64,000 nucleotides of DNA from Cyanophora paradoxa CCMP329 (GCA_004431415.1 QPMI01000522.1:272042-336041); one strand, 5' to 3'; counted from the first letter of the stretch, positions 1 to 64,000 are shown. Numbers and translations are program-made. The notes: generated by a model from the letters alone, not told the origin.

Positions 1-127
1 AGTCCAACGGCTACCTGCACCGATCGCACGACCGACGCACCGGCGCGGCTCGAGCGGAACTTGTAGTGGCTTAGATCAACCAGAATCAGCGGTTTCTGTT
101 TGCCTGCCCACGCGAAGGGAGTCGGAG

Positions 128-1494
128 ATGCCGCCGAAGCGCGTGGACGAGCGCGTCATAGAGATCCTCAGCAGCGATGACGACGACGACGACTGCGTCG
201 TGGTCGCCAAGTCTCGTCGCAAGACGCTCGCGCCGCGGGCCCTCGGCCTTCAGCTGCCCCCGGCACCCGCGGCGCCGGCCCCGCGCCGGAGCTCTCGCCT
301 CTCGGATCTCGGCGACGGCGAGCTGAAGGTAATGCGTCCATCTCGCGACCTCTCTCTCGCTCACGGGCCGCCTGCAGGTCGTTGGGGCGCAGGCGGGGGT
401 CGCCCAGACCGCCCCCCACGCGCGCCAGCGTGCGTGCCGCCCCTTCCCCCTGCGAATTCGATCCGGCGACCGACCCCGCGCAGACTGCCTGGAGCACCCC
501 TTCAAGCCCGGCGACGCGAACGTGAACGTGCAGCGCTGCGCCACGTGCTACTGCTGGGTGCGCCCGCGCACCCTGCGCGCCTCTGGCTCTAGATCTCCTC
601 GCTCTGAGGGCGGGACAGGTCTGCGACATCCCAGCGAGCACATGCGCTTCCTGGGGCACACACTGCAACGGTGCGCGCCGCCAGCGCCGAGCTGGGAAGC
701 TTAAGATCTTATAATTAAGATCTTAGATCTTATGAAGCTTAAGATCCGGGCCGCCTTCTCGTCTGTGAACGTTGCTGTTGGATTGACCCGGCCCGGCCCG
801 CCCCGCAGCGACTGAGAAGGAGTCAAAGTGGATCCAGGAGAGGGGCATCGCGAGGCGAAAGGCGGCGGCGCCAGCGGCCAGCGCTTCCGCCCCGCGGCCG
901 GCGCCGGCCCCCGCCCCGGCCGCCGTCCCGGCCCCGGCCCCGGCCCCGCGAGTGGCGCCGGGCCCCGCCCCGCGAGTGGCGCCGGGCCCCGCTCCGGCCC
1001 CGGCCCGCGAGCGGCTCCGGCGCCGGTCTTCCCGCACGCCTCCCGCGGCCCCGCAGCGCGCCGAGGTCGGAGGATGAGTCGGAAGAGGATTCCGACAGGG
1101 AGAATCAGGGGAGAACCCGAGGCAGCTGGCGGCGGCCCGCTGGGCGCCCCCGCGGCCGGCGCCGGCGCCGGCGCCGGCCCGCCGCTACTCGTCCTCCACG
1201 GACTACTCGAGCGAGGGGGAAGAGGCGCCGTTCGCGCCGGCCCGTGGCCGCCCGCAGAAGGCGCCGGTGGCGGCGGCGCCCGGCGCGCGGAAGGCCCCCT
1301 CCGGGCTGCAGAAGGCGCTGGCTTCCTCTTCGCGCGCCCCGCAGCGCGGCGGCGGCGGCGGCGTCGTCAAAAAGGCCCTCGCCCACAGCGGATCGGAATC
1401 CGCAAAGGCAAAGCAGGGGCACGGCTCCAAGAAGGCTCAGCAGGGGGGGCCCAAGCTCAAGAAGGCGCCCCTCGCGCCCCTCCCTGCCTCGTGA
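128..1494 (+). CDS. Multi-exon host gene, RIN13-like Cys/His (zinc-binding) protein with low-complexity tail
   Basis: Joining exons across short GT..AG introns gives PHARQ-DCLEHPF...CATCYCWV-CDIPA, resembling the PH..C..HPF...C..C.C.VCD.PA pattern of RIN13-like proteins. Exon boundaries approximate. Confidence 0.55.
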
Positions 1495-2120
1495 CGGCAG
1501 CAGGCTGGCTGGCCGGCTGTCCTCACCTCCAGGCTAGGAGCCGACAAGGTAGAGCCGAGTAGCATCAGTCAGAGAGTCGAACCAACTAACCGTTGAACCA
1601 AACAGTATGCAAACATGATCATGAGCCTCCAAACTCGTTTAATCGAATATTAATTCGAACATGCACATGCACAACAGGTACCGCGCCACATGCATTCGCG
1701 GTACGTATCGTATTCAATTGCAATATTAATGATATCCGATGATCGATTCGAATTCAATGATTCCCGAATTCCAATTCCAATTGCAATTGCAAGTTCTTCG
1801 ATTCCGAAGTTCGTGGCATGATGCATATGGCCATGGATTCGTCACTCGCGCGCGCGCGTCACACGGCGTGTGCAGTGTGTGTCGTGATCACGGCGTGGCA
1901 CACACTGACTGATCATGACTCGCAATCTGAATCGCAAATCGCAAAAGGCTCGAGACTCTGAGAAACGACATACCAATATGGTACTATGGTACTGAACTAA
2001 CTGTAGTGCGTCAAAATGATCATGATGCATGCATTTCACTGTCAAAGAAACTCGAAAAACAGAAAAAGATCGACTAACTCGTGAAAAAAAGGAGTGGGAG
2101 AACGATCGATGACCGGGCCC

Positions 2121-5100
2121 CTAAGAGGCCCTCAGAGACTCCTCACTCGACGGTGGCGGCGCCCCCCTCGGCCCCCGGCTCCATCTCGAAGGTGATCTGG
2201 AACTCTCCAAGGGGCGCCGACGCGCCCGGCTCCTCCACGGCCGGCGCCGGCGCCGGCGCCGCCGCGGGGACCGGGGCCGGGGTCGGGGTTGAGAGCGCCT
2301 CGCCCTCGAGGCCGGCCCCGCGGGGCGCGGCGGGGACGGTGCTCGGCCGCTGCTCCCGCGAGGCGCGTGGGGAAAAGCCCCGCGGCGCGGACCGCCGCGG
2401 GCGGCCGGGCGGCGGGGGCCGTCGGGGGCCGCCGGGCGGCGCGGGGGCTCCCGGGGGCCGAGGATGGGGACCAGGCGAAGGGGCGGGGGGCGTAGGCGGA
2501 GAGCGGGTGGCGGGGCGGGCCCCGGGGCGAGAGGTCGATGGGGGGGCCGAAGGAGGCGAACGCGGAGAGGGGTAGGGGCGCGTACGAGGGGGGCGCAACG
2601 CGCCCCAGGGCCGCGGCCACGGGGTCTGGTGAGGCCCCCAGGAAGGGGGGCGAGGAGCGCGCGTGCTCGGAGCGGGGTACGGGAATCGGGGCGCGGTAGC
2701 TGAGGAGGGCGTCGAGCTCCCGGGAGCCCACGGCGCCGGGGGTAGCCAGCGCGAGCCGCGCGAGATCGAGCAGGTCGAGCTGGAGGCCCGTACCCCCCGC
2801 CCCCCGCGCCCGCTCCACCTCCTGGTGGGGAAAGGCGTCGGCGGGGTACTGCGAGCGCGGGAAGGGGGTAGGGGATACGCACGAGGCTGCGTCGGTACAC
2901 CTCGTGAGCCTCAGGGGTACGGAGCTGCGAGCCGGTGAAGCGGCCGGCCCGGACGAGCTGTAGGGGTGAGCGTGAGGGGCTGGGTGGGAAGGATTTCAGG
3001 AAAGGTACGCAATTACCTTGACTGTATCCCGGAGGATGGAGGGGGGAGGCTCGACGGGGGGCGACGGCATCCGGGGTACGGGGGCGGGGGCGGGGGGAGC
3101 AGAGCGGGGCTGGAGGGGAGGAGCCGACAGACTTTGGTGGGGAGAGGCGAGGGGACGCGAGGAAAGCCTGTGAGGGCCGCCAGGGCGCGGGGCGGACCGG
3201 GCGGGCTGGGGCGGGGCGGGAGCCCGCGCGGGGCGGCGGGCCGGGCCGGCGAGGGCGGGTCCGAGGCGGTGTCGGGGCGGGGCGCGAGGGGCGTGGCGGG
3301 CGCGTCGCGATCGGGTCCGCGCGACCGGAGGCGGCGGCGGCCGGGGAGGAGGCCGGGGCGGCGGCCCGGCGCCGCCGACGGAGCCGCCCTGCAGCAGCAT
3401 TCGGACCACAGCGGCCATACTGCTGCCGCCGCCGCCGCCGTCGGCGGCGCCCTTGGGCGCGGAGGCGGCGGGTGCCTCCGCCCCCGCCTCGCCGTCCTCG
3501 TCGTCGTCGCCGCCGCCGCCGTTCTTGTCGCCGGCCTCGCGGCGGGCGGCGCGGCCGGCGGCGGCGGCCTGCTTGAGCCTCGCTTCCGTCATGACCCGCT
3601 GCAGCACGCGCTGCGCCGCTTGCTGCGGGGCGGGTCGAGTGAGCCGCGAAAAACAGAGCGTGTGGAGCGGGTGTACCTTGGCCTGGCGCTGGGGGGGGAT
3701 GGTGCGGGAGGGGTGCAGCGGGGGCCGCCCGCCGGGGCCCGCCGGCGCCTCCCGAGCGAATCGGTCCTTGGCCGTGGGGGGCAGGAACGAGCCCGAGGGC
3801 CCGGCCCCGGAGAGGCCCCGGGCCGCCTGGGCGCCGCCCAGGACCACGGAGGCCGCGATGCTCCCCGCCACTCGGAAGCGCATCCGAGGCTGCCCAAAGA
3901 TGAGGCGGGAGACAGGGGTACACAGTCGATCGATGGTTCGGCGTACCCGGCGCTGGGAGGCCTGCTTGATGGCCGAGCGGTCCAGCACCTCCTCCTCCTC
4001 CTCCTCCTCCGTCTCTTCGGGGTACCCCGTGGCCGCTTCTTCCCCCCCGGCGGCGGCGCCCCCTCCGGCCGGCTCCTCGAGCCCGGCGGCGGCCCGCGAG
4101 GCGCTCCGCCGGAGGGACGTCGCGTGCCGCTTGGAGAGCGCCCGGGGGAGGAGCACCGTCCGGCGGATCACCTCCTGCGCCTCCGCCCCGGTGGGAAGCG
4201 CCGGCCCGGGCGCCGCCCCCGCCGACCCGCCCGGCCCGGCCGGCCCGGCCGTCACCTGCTTCCGCGAGGAGCGGGAGCGCGGCAGCGGCACGCGCACGTT
4301 GCCGCCCTCGGGCTCGGGCGGCGCCGGCGCGGGCCCCGGGAGCTGGAAGGGCAGGAAGCGGAGGGATCGGGAGGAGGGCACCGGGGCGGCGGCCGGGGAG
4401 TAGAGGCGGCAGTGGGTGAGGAAGGCGACGAGCGCCGACGCGCGCTGAGAGAAGAGGGCGAAGAGGGCGGGGAGGTTCCCCGGGTCCACGCGCACCGCCG
4501 CCGCCGCAGCGGACGGCGCCGCCGCCGCCGCCGCGAGGGATAGCGCGGGAGGGGCCGTGGAGGGCGCCCAGGACAAGGCCGATTCGCCCGAGGGGGGGCG
4601 GGGTCCCAGCCGGGGGGAGGCGAGTAGCCCGCCGCCGCCGCCGCCGCTACCCGCGGCCGAGGAAGACGAGGAGGATGGGGCCGGGGGCAGGGCCGGGGGC
4701 GTGGCGGGCCGCGCGGCCGCCTCCTCGGCCCAGTGCTGAGTCGCGTCCACCAGCCGCCCCGCGATGTCCACCACCTGCGGGGGGTACCCGTTTGCGGGGG
4801 GGGGGGAAGACAGAGCCGGGGGTACAGCGCACCGCCTGCTGGGCGGAGCACGCGGCCTGCATGAGGGCCTTCGCCGCCGCGCGCTTCGCCTCCGACTCTC
4901 GCTCCGCGTGCTGCGGGCGGGAAAAAGGCACCGTCGGAAAAGGGCGCCGCAAGGATTCGAACCCGCGCACGATGATGCGCGAGTAGACGGCGTCGACGGC
5001 GCGGGCGTCGGAGGGGCCGGCGCCCACCGCGAAGCGCTTCTCCTCCACCTCCATGGTCAGCTCCCGCTGCGCTCGGACCGGTTGGATCGGGCGGAGATGA

Positions 5101-5720
5101 AAAGGGCCCCGGCGGGGCTCGAACCCGGGTCTGGAGGAGCGTCTGGACGCGGGCCTGCGCCTCGTCGGCGGCGGCGATGAGCTCCTCGCGCGCCGCCAGC
5201 TGCTGCAGCAGCCTGCGCGCGCCGCGCCGGGCCGGTTAGAGGGCGAGGGTGGAGGGGGGAAGGGAGAGAGAGAAGGGGGGTACCGCTCGTAGACGTCGAC
5301 GGGGGAGTCGAGCCCCGTGTTCTCCACCAGCTGCCGGATCTGCGGGAAAGAATAACGCACAAGAAAAAGCTTGCTGGAGGGAAGTACAGTCGGCCGCGCG
5401 CCTTGGCCTCGGCGCCCTCGACGCGGTTCTGCTGCCGCACATACTCCTCTCGCTTCTCGCGGTACAGCTCCAGCACCTGCGGCGGCGGGGCCCCGCCCTC
5501 GGATCAAATCGAGAGGCGAGGTGGAGGGGGGGGAGAAGGAGGAGGGGGGTACGGTGCCGACCTTGCGTATGGACTCGGCGGAGACGGCGGAGCGGCCGGA
5601 GCCGTGCGCCGCGTCGAAAGCGATCGCGTCCCGGCGCTCCGCCTGCGCCCCGGAACCGGTACCCCCCGCTCAGACACCGGTACCCCCCGGGATTCTAGGA
5701 AAGAAGCGGCTGGGCGGCTG
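2121..5720 (-). CDS. Multi-exon host hypothetical protein, largely low complexity
   Basis: Protein-like segments on minus strand (LELYREKREEYVRQQN; ELTMEVEEKRFAVG; VDIAGRLVDATQHW; ASQRRVRRTIDRLCTP) separated by intron-like GC tracts. Ends uncertain. Confidence 0.4.
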
Positions 5721-6026
5721 ATAGGGGGCGGGCTACGCGGCTCTACGGGGGAGTCAGCCTAGGGGCGCTGGCGGGGGGCCGTTGCGTGGGCCACTAGGGG
5801 CTGCGTCTCTGAGCAATCTGAAGATAAGAGGCGGAAAGGCGACGGCTGGGCCGCTGGGGGCTGCTAGGGGTCCCTAGCAAATCCGACGACAGGGACCGGG
5901 GCGCGGATCCGGGCGCACGCACGCACGCACTGCCCTCGGTCCCCAAGAGAATCTATCTAAGAGAATCTAAGAGAATCTATCAATATGTAAAATATGTAAA
6001 AATCCGTCCCTAAGAGAATCAATCCA

Positions 6027-7942
6027 TCAGAGAGGGCGCACGCGCTGCTGGAGGTCGCGGTTGAGTCCGATCTGGGCCTCGAGGAGCGCCCGGAGCGCCG
6101 CCAGCTGCGCCCGCCACTGCTCCCGGTTCCGGTGGATGCGCCCCGCCAGCCGCACCACCTGCGCCTGCGTGCGCGCGTGCCCCGGGGGGCGCGTCAGAGA
6201 CCAGCAGAGACCACGTGCGTCTCTTGTCGGCACGAGCTCGCAGTCAGAAGAGGCGCGGGAGGATCTAGCTACTCTCGTCCTCTAGATCCAGGGTCTAGCC
6301 ACTTAGTCCCTCAGCTCGCGCCCGTCATTCGAAGTTGTCGCGCACCTCGTCGGCGCGGCGCTGGGCCTCTAGCTACTCTCGTCCTCTAGATCTCGAGCCA
6401 GAGCCTAGCCAGGGAGGCCTGGCCAGGGAGGCTAGCCAGGGAGACCTCTGTAGATCTAGGTACTCTCGTTCTAGCCTAGACAGTTAGTTAGCCCGCTCCA
6501 AGAAGCACCTCGTCGGCGCGGCGCTGGGATAGCCAGCTATCCCGTGGGATAGCCTGGCTAGGATAGCTGGCTCGAGCCAGGGCCTAGCCAGCTAGCTAGC
6601 CCACGCACCTCGTCGGCGCGGCGCTGGGCCTTGGCGTCGGCGCGCAGCAGGACGAGCTCCTCCCCGTCCCCCGCGTTCTGCTCCAGCCGCCCCCGCACCT
6701 CCCCGAGCCTTAAGGAGGGGAGAGTGAGCAAGGGAGGAGGTAGGAAGGGAGGGAGGGAGGGAGGGAGGGGCGGCACCGGCGCTCGGCGGCGTGCCGGGCC
6801 TCGCGGGTGCGGTCGATCATGTGCTCGAGCGTCACCGCCGCCTCCGCCTGCTCCTCCACCTGCCCAGAGGAGGACGACAGGTTGAGAGGAATCTAAAGGG
6901 ACTACTCTTCTTCGCTGCTCTGTGTAGCGAGAAAGAGGCGGGCACCTTGGCCTCGGCCTCGGCGCACTGCCGTTCGAGCTCCTCAATGCGGCCCGCCTCC
7001 AAGCCCCGCTGCAGAGGAGGGCTCAGAGAAATGGGGGAGGGCGGCCGGCCGGCCGGGCAAGGATGCGAAAGGACTCGCCTCGGGGCGGAAGGAGGGGTGC
7101 GAGGGGTCCATCTCCGTCAGGTGCGCCAGCTGCACCTGCGGTGCGGCGGCAATTTGATCCCAATTCGATCTCAATTTGATCCCAATTCGATCCCATCCCA
7201 TCCCTCCCTTCTTCTTCTCACCTGGAGAGTGTGGAGGCGCAGTTCGCGCTCGCGCCGGGCCGCCATGAGCGTGTCCAGCTCCCCGCGCATCCCCGCGATT
7301 GCGGTGCGCAGCCGCCCCGCCTCCCGCGTCGCCTTCTGCAGGTGCTGTCCCTGCAGGCGCCGGGCTGAGCAGGGGGCGAGGAAGCAGGGACGGGGGGGAT
7401 GCAAAAGGCGTGGGGCGCACCAGCGACGCCTCGAGGATAGCCGCGCGCGCCCCCCAATGCAGGAGCCTGCGGCCGCATGAGCGTCTCTATGACCGGACCG
7501 AACGGGCGCCGGGAGGGCGCAGAGCGCACCGCGGGTCCCGTGCGACCTTGCGCGTGGTTCGCTTGCGCGCCGCCCGCGCCATGCGAAGGCGCGCGGCGAC
7601 CGAGAGGCTGCTCTTGGGCCGCTCCTCGCCAGATTTGGACTTCTGCGCTTCCTCCTTCTGCATCGCCTCCGCGAGCTCCAACATCTCGCGCTCCTCCCGC
7701 GCCAGTCGCTCCGCCTCCTGCGGCGTGCGCGGGGCGGCGGTCGCATGCACAGCGTGCGAAGGCCAGCGGGGAGAGAGCACCTGCTCGAGCTCCTGAGTCT
7801 CGTCATGCGGCTCTGCTTGTGCCTTCTTGCTGGGCGTGTCAGGTGCATTCACGGTGCTCCCGCTGAATGTGATTGTAGCCGCTGGCAGCGACGTGCGCCG
7901 GGACTCCGACGTGCGCAGCTTCGAAGGGCTGCCGCTCGCCAT
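6027..7942 (-). CDS. Multi-exon host coiled-coil protein
   Basis: ATG at 7942; successive exons encode heptad-rich E/R/A/L helices (EAERLAREEREMLELAEAMQKEE; LRTAIAGMRGELDTL; LAALRALLEAQIGLNRDLQQ). Confidence 0.5.
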
Positions 7943-8281
7943 GGGGGCAGCGCTGCTCGCTGCGGCCCGGCCGTAGCTAAGCTGAAGCGCTCGCCGACCC
8001 GCACCGCAACGCGGCGTCTCTCAGCGAGACGCCGCTGATGACTGCGCCAACCCGCCCGTCTCGCTGGCTGAAGGAAGCGGCTGGGGCTGAAAGCGCACTG
8101 CAGGGGCAGCAGAGGCGAACCAGGGCCCTCTAGACTGCGGGCAAAACAGATCGGAGGAGGCCCAAGACAGGTGTTTCGCGTACCCCGGCAATCGTTGAAT
8201 CGTTGAGCACGCGACTTAGCGAGCCCGTAGCCTGCTTCGTACACTGCCCGCTGGGCCTTCACAGTCGTCCCTCTAGCGAAA

Positions 8282-10177
8282 ATGATGGCCGCTGGGCCCT
8301 TCGGGGCCTCGTTCCCTATCGGGGCCGTCGGCTATTACCTCATCGAGCGGAACTACAAGGTGAAGGTGACCAAGGGTCAGGACCGCATTCGGGCGATGTA
8401 CAAGGACGTCGAGGGTCACAACCCGCGCATCGAGACCGTTCCGGGCGCCCGGGAGCCCTGCTCTCTTTGCTGCGGTGAGCATCGTCACGACAACGTGCCC
8501 AAATGAGCGCTTCCCCCCTGAGAAACTTCCCCCCAGGCACCGAAGCCCAGGGCGAGAACTACTTCGCATCCCGCGGGATGCCCTCGGCCACTTCCTGCCT
8601 TATGCCCATCTTCTCGCTGTTCTCGGAGCCTGCTCCCCCGGTGGCCGCCACGGCTTCGCAGCGCTGTGAGCCGTCCCACCTCCGCTCGGAGATACGTCCG
8701 TTGGCCGCCAATTTGATCCGGTTTGTCTGCAGCTCTCCGGGACGTGCCGCAGGCGATGTCGGCTTCGGCGAAGGTGAACGTCATGAGCAATGACTTGAAG
8801 TACACGTCGAACGACGCTGGCTCCCTTGCCCGCAATCTGATGGACGCGTATGAGATAACCAAGTCGTCCCCCAGTGAGCGGGCTCTCGCCTCCGCGGCTC
8901 AAAGTTCCGTGCTGACTCTTTCCGGCCGAGCAGGCACCGTCAACAACCTCGTGAACCAGGGCTACGTGGAGGTTCGTGGATCGAACCTCGGCCGCTCGGC
9001 TGCAGCTGACGCGGGCCCCGAGCGCAGAGCTCCGTGCAGGGGATGATCAAGTTCCAGAACAGCGAGGCCGTGCACGAGGCTGCGTTCCTCCTGCTCTCGC
9101 AGCTCGTCAACCACGGTCCGCCCGCGCCTTCCTTGCGACGATGCGCGGCGCCCTGCCAACCGCTCGATGTGCTCAGACCGGGGCGAGAGAGTGTCCAAGT
9201 CGGGCGCGGTGGTGATGGTCTCCGAGATGATCGAGCGGCGGGCGAACTGGTACGGCGCGGCCCTCGCCGCGAAGGTCTTCATCGAGAAGATGTGCCTCGT
9301 CCAGCGTGCGCGCCGCCCCCCTCCGCTCTCCGCAGCGCCCCTGAGGTCCCCCGCAGCGAGCGTCGCCGAGTTCTGGGCGAACCGCGGCATCTGCGATGTG
9401 CTCTTCAAGGTGCGCCCCGCCCCGCCCCGCTGCGCGCGCCCGCCTCGGCCGCCCATGCGAGCGCCGCCGTCGGCCGCAGTCCATGGTGGACAAGTTCGAG
9501 CCGCGCACCGTCGAGACGACCTTCCGCGCGTTTAACGCGATGCTCGAGAACTGCCCCTCCAAGACCCGCATCAGTGCGCTGCCGCCGCCGCCGCCGCTGC
9601 CGCATGTCGGGCGCCGCCGCTCGCCCGTCGCCCTGTGACCTCACTCACCGCCGCGCGGCAGAGCTGCAGAACTACCTGAAGCGGGCGCGGCTGCTGGAGT
9701 CGGCGGGCAAGGCGATGGAGCTCAACATGAGGCGCCCCGAGGTCCTCGTGCAGGCCCTCCGCCTCTTCACCGCCATGCACGTCGGCAACGTCGGTCCGCC
9801 CATCCGCTCTCGCCCCGCCCCGCCCCGCTCTGCGGAGGAGCGCCGCCGAGCGCGCCGCCTCGCAGAGATCCTCACGTACTCGATGACCAAGAACCTGTGC
9901 GACCCCGTGATCCAGGTCCGCGCGGTCCAGGGCGGGGCGGGGCGGGGCGGGGCGCCGGCCGCGCTGACGGGTACCCCAGGTGATGGCGGCGTACCCCAAC
10001 GACGACCACATCATCTCGCACGGCAAGGCCTGCGTCAAGATCCTCGTCACCCCCTTCGAGTGCGGCTTCTGGCGTACCCCGCCCGCTCCCTCCCTCCCCT
10101 CACGCCTTTCCTCCCGCTCCCGCAGCTACGACCTCGTGATGAAGACCATGACGGCAATGATCATGCAGAAGGTGTAA
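8282..10177 (+). CDS. Multi-exon host protein, probable ARM-like helical repeats
   Basis: Many short exons with GT..CAG boundaries encoding amphipathic helices (FQNSEAVHEAAFLLLSQLV; YPNDDHIISHGKACVKIL); stop at 10177. Confidence 0.45.
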
Positions 10178-10467
10178 CCGGAGGGTCCCCGCGATTTCAT
10201 CTAGCTAGGCAGTTCCCCCGCCTCGCCCCAGGACCCCCCGCGCGCCCCCTCTCGCCCCCGCCCTCCCCGCTGGCGCTGGAGCAGCGCCGCTCGCTCGTAT
10301 TGGGCCCCCAGCCCCTCCCGCTGTTATTGAACCAGATAAACCACCACTACGTATGTCTATATATATGCTTTAAAATACCAAACGATACGGACGCCCTTCA
10401 ATGAGAACTGCTTGAAGAATTAATGTAGTCTGCCTAGGCCTAGATAGATTCTGGACTAGTACTCCGG

Positions 10468-11929
10468 CTACTTGAAGAACCACCAGGTCGGAAGCCCGAG
10501 GCACTCTATGCAGCTCATCCCGCACTTCTGGTTGCAGCTGGTCGCGTGCACCGTCCGCCCCACCTGTGGACCGGGCCGGACCGGATCGGCTCTCGATCTG
10601 GGTCTGGGTCTGGGGACAGGTTCTAAAGAGCGGACCTTCAGAGCAAAGGCGTCGACTGCTGTCTTGACTCCGAACTCGGTATCGAAAGCGTGCCCGTCCA
10701 GGTAGTCGTGACCGGAGAAGAGCCCCCCGCGCCTCAGCTTCGGCCACCTGCGCCCGGGTTCAGAGCTGAGAGGCAGAGTGGCCCAAGTTTCGAATTAATA
10801 TTCGAATTTCGCACCAGGCCTCGAGGTCCTCGGTGACGCCGGCGCGGTCGTGCCTCGCGTCCAGGTAGATGAAGTCGAAGTACCCGTCCTCGAACGTCTT
10901 CGCGGCCTCCTGAGGCATGCGCGTGTGGGCGAGGCGAGGGGCAAATTCGAGGCCGGATCAAATCAGACGAGGCAGAGCGCGCACGAGGGAGTAGCTCTTC
11001 ATGACGACGACGCGGCCCTCGAAGGGGGCGACGTTCGCCTGCGCCGTGCGGTAGATCTCGTCTTGCTCAGCCTGCGGCCTGGAACTCAGCGCCGGCCTTG
11101 CCGGGTTCGAATTCACGATCACGGTCCTGCACTACGCGGACGGACCTGGCCCTTGTTCGCGATGTCTCTGTACTCTTTCGGATCCTGGTGCGCCCACTGC
11201 GCGCGCGGATCGCAAAGCTCGAAGTTTAGGAGAGCGGAAGGAGCCGGGGGCCGCGGCTGGGCGCGAGACGCGTACGCCGCGGCCGGTCGACGTCGCAGCG
11301 CCTTAAGCTTAGCTAGCTATAGGGGGCGAGCGGAAGCGCTGCGGCCGGAGCGAGCGCTGGAAGGAGTGCGGAGCGCACCGCGTCCACCAGATACAGCGTC
11401 TTTCCTCTCCAGCGCTCGAGGATCCCGCGCGCGTGCTCCGCTCGCTGCACGCCGACCTCCACACCGGCGCCCACGAGGCCCTGGTCATTGAGCGCCTCCG
11501 GAAGACCGATGCGTCCCATCTTAAGCGCTGCGGAGCGCGTGGACGCGTGCGTCACCTACAGGGCGCACGTACGCGCGCGTACGCGCGGGCGGCGGCGCGG
11601 GCGGTGGCGCCGGCGGCGCTCCGGCTCGTGCCGAATGCGTCGAAGCTCACCTTGCGACGCTTCCACCTCGAGCGCCCTGCGCTCCGCTGCGCGCGGGAGA
11701 GAACCACATCAGACGCCCAAGCTTATGTGCGCCCGTCGGCGTCAACGCCCCAGCGCAAACCGGCCGCTGGATCATCCACCAGGTTGAAGTTCGTGCCGTC
11801 GTGCATCGCCAACCGCGCCGCGATGGCGAGGAATCCGAGGGCGGCCAGGCCGACGAGCAGCCGGCGGCGGCCCGTCATGAGCGGAGCTCGAGGCGCCACG
11901 TAGGCCTCGCGATCATCGTCTCCGGCCAT
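10468..11929 (-). CDS. Class I SAM-dependent methyltransferase (Methyltransf_24-like) with N-terminal membrane anchor
   Basis: Spliced minus-strand reading gives GVEVGVQ, FDFIYLDARHD, EDLEAW-WPKLRRGGLFSGHDY, FGVKTAVDAF and ends PTWWFFK*; hydrophobic LLVGLAALGFLAIAA near N-terminus. Confidence 0.8.
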
Positions 11930-12229
11930 CCCTCCTTCTCCGGGCCTGGGGGAACGCCGCTCAATTGCAATTGCAAGCTTTTCACGCCGTACCCGGCGGA
12001 TCAATTTTGGCCGACAGCGCGCTCGCAGGACGTCCGAAAGTTCCGAGTGCATATGCATTGTCTTGGCCGCGCTGCCAAGCCCGCCCTCTTGATCCTTCGG
12101 CTGCTTACTCGCATGCCCTTTATTGAACACGGGAACAAAACATCAAATCTCATCTCTACAACCCGGACTACCGACTGGACACCCCAAACCCGAACGTGGT
12201 GCCCAAAGACGAGGGCGAAATGCAAGCAG

Positions 12230-14121
12230 GTAACTAATCTCAAAACGGTGATGCGTGCCGACGGGCCCGGCCCGAGAGGGCAGGGGGCGGCGGCCGCGGC
12301 CTTGGAAGGGGGCGCGGGGCCCCCGCTCGCGCCCGACGCTTACGCGTAGCTGTAGGGGGCGGCGGTGGCGGGGATGCCCGGGGCCGCGCCGAGGCCGGCG
12401 CTGTAGAGCGCGAACACTGCGGGCGGCAGAGAACGAAGTGTCAGAGGACCTCCAGGGGGGTACGCGATCGATCGATGGGGGCGCACGGTTCGACAGGATG
12501 TCGAGGGCGAACGCGGCGAAGATGATCCCGGGGCCCGAGAGGTACGAGGTGGCGGGGTACCGGCGGATGAAGTCGCCTGCGCTCGCGCGGCGGCCGCTCA
12601 GCGGCGCGGTCCAAGGCGCAAGGGGAGGGGGGGCGGCGGGGCCGCCCAGGTCAAACACACCGTAGGTCCAGACGAGGGCGATGAGGATGGCGGTGGCAAG
12701 GACGATGAACTTGCGGACGGTCGCGGCGTCGGCGCGGAGGAGGCCCTGTGCGAACAGGGTCGGACCGGGGCGGGGCCGGCGGGCGGGGCGGGGCGGAGCC
12801 GGGGCCGCCACGCACGGGGCAGATCATGCCGTTGAAGGCGGCGAAGTGGAGGGCCCAGAGGCGGGTCACGAAGACGGTGATCTACGGGAGACGTGCGCGG
12901 ATCAGCGAGGCGCGGCGGCGGAGCAGAGACGAGCGACTCGGCGGGCGGGGCGGAGCGGCGCGGGCACCTCGTTGTCGTACAGGGGCTCGGCGGTGGTGCC
13001 GACGAACGCGGGGAACGACCAGCGGAGGTACGAGGCGGTGCCGAAGAGCGCCCACCTGCGCGAGGCGGCGGATCGGCGTCAGCTGCTGCTGGTTGCTGCT
13101 GCGAGGCGGGCGCTGTGCATCTGTACGCACAGGGCAATGACGAGCCAGCCGAGGGGCTTGACCCACAGGTAGACCTGCAATTTGATCCGAAGTCAGATTC
13201 GATCCGCGGGCGGCGAGCGGCGAGCGGCGCGCACGATGGTGAAGATGTCACGGCCGGAGCGGGGAGCGGCGCCCTGGACCTGGGTCGGGGCCTGGCCGGT
13301 GGCGTAGCGGTACGCTGCGGACGCGCCGAGTCGGTAAGTCCGTCATGGCGGGAACTCCGGATCGGCGGCGGGCGGCCGGACGAACCGAAGAGCGCGGCGA
13401 AAAGGAGCGTGACTGGCATCGTGCGCGGGTCAGAAGAGCCTCGGGGGCGCGGGCAACCGCGAAACGGCCGGCCGTGGCTCACCGACCCAGACGAGGAACA
13501 CGATGACCGGGACGGCCTTGATCTCGGTGGGCTGGTGGGCCTTGTAGAACAGGCCTGGATCGAACGTGAGGCGCGATTTCGGAGTCGGCGAGGCGAGGAA
13601 TCGAGGGGCGACGAACCGTACATGATGAGGAAGATGGTCATACCGACAGCGACCTGCCCGGCCCAGGATTCGCTTTCGATCGCCGAAAAGCGAGGTGACA
13701 GGCTCGGACCTGGCCGAAGATGAGGAAGAGGGTCCGGCCATCGCCCTTGAGGTAGGCGTGCTTGGTGATGATGTAGTACAGCGAGACGACGGCCAGGCAG
13801 GACAGGCCGAGGATCTTGGCGTTGCATTCGAAGAGCTGTCGCCGGATCGCACGCCCGATCAGGCCGGGCGCCCGACTCGGGAGTTGCAACGGCCGCCAGG
13901 GCGGGACTCACCGGGTCGCTGGCGTACGCCTTGGCGGCGACGCCCGGGAACCAGTGCTCCGTCGCCCAGTCGGGAGCCACAGTGAACCAGGCGCCCGAAA
14001 TGGCGAAGATCCTGCCGGCCGGTTTCGGCGGAGATTCGCGGACTCGGAAAAAAGGTCACGGCGTTACGTACGCTGCGACGGCTCCGAAGAGCATCCAGCT
14101 CTCGAGAAGGGAGAACCTCAT
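12230..14121 (-). CDS. Multi-exon host multi-pass membrane protein, family not identified
   Basis: ATG 14121 (MRFSLLESWMLFGAVAA); several hydrophobic exons (ILGLSCLAVVSLYYII; VAVGMTIFLIMY; FIVLATAILIALVWTY). 3' end uncertain. Confidence 0.5.
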
Positions 14122-14410
14122 CTTGCCGGACGGTGGTTACTTTTGAGCCTTCCCGGAATGTCCGATCGAGGGACAAACTCGGAATTTATAGCGTGTACCC
14201 CGGCGCTGACGTACCCGCGGCCGGCCCGCAAGCTCAGACTGCTCAGTGCTCGGCACCGCTGCATCGCAGCTGCTGTGGTAGAGCACATCCTGGTCACTTC
14301 CGGCAGTTAGGCAGCTGCCGGCAGTTACGCAACTTCCGCCGGCAGTTACGCGCAGGCGTCTCTTTCGACGTGCTGTATACGCAGTGTTCATCCAGTCTTG
14401 CTCACTACGA

Positions 14411-15590
14411 ATGGCCTTTGCGACCTGTCCACTCGGCGGCGGCGCTGCACCTGGCGGCGCGCGCGCTGCCTTCGGCATCGCGTCGACGTTGTGCGAGGCA
14501 CGCGCCCCGCTGCAGGCCGCCCAGCGGCCGGTGCGCCTCGCTCCCAGTGGCGCGTTGGATCGGCCGTGCTTGAGGCGGCCGGCGCCGCGGCAGGCCGGCG
14601 TCGTGTCTTGATCGTCGCGTCAAGTTCACTCGCGCCTTGCATTGCCTTCTGGGCTGCGCCCCGCTCTATGCGCCGATCACAACACACACACGCCGGCGCG
14701 TGTGTGCCCGCAGGAATGCATCGCCTCTCGACTCCTGGACTACTCGCCCGTGGAGTTCGCCGAGGACGCCGGCAACGTGCGCCTGCCACAACCGCGCCGC
14801 CTCTCGCCGATCGAGCCGCCCACAGGCGTTTGGCGGCGGCGTGCAGTCGCGTGCGAGCGGTTGCCGCAAGCATGCGCACGGGCGCCCCGCCCGCCTCCCA
14901 ATCTGCCGAGCCGGACGGGGCGGGACCGCAGGGAGCCCTGAAGCCGGGCCTGCCAGAACCGAAGGAGGGCGACACGTTGGAGATCGTCTGAGCCGACCTC
15001 CGCGCCGCCTCCGACGTGGCTCGCTACTCCCTGCTCGTTGAGGAATTGCCCAAGCGCAAGGTACCCCTACAGCTACCCGCACTCTCCGACACACCGTACC
15101 CCCTGACGCCTGGCACCCCGGCCCAGGGCGAGGCCCGCGACGTGGGCGGAGGGCAGTTCAATCGTTGAGTTCATCACGGAGGGGTAGCCCGACCCGACCC
15201 GCTTTCGATCTTGTACCCCCCTCACCCTCATCCCCCTGCAGGATGTACGACGGGTATGTGCGGAATTCGAAGAGAGACGGCATCCGCGCACCCCGTCCCG
15301 CCCTAGGCCTCCCCCCGTCCCGCTCCCGTACCCCCCCCCCCCTCCCCTCCGTCCCGCTCCACCCGAGGGAGGCTGAGCCTTGAAGCCCGTCAAGATCTGT
15401 AACTGCGTCTGTAACTACGGAGCCCCGGCGGGGCTCAGCACTTGCAATTGCACCCTGGCGGTGCGGAAGAGTTACGCCCATCGGCTGGCGGCTTACGAAA
15501 GTTCGCCCAAGAAGCTTTCGTGCGCTGTGCCCGTAACCCCCCCCCCCCCCGGCTCCTCTCGCGTCTCTCGCTCCTCTCGCCCCCTTTGAG
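14411..15590 (+). CDS. Probable multi-exon host gene with plastid transit-peptide-like N-terminus
   Basis: Starts MAFATCPL..., Ala/Arg-rich; downstream exon-like pieces (ECIASRLLDYSPVEFAEDAG; ALKPGLPEPKEGDTLEIV). 3' end uncertain. Confidence 0.3.
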
Positions 15591-16399
15591 CCGGCCCTCC
15601 GCGGCCGCGCAGGAACGTGAGCGACTAATGGCTGCCGCTCGTTCCGAGGCGCTAGTGCTTCGCTTCAAGTTTGCAAGATGCCGGGGCCGACTCTCGGCGA
15701 GGGGCCGGCCGAGGCGCTTCGCTTCAAGTTCTTTTAAATTTGCTTGCAATTTAAGTTTGCAAGATGGCGGGCGCCGGGGCCGGGGCGGGGCCGAGCCGGC
15801 CCAGGGCCTTCGATCCAGGCCTCCCCCAGCACGCTGGGCCGCATCGATCCCGTCGTCCTCCCCCCCCCTCGTTTCATTTCTTCGAATTCCTCCCTCCAGG
15901 GCCATCAGCCGCCTCTGCTGGGGGTGCCGGCCGCGGGGGAGCCCAGGAGGCGGGCGCGGCGCGGCGGCGCTGAAGAGGACCCCCGGGCTGAGGTGCTCGC
16001 GCTTCGCGCCTCGAGGTCAAAAGATAGAAGGCCGCCGCTCCGCCCAGGAGCCCGCCTCGCGCTACGCGTCCTCAGTGACCGCCACCCCATAAGGCCCTCA
16101 ACCCTTATCTCCTCGGCCCGGGCCCGGGCCCGGGCCCGGGCGGAGGCCTGCTAGCGCCCGGTCCCTCGGGGCGCAGTCCCGCGGCGAGGAGTCAGCCTGA
16201 GCATCCAGCTATAGGAAGAAATTGTACTTTCTACGAGGCCGACTTTCTTGTACCAATTTGTATTTGTACTTGTATTTCGTGCTGTCTGGTTGCAGTTCGA
16301 ATTCGCTAAATCATGATTTCACAGTTATACAGCGCCCTACGTATACGCCTGCAAGCATTTGGCCATGGTGGCTTGGGCATCAAGCTAAAGACACCGATC

Positions 16400-19300
16400 G
16401 CGATCGCGAGGTCGACTAGTACTGTGGCACGCAGCCGAACGCCTCCATCCGCTTGTCTGGCGCGGCGCCGACTCCGCGTCAGCCCGGCGCTCGAGCGCTC
16501 GCTCATGGTCGCGATCGCGGGGATCGAGATCGATATCCGGATCCGGGCCAGTATGGCCCGGGGCCATGGGCGCACAGTACGTTAGGCAGAGGAAGGCGTG
16601 CTCCTCGCGCGCCGCCTCTCCCCCGCAGAACCGCGCCCAGTCCCGCCGCCTGGCCCCAAGGAGGCAGAAATTCAGCACAAATAAATTAAACATATACAAG
16701 TGATCATGATTCCAAACAGTGAATCTCACTCACCAGATGTTGCAGTAAATCTCGCGCTGATCCTTCGAATTCGAATTTAATTATCATAGTATGAATTCGA
16801 AACGCGAATGCGAGGCCGTCGCGATAGAATGCTGACCGGGTCGGGGCGCCGGCTGCAGTGCAGTTTGTCCAGATGCGCCTCTGCAGAGAGAAATTCGGGC
16901 CGGCGCAGGGGAGGTCTAGAGGCCCGCAAATTAAAGGCCTCGGGATGGGGCGCGCGCGCGCGGACCGGCGTCCTGGCAGGACCTCCTGTGGGTGGGGAGG
17001 CGGAGGACGTAGGGGTCCGACTCGTTCATGCAGTACGTGATCCAGTGCGAGCGCCTGCATGCGCGATATCAATAGACGCTGGCATCAAATTGAATTAAAT
17101 CGAGGCTGGCGCGTAAATTTAATCTGCAGCTGCAGCTTTAATTGCTGAAGGCGACAGATCTAGACGTCGACGCGGCGATTGTTAATTAATTACCAGAACG
17201 TGCACCACGAGTCCTCTTCGAATTCGAATCTCTGCCTCTGCGCATTCTTTTAAATATGCTTGCAATTTAAGCTTAAGCTTGTTCGAATTCCGGATCCAAA
17301 TGCAGCTTACTGAAGCCTCGTTCTCGACGAGTTCGATTGCGCCGGGAGCGCGGAGCTCCGAATTAGATTGCGAGCTGGCCGTCTGCAGCTGTGCTCGCGC
17401 ACAGTGCAACGTCTGCATCCTCAGTTCTGCGTTGAGGAGGAATATTAATTAATTACAGCGCTCGCAGCTGCAGCCTGTGATTAATATCCGAGATCTCGAG
17501 AAGCTTTAGCTCACCCGTGCTCTTGCAGTACAATTCCAGGCCCCGGCGCTCCCTCTCGCGCACGCGCGCGGCTCCACCTCGGCACTTTTCCGTCAACTCT
17601 CCGCCCCTGCGCATGCGCATGCGCATGCCGCGCCCCCGGCCAGGAGTCAGAGACGGGTACGGGCCCACGCACGCGGTCCCGGCTCGGCTGTATAAAAATT
17701 CGCTCACAACCGAGTGCACAGCGCCTTGCGAAGCTCCTGCGAAAAACGCGTTATCGCATCCATCCCAGCTCTCATCGAAATTTGCGAAATTTAAGATTGA
17801 GCTCCGATTTCGCACCGGGTCCGGCTCCAAGCCGCAATGCAGCTCTTTCAGCTTGGCATCTGCGCTGGAAATTATAATCTAGATCTGGAGCTGGGGACAG
17901 AATGTTCGCCGACGTCGACGTCGACGGTGATGATTATAATTAAATATTAAGGGCCAACCTAACCTAAGGATCCAACCCAAGGGCCTCCTAATTATATAAG
18001 GAGCCAACCTAAGGGCCTCGAGCTCTCGTTTCCCCCCAAGCCCGATATCGACATCGATACTCACCGACGTCGGCGCAGAAGGCGCGGTACACGCCGACGC
18101 GGTAGGGGTTCGTCTCGTTCGTGCAGTACACCACCCGCTGCACGAGCCTGGCACCGTGGCACGCGTACGTGAATGCAGTATACGTAAGAGATCGATAAGA
18201 AACCTGCAGCTGCAGGCGGCGCACCAGAACCTGCATCCAAACTGCGAAGGCGGTCACCGAAATTCATTTCAGGAGGCTTCCGATCGATTCAATAAAAGAG
18301 CTCGATTAATATTGAATATTCCGGTGCCGAACGCGAACTGTCCTCGCACCGGACTTGCAATTGAGACTTCGAGCTCCGACATCGACGCGCCGTCGACGTC
18401 CACGTCGGCGTCGGCGTCCTCGCCATGCTCGCCGAGCTCGCCGATGTGGGGCCGCGGGCGCGGGCGCCGGAAGGCCGAGCCGAGGACGTCCGCGCAGGCG
18501 AGGGCGCCCTCGGCCTCCTCCACCGCCTTCCGCGCCAGCCGGCTAGCGCCCCCTGAGCAGACCCGAAATTCTAGAATTTTAATCGGGCGCGAACGCTAGA
18601 AATTATAATTAAAGCCGCGGCCCGACGGCGCACCCTGAAGGGTCTGCAGCTGGTGCAGGTCGCGCAGGAATTCGCACGCCTCGGTCATCTTCGCATCCCG
18701 CAGCTGCGGCGGCGGGTGCATCATGCATATGATCGTAGCCGGCCTCGATCGGGAAATATCTCTAAATGAGCTCTACATCGAGATCTAGATCTAGATCTCG
18801 CACACCTCGTATTCGTTCAAGCCCGGCGCATACCAAGCGCTAGCGCGCGAAGCGAAGGAGCCCGAGCGATCGCGATCAGAGTTGCAGTCGAGGATCTGCG
18901 CCGGCAGCCCGGCCCGGCCCGGCCCCGCCCGCGCAAGCTCAGTCAGCACGCGCAAGCGCAGATCTAGATCTAGAGGCGAACGATACGACGAGGAGGACGA
19001 AAGCGGTGCGCACGTCCTCGATATTCGCGACGGCGCTGCAGGGCTGATCGTTGGCGGCCCGGCGCGCCGCGGTCCCGCACGCCAACGCCCAGACGAGGCG
19101 GCTGCGAAAATCGCAAGCGTGCCGACGTCGACGTCTAGATCTCACTCAAAATTTATAATTAAATTTAAAGCGCGCGAGATCGATCGATCTAGATCTAGAG
19201 CGGGCACAGAAGCGCGGAAGCGAGGCTCGCATTCTGCGGCAGGCCAGGGCGCCCGGAGAGGTATCGACGTCGGAATTCGCGATCGAGCCCTCGTCGATGT

Positions 19301-19584
19301 CGGGGTCGATGTCCTGAGCATATGCATACGCCGGCCGCGGCAGCTCCTGGGCGCGCGCGCGCTGGATCAGGCGCCGCGCAAGGGCGGGATCTATTTATGA
19401 GATCAAGAGGTCTTCTTGCCTGGAGCGGGCGACCGAAGACGGACGCGCCCGGCGCGCCGAGCTCGCCCCCGCTACGCGCGCCGATCTCGAGCTGCCGGGT
19501 CGCACCGGCGTCGTCGCCGGTCGCGGCGATCGCAGCTGCGGAGACTGCGAGCGCGAGAACGAGGAGCGCGGCGCGCGTGGTCAT
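16400..19584 (-). CDS. Probable multi-exon host gene(s), signal-peptide-bearing hypothetical protein
   Basis: MTTRAALLVLALAVSAAAIAA signal peptide at 19584; exon-like pieces VQRVVYCTNETNPYRVGVYRAFCADV and RFTVWNHDHLY. May be more than one gene. Confidence 0.3.
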
Positions 19585-19626
19585 CGTGCACTTTGCAAGT
19601 CCCGGGTACGCCGATTCCTGGGCGCG

Positions 19627-21980
19627 ATGCCGGGGCCGGCGCGAGCCATCGTGTGGTTCCGGTGCACGGCGCTAGCTCCTCGCAACTAGCCCGCTGCAGC
19701 TGAGCGCGGGCCTGGGGCGCGCGTAGGTCCAACCTTCGACTGCACGACAACGAAGCGCTGACGCTGGCCGCGGCCTGCAGCCACCTGCTGCCCGTATATG
19801 TGCGTGCAAGTCACCCGTGGGAACGGCGCTTTCGTTCGAACCGAGCGCGCTCGGCACGAGCCGCCGCCCGTCGCACGTGCCCCGGCCCGCGGGTCTACCT
19901 CTACCGCGAAGGAAGCCCCAGCGCTGGAATCTAGAAGCGCGATCTATCTTCCAGTCGCGGCGCTGCGCGGCGCTGGCGCGCGTACGCCTCGGCCTCGCCA
20001 TATCCGGGGGCCCGATCAGCGCCGCGCCCTCGCGCTCGAGCCAGCGCGCGCCCCGGCCCACGCCAACGCCGCCCCGACCGCAGGTCTTCGACAAGCGGAT
20101 CTTTGGGGCGCGCTCGCGCTGGTTCGACCAGGAGAAGACCGGCGCGCACCGCGCCCGCTTCCTCATCGAGTGCCCGCGAGCACGCGCACGCGCTCCGAGG
20201 CTCGCAGCGCGCCGCTCACGCCCCGCGCGCCGCGCAGGGCTGTGGAGGACCTGCGGGCGTCGCTGCGACGGATCGGCAGCGACCTGCACGTCGCCGTCGG
20301 GAAGCCGGAGGACATCATCCCGTCACTCTGCGAGCGGCCCGCCCCCGCCCCCGCCCCCGCCCTCGCCGTCGCCCTCGCGCTTCCACCTGATCCTCGTCCT
20401 GAGGCGCGCGCGCGGGGGGGTACCGCAGGTTCCGAGTGGAGCGGGTGCTGACGCAGGGCGAGGACTGCAGCGAGGAGGCCGAGGTCGAGCGCGGCCTCCA
20501 GCGGCGCCTCGCCGCCCTGCGGCCCCCCGCCTCCCTCGAGACGGTCCGGCCCGCTCTGACGTCAGATCGGATCAGATCTGATCTGACCTGAGCCTTTGCC
20601 ACCTCAGGTGAGGGACGCGACGATGGTGGACGCGCGTGACGTTCCCTTTGCTGTACCCCGCGGCCTCCCCGAGGTCTTCACGTCTTTCCGCAAGGTCCTA
20701 TAGAATTCTTTCTTTCTTTCTCTCTACGTCTTAGCTTCCGCAATCTTTAATCTCCGACTAGATCGTGGAGGAACGGAGCGAGGTGCGGGCGCCGCTGCCC
20801 ACGCCGGCCACTCTACCCCCCCTCCCCGAGGACGCCGCTGGGGCCCGCCCCGAGCCCGGCGACGTACCCCCCCTCGCCTCCTTCCGCCTCGCTTCCCCCC
20901 CTACCCCCCCTCCGGCCCCGACCTCCAGCGTCTCCGGAAAACCCGTACCCCCCGACGCGGCCTTCGAGGGGGGCGAGACGGCGGCTCTTAGGAGGCTGAA
21001 GGAGTACCTCTGGGACAAGGACCTCCTCAAGGCGTACAAGGAGACGCGGGACGGCATGCTCGGCGCCGACTACAGCAGCAAGGTGTACCCCCCTCCTACC
21101 CCCTCCCCGCCCTTCTTCCCGTCTCACCGTACCCCCTTCCCAAGTTCTCGCCCTGGCTGGCGGCTGGGTGCCTCTCCGCGCGGCTCGTGTACGCGGAGGT
21201 CCGCCGCTACGAGCGCGAGCGCGTCGCCAACCAGAGGTCCGCCCCCTTTCTTCCTCCCCCCGCCTCCCGCTCCGTCTAGGCTAAATTTAGATCGGTGGCC
21301 TTGCGCTTCTTTGAGCTCGCCGGCTCCGCATCTAAACGGGTACCCCCTAGCACGTACTGGCTTATCTTCGAGCTCCTCTGGCGCGACTTCTTCCGCTTCC
21401 TCGCCGCCAAGGTGCGCCGTACCCCCTCCGCTTCCCCCCTACCCCCCCGTCCGCCTCTCCTCCCGGCCCGACCGGTACCCCCCGGGGCAGCACGGGGACC
21501 ACCTCTTCTTCCGGGCGGGGATCAAGCGGACGGGGTACGCCTGGCGCGAGGACGCCGCCCTCTTCGACGCGTGGGTCGCCGGCCGGGTACGCGTCCCGTA
21601 CCCCCCTTCTCTCTCCCCCCCCAAACGGTCCCGCAGACGGGTATGCCGCTGGTGGACGCGGCGATGCGGGAGCTCGCGGCCACGGGCTTCATGTCCAACC
21701 GCGCACGCCAGGCAAGCCGGCGCCGGCCAGCCCCTCCGATGAGGCCCGGCCGGCTGTAGCGCTAGCCGGCTGTCACCAAGTGCCTATAAATAGATCTCTT
21801 CACGCCCCCCCCTCCCCCCTTCAGCCTCGATGAGGCCTGAGCTGGCTGTCGCCGAGTACCTATAAATTGATCTTCATCTTCTCACACCTACCCCCTCAGA
21901 ACGTGGCCAGCTACCTCGCCAAGGACCTCGGCATCAACTGTACCCCCCCGCGCGCTCCGTCTCTCTACCCGGCGCCCCTG

Positions 21981-22015
<35 letters not shown>

Positions 22016-23051
22016 CCCCGCTCCCTTCTTTCAGGGCAGATGGGTGCCGAGTACTTCGAGGCTGTTCTGCTCGACTACGACCCGGCCTCCAACTGGGGGA
22101 ATTGGTACCCCTCCCCCTCCTTCGTTCGCCACGCTGAGCGCTGAACGCACGTACCCCCAGGCAGTACGTGGCGGGCGTGGGGAACGACCCGCGGGAGGAC
22201 CGGCGGTTCAACATCACTAAGCAGGCGCGCCCCCGCCCGTCCTCGCATTCGCGTACCCCGGCCTCGATCGCGACGCCCCCCCCCCTCCTCCCCCCCTTCT
22301 CCCCCCCCGGCAGGCGAAAACGTACGACGCGGAAGGCGACTTCGTTCGCCGGTGGATACCCGAGCTCCGGAGGTGCGGCTACCCCCCCCCCCTTCCCCCG
22401 GCCTGGATCGGTTCCCCGTATACGTACCCCTCCTGACCATCGCCGGCCTTCCCCCCGCCCGCCGCGCAGACTCCCGGCCTCGAGGATACAGTGCGAGCCT
22501 CCCGGCACACGCCCTCTGCTCGCGCCGCGGGGGCGCCTTAGATCTAGACCCGACGATCTGCGCGTCCAGGCGGTTCCTGCCCCTCTAGCTATATATAGCT
22601 TGCTCCTTCAGATCTGCGCGCTCGGCGCCCCCCCCCCCCCCCCTCCTCCCCCCCCCCCCTCCCCCCGGGCGCTCGCACTCGCCTCACGGTCGGGCTCGCC
22701 GCCCCGCAGCGAGCCCTGGACCCTTTCCTCCGAGGAGCAGGCCGCCTACGGCGTCACCCTCGGTACCCCTAGCCTCCCTCCTGTGCACTTTTGCGTACCG
22801 CCCTCACCCCCGGGGTCCTTGACAGGCGTGGACTACCCCTGCCCCTCGTGCCCCGCTGGCCTTTCGGCCGCAGTCCGGGGGTACGGCGGCGGCGGGCGCC
22901 AGGGGGCGCGGGGGCGGGGCGGGGCCTCAGGGGCGGGCGCGGGGCTGGCCGCGGCGGCGGCGGCGGCGGCGGCGGGGCGCCGCAGAAATACGGCGGGCCG
23001 AAACCGAACGAAGGTGCTTTTGGAGGCTCGAGCGCGAGGGGCCGCCGGTGA
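19627..23051 (+). CDS. CRYD: Cryptochrome DASH (photolyase/cryptochrome family), multi-exon
   Basis: Spliced motifs [139 protein letters not shown] are diagnostic of CRY-DASH. Confidence 0.95.
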
Positions 23052-23721
23052 CTGCACCGCGGCGCACGAGGCGGCCGCGCCGGGGCTGCCCGGCCGGCGC
23101 GGCGCGCGCGCGGTCGACATCGACATTAACGTCACCCTTCAAGACGCTGATCCTCATTCGATTGCAGTCAATTTGCAGACAACAAGCCCGATCGAGGCTC
23201 ACGGCCGCGACGCGGGCGCCGGCCCAGCCCGGCCCCGCGCCGTGCGCGCGCGCCGTGGGCCCGCGGCCCGCGACCGCATGCAGGCCCGGACCGCCCGGTG
23301 CGCGACCGTGCGCCCCTTCGCAAAAGAATCGCAATTTGCAATGCGCACAGTATGATCCAGCTAGATATCGATTGCAAACGTTAACTTGAAACTTGCAATC
23401 AAAAATAAATATTGCCGATCGAGCATATGCGCATGCACGAATATTAATCATCGAACTCGAAACAAAAAGTTCGCATTGCATGCGCGCGCGCGTGCGAATC
23501 GGTGCGATCGCGAAGCACTGATGAATGCCGCCAGAATGCGAAGCATTGCGAACCCCCTCGCGATCACTTCCTGCGCGTTTCGTTCCTCTAGTGCTATACC
23601 CCTCAGGGGAATCCTCAAAATTGGCTCGAACTCGAACTTCGAATTTCGAAGGCTCCGGTCCGAGACTCCGAGCGTGCAGCTGCAGGCAGTGATGGTATTC
23701 CGAATTAACCCAAAAATGGAC

Positions 23722-24182
23722 CATTTCGGAAACGTTTCCGAAATATTTCGGAAATATTTCCGAAATATTTCCGAAATCAGGGGCCCCTCCCGAGGGCCCT
23801 TCTGCTGATGCCTGACGCTCCCTTTAACCTTCTTATGCTTTCCTTATTGGTAACAGTCCAGTTTCGTGTCTTCCGAATCATCAGAACATGCGACAGTACC
23901 AAAGGGAAATTCACACCTCGTACCCCCTGCCAGCCTTGTTGGCGGCTGAGTTCCGGTTCTAGACGTCTACGATAGACTCCTATCGTGTTATATAACCTTT
24001 CTATCACGTTTCCTATCATTTTAATGCGTTGTTTCGCCGTGTTTCGCGCAAAATGTGGCAAAACGAAAGTACCCCCCCTTTATTAGAAACAATTCCTAAT
24101 TAGGGGGGTCTCTCGGGACCTTTTCGGAAACAATTTCGAAATTGATTTCGAAATTGTTTATAGAAATGTTTCTAGAAAAAAT
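23722..24182. mobile_element. Possible degenerate MITE-like non-autonomous element
   Basis: Left TTTCSGAAA(TA) repeats followed by TCCCGAGGGCCC; right GGGTCTCTCGGGA followed by TTTCG(G)AAA repeats in inverted arrangement; ~300-bp AT-rich core with no convincing ORF. Confidence 0.35.
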
Positions 24183-24518
24183 GCCATCACTGGCTGCAGG
24201 CGCCGGCTGCGCATGCGCGCGCGGCGTTGCAAGTTGCGCCGCTTGCGCGCATGCATATGCCCCTCGGCGCGGGCCGCTTTGCAAGTTGCCGGCAACTTGC
24301 CGCAGTGCAGCTGCTCGGAGCCACACCACCTGCTCTGCAGCTGCAGCTCCATCAGCCTCCATGCCTGCAGCACCCGGCTGCAGCCGCGCGCTGAGCGAAA
24401 GCTGAGGCGGCCTTCCGAAGCTCAGCGGCAGGACCGGCGGCCCGGCCCGCGGCCGGCCGGCGCCCGCGAAGCTTCATACGTATACCGGCGGCGGCTCGCA
24501 GCCAGCCGCGGCCGAGAG

Positions 24519-26263
24519 ATGGCGGCGGAGCGCGTTGCAAGTGAGTGCGAGGGCGAGGGCCCGGGCGCACCGGAGTTCTCGCTGCTGCGGCGCCAGGTGA
24601 TGGGCATCGCGAACACCGTGCAGTCCTCCTTCCTCCTTTACGCTCCCGTCGCCGCCGCGGCCGCCTCGCTCTCGTCGCTCGACGAGGACAGCGGCGGCGG
24701 CCCCCTCGTGCACTACTCCGCAATCGTCAAGCAAAGGCACGGGCAGCCCGCCAGCTGCAGCCAAGTTCGCCAACTCGCGCTCGCTCATGCGCACTTGCGC
24801 GCACCGCCGCGGCCGCAGGCAGCACAAGCTAAGGGTGACGGACCCGAACAGCCCCTGGATCGGGCGGCAGCTTATCATCGAGCTCGCCGACTGGGGTGCG
24901 CATGCGCGCGTGCCAGTGCCGGCCGCCACGTGCACGCGCCCCGCTGCCTCAAGCGCCGCTCACGTGCGAGCCGTGCGCTTCGGCGCGCTCGCGATCGCAG
25001 AGACTGGCAAACTCTACGAAGGCCACGCGTGCGCGGCGCGGACGACCTACCCCTTCGTGAACGCGCCGCGCGTGACGACGCCCGTGGACGCCTTCGGCGA
25101 GACGGGCAGCTTCGCGCTCGACTCGTGCCGCTGCTACCGGGACACCACATTCGAGCTGCGCATCCGGGATGCAGCCACAGGCCAGCGGCCCAGGGTGCGC
25201 ACGCGCGCACGCGCTTCCCTCACCCTCGCGATCGCGCGCCCTCCCCGCCCCGCGCGCGAGCTCGAGCTCGAGCGGGCGGGGGGATCGCAGGTTCGCATCA
25301 AGGTGGAGCTGGTGAGGCCCGGCGCAAGCTCCAAAGCCGAGCGGGAGGCGGCCGCGGCCGAGCGCCGCGCGGCCCAGGCCGCGGCCCCGGCCCGGGCGGG
25401 CTCGCGCCCGCCCTCCCCGCCAAGCACGGCGCCGACCAGGCGCCGTGCCCGTGCCCTGCCTCAAGCGCCCCCGCGCGCGCGGCGCCGTACGCCCCGTACC
25501 CACTTTCTCCGCCACCACCGACGAAGACGACGAGGCCGATGAGTGGCCCGTACCCCTCCCGCCCCCCGCCCGTACCCCTCCCGCCCCCCGCCCCACCCCA
25601 TCCCGCCCTCAGCCCGCCGCCCTGCTACGCCCCCTGCCGCCGGCGCCGCCCCTGCCGCCGGCGCTTCCCCTTCCCTCCCCCGCACCCCCCCCGCCCCCCC
25701 TCATCATCTCCCTCAACACCCGCCGAGAGGACAGCGTCCTGGAGGAGGCGGGGTACCTCGATTCGCTGCTCTCCGCGTTCACGCGATCGGCCCCCGCGGA
25801 GAACCGTTCCTCCGTCTCGGAGCTCCTGTCCTCCGCGGAGAAGAAGTTCTGGGACCTCTTCGTCAGCTCCGAGGCTGGGGAGCTCTCCTTCGGAACGTTG
25901 AAGGAGGAGGAGGGGGACGAGGGGGAGGGGGGGGAGGAGAGCGGCCGGGGTACGCTGCTGGCCGCCGTGGCGTCCGGCCTGGCGCCGCGGGGCCGGGGCG
26001 GCCGCCCCCCGCGCCCAGTGCCGGAGGCCGACGTAGAAGCGCTCTTCCTCCAGCTCTCCAACCTCTCCGTCGATCCCGACGCCCCCGCCCCCGTCGCCGT
26101 CAGCCCCGCCTCGCCCCTGGGTCTCGAGCCGGAGCCCCCCGCGCCCTTCGCCGCCCCCGTCCCGCCCCCCGTCCGCTTCTCCCCCCCGCCCTACATCCTC
26201 GACCCGTCCGAAGAGGACGAGTTCATGGTACCCCCCACCCCTTCCAAAAAAGAGTCCGCCTGA
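24519..26263 (+). CDS. Multi-exon host hypothetical protein with Pro-rich C-terminus
   Basis: ATG 24519; globular-looking exons (QHKLRVTDPNSPWIGRQLIIELADW; GSFALDSCRCYRDTTFELRIRD) then acidic/Pro-rich exon to stop at 26263. Confidence 0.45.
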
Positions 26264-26267
26264 CCGT

Positions 26268-29200
26268 ATGGCCGGCCGGCAGCGGCGGGTGACTGCGGCA
26301 GAGGCGGCCGGCGCCGGCGCCGCCCTCACCGTCCTGCTCGGCGACCCCCGGTACCCCCCTGCCCCTCTGCCCCCCCCTTCCTCCCCCCGCCCTACCCCGA
26401 CCCTTACCCCCCCGGAAGGGTCCTGGGCACGCCCCTCTTCCGGACGCCCGCCGGCAGGATACGGACACGGCACCTCCTCGTGGTGCGGCCGCGTACCCCC
26501 CGCCGGGCCTTCCCTCCGCTCAACCCCATGTACCCCCCAGCTCGTACGCGTCTCTGCGCGCTCCGCCGGCCCCGGACGGCCCCGCGCCCTCTTTCCTCCC
26601 CCCTCGGTTCGGCCCGCTTCCGAATCCCGCACCCCATTGCTTCCTCACCCCCACCCCACCCCAGTTCGACGCCATCCTGCAATCTCTCATCTTCAACCTC
26701 CACGCCGGCCCCTCTTCGTACCCCACCCTGTCCGTCCATTCCCCACCTCGAACTCGCGCGCTCGTACCCCCCGGCTCTCATTAACCGTACCCCCAGAGAG
26801 GAAGCGGAGCGCGCTTGCGAGAACGTGTGGAACTTCGTCACCGTCGCCACGTCCGGTGCGCGCCTTCGACGCCGTACCCCCTCCTTCTTCCCCCCCCCTC
26901 CCCCGCCTTGACGCCCCCCGCCCCCCCCCCCCCCCCCACAGACTTCGTTCTCGTGTCGCCCGACTTCCTGCTTGTATCCTTCGACGAGGTTCACTCCCCC
27001 CCCCTCTCCGCGCCAATCTCACTCCCGTACCCCCCTGAACAGGTTCTGGCGCTGCACGAGCGGGCGATGGAGCTCGCTGCGAACGCAGTCGCGAGGTTCG
27101 CGCGCGCGGGGGCGGGGCGCCTCCGCGGGCGGGCAGCGCCTGAGGGAGCGCCGCAGCTTCGGGCCGGAGCCGCGCGCCGAGCTCCTCGCGACGGCCGCAA
27201 AGGTAATTAGGGGCCGACTTTCTACCGCCTCGGGTTCCTCCTTGATCCCTCGCTAAGGGCCTTAAAGCTTGAGCTATCTTAAGGTTCCTCGGGGCCTTAA
27301 AGCATGAGCTAGGCGCTCGTCTAAGAACAGGTTCCCGCCTCCTAACTAAAACTATCTGCCGTCTCGGGTTAACGTTCCTCCTTGATTCCTCGCGGTCGCC
27401 CGCGCCCTCACCTCTCTCTCCCTCTGCCCCCACGCACGCAGGCGCGGGCGGCGTTCAGCCTGCGGCAGCACGGGCACCTCCGACCCTCCCTCGAGCTCCA
27501 GTTCGAGGTGAACGGTCGCCCCAGGCCTCTTCTAGACCTCCTCTCCTTGAAATTCTTGGAGGAACCTTTCGTTAGACGAGCGCCTAGCTCAAGCTTAGAG
27601 ATGGACGCGGTTCATTTATAAGGCTTTAGAATCGAAGTATCTTTTTAAGATTTGTGTAGATCCCCGCCCCCGCGCCTGCCAGGCTGACACCGCCCGCTGC
27701 GCCTCCCTCTGGAATTGTCGAACAGGCCTGGGACGACCTCCTGCGCCTGTGGGTGCGAGCCTCCCGCCCCCCCCCCCCCCCCCTCCCCCCCGCCCCCGCC
27801 CCCCTCCCCTCCTCCCCCCCCACGCCCCCGTGACTCGAGGGTAGGTGTACCCCACCGGCTCGAGTGCGAGGTCCTCCGCGAGCTCTGCGAGCTGCACGGT
27901 GCCGCCGTACCCCCCATCCCCCCCCCCCCCCCCTTCACCCCCTCTTACCCCGGCCGACGGCCTTCGGCGCGCAGTGCAAATCGAGCGGACGGACCTCGCG
28001 CGCCACTTCGCCGAGCGCCTCTACTGGTGCGTGTGGCTAAAGAGTTAAGACTTGGTGTGAGATAGCGGAGAGAGACCGGTGTGAGAGTTAAGACTGGTGC
28101 GTGCCGGCGGAGCGATAGCCCAAGGCGGCTTATAATTAGGCTCGAGCCGGGGCTGGCCCGGCTGTCTCACTTGAAACTTTGGACTCCGAAGTCCGTCTTT
28201 ACTGGCAGGGGGGGGGGGGGAAGGGGGGGGTGAAGGGGATGAAACCTAACCGAATTCGTTACATGTCTGTTTCGATCCCCTACTAGAATCGAACCGAATC
28301 CAATCCGATCCGACGCCCCCCGTCAGGTTCGAGGAGACGGACGACGACATCGAGTTCAAGGTCTCCTGCCTCCAGACCCTCGGTACCCCCCGCTTCTCCC
28401 CCCCCCCCCGCCCCGCCCCGCCCCGCCCTTCCCCACCCGTGTCAACGCGCTGCTGCGCGGTCTCCGCTCTCCGGGACGGCTAGCTAGAGGGGGGGCTAGC
28501 TAGTGCTCCCCACTGCCCTTTCACCTTAAAAAATCTCGACGAGGTCCCGCGCCTCCGGACCCTCGGTACCCCCCCGCCGCTTCGCCCCGCCCCGCCCCGC
28601 CCCGCTCCCCTTCGCCCCGCTACGTTTTGAGTCGCCCCTTCCTCTTTCTTAATTCACCGTCTGCTCTCCTCTGCACTCGCAGCATACATCGAGTGGCACG
28701 AGGGGGCGCCTGGCGCGGGGGCGGAGACCTACCGCCGCGCCGTCGAGACCTGCCGCCGTGCGCCCCCGCCCCGCCCGCGCCGGCCCCGCCCTCCCCGGCA
28801 CGCTCCGTCTAGATGGAATCTTCTGGGAGATCGTTCGCGGCACACCCCCTCCGATCGGGGGGGTCCCGCACCGCACCGCCCCCCCCCCGCTCCGCCCCGC
28901 CGCGGCCCAGATCTAGAGCCCGAGCCCGTCCTGGACTAATTAATTCCTGGGTCCAGAGCTCGTGGAGCGGTCCGGGGGCAACCCCTCCTACGCCCTCCGC
29001 CTCGGCCGTGCCTCCAAGTCCATGAGCCTCTGCGAGCTCGCCGCCGGTTCGAATCCCTCCGGGGCCCCTTCATTGTTTTTTCGTATTCTCAGAGCCCGTT
29101 TTCGAATTCAGGGCTCGTTGCGCGCTGGGGCCGCTCCTTTAGCACAGGAACAAAGGTCCGAGACGCCGCTTCTTCGACCTATTTATAGGCGCTCAGCTGA

Positions 29201-30176
29201 TCATGAGAGGCGGCGCGGCGCTCAGGTGATGGACGCAGTCCTCGAGCTCACGAGCTCCGAGCACGACGACTTCGGCCTCGCCGGTTCGAGAACCGCCCGC
29301 GCCCATTTAATGTATCGAATAATCCTTCGTTCGCAGCGTGCGGCGTGGTGTTCCGGCCGGAGGGCTTCAGGCTCCGCCACGCGATCCGCATCTTGCGCAC
29401 CTGCTCGCTCCACCTCGAGGCGCGCCCGCGCCCGCGCCCGGCCGGCCCCGCCGCCGGATTTCTCACACTTAAGCTTCCTGAAGAAGACCCTAAATAAATG
29501 AGGAACTCGAAATCAGAGCAAGTTGTAAAGCCCTAGCAGCTTCCTTCTTCTGACGCGGCGGGCGCAGTGGGGCCACCAGCGGTACCGTACCCCTCACAAG
29601 GTCGCCTCCGCCACCTACCACATCGGCCTCCTCTGGTAAATACCAATTCCAATTCTAATAAGCTCTAAGTTCTAAGAAGATGAATTTCTATTATGCCGCG
29701 TCGTCTGGCTTTCCTTTTTCTCTAACCTGTCTGCGCGATTCGAAATTCGCAGCGCTCTGGACGGGCAGCTCGAGGAGGCGCTGGAGGCGTTCTCGGCGGC
29801 GATGGCCAAGTACACGTGCACGCCCGAGCTCGCCGCCTGCTTCGGCGACTCGCACCCCCGCATCCGCAACCTCCGCCGCGCCGCCGCCTGGGTCGCCGCC
29901 CGCCTCGGGCGGCCCCTGCCGCCCGAGCTCGCTTTCTCCCCCGGACACAACTCCGGATCCGAATCGGCGCCCCAGTCTCAGTCCCAATTACAAGCGCGGG
30001 CGGGGGCCTCGCGATCGGGGCGGCGGTTGACGCGGCTCGCGTGGCCGCCCTGCCTGGACCCGGCGCTGTGGGCCAGCCGCGGGATCGACTCCGAGCTGCA
30101 GGAGGTCTTCCTGGCCACGTACCCCGCCGACGCGGTCCTCCAGATCGGCGCGTGGCTCGCCAACGGGCCCCTCTAA
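26268..30176 (+). CDS. Multi-exon host hypothetical protein
   Basis: Chain of short exons (ERACENVWNFVTVAT; VQIERTDLARHFAERLYW; LEEALEAFSAAMAKY...FGDSHPRI) with C-rich introns; stop at 30176. Confidence 0.4.
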
Positions 30177-31759
30177 CGCGGCTCTAAATCTAACTATGTA
30201 CACGTGCGGAATGTTTCGTTCTTTAAAGCCCTTTCGCCTAGATCTTTGTCGATATTATCTCCTCGTGCATATGCATGTGCATAAATCACCTGTACGTATA
30301 CTGGGGTGCAAGGGGGGAACCGGGATCTAATGAAAGAGTCAGAATTCCCGAAGCTTAAGTGTTCACGGGCTCCGTCCGGACAATGTAAAATTCCGCCGTT
30401 GCATGATGACGACACCGTGCAGCCTGCGCCACCCGCCACGAAGTCCCGCCCCGGGACGACGTCTCCGGGGCCCGAGTCCGGGCACAGAAGCGGCTGCAGC
30501 TCGCCGTCCCACTGGGCCATCTGATGCGGACTTGCACAGCAGCAGACTCACGCGCGCATGCGCAATTTGGCGAAGCTACTAGCGGGCATAAGGCTGCGGC
30601 GCAATCTGCCGAAGCAAGCACCGCGGCGAGTCCGAGAAGCCGATCGATATCGCGCGAGCAGCGGAGTCAGTGACGGTGAGAGAGAAATTGGTTTTCCCCT
30701 CGAAAACCACTTTTCGCGAGTTCGAGCTCGAGAGAGCTCTCGCGAGCTCGACTTCGACGCTCGAAAGTCGAAGGCTGACCGGTCCACCGAGCCAATCGGA
30801 ACGCGAATAAAGCATTTTTTTCTGGTGTTGCATACTGGACCTCGAAAACGGCCTCGTAGAAAAATTGTGGCTGAAGCGAGGGAACGGGAATTCGAAGCAA
30901 TTCATGCAAGCTGGGAGAAGCCCTTCGGTCTTCTAGATCTTCCCCCCTTGCAACATGCGCCTGCACATACATGTACATGCACATCCTCGTCTTGCAATTG
31001 CACCTGTATACGTACGTATACATGCATATATATATAAATGTGTGTGGGACATGGGGGTACGGAAAATTTGCGGTAGCGCGACGATTACGGCGGCGCAGCG
31101 GGCCAGGTTTCCCACCCGTGGGTTCCTGATAACGCTGCGTGTCAAGCTGCTCGGAAAGTCGCGCGCCAGCTCCACCCGACCCCCGTAGCCAGAACGCGCT
31201 AGATAGACCAGCCGGGCGTGCACGGACAGCCGACACGAGCACATCATCACCAAGCGCGACCGCCGAAGTCGATAGCCCGCCCCCGGAGCGCCAGGCAGCC
31301 CCGCCAACCTCGCCGCGTCATCTTTTTTGAATTCCACGGACCCCCGGACCTCACCTGCGCCCTGCGCGGAGCGCAAAGCACTCGCCCTGCCTCTCCCGAT
31401 AGAAGATAAGAGCTCTTAAGCAACTGAACTGCCGCCCAGTCCCCGCGCATTGCGCCCCGATGCGGACACTCACTCGCTGCCTGTCACACCGCAGACATGA
31501 GCCGATCATCCACGGACGACACACCGGATGTCGCCGCCATGCCCGGCGAACGACGTAGACCGTGCTTGCGCGACGCTCGCCGGCGCCCAGGCCCCGCGGG
31601 CCCACGCCCCCGCCCCCTTTCCCCCGGACTGGGCCCAAAGGGCGCCCACCTGGGCTCCTCCCCCCCGAGGCCGGTACAGAAGCGTGTACGCTCGGACCCC
31701 CTGCCCCCCCGTCCGCAGTCCGAGCCAGACGAGGCCCGCCCGGACCCGGCCTTCAAGCC

Positions 31760-32525
31760 GGCCCCCGCCCTCCCGCCCCAGCGCCCCGCCCTCGCCCTCC
31801 GGCTCCAGCGCCCCGCCCCCGCCCTCCGGCTCCAGCGCCCCGCCCTCGCCCTCCGGCTCCTGCGCCCCGCCCCCGCCCTCCGGCTCCTGCGCCCCGCCCC
31901 CGCCCTCCGGCTCCAGCACCCCGCCCCGCCCTCCGGCTCCAGCGCCCCGCCCCCGCCCTTCGGCTCCAGCGCCCCGCCCCCGCCCCCAGCTCCAGCTCCC
32001 CGCCCTCGCCCTCCGGCTCCAGCGCCCTGCCCCGCCCTCCGGCTCCCGCGCCCCGCCCCCGCCCTCCGGCTCCCGCGCCCCGCCCCCGCCCCCAGCTCCA
32101 GCACCCCGCCCCCGCCCTCCGGCTCCAGCGCCCCGCCCCCGCCCTCCGGCTCCAGCAGACCGCCCCCGCCCTCCAGCTCCCGCGCCCCGCCCCCGCCCTC
32201 CGGCTCCAGCGCCCCGCCCCCGCCCTCCAGCTCCCGCGCCCCGCCCCGCCCTCCGGCTCCATCAGACCGCCCCCGCCCTCCAGCTCTAGCGCCCCGCCCC
32301 CGCCCTCCGGCTCCCGCGCCCCGCCCCCGCCCTCCTGCCCCAGCGCCCCGCCCCGCCCCCAGCTCCAGCGCCCCGCCCCGCCCTCCCGCCCAAGCGCCCC
32401 GCCCCGCCCTAGGCCTCCCGCCCCAGCGCCCCGCCCCCGCCCTCCTGCTCCAGCGCTCCGCCCCTGCCCTCCTGCTCCAGCACCCCGCCCCCGCCCTCCG
32501 GCTCCAGCGCCCCGCCCCGCTCCCA
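31760..32525. repeat. GC-rich minisatellite, ~27-bp unit (GCCCTCCGGCTCCAGCGCCCCGCCCCC)
   Basis: Directly visible tandem degenerate copies; explains the Pro/Ala/Ser-rich ORFs open in several frames. Confidence 0.85.
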
Positions 32526-33449
32526 GCCCGTCACCCTTCCCGCCCGCCCCCCCAGCTTCCCGATTCCAGCGCCTCACTCCCGCCATCCTCCAGCGCTCCG
32601 TGTACCCCACTCCCTGCCCTTCTCCCCCCCCCCTACGCCGTGCCTCGGCGGGCACGCCTGCTGCTCTCCCCCTGCCCCGTGCGCCTCGCCTTCCCCCTCC
32701 CCTCCTTTTCCACAGGACCAAGGACACCAACGCCTCAGGCCCTCCTAAAGCCGCAGATCGATAGCTCCCAGCTAGGATAAGATAGCAGGACGTCTTCCCT
32801 CTATGCCGCAGAGCCTCAGAGCTAGCCTAGGTGCCCCCCCATGTCGACGTTAACGACGGGGCGGCGGTTGTTGTCATTAATATGAACATTGCCCGGTTGG
32901 GCTTTTGCAAAAACAATATATAAATGTGTGTGTACATGTACATGTAAATTAAACGTACAATCGATATCTGCAGCTGATCATGGGAACACGGACGTTGACA
33001 ATTTCAAGATTGCATATGGCCCGGCCCAGTACTAGTGGCATTTCAGACATTGCACGCATGATCTTGCAATATTGTTTTTAATTGATCATGTATAGGTCAA
33101 CGAAATTCTCTCCATTCCCTCCAAATCGACGTGCCTCCCCAAGGCCTCCGGATCCGCATCCATACCCCCCCCCTCCCTCCCCCCCGCTTCCCCACCCGGG
33201 CCCCACCCTCCCCGCACTTCCCCTCAATCATTGTATTCAATATTCGCATTTCCCGCAATAGCCTAGTAGCCACATAGGCCCCCCAATTGCAAGTCCATTA
33301 ATATTCCTGCTTCGCACTGGCAGCTGCAAGGGTCGCTTCAATCAGGCTTGTTGTACAGTCGTCTAAGCTTTTATATATAGTACTAGTTGAGGGAATTCGA
33401 ATTCGAAGGGCGCGCGCCGCGGCGCTCGCGCTCGCCAATTGCAAGAAAC

Positions 33450-35044
33450 TCGTCAGGCGCACGCCTCCAAGAGCTCGCCGCCGGCGCTCACGCCTGCTTC
33501 AAGTTCGAATTCGGTGTCGAGTTCCATCGCCTTGTCCTCGATCTCGAACTCGAATTCTTCATCGGATGCCTGCGCAACAGGTTGGAGACGCGGTCTTGCT
33601 TGCGATCGCGAGTGGCAGCTTACCTCTTGCACGTCGTTGTCGAGAATCCGCTGCGCGCACTGCGTGTGCATTGTTCATCACAAGCCGCTGATCATGATTC
33701 GGCACTAGTACTGCAGCTGAGGGACTATATATACTATGATAAATACGCACAAATTTCATCGGCTCGCCGTTTTTATATCCGCTGTGGCAGTAGTTGCTCT
33801 TGCAGTCCTCGTTTTTGTAGCACTTGTAGCCGTTGTTGCACTTGCTAATATTACTGGAAGCACAGTGCCCGCCGCAGTCCACATCGCTTTCGCAGATTGT
33901 GTTGCCAGGACACCTCGTGCTTTCCTCACCGTCGTGGCTCTTGTTGTAGCAGTGCGCGATGGTCTTCTTCTCGGTCTCCTCCACGAACATATACTGGATT
34001 CCCGAATTGCCGAAATGGGTGTTCAACTGATGTTCATGTACATGCATGTGGTGGCGTGTGAGTATACGTATCGCAGAATTAGTGTCGCAGCGCTAGCGCA
34101 CATCAGATTTGTTTACCTGCGAAACGGGCTGAACAAAAAAAGATTGGGCATAAAAAAAAGTAGAAACTTTCTTACACATATCGGCCCGACAATGTAGTCC
34201 GTTTCTTTGTAATCCTTGAACGCTTTCTCCGCCGCCAAAGCAAAAGATTCCGGGATGCCTGCATGTGTAATATTAAATAATTTTTTTCAGAGTGCAATTT
34301 CCGAGCGTACGAGTGGCCTGGCAATTGCGCATCATGATCACTCACTTGGAAGAATGTTCAACCAAAAGAGCTGCATATTTGCGCCAGGGGTTCCATTCTC
34401 ATACTGCGGCGGTTCGAATTCCATGACGAAAGTGCAGCTAATTTTATGAATGAACTCTCAAGCATGGTCATGCATATGGCCGACGCACGTCTTCGATCGC
34501 CTCTACGTATTTTTTATCTGCGCCGCCTCCAAACTTGATTTTGTAACTGAAATTGAAGAGATCAAGAGGCGCGCGGGCAAGGATGTGAGCCATCAAAGTG
34601 ACTCATAATCAGTGACTTGCCCATCCTTGACGCAAACCGAGTTTACCCAACCGCGGATCCCTCGTGGCAGCTGCGGGTCGGATGAGGTCCGGGAGGACCG
34701 CAGCTGCGTGGTTCTAGATCTAGATCTCTCCCGGGCACGAACCTACCTTGGGTAAGGGATCCTCCATCTTTCCGTTGAATCCCCTTGATCCAAAGTTGGA
34801 ACCGCCGGACCGACCCTGGCACTATTTCGCAGCATCCCGACGCATTTAGACTTTGAGACAGGGCAATTTTGAACTCGACATTTTCGAATTCAGCTGCGCA
34901 CGTTCGTATCTTGGAAGATGCGCAATGCGAATAGCATGTCTGCGTCGCCACTGCCAGTAACACCGTCGGCTTTCGGAGCATAATTGATCTGCGCAGTCCA
35001 GCAACCGTCGGACTAAGTCGCCACGACCCGGCCGCGGTGGCCAT
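33450..35044 (-). CDS. Probable multi-exon host gene with a Cys-rich DVDCGG module
   Basis: HCYNKSHDGEES...ESDVDCGGHC...KCNNGYKCYKNEDCKSNYC in a lower-GC segment; other exon-like pieces upstream. Structure uncertain. Confidence 0.35.
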
Positions 35045-35399
35045 TTATATTGCCAGGCCTAGGTGCATCGGCAACATGTACAGGCCTATATATATATCCT
35101 ATATATAGATAGCTCGGCGTGCAAACCTGATAATGCACTGCGCGCGCGCGCGCTCGCGGTCGGCCGCGTCAGAATAGCAGAGACCGTGCAAACCACCGTG
35201 GCCCAGTGGCACGGTGCACGTGCACGGTTGCAAATGTGGTGCACCTTTTTCCCAGTCCTTGTTCTCGGGCGACGAGGTGCACGTCGGACCAGCTGCAGGT
35301 TTAGAGCTTGATCCGCCCATTTTCAAGCAAGCGCTAGCTTAAGTTGTGCGAGCTTAAGCTTAAGATCTTTGTCGATGTCGAGCTCCGGTCCAGCTGCGC

Positions 35400-35590
35400 G
35401 AGATATATACGTATATATACGTACACGTACTACTATAGCTAGCGCTACGTGTACGTATAAGTATACGTATACGTATACGTATATATTACGTATAGGCGTA
35501 ATAAACCGCCGCGGCCCGGCGGCGGCGCCGGCGCGGCCGGTACGTACGCCACGGTACGCGTACGCGCGTATACCTATATATATATATACG
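35400..35590. repeat. Self-complementary (GTATAC/TA)-type low-complexity tract next to the viral left junction
   Basis: Visible runs such as GTATACGTATACGTATACGTATA and TATATATATATAC. Confidence 0.7.
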
Positions 35591-35944
35591 AGGGCCATCA
35601 ATGGGCCAAACGCGAAAAGTCAACTCCGAGAGCTCGAGACTCGGAAGTGACGCTTGGATTGCGGAGGTTCTTATAACCGCCGCAACAGCTGTGGGGGTAC
35701 CCCCTCCGAGGCTGGCGATCGCGGCGATCACGACCCTGGCGATCGCGATTTTCTCCCGATCGCGACCCTTTTCGATCGCGATTTCGAGATCGGGGACATT
35801 AATGCGATCGCGAGAAAGGAAAAATCGGAAAAGGCCGAAAAGTGCCGTTTTCACGCGTGAAATCGATCGAAAACGAGGGTTCGAATCCCGGGCCCGGATT
35901 TGGACTTGGTCAGAATCTCGAGTCAAAATGGGAGAAAAATGTGA

Positions 35945-36032
35945 CCTGGGACTTGGGACTTGGACTTGGACTTGGGACTTGGGACTTGGACTTGGGACTT
36001 GGAAGAGTTGGAATCAGAGTCTGGACCCAAAA
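35945..36032 (+). repeat. (TGGGACT)n box 1, 8 units (some TGGACT), plus conserved flank
   Basis: CC(TGG[G]ACT)8 TGGAAGAGTTGGAATCAGAGTCTGGACCCA. Confidence 0.9.
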
Positions 36033-36060
36033 GCGGGGAAATTTTCGGACGGGGAGAAAA

Positions 36061-36531
36061 ATGTCAGGCAATCTCTATTACGATTTTCCCTTTGAGTTGA
36101 ATATGGCATTCGAGAGGTTGCGCGAGTTCTGGCGTTGGCACCTCACGGGACATGACATCCCCGACGTAACACCAGAGCCCAACACACAGGGCGTGCTTGA
36201 AGTCATCCGTCAATATCCGCGTCGATTCAATGAATGGATTGAGTTCCACGCGACGAGCCGTTTCCAGAGCCTCCCCGAGGCCATACGCGAAAATTTCGTG
36301 AGGCTGGTGGGACCAGGCTACGACAACCCTAACAATCATAGACCACGCCCAGCTGGCGTGACACGCGAAGCTCGAGAAGACCGTAGACTTTTCCGCAGGG
36401 AATTGAGAGAGGATAGACGGAGGCTTTCAATGGGGCTCCCGCAGATTGTGAGGGGGTACAGCCCGGATTACGAGACTTACCAAGAATTGTACGGCTTCGA
36501 AAATCCCTTTGAGAGGGCACTACCAGGGTGA
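36061..36531 (+). CDS. Viral hypothetical protein (156 aa)
   Basis: Uninterrupted ORF; ATG 36061 preceded by the element-wide upstream motif (AAATTTTCGGA...GAAAAATG). Confidence 0.6.
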   Translation: MSGNLYYDFPFELNMAFERLREFWRWHLTGHDIPDVTPEPNTQGVLEVIRQYPRRFNEWIEFHATSRFQSLPEAIRENFVRLVGPGYDNPNNHRPRPAGVTREAREDRRLFRRELREDRRRLSMGLPQIVRGYSPDYETYQELYGFENPFERALPG

Positions 36532-36870
36532 GGGGCCAGGGGGGCCCCTGAGGGTGTACCCCCCACCCGAGACTCGACCTTCGGCGGACGCACTCGGGCG
36601 ATTTCCGTCAGGCCGGCTCCCTTTTTCTGCCTTCGGTCCAACGCTAAATTTGGCTTTTTTCAGGCCAGTTGGCAACGTTTTCCGTTGCGAACTAGACCGC
36701 GAAAAAAATCGCCCACAAAACCGCGGTCCGCCGCCATTTTGGCTCACTCTTGAAACGGGTTCGCCGCCTTCTCTCAGCCCAAGGAAACCCCGCCTCTCCG
36801 AATTTTCACAAGTCCGCCCTCACAGTCACCTCACGTTTTGCCTTTGCTGATTTCTTTTCCCTTTGCGCAG

Positions 36871-37940
36871 ATGTCGATTCCCGCTGAGCTTGCCGAGGAC
36901 TTCGCCTTTGTCCAAGCAACGTGGGCTAACTCCGGTGGCACTCAAGGGGCTACCCCTGAGATGGAGCAGCGCGCCGACGCTCTGGGGTACATCTACAATT
37001 ATGCCATCTTACGCGCCACTGGCCCCGAAGTGCAACTTCTCCCCAAGTCCGCCTTCACGTCCAAGGCCAAGAAATCCAAGTCCAAGCAACCCAAGCCCGA
37101 GCCCCCCGTCGACGTGCCCCCCGTCCCCGGCTGGGTCAAGACCGCCAACGGCTGGGGCGACCCCAAGCTTTTCGCCGAGTCTGCTGCCGAGACGCTCGCC
37201 TGGGCCTACCCCCTCAAGTCTTCACGAATTACCCCCCTCCGTCATCGTCGTCATCTGCCCCTCAGCCCGTCGCCGAGCCCGCCCCCGAGCCCGCCGATGA
37301 CGCCAAGTCCGAGGCCTCTGACGTCGAGTCTGACATCAACGACTTCATCGACTTTGACGTGCCGATTCCATACGACTCTGAGTCGTCTTCTGACTCTGAA
37401 GGCGACAACGAAAACCCGACTCGCAAGCGCCGCATTATCAAGACCAAGTCAATCGTCAAGAAGAAGTTCATGGAGACTACGTCATTCACCGACAACTCCG
37501 AGCGCGTCAAGGACCCCGCCAAGGCACACGAGAAGGACTTGAAGCTCGGCGCCGGCATTGCCCGTTCTCGCGTGACGTCACACTACAGCGAGCGCCTGAC
37601 TCAGCACGTCAAGACCATTGAGAAGCGCGTCCTCTGCAACGAGCTCCGCAAGGAGTTGGAGCGCAAGCGGCGCCACGAGCGCCTTGTCCAGTACCAGATC
37701 AACAAGGCGCGGATCGCCGAGCGCAAGCAGAAGGAGGCGGCCGAGCTCAAGGCGCGCATCGAGGCTCAGCAGCAGCGCGAGGCAGAGGCGGCAGCGGCCT
37801 TGGCGGCGCAGCGCGAGCGCGAGCGGCAGGACTTGGTGCAGGCAGCGCAGTCCCTTCCCCGCATTCCCCTTAAGTCGGCGCCCGAGGGCCTCATTGAGTT
37901 GGTTTCCGATGACGATGACTCTGACTTTGAGATGCTGTAA
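36871..37940 (+). CDS. Viral hypothetical acidic/basic coiled-coil protein (one frameshift at C-run ~37210)
   Basis: One added C joins MSIPAELAEDF...WAYP to PQVFTNYPPP...EGLIELVSDDDDSDFEML*; NLS-like RKRR; C-terminal SIM-like IELVSDDDD. Confidence 0.65.
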
Positions 37941-37998
37941 ATAGTATTGCGTCATTCCATTGTACATACTTGTAAAAATTGGCCGACTATTCAGTTAC

Positions 37999-38130
37999 GA
38001 CTTGGCGCGATCCTGGGACTTGGGACTTGGGACTTGGGACTTGGGACTTGGGACTTGGGACTTGGGAAGAGTTAGACTCAGGGTCTGGGCCCAGAATCTC
38101 TCTGGATCTGAGAGTTTGCCGCGCCAAGTC
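37999..38130 (+). repeat. (TGGGACT)7 box 2, bracketed by an 11-bp perfect inverted repeat
   Basis: GACTTGGCGCG (37999-38009) and CGCGCCAAGTC (38120-38130); flank AAGAGTTAGACTCAGGGTCTGGGCCCA homologous to box 1. Confidence 0.9.
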
Positions 38131-38353
38131 CCTAACCACCGGGCAGACATGTAGAGGGGTACGGAAATCTGCATATGACGTTTCTGGTGACATTCCAGGT
38201 GAGATTTCAAGCGAGGTAGAGTCTGAACTGGTGTACGACTTGTAGCATGATACTGGACATGAAAGCTCACGAGAGTATGCAACCGAAAACGGATGTGAAG
38301 AGGGGTAGGAGTTTTCGTGTGAGATGTCGAGAGAAGGAGGGTACGAGATGGGA

Positions 38354-38400
38354 TACGAGTAAAAAAGACTACGAGTAAAAAGACTACGAGTAAAAAAGAG
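38354..38400 (+). repeat. Three direct repeats TACGAGTAAAAA(A)GA
   Basis: Copies at 38354, 38370 and 38385 in the purine-rich spacer between boxes 2 and 3. Confidence 0.85.
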
Positions 38401-38477
38401 TATGAGGAGTGGTAGGAGTAAAAAAGTCGGTAGAAAAACTCACCTGACTTGTCTGACAAATTTCTGATCCTGGAGAA

Positions 38478-38591
38478 AGTCTGGGCCGGGACCTGGGTTT
38501 CAACTCTTCCCAAGTCCCAAGTCCCAAGTCCCAAGTCCCAAGTCCCAAGTCCCAAGTCCCAAGTCCCAAGTCCCAAGTCCCAAGTCCCAGG
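38478..38591 (-). repeat. (TGGGACT)11 box 3, inverted relative to boxes 1 and 2
   Basis: (CAAGTCC)11 at 38511-38587; reverse-complement flank AAGAGTTGAAACCCAGGTCCCGGCCCA. Confidence 0.9.
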
Positions 38592-38612
38592 TTTTTCTGA
38601 ACCTAGGGCAAA

Positions 38613-38978
38613 ATGGCCCTGCTCCGGTGCACCGACTCGCAAGACGTCGCCTACAACGTCCTGGTCAACTCGGACGTACCCCCGAGTGCCTTGGAGTTTC
38701 CCTGGAGAGTGGACAGGGACAGGGTGAGCAAGACGTTTGGAGGGCGCAAGCACTACCTCTCCCAGCTGATCCTCGGGAAGTCGCCACGTGGACGCTACGT
38801 GGAACACATCAACGGCAACCCGCTGGACTACAGGAGGGAGAACCTGCGCTGGGCATCAATGTCGGAGATTCGCAAGAAGAGGAGGGGGTACGCCAATTTA
38901 CAGGAGAAGAGCGAGGAGATTCGGGAGATGATGGAGGCGACACAGGTGCTAATGCAGCTTAGCCAGTCTAGACGCTAG
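38613..38978 (+). CDS. HNH endonuclease-like protein (HNH_3 type, degenerate)
   Basis: VEHINGNPLDYRRENLRW compared with the canonical VDHINGNxLDNRxxNLR. Confidence 0.8.
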   Translation: MALLRCTDSQDVAYNVLVNSDVPPSALEFPWRVDRDRVSKTFGGRKHYLSQLILGKSPRGRYVEHINGNPLDYRRENLRWASMSEIRKKRRGYANLQEKSEEIREMMEATQVLMQLSQSRR

Positions 38979-39780
38979 TGGTGTGAATCTTGGTGTCGTA
39001 CTCGCGACCGACCGTTTCCCAGGCCACGTAAACTTCGGCTCCGGCGCCTGGCGCTGTCGAGTTGGTAGTCGCAGTCGTGTAGTCCGCCTCTGCCTCAATT
39101 AGTTCGGCCATGAGGGTAGAGCCCACGACCATTCCAGAGGTAGGCATTCCGGCGATGTTGTTGTACAATTTGAAAGTGAATTTCGTGAAGAGGAGCCGGG
39201 GCCAGACCTGGGTACGGGGATTCGAGGCGCCGTATGAATAATCGGTACCCGAGGCGCCGCCCGTGGTGGCATTCGTCATCATCTCCTTTGCGGTCATCTT
39301 CCAGAGGTTGTACATCTCAAAGGGAACGGCCTGCGTGGTCTTGTGTGTGGCATCGATGAGGGCGCCATCTAAATGCGTTTTGATGTTCGGATTCGCACCA
39401 TTCCCGAATTTGCGAGTGAGGGCGGTGTTAGCGGTGAACTTGAGTTCGAGCACGCGAATGGCGGGCCGATCAGGCACAGAGGGCTCTATCTTTTTCAGGA
39501 GGCCCGAGAGCCAGAGCGCCTCCGCCTCATCCGCGCTCACGCCCGAGTCGATGTCAAAGTACACGTACACGGAGCAGGAGGCGGGATTCTCGAAATCGTT
39601 GGAGGTGACGCGCAACATGACGGGATTCTGGACCCTCACGGTGAGCGGGGTGGCGTAGTTTCCGTCCCACTCCACCTTGTCCGTCCCTGCGTTGGCCACG
39701 TTCCCAGCGTTGCCGTAGAAATCGGGGACGATCGAGCCGGCAGACACGGTCTTCACGATGGTGGCCGAGGTGGTCGGCAT
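38968..39780 (-). CDS. Viral beta-rich hypothetical (putative structural) protein, paralog A
   Basis: 270-aa intact ORF sharing QNPV, SGL.KK..P, R.LE.KF, PR..FT.F.F and G..L.AEL.E with its neighbour. Confidence 0.7.
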   Translation of the reverse strand: MPTTSATIVKTVSAGSIVPDFYGNAGNVANAGTDKVEWDGNYATPLTVRVQNPVMLRVTSNDFENPASCSVYVYFDIDSGVSADEAEALWLSGLLKKIEPSVPDRPAIRVLELKFTANTALTRKFGNGANPNIKTHLDGALIDATHKTTQAVPFEMYNLWKMTAKEMMTNATTGGASGTDYSYGASNPRTQVWPRLLFTKFTFKLYNNIAGMPTSGMVVGSTLMAELIEAEADYTTATTNSTAPGAGAEVYVAWETVGREYDTKIHTTSV

Positions 39781-39803
39781 TTTGCGACCTCAAATGAGAA
39801 AGA

Positions 39804-40483
39804 TTATCCGTGAAAGAGGGTGATGTCGCCACCGATGTTCATGACGCGGGCCCCAGGCACAGAGTCAGCGTCGGTGCCGTACGCGTAGGAAATCGAGCAC
39901 TCACGCAGCTCCGCGCAGAGGCTGGCGCCCGTGCTGAAGTGGGGCTGGTCGGCGGCGTAGGAGAGGGGAAGACCTGGAACCTGAAAAAGGTGAAGGGGAA
40001 GCGGGGTAGAGTCGAGCCGCGTGGGTTGCCGCCCGTGTAGAGGGCCCCCAGGGTCGCGGGACTTGGATTGAATTTCGTGAAGAGCACGTCGCCCTTGAGC
40101 GTACCCCTCATCTGGTAAGTTCCCGTACCCGGAAGATTCGAAGAACTGGGGTACCGGTTCACGGTGGGGCCGTACCCCGTCTCCCTGAACTTGACCTCGA
40201 GACAGCGCAAGACGTTGGCAGTGGCCGTGGCAGGTGCCACCTTTTTCACGAGTCCTGATTCGTGCAGCAGCTCGATAACCTCTGCGCTGAGGCTCAGAGG
40301 GTCGAAGAAGAGCTGGTAGGAATAAATCTTGGGCGTGGCGTAGGCGTTCTGAACGACCTGAATCACGACGGGATTCTGCAGAAAGACGTCGACGTAACTG
40401 CCGGAGGGTATGCGTGCGAAATCCTTGGTGTTGTTGCCAACGTCAAGTGAGCCGCTGAGGGTCTGGTACCAGTTGGAAGTCAT
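39804..40483 (-). CDS. Viral beta-rich hypothetical (putative structural) protein, paralog B (frameshift ~39965)
   Basis: One added base restores ...GASLCAELRECSISY...ITLFHG*, aligning with paralog A GSTLMAELIEAEADY. Confidence 0.7.
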
Positions 40484-40522
40484 TTACCCCGGGGCAGATA
40501 TTTTTTCGGATCGTAGAGGAAA

Positions 40523-42654
40523 ATGCCCCGCTTCGTATTCGTGAAAAAGCAGGTGGTGCAGGCTCCGCAGTATGGCGTGGAGCCGATCTCGCTGACTGTG
40601 GGCAGGCCCCAGGTGCGATCGGGCTCCGTGCTCAACAACGGGAACAGTACGTACGGCTTTCAGCTGAACTGGGTCGCGGTCACCAACGCCGTCAAGTACA
40701 AGGTGTACAGGGCGACCAGCATCAACGGCCCCTGGGATCTCGTGGCCACGGTGAATGCGCCAACCGTCACCTACACGGACTCTCCCTTTAGTTTGGGGCC
40801 CAGCGACTCTACCGCGTGGCGGCGGTTCGCGAACAGGGCAGCAGCAGCACGGGCTCTGATGGCAAAGCCCCGCCCACAACCTACGCACAGTCGCTTCTCT
40901 ACACCCACGAGGGTGCCATGAGCAATTACATTCTCTTCCAAGGCATAGGCGGCTTCAGCCCGCAGATCGAAGCCTACACCACGCTCACGACCGCCACGGC
41001 CCAGACCTACGGCGATTTTATTGCCGGGGCGGCCCCGCGTCTTCGGGCTTCCCGAAACCCGCCATAGTCGTCACAATCAACTGGGTGGCCATGGAGGGCG
41101 CGGACTCGATTCGAATTTACAGGAACGGTACGCCAATCGGATTTGCGAGCAGTGCCCTGTCTACCTCGTACATTGACGATAGCACTGCTCTTACGTGGGG
41201 CACGGAATACTCTTACCAGGTGGCCGGCATCGTGGGCGGTGTCGAATACGACAAGTCCGATCCGCTCCTGGTCTGGACTATGCCAAACGCCCCCACGAAC
41301 GTGACGGCATCAGCACCCAACGACCAGCAGCAGCCTGTCAGCCTCAGCTGGACTGCGTCCACGGGAGCGACGGGATACAAGATTTACAGAGACGGGGCCT
41401 ACCTCACAGACTCCGCGACCAACTCCTACAGCGACACGACCACCGTCTGGGGTACAGGGTACGAGTACCAGATCTCCGCGACGAACACGGGAGGGGAGGG
41501 GCCGAAGAGTATTGCGGCGTACGTCACCACGGACCCGGGGCGCCCACTGGGCTCACTGCAACCCCCGCGGCGGGGCAGCACAGCCTGTTGTGCTCGAGTG
41601 GTCGGTGCCGGTGACGGGCGTCACCGTCTCCTACAACATCTACAGGGTGGCGTGTTCCTTGCCAGCGACACGAGCAGCCCCTTTTCGGACACAACGACCG
41701 TTTACGGAACCACTTACACTTACACCATCAAGGGCGTCAACCAGATCGGCGAGGAAGGCCCTCAGTCCTCGTCTGCCAGTGCAACAACTGCAAACGCTCC
41801 TGTTTTGGGTACATTCTCCTACACCGGGGCCGACCAGACTTTCGTAGTACCAACGGGGACTGTGGCTGTGCGTGTCATCGTATGGGCGGCCGGGGTGGAG
41901 GCGGAGAACGCGCAGGTACGGGGGTCCGTGGAGGCGCGGGTGCTTGCGTAGTTGGTACATTGGCTGTGTCCTCGGGGAGACGCTCATCCTTGTTGTTGGA
42001 TGCGGCGGCCCAAAGGGTGTATCGGGGACTGCCACTGCTACCGTCTACGGAGGTGGTGGAAGGGGCTGGAGCCATAGCGTCGATCCGGAGTACAAAAACG
42101 GCGCCGGTGGTGGTCGTTCTGCAATTCAGCGCGTTGCAGGGACCGACTTGGTTGTTGCAGGGGCCGGAGGTGGGGTACATGTGATTCGAATGGCGGCGGG
42201 GAGTAGGCGGGGGTTGACCGGTGGTGCGGCTGGGTTGGTTGGAGTAACCGGAGAGATACCGGCTCAAGGAGGCACCCAAACCGCTGGCGGAGCCGGTGTT
42301 GTGGCCTCAGGGGCCAGGCCCAGCAACCCGGGAACTTTGCGCCAAGGTGGAGAGACTGGGCCTGATTCAAGCGGCTACAGGTTCGGTGGTGGTGGTGGTG
42401 GTGGTTACTTCGGTGGAGGCTCTGGGTCCAGCAGGAGCGGAGTGTCAGAGAACCCAATAGCAAGAATGTTTGGAGGTGGCGGTGGCTCGAGCTACATAGG
42501 AAACTTGACGGATGCTACGGTGTATCCTGGGTCCGGCCAGGTGGCAGGAAATAGCGGAGACGCTCACTACGCAGCAGGCATTGGTAGGGGCGGCAACGGT
42601 GGCTCGTCTTTCAGCGACGGTGGCAACGGTCGAATTGTGATACTCGCGGTGTAG
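40523..42654 (+). CDS. Fibronectin type III repeats plus C-terminal glycine-rich domain; putative fibre/adhesin (multiple homopolymer frameshifts)
   Basis: FN3 signatures LNWVAVTNAVKYKVYR, PNAPTNVTA..LSWTASTGATGYKIYRDG..YEYQISATN..GEGPKS; then FSYTGADQTFVVP..GETLILVVG..GGGGGGYFGGGSG..GGNGRIVI. Confidence 0.75.
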
Positions 42655-42674
42655 TTATTCCTAGTTGTTCCAGA

Positions 42675-43734
42675 TCAGCTCGCCAGTGCCGCTACCTGGT
42701 CTTTGAGAGTTTGAACTTCTTGTGAAAGTTCCTGAATTGCCTTCAACGACAGGGAAATGAGCCTGTCGTAGTTTACCCCGAGAAATCCATCCGCGTTCTC
42801 GAAAACGAGACTCGGGAAGACGCCTTGGACTTCCTGTGCGATGAGACCGTAATCCGTTTTCGAACCCCCGAGGATGTGTTCTTCCAGGTGAACGACACGG
42901 GATTCAGCTGCAGCAGAAGAGGGAGAATGCCCGACATGCTCGCGACATTTTCTTTCAGGCGGCTATCGCTCGACGAGTTTGTCAGGTATCCTTGAGCATC
43001 CGAATAAACGGCTCGGTTTCCATCGCCCGTGAGCGTCGAGACGATGAGCCGACCCGTGATGCCAACGCCGACGGTTCCGCACAGCAGTCGTTCGGTGCCG
43101 TTGTTTCTCAAGGATAGACCAGAGCTGACGCTTCCGCTATCAACGATTGAAGTGTTTGCTATGCTTAGGCCATTAGTAGGGCCTTCGATTGCCGAGGTAA
43201 ATAGAGTACCTGTAACACCAACGCCAAGAGTCCCACAGAGGAGTCTATCGTTTTCGTTGTACTTTATAGCTACGCCTGAACCACCGCCATTTATGTACGG
43301 TGACGTTCCGGTAATTTGCAGCTTATCGTCCAATGTAACGATGCCCGCCAAGTTTGAAGCCCCGCTCACCCTAAGCCCCCCCACCACGTTTGCTCCGCCT
43401 CCTTGCACATACAGAGCCGCATTCCCCTCCCCGTTCACAGTCCCATTAAAGGTCACCTGATTCGTGGTGTACCCGCTCCCGTCCCAGGCCCCGTTCGTGA
43501 CGGTGAGCCTCTGCGTCCTCACGCGCCCCGGCACGGCCGACCCGCCCTCCCGCGTGCGCATCTTGTCGCAGCGCAGCTCGCCGACGCGGACGAGGTCGGC
43601 CTCGGAAAAGGGGACGGCCGTGGCGTTGTAGGGGCCTCGGTGGCCTGGTTTCCGAGGGTGGTCTCCTTAATCGTGTGATCGCCCTTGTGATTCACGCTGG
43701 CAGCATAGGTAAATAGAGGGACAGCGACCGACAT
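42675..43734 (-). CDS. Fibre protein with C-terminal peptidase S74 intramolecular chaperone (2 frameshifts)
   Basis: SSDSRLKENV...LNPVSFTWK, then after a +1 correction DYGLIAQEVQGVFPSLV...GVNYDRLISLSLKAIQEL plus coiled coil. Confidence 0.85.
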
Positions 43735-43758
43735 TTTTGGATTGCATCAGAAAATCGA

Positions 43759-46700
43759 TTACATAAGCAGCTTGCCGATCGCGGTCCAATGAATAAAAAG
43801 CTGGACAATTTGGGTGGGCGTGACCGTCATTCTGGGTTGGAATCTCACTTTAACTGTAAAGCCAGTGTGACTCACCGCCGTGACGTTGGCCCCGTAGAAA
43901 TCGACATCCGTGCTGCCGCCGGGATTGATGTCGAACGAGGGGTTACGTTAATAACCGGCGTTGGGTTTGCTGGGGTCCCCAGTCCGCCTCCAGTGTCGTA
44001 CGCCTGTCCGAATGTAATGTTGAACGTCACCGTGTATGTTGAATTGATGTTAAACTCCGTGTACGCAGCGTAGGAGTGGAAGGACGTGCCGTGCGTTATG
44101 TACGCATCCATGTTCACGTTTCTGTGCCCGTGGCTGGTGAGCGAGTACTCTGTGTGACTGTGCGTAGAGGGTGGGAAGGAAGTGGGTCGGTCGATGACAT
44201 TATCCCAGTACACATTGTGACTGTGTGTAGAGGGGGGGAAGGTAAGTGGCTTGCCCGTTACGTTGTCCCAATCCACGGAGATGTTCGTCAAGTCCGGGGC
44301 CGTCCAGTCGCTGATCTGAGAGATGGTGTGCTGGTGGTCTGCGTGGGGATACGTACTCGGCTTCCCCGTGATGCTATCCCACGCCCACGTTGTTGGTATC
44401 ACGGGTATCGTCGGCCTCCCGCTGAGATCTGCATACGCCCCCGTGTGTGCCACCGTCGCCAGCTGCGGCACGGCAACGCCCACGGTGCTCACGGCCTGGC
44501 TCGCCCCCGGCGCCATGTGCCACTCGTAGTTCTGCGATGCAAACACGGGCTGGCCTGGCTCGGGCGCCCAGTACTCGATGCCTTTGGCGATCTTCTTGGT
44601 GTATGGTGCTGCAGGCCTGTCAACCAATTTATCGACGTAGGCCTTGGGTACCAGCCAGTTTGCCTTGGGGCTCTGCGAATTGATCCCGTTGTCTATGAAG
44701 GCCCCGTAATTCCTGAAGGCCTCGGCCTCCCACCAATCCTGCATGCGGAAGGTCCCGGGAATCTCGAGGCGCGAGTTGGCGTCCGCCAGGCGGGCCACCT
44801 GCGCCCCTCCGTTCGACGAGACGCCCGAGTGACGGATGGCCGAGCCGAATTCGCGCCTTAGGGCTTCGATGTGATTGATCCTGTTGAGGCCCTCCTGGTA
44901 GACGGCAATTAAGACGCGCTTCCGCCCCTTGGTCTCCTCCTTTATCATCTGCTTCAGGTCGCGCATAAGTCGACTCAGGGCGAGCGAAGTCGACCCGAAG
45001 CCCTCCTGCATTTTAACGGTGAGCTGGGAGAGGAAGAGCACGGTCGCGCGATCGATTTCGAGCAGGGTCTTCTGGTCCTTGGGGGTACGGTAATCGTTGA
45101 TGCTGTTGTCGAGCGCGCGAATGAAGGCCTGCAGCTCCTTCGGCTCCTTGATTTCGTTTAACCGCAGCTCCTGGGCCAAGAGCGAGGCCATTTCGCGCGC
45201 CTCCGAGGGGTCGTACACACCCAAAAATCCGGAGCCCAGCTCGCCCTCCAGCCGATTAATTCGGTTGCGCAGCTGGCTCGCCTCGTCGCCCCACGTCTCG
45301 ACGCCCCAGTCGTAGATCTGTTGCGAGAGCTCCGCGATGAACTGTATGGTGTCGGTCGCCCAGTCGACGGGGTACTTGAAAAAGTTCTTCACGATTTCTT
45401 CCGCGCTGCGCCCGTTGATGATATCCACGATCACCTGCGCGATGGCGCCCGCGAGGATGGACAGGCCAAGTCCGCCCACCGTGCCGATCCTCATTTTCGT
45501 GAGGGCGCTCAGGGCGGACGACATGCCCGTCTGAAGGCCAAAAGAGCCGACCGTCATGATCATCTGATCGCGGAACGTATCGAAGAACTCGGCCTCCCCT
45601 ATCTTGCCCTGCGAGAGCGCCTGGTAGGCCGAGAGCAGGCCGCCCGCCGTCGCCAGCCCAAGGCCGGCCGCCGCCGCGCCCGCCCGCCGCATGGCCCGCG
45701 AGCCCGTACCCCCCAGCCCGGCGCCCACCAAGTCGATGCCCGCCCCCTGAAATAAATCGGCTGCCCCGAAAGACATGCCGTCGTTGTTCGCCGTACCCAT
45801 CGCGGAGAAGAGGGTCTCTGCGCTGAAGGCCTCCTTGGCCACCCCGGGCCGCCTGGCCCTCGGGCGCCCCAGGAAGGCGTCGCGCTGCTCTTTGGTGGTG
45901 AATCGCTCGAGGTCGAAATCGGCAAGGGCGTCGGCGGTGGCGCGGTTCCAGTCGCCGTAGGGCATGAGGGCGTTGCGCAGAATAACGTCCGAGTCGCCCA
46001 TCACGCGCCTGTCGAGCGTCTGAAATACGCCCTCGGAGGGCAGGCGAGCCGTGCCCGGGCGCATTTCCTCTACGGAAACGTCGTCCCTTTCCGCGAGGGT
46101 GATGTCGTCCGGGCTGGCCGAGCCCACGCCCGCGCCCTCGTCGGCGTAGGCCCTTCCCCTCCTTTTTAACAGTTGATTGGCCTCCCGTTTCAATGCTTGG
46201 TACTCTGTCTCTACCTTGGTCTTTCTTGCCTCTTCCTCTGCCGCCTTGCGCTCTGCGATCTTCCGCCTCTGCTCTTCTATCTCGGCGTTGCGTCTCGCCG
46301 CGTTCTCCTTGGCTTGCTGCTTCCGCTCTTCGATCACCCTGTTTGCGTACTCCTTGTCCGCTTGGGCCTTTCTGTAGCGCTCCTCGATCTGACTCTTGGC
46401 CTCGTCTCCTCTCTTCCTTAGATCGCCCATGAATGCCGTCGTATCTATGTGAATCTTGTATTTGGCGGGTGGGTGCTCACGTTTGAAGGCCTCCAGATCG
46501 CGCACCATGGCATCGTACTGCGCGAGCCCCTCCGCTGGAATGATGGCTCTTCGCATTTCCCAAAATTTGCTCAGCTTGCCCACGTAATCGACCATGGAGA
46601 GGTACGCGCTCTGTGCGCCCGCGCTCACCGTTTTCGGATTGGCTCGCAGCTCTGCCAAAAACTCCCCCTTTTGTATCCGGTACAGTGACCATTCGAGGGC

Positions 46701-48867
46701 TCCCCGCCACAGGCTCGCTTCCGTCCGCAGTTCTCTGTGCATCTCCTCCACGTCGCCGTATGCTATCCAGATGGCATCGCTGATGGGCCTCTGAACAGCC
46801 TGACGCTCAAAGTTTTTCCACTTCTCATCGGCCATCTTTCTCCTCAGTTCTTCGGCGTCTTTCTGACCCCTTCCCGTCAGCTGATCCATAACGTAGCTAA
46901 AGTCGCGCATGTTCTCTTCCATGGCGCGGAGCCTGTCCCCCGATGCATTTCCTTCTTTCAGTCTTTTGAGCTCCGAGCGGTAAAAATCCATCTGCGCCCC
47001 CTGAACGTCTCCAGTCGTCGCTTACGCTCCGCTACCTTCGGCTCCTCCAGCCGTGCAAATTCCTCGTCTGATGCAGTTTGCATTGCCTTCAGTCGTTCCT
47101 CTTCTGTCTTGGCAGCTGCCTCCTCGTCCGCCCTGCGCCGCTGCTCTAACGCGTCGAAGAGGGCCCTCTGATCCTCGAGCGTGAGGCCAATGAGCTCTTC
47201 CACCTGGTCGCTCCTACCCAGCCGCGCGAAGGGCAGCCTCTCGGCGGCCGGCCTTGGATCGGGCCTTGGCGTCGTCTGCGTCTCCATTGTGCCCCTTGGC
47301 ACAGCCGTCCCTATCCTCTGCAGCTCGGCCGTCAGCGTTTTCACTTGCTGCTCTAGGTTGAATCGTATGGTGGATGCGAGCCCCTCTGCCTTCTGCCTCT
47401 CCTGTTCTCGCAGTTCGAGCTGCCTTAAATCCTCCTTTGCTTTTCTGGCTTGCTCCTCCGCTGCCTTTCGCTCATCGTCCAGCATCTTTGTGCCCTCTTC
47501 GACCTCGTTTGCTATGTTGACCTTGTTTGCTATTTCCATGTCCAGTTTCTCCAGCTCGGTCCTTGCCTGCTCCTTTGCCTCCCTTATCGCGTTTTCCACG
47601 ATCCTATCGGCCTCTCTCTTCCGGATCTCGGCTTTCTCCTCGGCCTCCAGGGATTTCTCAATTCTATCGCTCGCCTCTTTCAAATCGTCCGCTATCTTTT
47701 TCTCGGCCGCTGTCCTCATTTCGTTAAATTGCCGCTCCCTTGTCTTCAGCTCCTCTGCCAGTATTCTCACCTGCTCGTCTGAGTAAACGATCGTTTTGTT
47801 ATCTTTCTGCAGCTCTGCAATGTCCCTTTCGTACGCCTTCCGATCCCTGTAGTACTTTGCACCGCCTGCAATCAGGGCCGCGCCGAAGATTCCCGTTGTT
47901 GTACCAAGGATCGGCACGAGCGTACCCCCTCCGCCGCTCTCTCCGCCCGAGCCGCCGCCACCCGAGCCGCTGCTACCCCCGCCCCCCCCCACGGGCGTGC
48001 CACTGGAGCCCCCTCCGCCCCCGTGCCTGTACCCCCACCCCCGGTGCCTGTACCCCCACCCCCGGTGCCTGTACCCCCACCTCCCGTGCTTCCGCCGCCC
48101 GTACCCCCACCCGGAATCGCGCCCGGCACCTTGGGCCCGCCGATGATGTCGTCGTACAGGTGGCGGTGCGCCCAGTCCGTGATGTCGGCCTTCACATGCG
48201 GGTGCTTGACGAGGGCGTACCTCTCGTCGTGGAAGTGGTCCTTCAGCGCCCAGTTCTGCGTCTTCGCCCAGTCTGAGCGATCGGGGAGCACGTCGGGTGC
48301 CGTTGGGATGCGGCCCCCGCCCGTCGTCTCCGGCGTCTCGCCCGTCCTGTCGGCGCTCAGGGCGCGGATGTTCACCTTGAAGTGGTCGAACCACGCGAAA
48401 AACTCCTCCCTGTCGCGCCTGTACTGCTCGGGCTCCATGCTCGGCAGCGCCTGGCGGCTCCAGTAGATGTGGCGCAGGGGGCCCGCGATGCGCTCGAGTG
48501 CGTTGTACCCGGGCCTCACGTCCCCCTCTGCGCCCTTTAGAGTCAGTTTCACGAGGTTCAGGGTGGCGTCTTTCGCTGTAACGGAGTTTGCGATTTTCAC
48601 GTCGGCCGCCCTCTTAATAATGTTCCAGTCCACGCCCGTCTCGGTCGTGACGCCCCAGAGCCCCTTGATAATTGCGGTGAGGTCACCGTAATCGTCCAAG
48701 GTACCGACGGACGTCAGGAAATCGCTGTAGGTCGCGCCCTTGCGCAGCCTTATCTCGTCCGCGTAAATTCCCCTCACGCTCAGGCTCCCGTCTATCGCGA
48801 AGGCGCCGTTCAGCACCTCGTCCGGATTCGGGATGGCCATGCGCCAGGGGTCGTCGAGCATCGACAT
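43759..48867 (-). CDS. ~1700-aa chimeric protein: tail-fibre repeats, coiled coil, hydrophobic segment and lectin/gp53-like tip (3 frameshifts)
   Basis: ORFs 47872-48867, 46958-48394, 43872-46991 and the tail join by single additions in G/C runs; repeats WDSITGKPSTYPHADHQH and WDNVTGKPLTFPPSTHSH; C-terminus ITFGQAY...VSHTGFTV...IHWTAIG. Confidence 0.7.
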
Positions 48868-48892
48868 TTTATCCGCGAGAGAGAAAAATTAA

Positions 48893-49369
48893 CTAATGCT
48901 CCGCGTCCCACGTCCACTTCAGCTTGCCGCTCACCTCGCCCGTTGTCCAACGGCCCACGGGCACCTGCCAGAAAACGTCGGCGTAGGGGTAATCGGGCCT
49001 GATAGTGATCTGCTCGTCACGCAGCCAGCGGTAGGCCTCGGAGGCGTCGCGTATTTTCGGCTCCCAGTATTCCCCGCCCGTGCCGTTCGGCAGCGAGTAC
49101 CCCTCCCTTGCTACCCGTACCCTGTAAACGTGCTCGCCCGTTAGCGTGTCTACCCCCCTGTACTCGAATTCTACGATTAAGGCCAAGTCCTGCCATGCGC
49201 TCTCGCCGAGACGGATGTGACTGAGGCTGTGCAGCAGCCCGTATTTAATTGGACCAGAGGCGGTTACAAGATCGACTCTGTAAGTGAGGGGCGAGGGGTA
49301 GCCAGGCACGCCCGTAAAGGTGCGCGTCTTGACGCCCGAGCCCTTTCGCGGGAATATGATCAGGCGCAT
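48893..49369 (-). CDS. Viral hypothetical protein (158 aa)
   Basis: Intact ORF with upstream GATTTTCGCA...TAAATG motif. Confidence 0.65.
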   Translation of the reverse strand: MRLIIFPRKGSGVKTRTFTGVPGYPSPLTYRVDLVTASGPIKYGLLHSLSHIRLGESAWQDLALIVEFEYRGVDTLTGEHVYRVRVAREGYSLPNGTGGEYWEPKIRDASEAYRWLRDEQITIRPDYPYADVFWQVPVGRWTTGEVSGKLKWTWDAEH

Positions 49370-49389
49370 TTAAGGGGGCCTGCGAAAAT

Positions 49390-49839
49390 CTATTTCGCAA
49401 AGGCCCAGAGGCCGAAGTTCTTGACGATGAAGGCGTTGTTCTTCTTGGTGGCGCCCGTGATGTCGGTGAAGCGCACGCGCAGCTCCTGGAACTTGTCGTA
49501 CGCGACGTAGTTCGGGCGCACGGCCATGGGCACCTCGAACCAGTAGAGGATGGTGTTCTCGAGGCCGTCGTGGCCCCACGTCGGGATCACGACCTTGTTG
49601 ATGCACGTGTTGACGTTCGAGATGGTCGTGACGTTCAAGTCGGGCACGTCCATCAGCAGAACGTTGACGGTTTTCGCGGCGGTGGGGTCCGGAATCGCGG
49701 TCGTGTCCAGCTCCAGGTAGACGCCCTTGATCTGCAGCGTGTCGATGTCGGCGGGGATCTGGTTCAGCCTGAGGCGCCAGAAGCCCTCGGAATCCTGCGT
49801 CTCTCCGTTCGACTGGACGTAGAGGTTGACGCAGGACAT
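49390..49839 (-). CDS. Probable minor capsid (penton) protein, single jelly-roll
   Basis: 149 aa, all-beta pattern LYVQS...WRLRL..IDTLQIKGVYL...LLMDVPDL...FQELRVRFTDITG...FGL resembling penton proteins of double-jelly-roll viruses. Confidence 0.55.
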   Translation of the reverse strand: MSCVNLYVQSNGETQDSEGFWRLRLNQIPADIDTLQIKGVYLELDTTAIPDPTAAKTVNVLLMDVPDLNVTTISNVNTCINKVVIPTWGHDGLENTILYWFEVPMAVRPNYVAYDKFQELRVRFTDITGATKKNNAFIVKNFGLWAFAK

Positions 49840-49862
49840 TATTTAGGAAGGGGCCTGAGAAA

Positions 49863-50051
49863 TTATGCCTTCCTCAGGCCGTTGAGGAGGTAGGGCCCCA
49901 CGAAGTAGTAGCCCGCGAACTGCGCGGCGAGGATCCGCACGAGGTAGTAGCGCGCGGGCGACATGTAGGCGACCGCGCCGAGGGTCAGCAGGCTGCCCAG
50001 GTAGCGGGAATCGCTGGTGATATCATCGAGGCTCGGGAGCATGGACGACAT
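49863..50051 (-). CDS. Small viral membrane protein (62 aa)
   Basis: Two hydrophobic stretches; upstream AAATTTCTGA motif. Confidence 0.55.
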   Translation of the reverse strand: MSSMLPSLDDITSDSRYLGSLLTLGAVAYMSPARYYLVRILAAQFAGYYFVGPYLLNGLRKA

Positions 50052-50073
50052 TGTTAAGGGCCCATTCAGAAAT

Positions 50074-50424
50074 TTACTTGGGCATGAAGAAATTCCTGAC
50101 GCGCTCTCCCTCCTCGTGCAGCGCCCACTGCAGCCGGTCGATGACGGCGGCCATCACGGGCGGGCTCGCGGCGGGGTTCTTCGCGTACGCCCGGGCGTCC
50201 TCTGCCATCTGGGGGTGGTACTGCTCGACGCGCTTGGCGTAGCTCGCGATGGCGCGGCGGGTGCACCGATCCAGGTCAGCCGCCATTTCCGCCGGTGCCT
50301 TCGGCTGCTGCTGCTTCTTTCGCGCGTAAGTCCTAAGAAGCCAAGGGTAGGCCGCGGTGCTGCTGCTGGAGTTGCTGGGCGCTGGAGCCTCTGCGCTGGG
50401 GGCTGGTGTCGCGGGAGTCTCCAT
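50074..50424 (-). CDS. Viral hypothetical protein (116 aa)
   Basis: Intact ORF packed between neighbours; upstream TTTTTTTCTAG motif. Confidence 0.6.
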   Translation of the reverse strand: METPATPAPSAEAPAPSNSSSSTAAYPWLLRTYARKKQQQPKAPAEMAADLDRCTRRAIASYAKRVEQYHPQMAEDARAYAKNPAASPPVMAAVIDRLQWALHEEGERVRNFFMPK

Positions 50425-50490
50425 TTCCCATGTTCTCTAGAAAAAAACGGGTACCGGTTTGCGTCATCTGAATGTCGACGTGGTGCGGCC

Positions 50491-50703
50491 CTATGTTCTG
50501 CGTGCTCTCGCGCCTCTGCTGCTCCGGTGGGGTTCGGGCTCGGGCTGTCCGCGGCGGACGACCCTAAGGGCCGCCGCCTTCAGGGCGCCCAGCACTGTGT
50601 TGGGGCCGACGCGCTCCGTGCCGCCCAGCAGCTCCGAGACCAGGAAGAGCGCGCCGCAGACGACGGTGATGATGTCCGAGTGGGTGCATTCCCCCTGGAA
50701 CAT
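50491..50703 (-). CDS. Small viral membrane protein (70 aa)
   Basis: IITVVCGALFLVSELLG hydrophobic helix; upstream TAAATCTGA motif. Confidence 0.55.
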   Translation of the reverse strand: MFQGECTHSDIITVVCGALFLVSELLGGTERVGPNTVLGALKAAALRVVRRGQPEPEPHRSSRGARARRT

Positions 50704-50725
50704 TTTCGCGGGCCCGTCAGATTTA

Positions 50726-52755
50726 TTATCCGCTACCCCTTCCCCTTCCGCGCCCCTTGCCTTTGCCGCGCCCTCGGCCCCTGGCCCTCAGGTCGCCGAT
50801 TTCCGCGGCCTGCGGCGCGAAGCGGGGATCGTCCGCCTGGCCGGCGTCCGCCTGGAAAATCGTGAAGAGGTACCCGTCCGTGTTGTTGTCGGTGTTGTTC
50901 GTGTTTCGCGCGTGCGACCACTCTTTCAGTAAATCGCGCCTCTGCTTGTCGGGCAGCGTCTTTGAGAGGTACTCCTGCAGCTTGCTCGCGTAATTTTCCT
51001 CTGGGATCAGCGACGCAAGGACGGTGGGCGGATCTTTCCCCATGCCTATCTTCTCTTCCGTCAGCATGCGCTCGAGCTCTGCGATTTCCACCATCGTATC
51101 GATGCTCGGTTGAGGCCCTGCCTCTGCCCTCTTCTGGTCTACGAGGCGCTGCCCCGCCGCCGTGAATTTCGCGGACAGAATTTGGTGCAGCCGCTCGTAC
51201 ACCGTCGTGGTGCTCGGCTCCTTCTCCTTCAGCAGCACCACCCAGTCGTAATTCGCCCACAGCACCTGCAAATTCGATATGTGATCGATCGTCACCAGCA
51301 CGTGGGCGTGCAGCGCGCCGTCCGTCGGCCCCACCTCCACGCCCCCTTGCACGCGAATTCCGATGATTGCGTTGGCGTACGTGTCGTCCTTGTACTTGCC
51401 GTTCTCTTCCTTCATATTGAAGCGTATGAACTTGTAGAATTCTGCATCCGAGAGCACCTCTGCGAGGCTGTCGCGCAGCGCCGCCGCCTCGAATTCTCGC
51501 GCCTCTCCCAGGCGCTTGTGGGTGTTGAAGAGCACCCAGTAGCGCGACTGGCGCGCCTGTCGTATGTCGTACCGCGTGCTTCCGTCGGGATTCTTTTTGT
51601 TGAGGATGAAGACCGACCGCCCCGTCTCGCTGATTTCCGTGATCACCTTCTCGAGCGCCTCCAGCCCGTTTGCCTGCGCCGCCTGCAGTCCCGTTTTCGC
51701 CTTCTCTATGTTCTGCTTTACCTCTTGCGCGTCCGCGAAGGTTGCCATTAAATCTTCCATGCTCGGCGCCACGATTTTCGCCTTTCTGATTTTCGACTGC
51801 GCAGAGTTGGGCTCGATGACGGACGATCCGAAGTCAGCGGCCGTATCCTTTGCCTTTTTCGTGGTCTTTGGCTTCGGCCCGCCGAGCACGCTCTCGACCA
51901 TGTGGTCGCGCGTCTGCTTGGAGACGGTGGCCGTGTCGCCCCTCTTTCGCCTCTGCAGGCCCAAGATCACGAGCAGGCCCTTGTTGCCGAGCAGCGTGAC
52001 GCACTTCTGGCAGAGCCACGAGTTTCTGGGCGACACCGTGGGCACCTGCGCCGGCTTCTTGTCCTTGATGAGGGGTACGGCTCCTGGCCCTTTTTCTTTC
52101 CCTTGCCGTTTTGCTTGGCCGCCCACGCGTTTGCCTTCTCTATGACCGCGACGTACTCTTCGTACACGGCATCCTTCCTCGCCTGCGCTGCCTCCCTCGC
52201 GGCGATTTTCTCTGGCGTGTTGGCCCCCTTGGCGCTCGGCACGGGCGTGGCTTCGTACATGAGGCGAAGGCAGCGGTAGCAGATTGGCGGCGATTTCTGC
52301 GCGCTCTGGTACGTGCGCGGTATGGCGCGCAGTCGCTCCTCGGGGAGTTTATCGTACTCGATTTCGCTGTGGATGCTCCAGAGGGTCGCGGGCTCGTGGT
52401 ATGATTTATCGAGCAGCGATGGGAGCATCTGAACTTCTTTGGTGGCCGAGAGCTTGATGTAATCGGATATGCTCTTCTGCTGCTGGAATATGCCGTCCTC
52501 GCCCTGAACCAGCACGTATCGCTTCGGAATCTCAACGACGGGCGTCTCGAGCTCGTCCACGCCGGTATCGGGCGCGTTTCCCTTTGCCTTTCCCTTTCCC
52601 TTCCCCTTGCCCTTGCCCTTCGGCTTAGGCTCCGGCTCCTCTTCCTCTTCCTCCTCTTCTTCCTCCGACTCGGAGGACGGGGACGTGGGCTCCTCTTCCT
52701 CTGACTCGCTCGAGCTCTCTGGCTTCTTCTTGCGGCCTCGGCGCTTCGGAGGCAT
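50726..52755 (-). CDS. Long HUH-superfamily endonuclease with acidic/basic N-terminus and CxxC..CxxC (frameshift ~52073)
   Basis: Motif I-like SRYWVLFNT, motif II EVGPTDGALHAHVLV, motif III QEYLSK; one added base joins ...GQEPYP to LIKDKK... Confidence 0.75.
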
Positions 52756-52776
52756 TTATTGGACACGAGAAAAAAT

Positions 52777-53619
52777 TTACACGAGCTTTACAGCGCCCGT
52801 CTCGAGGGCCTCTACCGTCTTCGTAATGTACAGCTGCAGCAGATCCTTAAGGTTGCTCTGCGGCAGCAATTTTACGTCTACGTGCATCTGCCTGGCGGTT
52901 TCTCGCTTCCTGTAGCCCGTCTCCTTGCCCGTCCACTGCATGCCGAGGGCGTCCTTTCTCCGTATCGGCCGCACCGCCGTCTTCTGGTACTCCTCCCCGA
53001 ACCAGTCGTCCTTGTAGAAATTCGGCAGGCCGCCCTGCCCCTCCGTTTGCATGAACTTGATGAGGAAATCCGACGCCTTCTTGCCGTCGAATTGCACGCG
53101 CGAGTAGTGCACCAGCGTGAGCAGGATGTGCGCGTGGAGCCGCCCCGACCGCGGCCCGTACTCGATGCCGATGTTCGCGTTGCCCTTCTCCACGTGCGTG
53201 TCGTACTGGTCGGACTTGAAATCGAAGCCCTTGGGGTTCGCCTTGTCGGGGTACACCCCCATCTTTATGCACCGCGCCAGCTGCCTGTCGTCGTAGAAGA
53301 GGGCCTCCAGCCCCCTGTGAAACGCGTCCTGCACCTTGGAGCCCTCTCCCCTGCTCCGCGGCTTGTAGTTGGTCTGGATGGTGATCATGAAATTCGACTC
53401 GCGCTGCGGCCGATCCTCCCCGTTCAGTTTCCTCACGGGCGCCGCGTCCAGCACCTTCTGGAACCACGTCTTGTCGGGCGCCAGCACCTTGTCGTTGATG
53501 TTGCCCACCACGATGTGCGTCTCTACCCGGGAGCGGCCGGAGGCGTCCATGCGGAGGTGAGGGTTCGGTGCCCGGGCTTGCCTGTTTGCTGCCACGCCCC
53601 TCGCGATGAGGTTGAGCAT
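52777..53619 (-). CDS. HUH-superfamily endonuclease (rolling-circle Rep-like), short form
   Basis: Motif I-like SNFMITIQT, motif II EYGPRSGRLHAHILL, motif III QLYITK; ATG 53619 chosen from upstream AAATTTTCTAG motif. Confidence 0.8.
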   Translation of the reverse strand: MLNLIARGVAANRQARAPNPHLRMDASGRSRVETHIVVGNINDKVLAPDKTWFQKVLDAAPVRKLNGEDRPQRESNFMITIQTNYKPRSRGEGSKVQDAFHRGLEALFYDDRQLARCIKMGVYPDKANPKGFDFKSDQYDTHVEKGNANIGIEYGPRSGRLHAHILLTLVHYSRVQFDGKKASDFLIKFMQTEGQGGLPNFYKDDWFGEEYQKTAVRPIRRKDALGMQWTGKETGYRKRETARQMHVDVKLLPQSNLKDLLQLYITKTVEALETGAVKLV

Positions 53620-53735
53620 GTCAGACCAAGGCCTAGAAAATTTTCCGAGGCTGGGGTGAGCTTCCACGTGGGGCCCCGGGGTACGTCCGCACCTCACCTG
53701 AGCATCACCTGAGCCTCACATGAATCACCTGAGCA
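53620..53735. promoter_or_regulatory. Divergent intergenic region with iteron-like TCACCTGAGC repeats
   Basis: Three exact copies and one degenerate copy at 53693-53734; GGTGAG (53655) / CTCACC (53693) inverted pair; palindromes CCACGTGG and GGGGCCCC. Confidence 0.5.
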
Positions 53736-53850
53736 ACGCCTTCTGCAACAAGTGCTTCCTCACTTGCAAGTGGGACCCACTCTCCTCTGAGAAGCCAACC
53801 TGTTGGTTCTGCAGGGGAATAGCTCAGCTGCAGTACGAGGACTCAGAGGA

Positions 53851-54681
53851 ATGGCAGACTCTAACGAAATCGATCTCCTCCTCCGAAACTTCGAGCAGAT
53901 CCAGCGCTACGGCGCCATCCTTCACGACGAGGGGGACCCAGACTTCGACACTCCGGCACCGTACCCCGCCGCCGCCGCCGCCATCGCCAACTCCTACCTC
54001 GGGGCCGGAGAGCGCCCCCGCAAGCGCAACCGCCGCACCCAAGGCCCCCAAGGCGAAGCCGCTGTCCCCTGCGGAAATTGCAGCTCTACCGCCCTCGTTG
54101 GTGTTCACCTGGATGGGGATCTGGTTTGCCAAGGCTGCGGTCTGGTCCTGGATCTTTATTATCCGGACCATCAACCCCTGGCTGTCAGCGAGCTCCACAG
54201 CAACTACCTGCGCAAGTACCACGTTTCCGAGCGACTTAAGCAGCACTGCCTGGAGGATTCTCCGGTACCCGAGGACGTGCTGGCAGCTATTGCGAGGCGC
54301 ATGGCGGGGAAGGAGTGGAGCAAAGACAATATCCGCCAAGTTCTCCGGGCTCTGAAGCAGCAGAAGTACATCGAGCGCTGGGCGCAGATCAAGTGGCGCA
54401 TCACGGGCGAGCGCCCGCCTCCGATGAGCGCGGAGGACATGGACCGGGTGCAGGAGATGTTCGCCCTGGTGGAGGTCCCCTTCAGCATGTTCAAGTCGCA
54501 GGGCAGGAAGAACATGCTCAACTACAATTACGTTTTCAGGCAGATTTTCGTGCTGCTGGATTTGCCCCAGCACCTCCCCTTTTTCCCCTTGCTCAAGAGC
54601 AGGCAGAAACTCTCGGAGTTAGATTCGATTTGGAACAGGATCTGCGAGTACAACGACTGGCATTTCTTTCCTACTCTTTAG
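53851..54681 (+). CDS. VLTF3: Viral late transcription factor 3 (poxvirus A2-like)
   Basis: Zn ribbon CGNC...GDLVCQGCG and C-terminal RKNMLNYNYVFRQIFVLL...FFPLLKSRQKLSELDSIWNRICEYNDWHFFPTL, a hallmark VLTF3 pattern. Confidence 0.92.
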   Translation: MADSNEIDLLLRNFEQIQRYGAILHDEGDPDFDTPAPYPAAAAAIANSYLGAGERPRKRNRRTQGPQGEAAVPCGNCSSTALVGVHLDGDLVCQGCGLVLDLYYPDHQPLAVSELHSNYLRKYHVSERLKQHCLEDSPVPEDVLAAIARRMAGKEWSKDNIRQVLRALKQQKYIERWAQIKWRITGERPPPMSAEDMDRVQEMFALVEVPFSMFKSQGRKNMLNYNYVFRQIFVLLDLPQHLPFFPLLKSRQKLSELDSIWNRICEYNDWHFFPTL

Positions 54682-55026
54682 CTACTCTTTAGTGATCGCG
54701 GCGGCCTTCCGCTCGAGCGCCTGCTTGATTCCGAAGCTGGCGCTGGTAGCCTTGATTAGCATGTTCGTCTGCCCGTGTGTGAATCCGAGGATGAACATAA
54801 TTCCGCCGGTGGGGTCGTCGTCGAAGAACTTGAGGGTGAGCACGTATTTCGAGAGCAGGCCGAGGGAGAGGCCGTTGACGGCGACTTGCGCGGCGAGCTC
54901 GGCTGCGTGGCCCGCCCTGTTTTCGCCTTCGTGCGAGGAGAAGGCGGCGTCGATGAGGGAGCCGGATGCCAGGCCGAGGGCGTACTGCACGATAGCCTGG
55001 GAGAGCCCTAGGAGCACCTTTGACAT
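54682..55026 (-). CDS. Viral membrane protein resembling a conserved NCLDV membrane family
   Basis: Hydrophobic helices with G.LID..F...E...Q...G......Q......K pattern. Confidence 0.55.
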   Translation of the reverse strand: MSKVLLGLSQAIVQYALGLASGSLIDAAFSSHEGENRAGHAAELAAQVAVNGLSLGLLSKYVLTLKFFDDDPTGGIMFILGFTHGQTNMLIKATSASFGIKQALERKAAAITKE

Positions 55027-55061
55027 TTTCCTAGCGCCTCGGAAATTTTTAAGGGGCGCGC

Positions 55062-55412
55062 CTAGGCGTCGGAGTCCTCGTCCTCGGTCTCCTCTGCCTC
55101 CTCCTCCGAGCCCGATTCCGAGGTCGCAAAATCGTCCGGGTCGCGCACGTAAATCACCCTGTCTCCCTCTTCGTCTGTCATCTCCTCCGAGCTGGTGTCC
55201 TCACTGCCCAGCGACTCGGCCGCGGCCTCGTCCGCCGCCTCCGCGGTCAGGCGCTCCCAGTTAATTCCCAGCGCGTCGCAGATCCTCTCCAGGGCGCTGC
55301 TGACCTCGCCGTCGTTAAAGGGCGAGGAGGGGTCGAGGCTCGCCTCCAGGAGGCAGTCGTAAGCGATGGACTCGACGCGGAAGACGGAGGCGATGTGGGC
55401 GCTGGGCGACAT
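55062..55412 (-). CDS. Viral acidic hypothetical protein (116 aa)
   Basis: Intact ORF; upstream GATTTTTTCTGA motif; acidic tail. Confidence 0.6.
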   Translation of the reverse strand: MSPSAHIASVFRVESIAYDCLLEASLDPSSPFNDGEVSSALERICDALGINWERLTAEAADEAAAESLGSEDTSSEEMTDEEGDRVIYVRDPDDFATSESGSEEEAEETEDEDSDA

Positions 55413-55438
55413 GCTTACGCACGAAGCCTCAGAAAAAA

Positions 55439-56508
55439 TCAGGCGAGGCCGCGGTGCTTCCTGAAATTATCTATCATGCCGAGGAGCGTCTTGTCCACCG
55501 TGCCGTCGTCCGGACCCACGAGATTTTCTCCGTTGACGGTTTCGCCCTCCCAGTACTCCTTGGATCCGATGCGGAAGGGGGGCGGCTCCTCGGCCTTGTA
55601 GACGTACAAAACGTCCAGAGGGTTCGTAGAGTTGTTGGAAGAATCGATGATAAGGCAGTGGTTATCCTGCGTGTACTTATCGAGCAGGTAGTAGAAGGCG
55701 CGCTGGGAGATGATGTCGCCCCACTCCTTTGCGAGGGCCTCGCGCTGCATCGCCTGCGAGCACTTGAAAATGACAGCCAGATCAGTATTGGAGCGCAGGA
55801 CGGGATTGATGCCCTTGGCATACTGCGTCGTGATAAGGGTCATGATTTTGTAGTGGCGCCCCGCCACGAAGAGCTCGTTGAGGGCCTCGTCGTACCGCAG
55901 CCGAGCGTCGGAAATCACGTCGTCGAGCAGCACGAAAAATCGCGGGTCGACGGGATCCTCCTTTCCCGCGAGCACGTCTTCGGACTTGTTGTGCTGCATG
56001 ATCGCCTGCTGCCTCCTGAATAAATGGAAGAGCACGCCCGGGTTGTACTTGGGCCAGATGAAGCGCTGCGGGATGTACTGCTTCCAGTAGCCGTTCAGGC
56101 GATCGGTCTGGCTGATCACGATACCCCCCGGGAAGGTGCCGGAGAGGTTGAACATGAGATCGCGGAGGAAGAAGGACTTGCCCGTGCGCCGCTTGCCGAC
56201 GCAGACGACCGTGGCGTCGGACTTGACGGTGTTCACGTCGAACCACTTGAGCTCGGGCAGGCAGGCCATGCGCTCGATGCCTCCCGTCTTCGAGTTGTCG
56301 AGGAAGGCGTTGACCTGCTCGGGCGTGAGCTGCTGGCCGTCCTCTGTCATGCCCATGGCGCAGCTGGCGCCGGCGGCGGGGGCCGTGCCCGAGCCCGTGC
56401 CGGTGGCCTGGCCGGCGGGGCGGGGGCCGCGGGCGCTGCGCCTGCGGGCTGGGCGGGCTGGGGCTTGGCCGCCTTCGGCTTCTTCGGCTTCTTGGGGTCC
56501 TTGGCCAT
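55439..56508 (-). CDS. A32-like (FtsK-HerA superfamily) genome-packaging ATPase
   Basis: Walker A VCVGKRRTGKS, Walker B FFVLLDDV, AGRHYKI..LITTQY..GINPVLRSNTD, FRIGSKEYW. Core ORF is 55439-56356; likely start TAAAATG at 56508 via one frameshift in a GC run. Confidence 0.93.
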
Positions 56509-56522
56509 TTTACCCCCTTCAT

Positions 56523-56735
56523 TCAGATTTTTCGAGGGTGCTCCAGGTCCTCGTAGTCGATACCTAGCTCCAGGTCCTCGTAGTCGATACCTAGCAGCGC
56601 GCAGCCCTCTCTAATGCAGCTTTCGAAATCGCTCAGAATGTCTGGAACGCTTTGGCTGTAGTCTGAGCTGAAGAACTCATCTCGGTAATGTCGATGCACC
56701 ATCCGGATGAATTTTTCCGCCCAGGCCTCTGCCAT
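56523..56735 (-). CDS. Small acidic viral protein with internal 27-bp duplication
   Basis: LGIDYEDLE x2; flanked by direct repeat CCCCCTTCATTCAGATTTT. Confidence 0.5.
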   Translation of the reverse strand: MAEAWAEKFIRMVHRHYRDEFFSSDYSQSVPDILSDFESCIREGCALLGIDYEDLELGIDYEDLEHPRKI

Positions 56736-56768
56736 CCCCCTTCATTCAGATTTTCTTGCGACCCTGGG

Positions 56769-57245
56769 ATGAAGATCCTCGGCGTGGATGTGGGGGTCAT
56801 CAATTTCGCATGGTGCCTCATCGAATTCGATCCGCAGACAAAGGAATCCCAGATTCTCGACTGGCAGAAGATCGCCCTCTTCCCGTCTGCGCGCTGCTGT
56901 GGCCGCCTGGTTGCGCGCCTGGTGGAGGTTACTCGCGGCCATAGCGCCTTCGGCCTTCCCGACCAGATCGCGATCGAGGGCCAGAGGACGGGAATCAATC
57001 GCTGCATCGAGTGCACGCTCCACGCCCTGCTGTACGGGCGTGCGCGGATCGTGAGCCCGCGCGCCATCAAGCACTTCTTCAAGATCTCGAACCCGAGCTA
57101 CAAGGAGCGCAAGCGGGGCGCCGTGGACAAGTGCCGCGACCTCGTACCCGCCGAGCTCGCCGACATCGCGGATCGAAACGGCAAGCTCGACGACCTCTGC
57201 GACGCCTACTTAATCGCCCTCTACGCCGCGCTCAATCCGTTGTGA
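56769..57245 (+). CDS. RuvC-like Holliday junction resolvase (poxvirus A22-like)
   Basis: MKILGVDVGVINFAWCLI, IAIEGQ, YKERKRGAV, KLDDLCDAYLIA: complete RuvC catalytic acidic set. Confidence 0.92.
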   Translation: MKILGVDVGVINFAWCLIEFDPQTKESQILDWQKIALFPSARCCGRLVARLVEVTRGHSAFGLPDQIAIEGQRTGINRCIECTLHALLYGRARIVSPRAIKHFFKISNPSYKERKRGAVDKCRDLVPAELADIADRNGKLDDLCDAYLIALYAALNPL

Positions 57246-57277
57246 TCCCATTGTGATTTCTAGGCCCCGCCCGCCAG

Positions 57278-57439
57278 ATGGGATCCTCGTGCCGCAAGCC
57301 CAGGTCCCTCTGCTGCGAAATCTGCCGCCTGCCCCAGACCAAGCGCGGCTGGGTGCTCAAGGCGGGCGTCTACGTCTGCTGCCCCCGGTGCGCCGTCCGC
57401 TACTACGCACTTTTTTCTGAAGGCTGTCTACACCCGTAG
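57278..57439 (+). CDS. 53-aa CxxC..CxxC zinc-finger microprotein (below ORF-track cutoff)
   Basis: MGSSCRKPRSLCCEICRLPQTKRGWVLKAGVYVCCPRCAVRYY...; preceded by GATTTCTAG motif. Confidence 0.55.
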   Translation: MGSSCRKPRSLCCEICRLPQTKRGWVLKAGVYVCCPRCAVRYYALFSEGCLHP

Positions 57440-57448
57440 CTAGATCCC

Positions 57449-57841
57449 ATGGAGCACGCCCACTACTGCTTCAAGTGCCGCTCCAACACCAAGCTCGCCA
57501 ACGTCGAGGTGCGTACCAGCAAGAACAACCGCCAGGTGGCCGTCGGCTCCTGCACGCAATGCAGCGGCCGCGTCTCGCGCTTCATGCGCCGGGTCCTCGA
57601 GGAGGGGGCCCGGGAGACCAGCCCTCCGCCGCAGCGCCCGCAGGTGACCGACGCCGCTGGCCCGGCCGCCGGCTCGAGCCAGGCACCGGCAGCCCCTACG
57701 GCCCCGAAGCCCCCCGCGGCGCCCCGGCAGAAGGCCAAGGCGGCCCCCGCGGAGGGCGACCCGAGCCCGCTCGAGGCCCAGCCCAAGCGCCAGCGCGCGC
57801 CGAGGAAGGCGGCGAGCGAGCCTGCGATTCTTCAGCAGTGA
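57449..57841 (+). CDS. DUF5679-like zinc-ribbon protein with Pro/Ala/Lys tail; putative DNA-binding
   Basis: YCFKCR..TKLANVEVRTSKNNRQVAVGSCTQCSGRVSRF matches YCxKC...KNxR....GxCxxC...RF. Confidence 0.7.
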   Translation: MEHAHYCFKCRSNTKLANVEVRTSKNNRQVAVGSCTQCSGRVSRFMRRVLEEGARETSPPPQRPQVTDAAGPAAGSSQAPAAPTAPKPPAAPRQKAKAAPAEGDPSPLEAQPKRQRAPRKAASEPAILQQ

Positions 57842-58062
57842 TTCGGCGGCGCAACTGCCCCTGCCACTGCTTCGTCTGCGACTACCCCCCACCTGCTTCC
57901 CGGGCCACCTGCAGTTCGGCCACGAGATCTCGGTGGCGCGCGTGGGCGGGCGGGCCCGCCTCGTCTGCAGGCGCTGCGCGCGCGGGCTCTTCGCGGATTT
58001 TCGCAGGATCCGCGACAGGGAGCTCACGGGCAGTATTTCTAAGTCCCTCCCCAAATTGAGAA

Positions 58063-58272
58063 ATGGCCTCCCTGCTGTTCGATAGGGACATGTACCAAAT
58101 GCAGAACCGATTCGACGGCATCTACCCCGAGCGCATGCCGCAGGAGCAGTTCCCGCGCCCGCACTGGGCGGACCACCGCACGCACGGCCTGCGCAGGCCC
58201 GGGGCGGGGCAGCTGATGGTGACGCCGGGGGCGCGCCGGCGGAGCGCGACTGGTCGCCCCTCTGGATTATAG
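58063..58272 (+). CDS. Small viral hypothetical protein
   Basis: ATG preceded by TATTTCTAA motif; 3' end may be frameshifted. Confidence 0.4.
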   Translation: MASLLFDRDMYQMQNRFDGIYPERMPQEQFPRPHWADHRTHGLRRPGAGQLMVTPGARRRSATGRPSGL

Positions 58273-58337
58273 CGGGGATCCTGGTGGGGTACCTCCTCTT
58301 CCGACCCAGTGTAATTTCTCAGTGACCCCGTACCCCG

Positions 58338-58676
58338 ATGTCTCGATCTATCCCTTATTGGGCCCCAATCGATACGCAAATTGAGATGCTGCGCGCTCGC
58401 ATGCAGAAGCTTACGCTCGAAGAGGATCCCACGGATGTACCCGAGATCAAGGCGGGGTTGGCCACGCTGCCGACGGATATCGTCGAGAACATTCGCGATT
58501 GGGTGTACAGACTGCAGGACGAGGTCCGTGCACGGCTCTGGCAAATCGTGATGGGGCAGAGGGCCGCGGCCTACCGTAGCTTCGCCGACCAGAGGGACGC
58601 GGCCGAGCGCAGGTGGGAGAGGCAGTTCCCCGAGACGTACGGGGGCGCCAACCCATATTTTTCTGGTGATGGGTAA
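58338..58676 (+). CDS. Viral helical hypothetical protein (112 aa)
   Basis: Intact ORF; upstream TAATTTCTCAG motif. Confidence 0.6.
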   Translation: MSRSIPYWAPIDTQIEMLRARMQKLTLEEDPTDVPEIKAGLATLPTDIVENIRDWVYRLQDEVRARLWQIVMGQRAAAYRSFADQRDAAERRWERQFPETYGGANPYFSGDG

Positions 58677-58678
58677 AC

Positions 58679-58956
58679 ATGCCGGAGGCGCAGAAGAAGC
58701 CCGCGAAAAAGGCGCCCACGAACGGGCAGGAGCGGCCCACCAAGGCGGAGGTGAAGGAGGCGAAGGAGAAGCTGAAGGGCCCGCCCGAATTTCCTAAGGG
58801 ACCGAAGCCGCTGTACGAGGACGTCTCGCCCGGCGAAATATTCGTGGCGATGCGCCCGACGAAGCAGGGGAAGAAGGGGCCGAGAAGAAGGACGGGAAGG
58901 AAGACAAGGCCAAGACCGATAAAATTTCAAAGCCGGCTCCTAAGAAGTGCAAATGA
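58679..58956 (+). CDS. Small Lys-rich protein, putative DNA-condensing (frameshift ~58878)
   Basis: One added G gives ...KKGAEKKDGKEDKAKTDKISKPAPKKCK*, whose TGA overlaps the next ATG (ATGA). Confidence 0.55.
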
Positions 58957-60921
58957 GGGGGCTCGCCTCGCGTTTCGCGCCGCGCAACGTGCTCGCGATC
59001 CCGGGGGGCGGGGACTCGCACATCACGCCCTTCGAGAGCGACAAGTACGCGCACTTTCAGCAGCTGATGAAGACGGCGCTGGCGAGGGCCACGCCGGAAA
59101 TTCGGTTCGAGGAGCGCGATCAATCGGACAAGCTCGCCGAGGTGGAGGCGCAGGCCATCGCCAACGCGTACTACATCAACAAGTTCCAGCAGATGGAGTC
59201 GAGCCTCGACGAGGAGTACGAGGAGGGCTTCCGCGCCTGGCTGATGGGCCAGTCGGCCTTCACCGCGAACCTGAAGGCCAAGGGAGCGGGCGCCTGCGAC
59301 GTGGACGGCAAGAACCTGACGGTGCTGCCGGGCGTGCGGGAGTTCTGCAAGTCGAAGGAGGATCAGATCACCGAATTCCTGAAGCGCAAGAAGCGCCTCG
59401 AGACGCTGGGCCCGATGAACCTCGAGGACGCGTACTACTACTACAAGTACATCATCAACGGCGAGGAGTTCAAGCCCACGAGCATCTACGCGCGCGAGAA
59501 CAAGAAGCCCGAGGAGCTGATCGGAGGGAAGTACGACCCCGACTGGACGAACCGCAACACGCGCCAGCCCTTCGCCCAGGCCGAGCCGCCCTCGAGCTCG
59601 GACAGCGAGGGGCCGGGGCCGGACGAGAGCCGCCAGCGCGACGTACCCAGGGAGAAAAGGCGGGCGAAGAAGCGGATGGACAAGGAACAGTACATCAAGG
59701 CCCGCCGCGAGCAGAAGGTGCGCATCACGGACGGGGACAACGAGGCCATCGAGGCCAGTTTCCCGGAGGCGGCCATGGGCAGAGCAATCAAGGCGGGCAA
59801 GGGCGCGCGCGAGGCCCTCATTCAGAAGGCCCTGCCATCCAAGGAACCCAGAGACGAAATGATCGAGTCAGACTCCGACAACGAAGGGGGGGCCCCGCCT
59901 CCGGGGCCTCCGCCTCCGCCGCCTCCGCCCCCCGGGCCGAAGACGCCACCGCTGCAGCCGCAGCCCGGCCCCTCGCAGCCCCGGACACGGTGGCCCGGCC
60001 GTCGGCGCCCCCAGCGGAGCAGCAGCCCCCGCCGCCGCCCCCGCCGCCACCCCGCCGCCGCCCGAGCCACAGGCGGGGCCCTCGCGCCCGCCAGAGGTGG
60101 TGGCGGCCGAGGCGGTGGCCGTTGCGGCGGCAAGGGCCGTGCTCGAGCGGGTGCCCGTCGCCGTCCAGGCTCAACTCGCAAACGCGGGGATAGAAATCGC
60201 CCCCTCGTCCCCGCGCGAGATGGAAGCCATGGACAAGCGCAGGGCCGCGTACAAGGATACGGGGCGGAGACCCGGGTATACGACGATGGACTTAAACGAT
60301 GCGCTTGAACTGGCCGCCAAGAAGGTGAAAGAGGCGACAGAAGCTCGCCGTGCGGGGCTGCTGAAGAAAATTCGCTCCGGTGCTCCAGGCAATCCAGCCA
60401 GTCCAGACGATCCCATGGACGAGGAGGCGGAAGCGGAGCGCGCGGCCAATCGGGCTCGCCGGGAGGGATTCCTTGTGAGCGTATCGCCCGAAATCGCGCG
60501 CGCTGCAGGGGACGCCGCCGTTGCGAAATACCTTGCAGAAGAAATCGATTACAACCAACTGGCATCGATAGCCCAAGCCCAGGCAGCTGGAGTCAACAAG
60601 GCACAGGCACGGATAGCAGAGCAGCACCGTGATATTTCGGACCTGGGCGGGGATGTCGTGAAATTCTTCGAAGCTGAGCGAGAAGCGGACCCGCTCGGAT
60701 CTGCGGCAAAGGGCCCCTTTATGGAGCGTGTGCGGCGCGTAGAGGAGCGGGCCCAGCAACTCATGAACTTGGATCCAGAGCGTTACTTCATGTTGGGCCA
60801 AGGACTTGCCCTGGGTTATCTTAACGGCACACGCGACTGGTCTGCGATCACGGACGCACTCCGCAAGAAGGCGTACGACGCGGACCTGGCGCGACGGGGG
60901 CCGCGCCCTCTAATAACGTAG
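58953..60921 (+). CDS. Viral hypothetical protein upstream of MCP (frameshift(s) in Pro-rich linker ~59990-60100)
   Basis: N-domain FRAWLMG..LPGVREF..GPMNLEDAYYYYKYI; C-terminal part is ORF 60097-60921. Confidence 0.65.
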
Positions 60922-60963
60922 GCGTCCACCCAAAAAATTTTCTCAACGCATCCCTAAACCACC

Positions 60964-62351
60964 ATGGCTTCCGCGCTCATCTCCACCCCACGACCGCCCT
61001 GCACCACTCGCTGCGCAGCTCCGACGCGTCGGTGCACGTGCACGAGACCTTCGACACGGCGATGCCGTTCGTGGACGAGGTGCTCGAGGTGAGCCCCGTG
61101 CAGTCGGGCGTCACCTTCGGCCAGACCGTCGACATCGTCATCCCGCACTCGGCGCCGATGTTCAACGACGCCTGGCTCCGGGTGACGCTGCCGGCGCTGA
61201 CGAACGCCGACCACTTCTACATCCCGAAGGCCGGCTACGTGCTGCTCAAGAAGGTGAAGATCTTCGTGGGCACGCAGCTGATCCACGAGTACGACGGCCA
61301 CCACGACGCCATCTACGGCGAGTTCGAGGACGACAAGTCCGTCACCGAGCACGTCGACATGGTGAACAACCTCTGGGCGCACCAGCCGCTGCGCCGCCGG
61401 GGCAAGGCCCCGAACACGCTGTACGTGCCGATCCGCATCGCGACGGGCTTCGGTCGAAAGTTCGCCGTGCCCCTCCACAAGATCCGCGGGACCGGCAACG
61501 AGATGAAGCTGCAGATCACCTTTGCGTCGCAGAAGGAGGTGACGGCCTCCTTCGTGGACGGCGGCCTGCACACGAACACCAGCCTGACGAGCAGCGTCAG
61601 CCTGGACACCAAGCTCATCCTGCGCTACGTGCACATCGACTCGCGCGAGCTGGCGCTGCACCCGAACTCGTTCACGTGGGCCGGCAAGTACGTGCAGCAC
61701 TACCACGTCCAGTTCACGTCGGGCGCCGCCATCCGCCTGCCCTTCACGGGGATCTGCTACGAGCTGATCGTGGTGGTGCGCGACAAGCCGCACACCGACA
61801 ACGGCGAGCACTTCTGGCGCTTCCGCCCGCTCGACAAGATCGAGCTGAAGTGCGACAACATCAAGGTGGTCGACAGCTCGAACCACGATGCGCACTTTTT
61901 GCGCACGGCCATCGCGCACAAGGAGCACACGCACGCCCCCACGCGCAAGCACCTCGAGCTGCTGCGGGGCGTGACCTCGATGGACGGGACGGCGGCCGCC
62001 GACGTGGCCGACGCGCTGCACCCGCACCCGTGGTCGGGGCACGATAACGTGCCGGGGACCACGGGGAACGTGACCCTTGCGGCCCACGACGCCCACAGCA
62101 GCGATATCCAGCCCCGCAACGTGGGCCAGTTCGGGACGGAGTTCATCTACTCGCTCCCCTTCGGCACGGACGTGGCGGACAACACCAAGATGTTCGGCGG
62201 CCTCGACATGGGCGCCTTCAAGACCATCGAGCTCACGCTCACCACGCTCAAGACCTACACGGCACCCAACCTGCCCGTGGCCGACATCTACTGCCGCTAC
62301 TACAACGAGATCACCTTCACCAACGGCGGCGCCTACCGCCGCTTCCATTAG
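60964..62351 (+). CDS. MCP: Major capsid protein, double jelly-roll, Nucleocytoviricota-type
   Basis: VTFGQTVDIVIPH..MFNDAWLRVTLPAL..GYVLLKKVKIFVGTQLIHEYDG..LYVPI..AVPL..IRLPFTGICYELIVVVR..FIYSLPF..GGLDMG..YNEITFTNG follows the NCLDV MCP motif order; start 60964 needs one C at ~60988. Confidence 0.88.
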
Positions 62352-62430
62352 ATTGCTTGTTAGCCAGGGTGTGCTTGGTAGGCCGATGTGAACCAATAAA
62401 TTTTCCCACTGGGATCCTAACCGAGGCACG

Positions 62431-63632
62431 ATGACGAAGGGCCACTCTATGATGGACATTGGGGAGGGCTCTAAGAAGCAGCGCCAGTCGCTGAAGAACG
62501 ACCTGAAGGCCGACATGGACGGCATCGTGAACAAGTTCCTTCCGGGCACGGTCATGCCCGAGGTGCCCGTCGTAGATGGGACAAAGGCGGACGTCTACAC
62601 GCCCGAGGATCAGGCACGTGGCCTGGGGCTCAGCGGGGGAATACGAAGACCCTGCCCGCGATGAAGTACACGCCCTCCATGGAGAAGCTGATGCGCATGG
62701 GCATCCGACAGCAGCTGCAGAACACCTACCCCAGCCGACAGATCAGCGAGGAGGACGTCGAGAATGCGTTCGTGCTGCGGAAGGAAATCATGATTCGCGA
62801 TTTCGACCAGTGGGCGATGACGGCCTTCGACCTGAAGCAGCCGGGCGTCGCCAAAATGCTCGAGGAATATTACCCCGAGCTGCTGGAGCGAATTACAAAC
62901 ATGATCGAGCAGGATATCGAAATTCAGCGCTTCGACAAGTACCAGAAGGTTTTCTTCCCGATGAACTACGATGATCTCGTCATGAAGTGGGCGCGCGAGC
63001 GCGGCTGGATCAAGACGATGGAAGAGATCGAGAAGGAGAACCTGCTCGGGCCGGCCGGCCGCTACGGGCAGACGACGGAGAACCCCCAGGGGCTGCGCGC
63101 GGGCTACACCCCCGACCTCTCGCCCATGTTCAACGCGCAGACGGCCAACATCAGCAGCGCCGTCAACAAGCCCTACGGGCGCAACGACGTGGACTTCAGC
63201 CGGGGCAACCCGTTCGGGGCGATGCTCATGGATCAGGTCGGCACGCGCGGGCCCGCGCTGGCGACGGCGACGCCGTACGCGGACCAGAACCTGCTGCCGG
63301 CCGTCGTGAATCCGGCCGTAGGAAGCCGACCCTATGCGGATACCGCAACGTTAGGCTCGATTGCGGGGCTGCGGGGCCTGGGAACCGTCGCCGGAATGGC
63401 AGGCACCGGTGAGCGCAGCCAGACCACGATTCAAACCGCCTTCCAGGCTCTCGTGAAGGGCACCGAGACCGCGCAGGCCACCCTCCTCCGCGAGACCAGC
63501 GCGCGCAAGGCGGCAATGTACGAGCAAGCGGCAAACGCCCTCCTCGGCGGCGGCGGCAGCGGCGGCGGCAGCGCAGCGGCGGCGGCAGCGGCAGCGGCAG
63601 CGGCAGCGGCAGCGGCGGACGCTAATTTCTGA
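62431..63632 (+). CDS. Viral hypothetical protein downstream of MCP (frameshift at G-run ~62637)
   Basis: One added G joins ORFs 62431 and 62661; FDQWAM..PGV..FPMNYDD resembles the 58953 protein; poly-Ala tail. Confidence 0.65.
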
Positions 63633-63644
63633 AGCACGCGTAGC

Positions 63645-63970
63645 ATGGCTGCGACGGAGGCGACGCTGGGCGAGCAAATCGAGGCGCGCTGGGGCCGCTT
63701 CCTCGACCTGCTGGAGCCGGAGGCCAAGGAGCCGGGGGTGCGGGCGCAGATCCAGTCGCTGCGCGGCATCGGGGCCACGGCGGTCATCGTTCTGTTCAGG
63801 AGGCACATCAACGCGGAGGCGGAATTGATCAAGGCGAAGGACGACTCGGTTTTCGAGAGGCTGCCGCAGGAGTACGCCTCGGCCGTGCGCTCGCTCTTCT
63901 ACGGCAGCGGCCCGAGCTGCGCGAGAAGCTCTGGCTTTACATCGAGCTCTTCGTCGAGCTGACCTCGTGA
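63645..63970 (+). CDS. Viral helical hypothetical protein (frameshift ~63904)
   Basis: One added G gives C-terminus RPELREKLWLYIELFVELTS*; upstream AATTTCTGA motif. Confidence 0.6.
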
Positions 63971-64000
63971 GTGAAAAATATTTCTAAGGGCAGGCGTAAA

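Follow-up and report, generated by a model that had tools for sequence, protein, structure and literature searches.

An integrated, multi-copy mriyavirus-like element of Cyanophora paradoxa lying outside Gamadviridae proper

The analysed stretch of DNA (the window) is 64,000 nucleotides long and consists of a host flank followed, from about 35.6 kb to its end, by an element with viral genes. The GC content is 63-76% at 1-34 kb, 52% at 34-36 kb and 56-66% at 36-64 kb. The original prediction placed intron-rich host genes in the flank. Among 181 stop-to-stop frames of 1-35.6 kb, one, at 21280-21756 (+), had a Pfam match; it covers 27 residues of a photolyase FAD domain and has an exon-like look, so that the flank sequence itself speaks weakly for this description. 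The features of the remaining part are as follows.

35582-36060, no strand: left end of the repeated DNA, a viral terminus or a host repeat; boundary with the single-copy flank at about 35582
36061-37940, +: three ORFs without detectable relatives (36061-36531, 36871-37542, 37470-37940)
38012-38100 and 38473-38597, no strand: inverted pair of ~90-nt units with (GGGACTT)n arrays, 370 nt apart
38613-38978, +: HNH endonuclease (Pfam HNH_3, E 1.9e-7; PHROGs HNH families, ~1e-7)
38968-39780 and 39839-40483, -: two paralogous ORFs (mutual BLASTP E 7e-12)
40517-42654, +: glycine-rich, fibre-like gene with FN3 repeats, split over at least four frames in the window copy
42675-43666, -: fibre protein with a C-terminal intramolecular chaperone (S74) domain; one frameshift near 42940
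43872-47719, -: 1039-aa protein with coiled coils and membrane segments; a 253-aa coiled-coil ORF precedes it
47872-49839, -: three ORFs of 331 aa (Gly-rich tail), 158 aa and 149 aa (all-beta)
50726-51901, -: HUH endonuclease paralog 2, 391 aa (motifs YWVLFNTH, HAHVLV, YLSK)
51967-52755, -: 262-aa ORF, its N-terminus acidic and rich in lysine (ORF listing)
52777-53619, -: HUH endonuclease paralog 1, 280 aa (motifs FMITIQTN, HAHILL, YITK)
53851-54681, +: VLTF3-like late transcription factor with an N-terminal TFIIB-type zinc ribbon (Pfam Pox_VLTF3, E 2.4e-24)
54682-55026, -: small predicted membrane protein (family c1: hmmsearch E 7e-9; hhalign 94.5%, E 7.6e-8)
55439-56509, -: A32-type packaging ATPase (Pfam Pox_A32 at 55439-56356 (-), E 4e-5)
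56688-57245, +: A22/RuvC-like Holliday junction resolvase (Pfam Pox_A22, E 1.2e-7; gamadvirus RuvC profile, E 7e-17)
57449-57841, +: zinc-ribbon protein (DUF5679) with a basic proline-rich tail (Pfam E 8e-10)
58953-60308, +: Mriya_1-domain protein (c7: hmmsearch E 1.4e-9; hhalign 95.2%; tblastn in 31 of 80 loci)
60220-60921, +: ORF of 233 aa, helical by eye (ORF listing)
60963-62351, +: major capsid protein (MCP) of the NCLDV double-jelly-roll type (Pfam Capsid_N at 61062-62351 (+), E 1.4e-8)
62661-63632, +: Mriya_51 homolog (c9: hmmsearch E 2.6e-7; hhalign 96.6%; tblastn in 43 of 80 loci)
63645-63962, +: PEV_20 homolog (c12: hmmsearch E 4.7e-6)

The left end is marked by repeats. Four direct repeats (GATCGCGA) at 35741-35813 lie within the terminal segment, a (GACTTGG)n array occupies 35943-36002, and the 20 matches of a 16-mer all fall within 35.9-38.6 kb, compared with none in 100 shuffles. 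The inverted pair at 38012-38597 is a candidate origin or resolution site. The three ORFs preceding it matched nothing in Pfam or PHROGs, or by tblastn in 80 gamadvirus loci. The two paralogous ORFs next to the HNH gene likewise have no Pfam or PHROGs family match; an atlas score of 0.88 is taken only as a lead. The gene at 40517-42654 matched Pfam fn3 (E 1.5e-8), a PHROGs major-tail/FN3 family (E 1.3e-15) and phrog_1589, and its FN3 units run on in other frames. In the neighbouring fibre gene, Pfam recognised Peptidase_S74 (E 7e-6), and the frame 42675-42962 matched tail-fibre C-termini of PHROGs (E 1.6e-17). The 1039-aa protein carries phage tail-fibre repeats near its C-terminus, including a PHROGs minor tail protein repeat at residues 864-926 (E 5e-10), and may constitute one frameshifted gene together with the 253-aa ORF.

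The Pfam scan covered 26 ORFs of 36-64 kb and assigned a family to eight of them (Pox_VLTF3, Pox_A32, Pox_A22/RuvC, Capsid_N, HNH_3, fn3, Peptidase_S74 and DUF5679). The MCP, A32 ATPase, VLTF3, A22/RuvC and two HUH paralogs named in the original prediction are all present in 35.6-64 kb, the HUH genes being recognised by their motifs. The small ORF downstream of the ATPase gene holds the position of family c1 in gamadvirus loci. MCP codons 1-10 are out of frame in the window copy, as is the 51-residue N-terminal extension of the ATPase found in other copies. The 262-aa and 233-aa ORFs gave no match in Pfam, PHROGs or the profile searches. The predicted lack of polymerase, adenain-type protease and integrase genes is borne out: neither the Pfam scan nor the PHROGs scan (24 ORFs) matched an integrase, such a protease, or a DNA or RNA polymerase. 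No polymerase match occurs in the more than 28.4 kb of the element that the window covers; the window stops short of the element's right end.

Neither HUH gene has a Pfam match. The two are paralogs of each other (BLASTP E 8e-9), and motifs I, II (HAH) and III of both align with gamadvirus HUH ORFs. Paralog 1 matched two separate HUH regions (E 6e-13 and 2e-10) of one 39.6-kb IMG/VR record fetched via its ATPase alignment, and paralog 2 gave tblastn matches in loci L076 and L055 (E ~1e-5). The 391-aa paralog is compatible both with orthology to gamadvirus HUH_long and with an independent duplication. In a fold search, the predicted model of paralog 1 (pLDDT 63) had IS200/IS605 HUH transposases as its top folds (Z 7.7 and 7.0) and scored Z 5.6-5.7 with parvovirus NS1 nickases; Z values below 8 can reflect a shared common fold only, and the resemblance is suggestive.

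Near-identical paralogs of the window proteins in EukProt carry accessions EP00741_Cyanophora_paradoxa, and the 280-aa HUH protein of the window is itself a member of the same EukProt cluster. Because of these labels the host is identified as Cyanophora paradoxa, which provides the host that had been foreseen for the virus group. According to the gene models, which duplicated contigs could inflate in number, the MCP occurs on 28 contigs, the ATPase on 22 and HUH on 26, with a union of 45; on 11 contigs all three occur together at constant spacing. The window therefore holds one of about 45 copies instead of the single provirus originally supposed. ATPase and HUH are 93-99% identical between copies, and MCP identity is 58-67% in four of seven contigs; capsid genes diverge between copies far more than the rest of the element. 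At least four genes of the window copy contain frameshifts, and this copy is probably defective; the suggestion of latency is therefore unsupported.

The relationships of the element were assessed with 80 IMG/VR loci fetched with the window ATPase, from which profiles were built; the profile names Mriya_1 and Mriya_51 were assigned via gene order with four Pfam-checked anchors, and the hhalign queries from the window were single sequences. The ATPase search gave 353 matches. Eight host gene models lead the list, together with two proteins from metagenomes at 89% and 79% identity. One of the match clusters contains AUD57306.1, the Packaging ATPase of Pleurochrysis sp. endemic virus 2 (PEV2), with which the window protein shares 49% identity (BLASTP E 1e-94), and further matches among those listed include ~50% identical proteins on contigs up to 45 kb. 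A VLTF3 like that of the window, convergent with the ATPase gene as in the window, is encoded by 78 of the 80 loci (E 2.5e-53 for the window protein against the gamadvirus VLTF3 profile). Gamadvirus contigs of IMG/VR yielded matches to VLTF3, RuvC, Mriya_1, Mriya_51, PEV_20 and the two HUH genes; for 19 of the 26 window ORFs, tblastn detected no relative among the 80 loci.

In the ATPase tree, where long branches meet and eight giant-virus sequences serve as the outgroup, the window protein, five host copies and two metagenome proteins form one clade (SH-aLRT 98), which branches beside 19 gamadvirus loci, PEV2 and one metagenome protein (99). The VLTF3 tree places the Cyanophora lineage as sister of all 22 gamadvirus sequences. 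Thus the phylogenies of both proteins, proposed earlier as a check, make the lineage a sister of gamadviruses; since the trees contain no Yaraviridae or PLV-sized mriyavirus-like groups, this holds only relative to the giant-virus outgroups.

The MCP behaves differently from the ATPase and VLTF3. It was matched by the profile from gamadvirus loci (hmmsearch E 5e-7), by hhalign to gamadvirus MCPs in the first jelly roll, the N-terminal half, only (E 1.3e-8), and over its full length by a mixed NCLDV-type MCP profile (E 9e-27); it is nearest to generic NCLDV-type MCPs. In the MCP tree, with yaravirus MCPs unsampled, ten gamadvirus MCPs lie on one side of a branch (100) that excludes the Cyanophora family, whose stem measures ~5 substitutions per site. 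The MCP is not within the gamadvirus MCP clade. The predicted penton-like protein was not recovered, as the gamadvirus mCP profile (c8) matched nothing in the window. The 149-aa ORF at 49390-49839 (-) is the best candidate for it and the sole candidate small capsid protein; its all-beta model is of low confidence (pLDDT 55) with unspecific fold matches.

The claimed kinship with Mriyaviricetes accordingly stands for the ATPase grouping, VLTF3, RuvC (A22), HUH motifs I-III, Mriya_1, Mriya_51 and PEV_20; the MCP does not group with the gamadvirus MCPs sampled. Five of the 12 mriyavirus core genes (helicase, VLTF2, PDDEXK, Mriya_48 and Mriya_50) were not found in the window. The profiles of Mriya_48 (c14), Mriya_50 (c13) and PDDEXK (c5) matched nothing there; helicase and VLTF2 had no named profile, and no helicase was matched by Pfam among the 26 ORFs. 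In the gamadvirus order Mriya_48 is next after PEV_20 and would be expected just past 64000, outside the window. PEV_20 was the sole match of four Gamadviridae families tested; the window gave no match to mCP (PEV_22) and ssb, both searched by their own profiles, or to PEV_27. With a probability of about 0.7, the segment 35.6-64 kb comes from an endogenous virus that Cyanophora paradoxa carries in multiple copies, likely a sister lineage of the gamadviruses within Mriyaviricetes, and represents the left 28 kb of one of the chromosomal copies.

The proposed family Gamadviridae (PEV2, KY346835; PMC11253617) shares with the element an ATPase (49% identical) and a VLTF3 (35-41%) whose genes are convergent, the same small downstream ORF, an A22-type RuvC, two HUH paralogs, the presence of Mriya_1 and of Mriya_51 followed by PEV_20, and the lack of polymerase genes; a length of more than 28 kb is compatible with their 35-45 kb. 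However, the MCP of the element lies outside their clade and has 457 aa compared with 550-670 aa, and between ATPase and MCP it has RuvC, the zinc-ribbon protein and Mriya_1, whereas their block of ssb, PEV_27 and PDDEXK is missing there. Nothing in gamadviruses corresponds to its 14-kb arm, which carries phage-like fibre genes and an HNH nuclease, and the element differs in its GC content of ~60%, its integration in ~45 copies and its glaucophyte, not haptophyte, host. Yaravirus brasiliensis (Yaraviridae), compared by description, shares the proposed class, the MCP/ATPase/VLTF3/RuvC/HUH core and the absence of polymerases (PMC11253617); yaraviruses have one HUH gene and no PEV_* genes (supplementary spreadsheet, sheet 2, PMC11253617). 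Host-genome-associated mriyavirus relatives, 'NCLDV-like dwarf viruses' ('NDDV', Phaglo-G), are described on Phaeocystis scaffolds in the accessible part of 10.1101/2022.07.28.501842 and are also found in an algal assembly. Phaglo-G is there reported as GC-rich (61%) and bordered by short tandem repeats, with short flanks and an origin that its authors termed unclear; as far as that account goes, the Cyanophora element differs by its long single-copy host flank, dozens of copies and a host from another supergroup.

It is rather unlikely that the element belongs instead to a smaller mriyavirus-like or polinton-like group ('Zora' etc.) with an rve or tyrosine-recombinase integrase, the integrase and replicase lying in its right part. 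The occurrence of many copies at different sites implies an efficient means of integration, and the 28 kb show none; the available text of 10.64898/2026.06.19.733378 reports groups with Mriya48, HUH and integrases, and mriyaviruses without integration genes. Three of five metagenome ATPases 50-54% identical to that of the window branch off outside the starred gamadvirus clades, at open forks, and the fibre module resembles that reported for C. paradoxa PLVs in the portion of PMC12220804 available. However, the element already exceeds 28 kb, its Mriya_51 and PEV_20 keep the gamadvirus order at the window end, VLTF3, A22/RuvC and two HUH paralogs form the gamadvirus pattern, and ATPase identity to PEV2 is high. 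Endogenous PLVs and virophages of protists, including those of C. paradoxa, are also multi-copy, integrated and capsid-encoding with phage-like fibres (PMC12220804, as far as available). Membership of the element among PLVs was rejected: its MCP matches Capsid_N, the family of large eukaryotic DNA virus MCPs, it possesses VLTF3 and an A22-type RuvC, and its 28 kb gave no match to a penton, pPolB, rve or other integrase, or cysteine protease, although the right part past the window may carry an integrase.

That the element forms part of a far larger endogenous giant-virus region (GEVE) extending past the window is improbable. Methylated GEVEs are reported in C. paradoxa, without further classification in the accessible part of PMC12344493, and the generic affinity of the MCP would suit such a region. 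Against it, Pfam matched none of the giant-virus core genes in 28 kb, be it PolB, RNA polymerase, primase, topoisomerase or another, the best relatives of five genes are on 35-45 kb contigs, and the spacing kept on 11 contigs is that expected of a compact unit.

The predicted integration in a host chromosome is supported by short-read contigs, whose depth, compared as proposed earlier, is single-copy in the flank to ~35.6 kb and ~50-fold beyond. A 2597-nt contig (depth 67 and 101 in two runs) covers 32885-35437 with zero differences, a 154-nt contig (74 and 109 in two runs) extends to 35609, and a contig at 35649-35795 has a depth of 3341 in run X1. That a free or episomal culture virus was misjoined to host DNA in the assembly is highly improbable: contigs break in AT-rich simple repeats near the junction (35087-35111 and 35438-35490), and none of those listed spans the whole junction stretch, but single-copy-depth sequence enters the repeated part by ~28 letters in two runs, 255 other letters precede 35582 in run X16, joining the same element end to a different flank, and the ~50-fold depth agrees with ~45 contigs carrying copies, so that a large extra episomal pool is unnecessary.

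For the endogenous mriyavirus-like virus, steps of a life cycle can be drawn from the proposals made for mriyaviruses (PMC11253617). Its replication would be nuclear and use host polymerases, one or both HUH nucleases nicking the origin for rolling-circle replication and the A22/RuvC resolvase processing branched or concatemeric DNA. VLTF3 would turn on late genes, the double-jelly-roll MCP would form an icosahedral shell that the A32 ATPase fills with DNA, and the phage-like fibres of the left arm may serve for binding to the host cell.

A bolder and doubtful reading sees in the element a virus-transposon hybrid, in which the duplicated HUH nucleases both start rolling-circle replication and insert the whole genome at AT-rich chromosomal sites, the MCP being a swappable cassette. 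Helitrons and AAV Rep-mediated integration use HUH enzymes to place DNA in eukaryotic chromosomes; the only DNA-breaking and joining enzymes seen in the element are HUH proteins, besides RuvC and HNH, although no helicase fusion is seen in them. If this were true, a capsid-encoding genome, of 35-45 kb if gamadvirus-sized, would integrate in a Helitron-like manner without integrase, and elements otherwise 96-99% identical would swap their shell.

The element is a real, integrated and multi-copy mriyavirus-like lineage outside Gamadviridae proper. Its novelty is lessened by the Phaeocystis-associated relatives and the unclassified C. paradoxa GEVEs already reported, so far as the accessible parts of those reports describe them. 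Because its packaging, transcription and HUH genes are closest to dwarf giant-virus relatives, it is likely that a little-known group of viruses has a culturable host into whose genome it integrates.

From about 36 kb the ORFs become tightly packed and occupy both strands, and the GC content, which is 63–76% up to 34 kb and 52% in the 34–36 kb interval, ranges from 56% to 66% from there to the end of the window. The Pfam search assigned a family to 8 of the 26 ORFs scanned in the 36–64 kb region. Besides the four Pfam-based entries below, these comprised an HNH nuclease, an FN3 protein, a fibre with an S74 chaperone domain and a DUF5679 zinc ribbon.

Main genes of the viral part
50726–51901, minus strand: HUH endonuclease, longer paralog
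52777–53619, minus strand: HUH endonuclease, shorter paralog (mutual E-value 8e-9)
53851–54681, plus strand: VLTF3 with a TFIIB-type zinc ribbon (Pfam, E-value 2.4e-24)
55439–56356, minus strand: A32 ATPase (Pfam)
56688–57245, plus strand: A22/RuvC resolvase (Pfam)
61062–62351, plus strand: NCLDV-type capsid N-terminal domain (Pfam)

The original prediction of compact ORFs encoding the capsid protein MCP, A32 ATPase, VLTF3, RuvC and two HUH endonucleases was confirmed by Pfam and the HUH motifs. The claimed absence of polymerase, protease and integrase genes held for the ORFs scanned in the viral part, none of which (26 with Pfam, 24 with PHROGs) matched such a protein. No tRNA genes were found in the window. 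The left arm (40.5–47 kb) is a phage-like fibre module, as revealed by the PHROGs comparison. A perfect 27-nt tandem duplication (56540–56595) is located between the ATPase and RuvC genes.

The EukProt proteome EP00741_Cyanophora_paradoxa holds all 15 MCP matches, 16 of the 18 HUH matches and eight of the 120 ATPase matches listed. The cluster of EukProt models also includes the HUH protein encoded in the window, which supports the proposed link to a host. Gene models of MCP, ATPase and HUH were found on 45 contigs, 11 of which carry all three with the same spacing. The junction with host DNA was checked by aligning contigs from two public runs of this organism to 30000–35940. The stretch 32885–35437 showed a depth of 67 and 101 in the two runs and no difference from the window, and a contig of depth 74 and 109 extends to 35609. 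The contig covering 35649–35795 reaches a depth of 3341 in the short-read run X1, roughly 50-fold that of single-copy DNA, and a contig of another run joins the sequence from 35582 onward to a different flank. The depth of the flank, the roughly 50-fold depth and the second flank support a genuine junction near 35.58 kb as well as a chromosomal copy number in the tens, and do not identify 35582–36060 as viral.

Of 181 frames in the host part, only one gave a recognisable match, a 27-residue photolyase fragment at about 21.6 kb. This match to the DNA photolyase/cryptochrome FAD-binding domain (21280–21756, plus strand, E-value 5e-11) probably represents a single host-gene exon. At 30200–32400, the summed contig depth in the thousands and the many loose ends, in C-rich low-complexity DNA, indicate a host repeat region. 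The single-copy stretch 33700–35600, of about 52% GC, lies between the GC-rich host DNA and the element; it contains TA/TACGTA simple repeats (35087–35111 and 35438–35494) and short frames that appear cysteine-rich by eye. In six runs presumed to be RNA, a fraction of 0.21–0.27 of the words of 32–40 kb was present, which is uninformative on transcription.

Both HUH paralogs possess the three HUH motifs, as was seen in an alignment with the HUH ORFs of gamadvirus contigs. The PDB sequence search gave nothing useful for HUH or MCP, and the Foldseek search of the PDB with a model of the shorter HUH protein (pLDDT 63) returned nothing at an E-value of 0.001 or better. A wider structural search with this model placed two IS200/IS605 HUH transposases at the top (Z 7.7 and 7.0) and also found parvovirus NS1 nickase domains (Z 5.6–5.7) and the TrwC relaxase (Z 5.3); the resemblance of the modelled fold to these proteins is suggestive only. 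Gamadviruses, the proposed family Gamadviridae of the class Mriyaviricetes, carry HUH and HUH_long according to PMC11253617, and the match of the HUH protein to two distinct HUH regions within one 39.6-kb IMG/VR record is consistent with this pair.

The ATPase search returned 353 proteins. Among the matches listed, host copies and two metagenome proteins (89% and 79% identity) are followed by proteins of about 50% identity, with contigs not exceeding 45 kb. Pleurochrysis sp. endemic virus 2 (PEV2) is represented in one of the clusters by its packaging ATPase, AUD57306.1, which is given in Table 1 of PMC11253617 as the reference gamadvirus ATPase and shares 49% identity with the window ATPase (E-value 1e-94). 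A scan of JGI metagenomes with the ATPase yielded only two gamadvirus-like contigs, at 50–51%. The ATPase also retrieved 80 IMG/VR loci, eight of which were matched to the supplementary spreadsheet of PMC11253617 and serve as gamadvirus references. The tblastn comparison of the window ORFs with these loci found the ATPase in 80, VLTF3 in 78, the ORF at 62661–63632 in 43, the ORF at 58953–60308 in 31, the HUH genes in three and two, MCP in two and the other 19 ORFs in none of the 80.

The ORFs of the 80 loci were clustered into 52 families, named from the gene order of Ga0209337_1000251 with RuvC, MCP, PDDEXK and ATPase as Pfam-checked anchors. The family profiles matched the window in ATPase (9e-99), VLTF3 (2.5e-53), RuvC (7e-17), Mriya_1 (1.4e-9), MCP (5e-7), Mriya_51 (2.6e-7) and PEV_20 (4.7e-6), as well as in a small membrane protein (7e-9) whose gene lies downstream of the ATPase and on which a second comparison agrees. 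The hhalign comparison of window ORFs with the families gave three matches above 60% among 603 comparisons. The profiles of mCP, ssb, PEV_27, PDDEXK, Mriya_48 and Mriya_50 had no match in the window, and the predicted penton-like protein was not substantiated: the candidate reached atlas scores of only 0.87–0.88, its single-sequence model was poor and its BFVD matches were unspecific beta-sandwiches. One gamadvirus contig (L057) encodes next to its ATPase a 1261-aa protein with five DUF285 repeats (5806–9588, minus strand, E-value 1.7e-90), which is another lineage-specific surface-type protein.

Phylogenetic trees were constructed for ATPase, with eight giant-virus ATPases as the outgroup, VLTF3 and MCP, Yaraviridae sequences being absent from every tree. 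The window ATPase grouped with those of five host copies and with two metagenome proteins in a long-stemmed clade (SH-aLRT 98), adjoining a clade (99) of 19 gamadvirus loci, PEV2 and one metagenome protein; for this tree the tool warned that long branches meet. Three other metagenome proteins diverge at unresolved branch points, outside the starred gamadvirus clades. In the VLTF3 tree, the window lineage is sister to all 22 gamadvirus sequences. ATPase and VLTF3, which stand beside the gamadviruses, support the relation to mriyaviruses proposed in the original prediction. MCP departs from this pattern: the host family falls outside the gamadvirus clade, and its stem is about 5 substitutions per site long.

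The MCP profile, compared with 1.84 billion representatives, gave 97 matches, including eight at 1e-10 or below: four host models, three short fragments and one 460-aa protein (1e-11), the best match outside the host family. None of the ten best outside matches bears the name of a virus, and one of them (P0162) comes from giant-virus MAG contigs. Scans of IMG/VR and JGI metagenomes with the MCP alignment found no relative. The host MCP family aligns from end to end with a mixed profile of NCLDV-type MCPs (9e-27) and with gamadvirus MCPs in the first jelly roll only (1.3e-8). In two NCLDV-type MCPs from the profile search (P0155 and P0184), the two jelly rolls are separated by a large inserted RCC1-repeat domain.

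The copies beyond the window were compared as proteins, using the gene models of seven contigs against the tig00021036 copy. Identity was 96–99% for ATPase and 93–99% for HUH, whereas MCP showed 94–97% in three contigs and only 58–67% in four (EukProt models P0008, P0316, P0011 and P0012 versus P0280). Hence at least three capsid types are borne on nearly identical backbones, which is consistent with the long MCP stem and suggests that capsid genes either are exchanged as cassettes or evolve very rapidly.

Relative to intact paralogs, the window copy has the first 10 MCP codons and a 51-residue N-terminal extension of the ATPase out of frame, at least four frame changes in the FN3 gene and one in the S74 fibre gene. 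These may represent real decay or assembly indel errors in repeated DNA. Several repeats were found near the left end of the element.

Repeats
35741–35813: four direct GATCGCGA within 73 nt, at the left end of the element
35946–36030, plus strand: unit of about 90 nt around a (GGGACTT)n array
38012–38100, plus strand: second copy of the unit
38473–38597, minus strand: third copy of the unit

The latter two units are inverted relative to each other, giving a repeat whose 89-nt arms are 89% complementary and lie 370 nt apart. A 16-mer of the units has 20 occurrences, is found nowhere else in the window and did not occur in 100 shuffles. GATCGCGA occurs 23 times in the whole window, against 4.9 expected, mainly in the host part. 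The inverted units at 38.0–38.6 kb and the GATCGCGA cluster at 35.74–35.81 kb are candidate cis-acting sites.

Following the proposal made for mriyaviruses in PMC11253617, the life cycle would most likely be nuclear. Copying of the genome would rely on host polymerases; rolling-circle replication would begin with the nicking of the origin by an HUH nuclease, and RuvC would process the replication products. Late transcription would depend on VLTF3, packaging of the DNA into a double-jelly-roll capsid on the A32 ATPase, and attachment to the host cell on the phage-like fibres.

Mriyaviruses have been argued to be the living viruses nearest to the giant-virus ancestor, and are predicted to replicate by means of HUH nucleases. 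To our knowledge, yaravirus, from an amoeba, is the only one isolated. Relatives on Phaeocystis genome scaffolds were termed ‘NCLDV-like dwarf viruses’ of unclear origin (10.1101/2022.07.28.501842), and methylated, unclassified giant-virus-like regions have been reported in C. paradoxa (PMC12344493). In the literature on Cyanophora viruses, no paper tying Cyanophora to mriyaviruses was found, and neither Cyanophora nor glaucophytes are mentioned in the main text of PMC11253617 or the text of a 2026 preprint (10.64898/2026.06.19.733378), according to which mriyaviruses lack integration genes; the elements described here may nevertheless be listed in supplementary files of PMC12344493 or of the preprints.

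Dozens of chromosomal copies of such a lineage would make C. paradoxa a laboratory system, for which axenic culture is possible (PMC12344493) and EukProt offers a gene-model set. It would allow testing of the inducibility of such viruses, the entry into the chromosome of a virus without an integrase, the cleavage targets of both HUH enzymes and the silencing of copies by the host, in which methylated genes are enriched for recent viral ancestry and mostly silent (PMC12344493). The divergent capsids on near-identical backbones are a separate, further puzzle. The host range of the group would widen to glaucophytes, which PMC12344493 places as sister to green algae and land plants.
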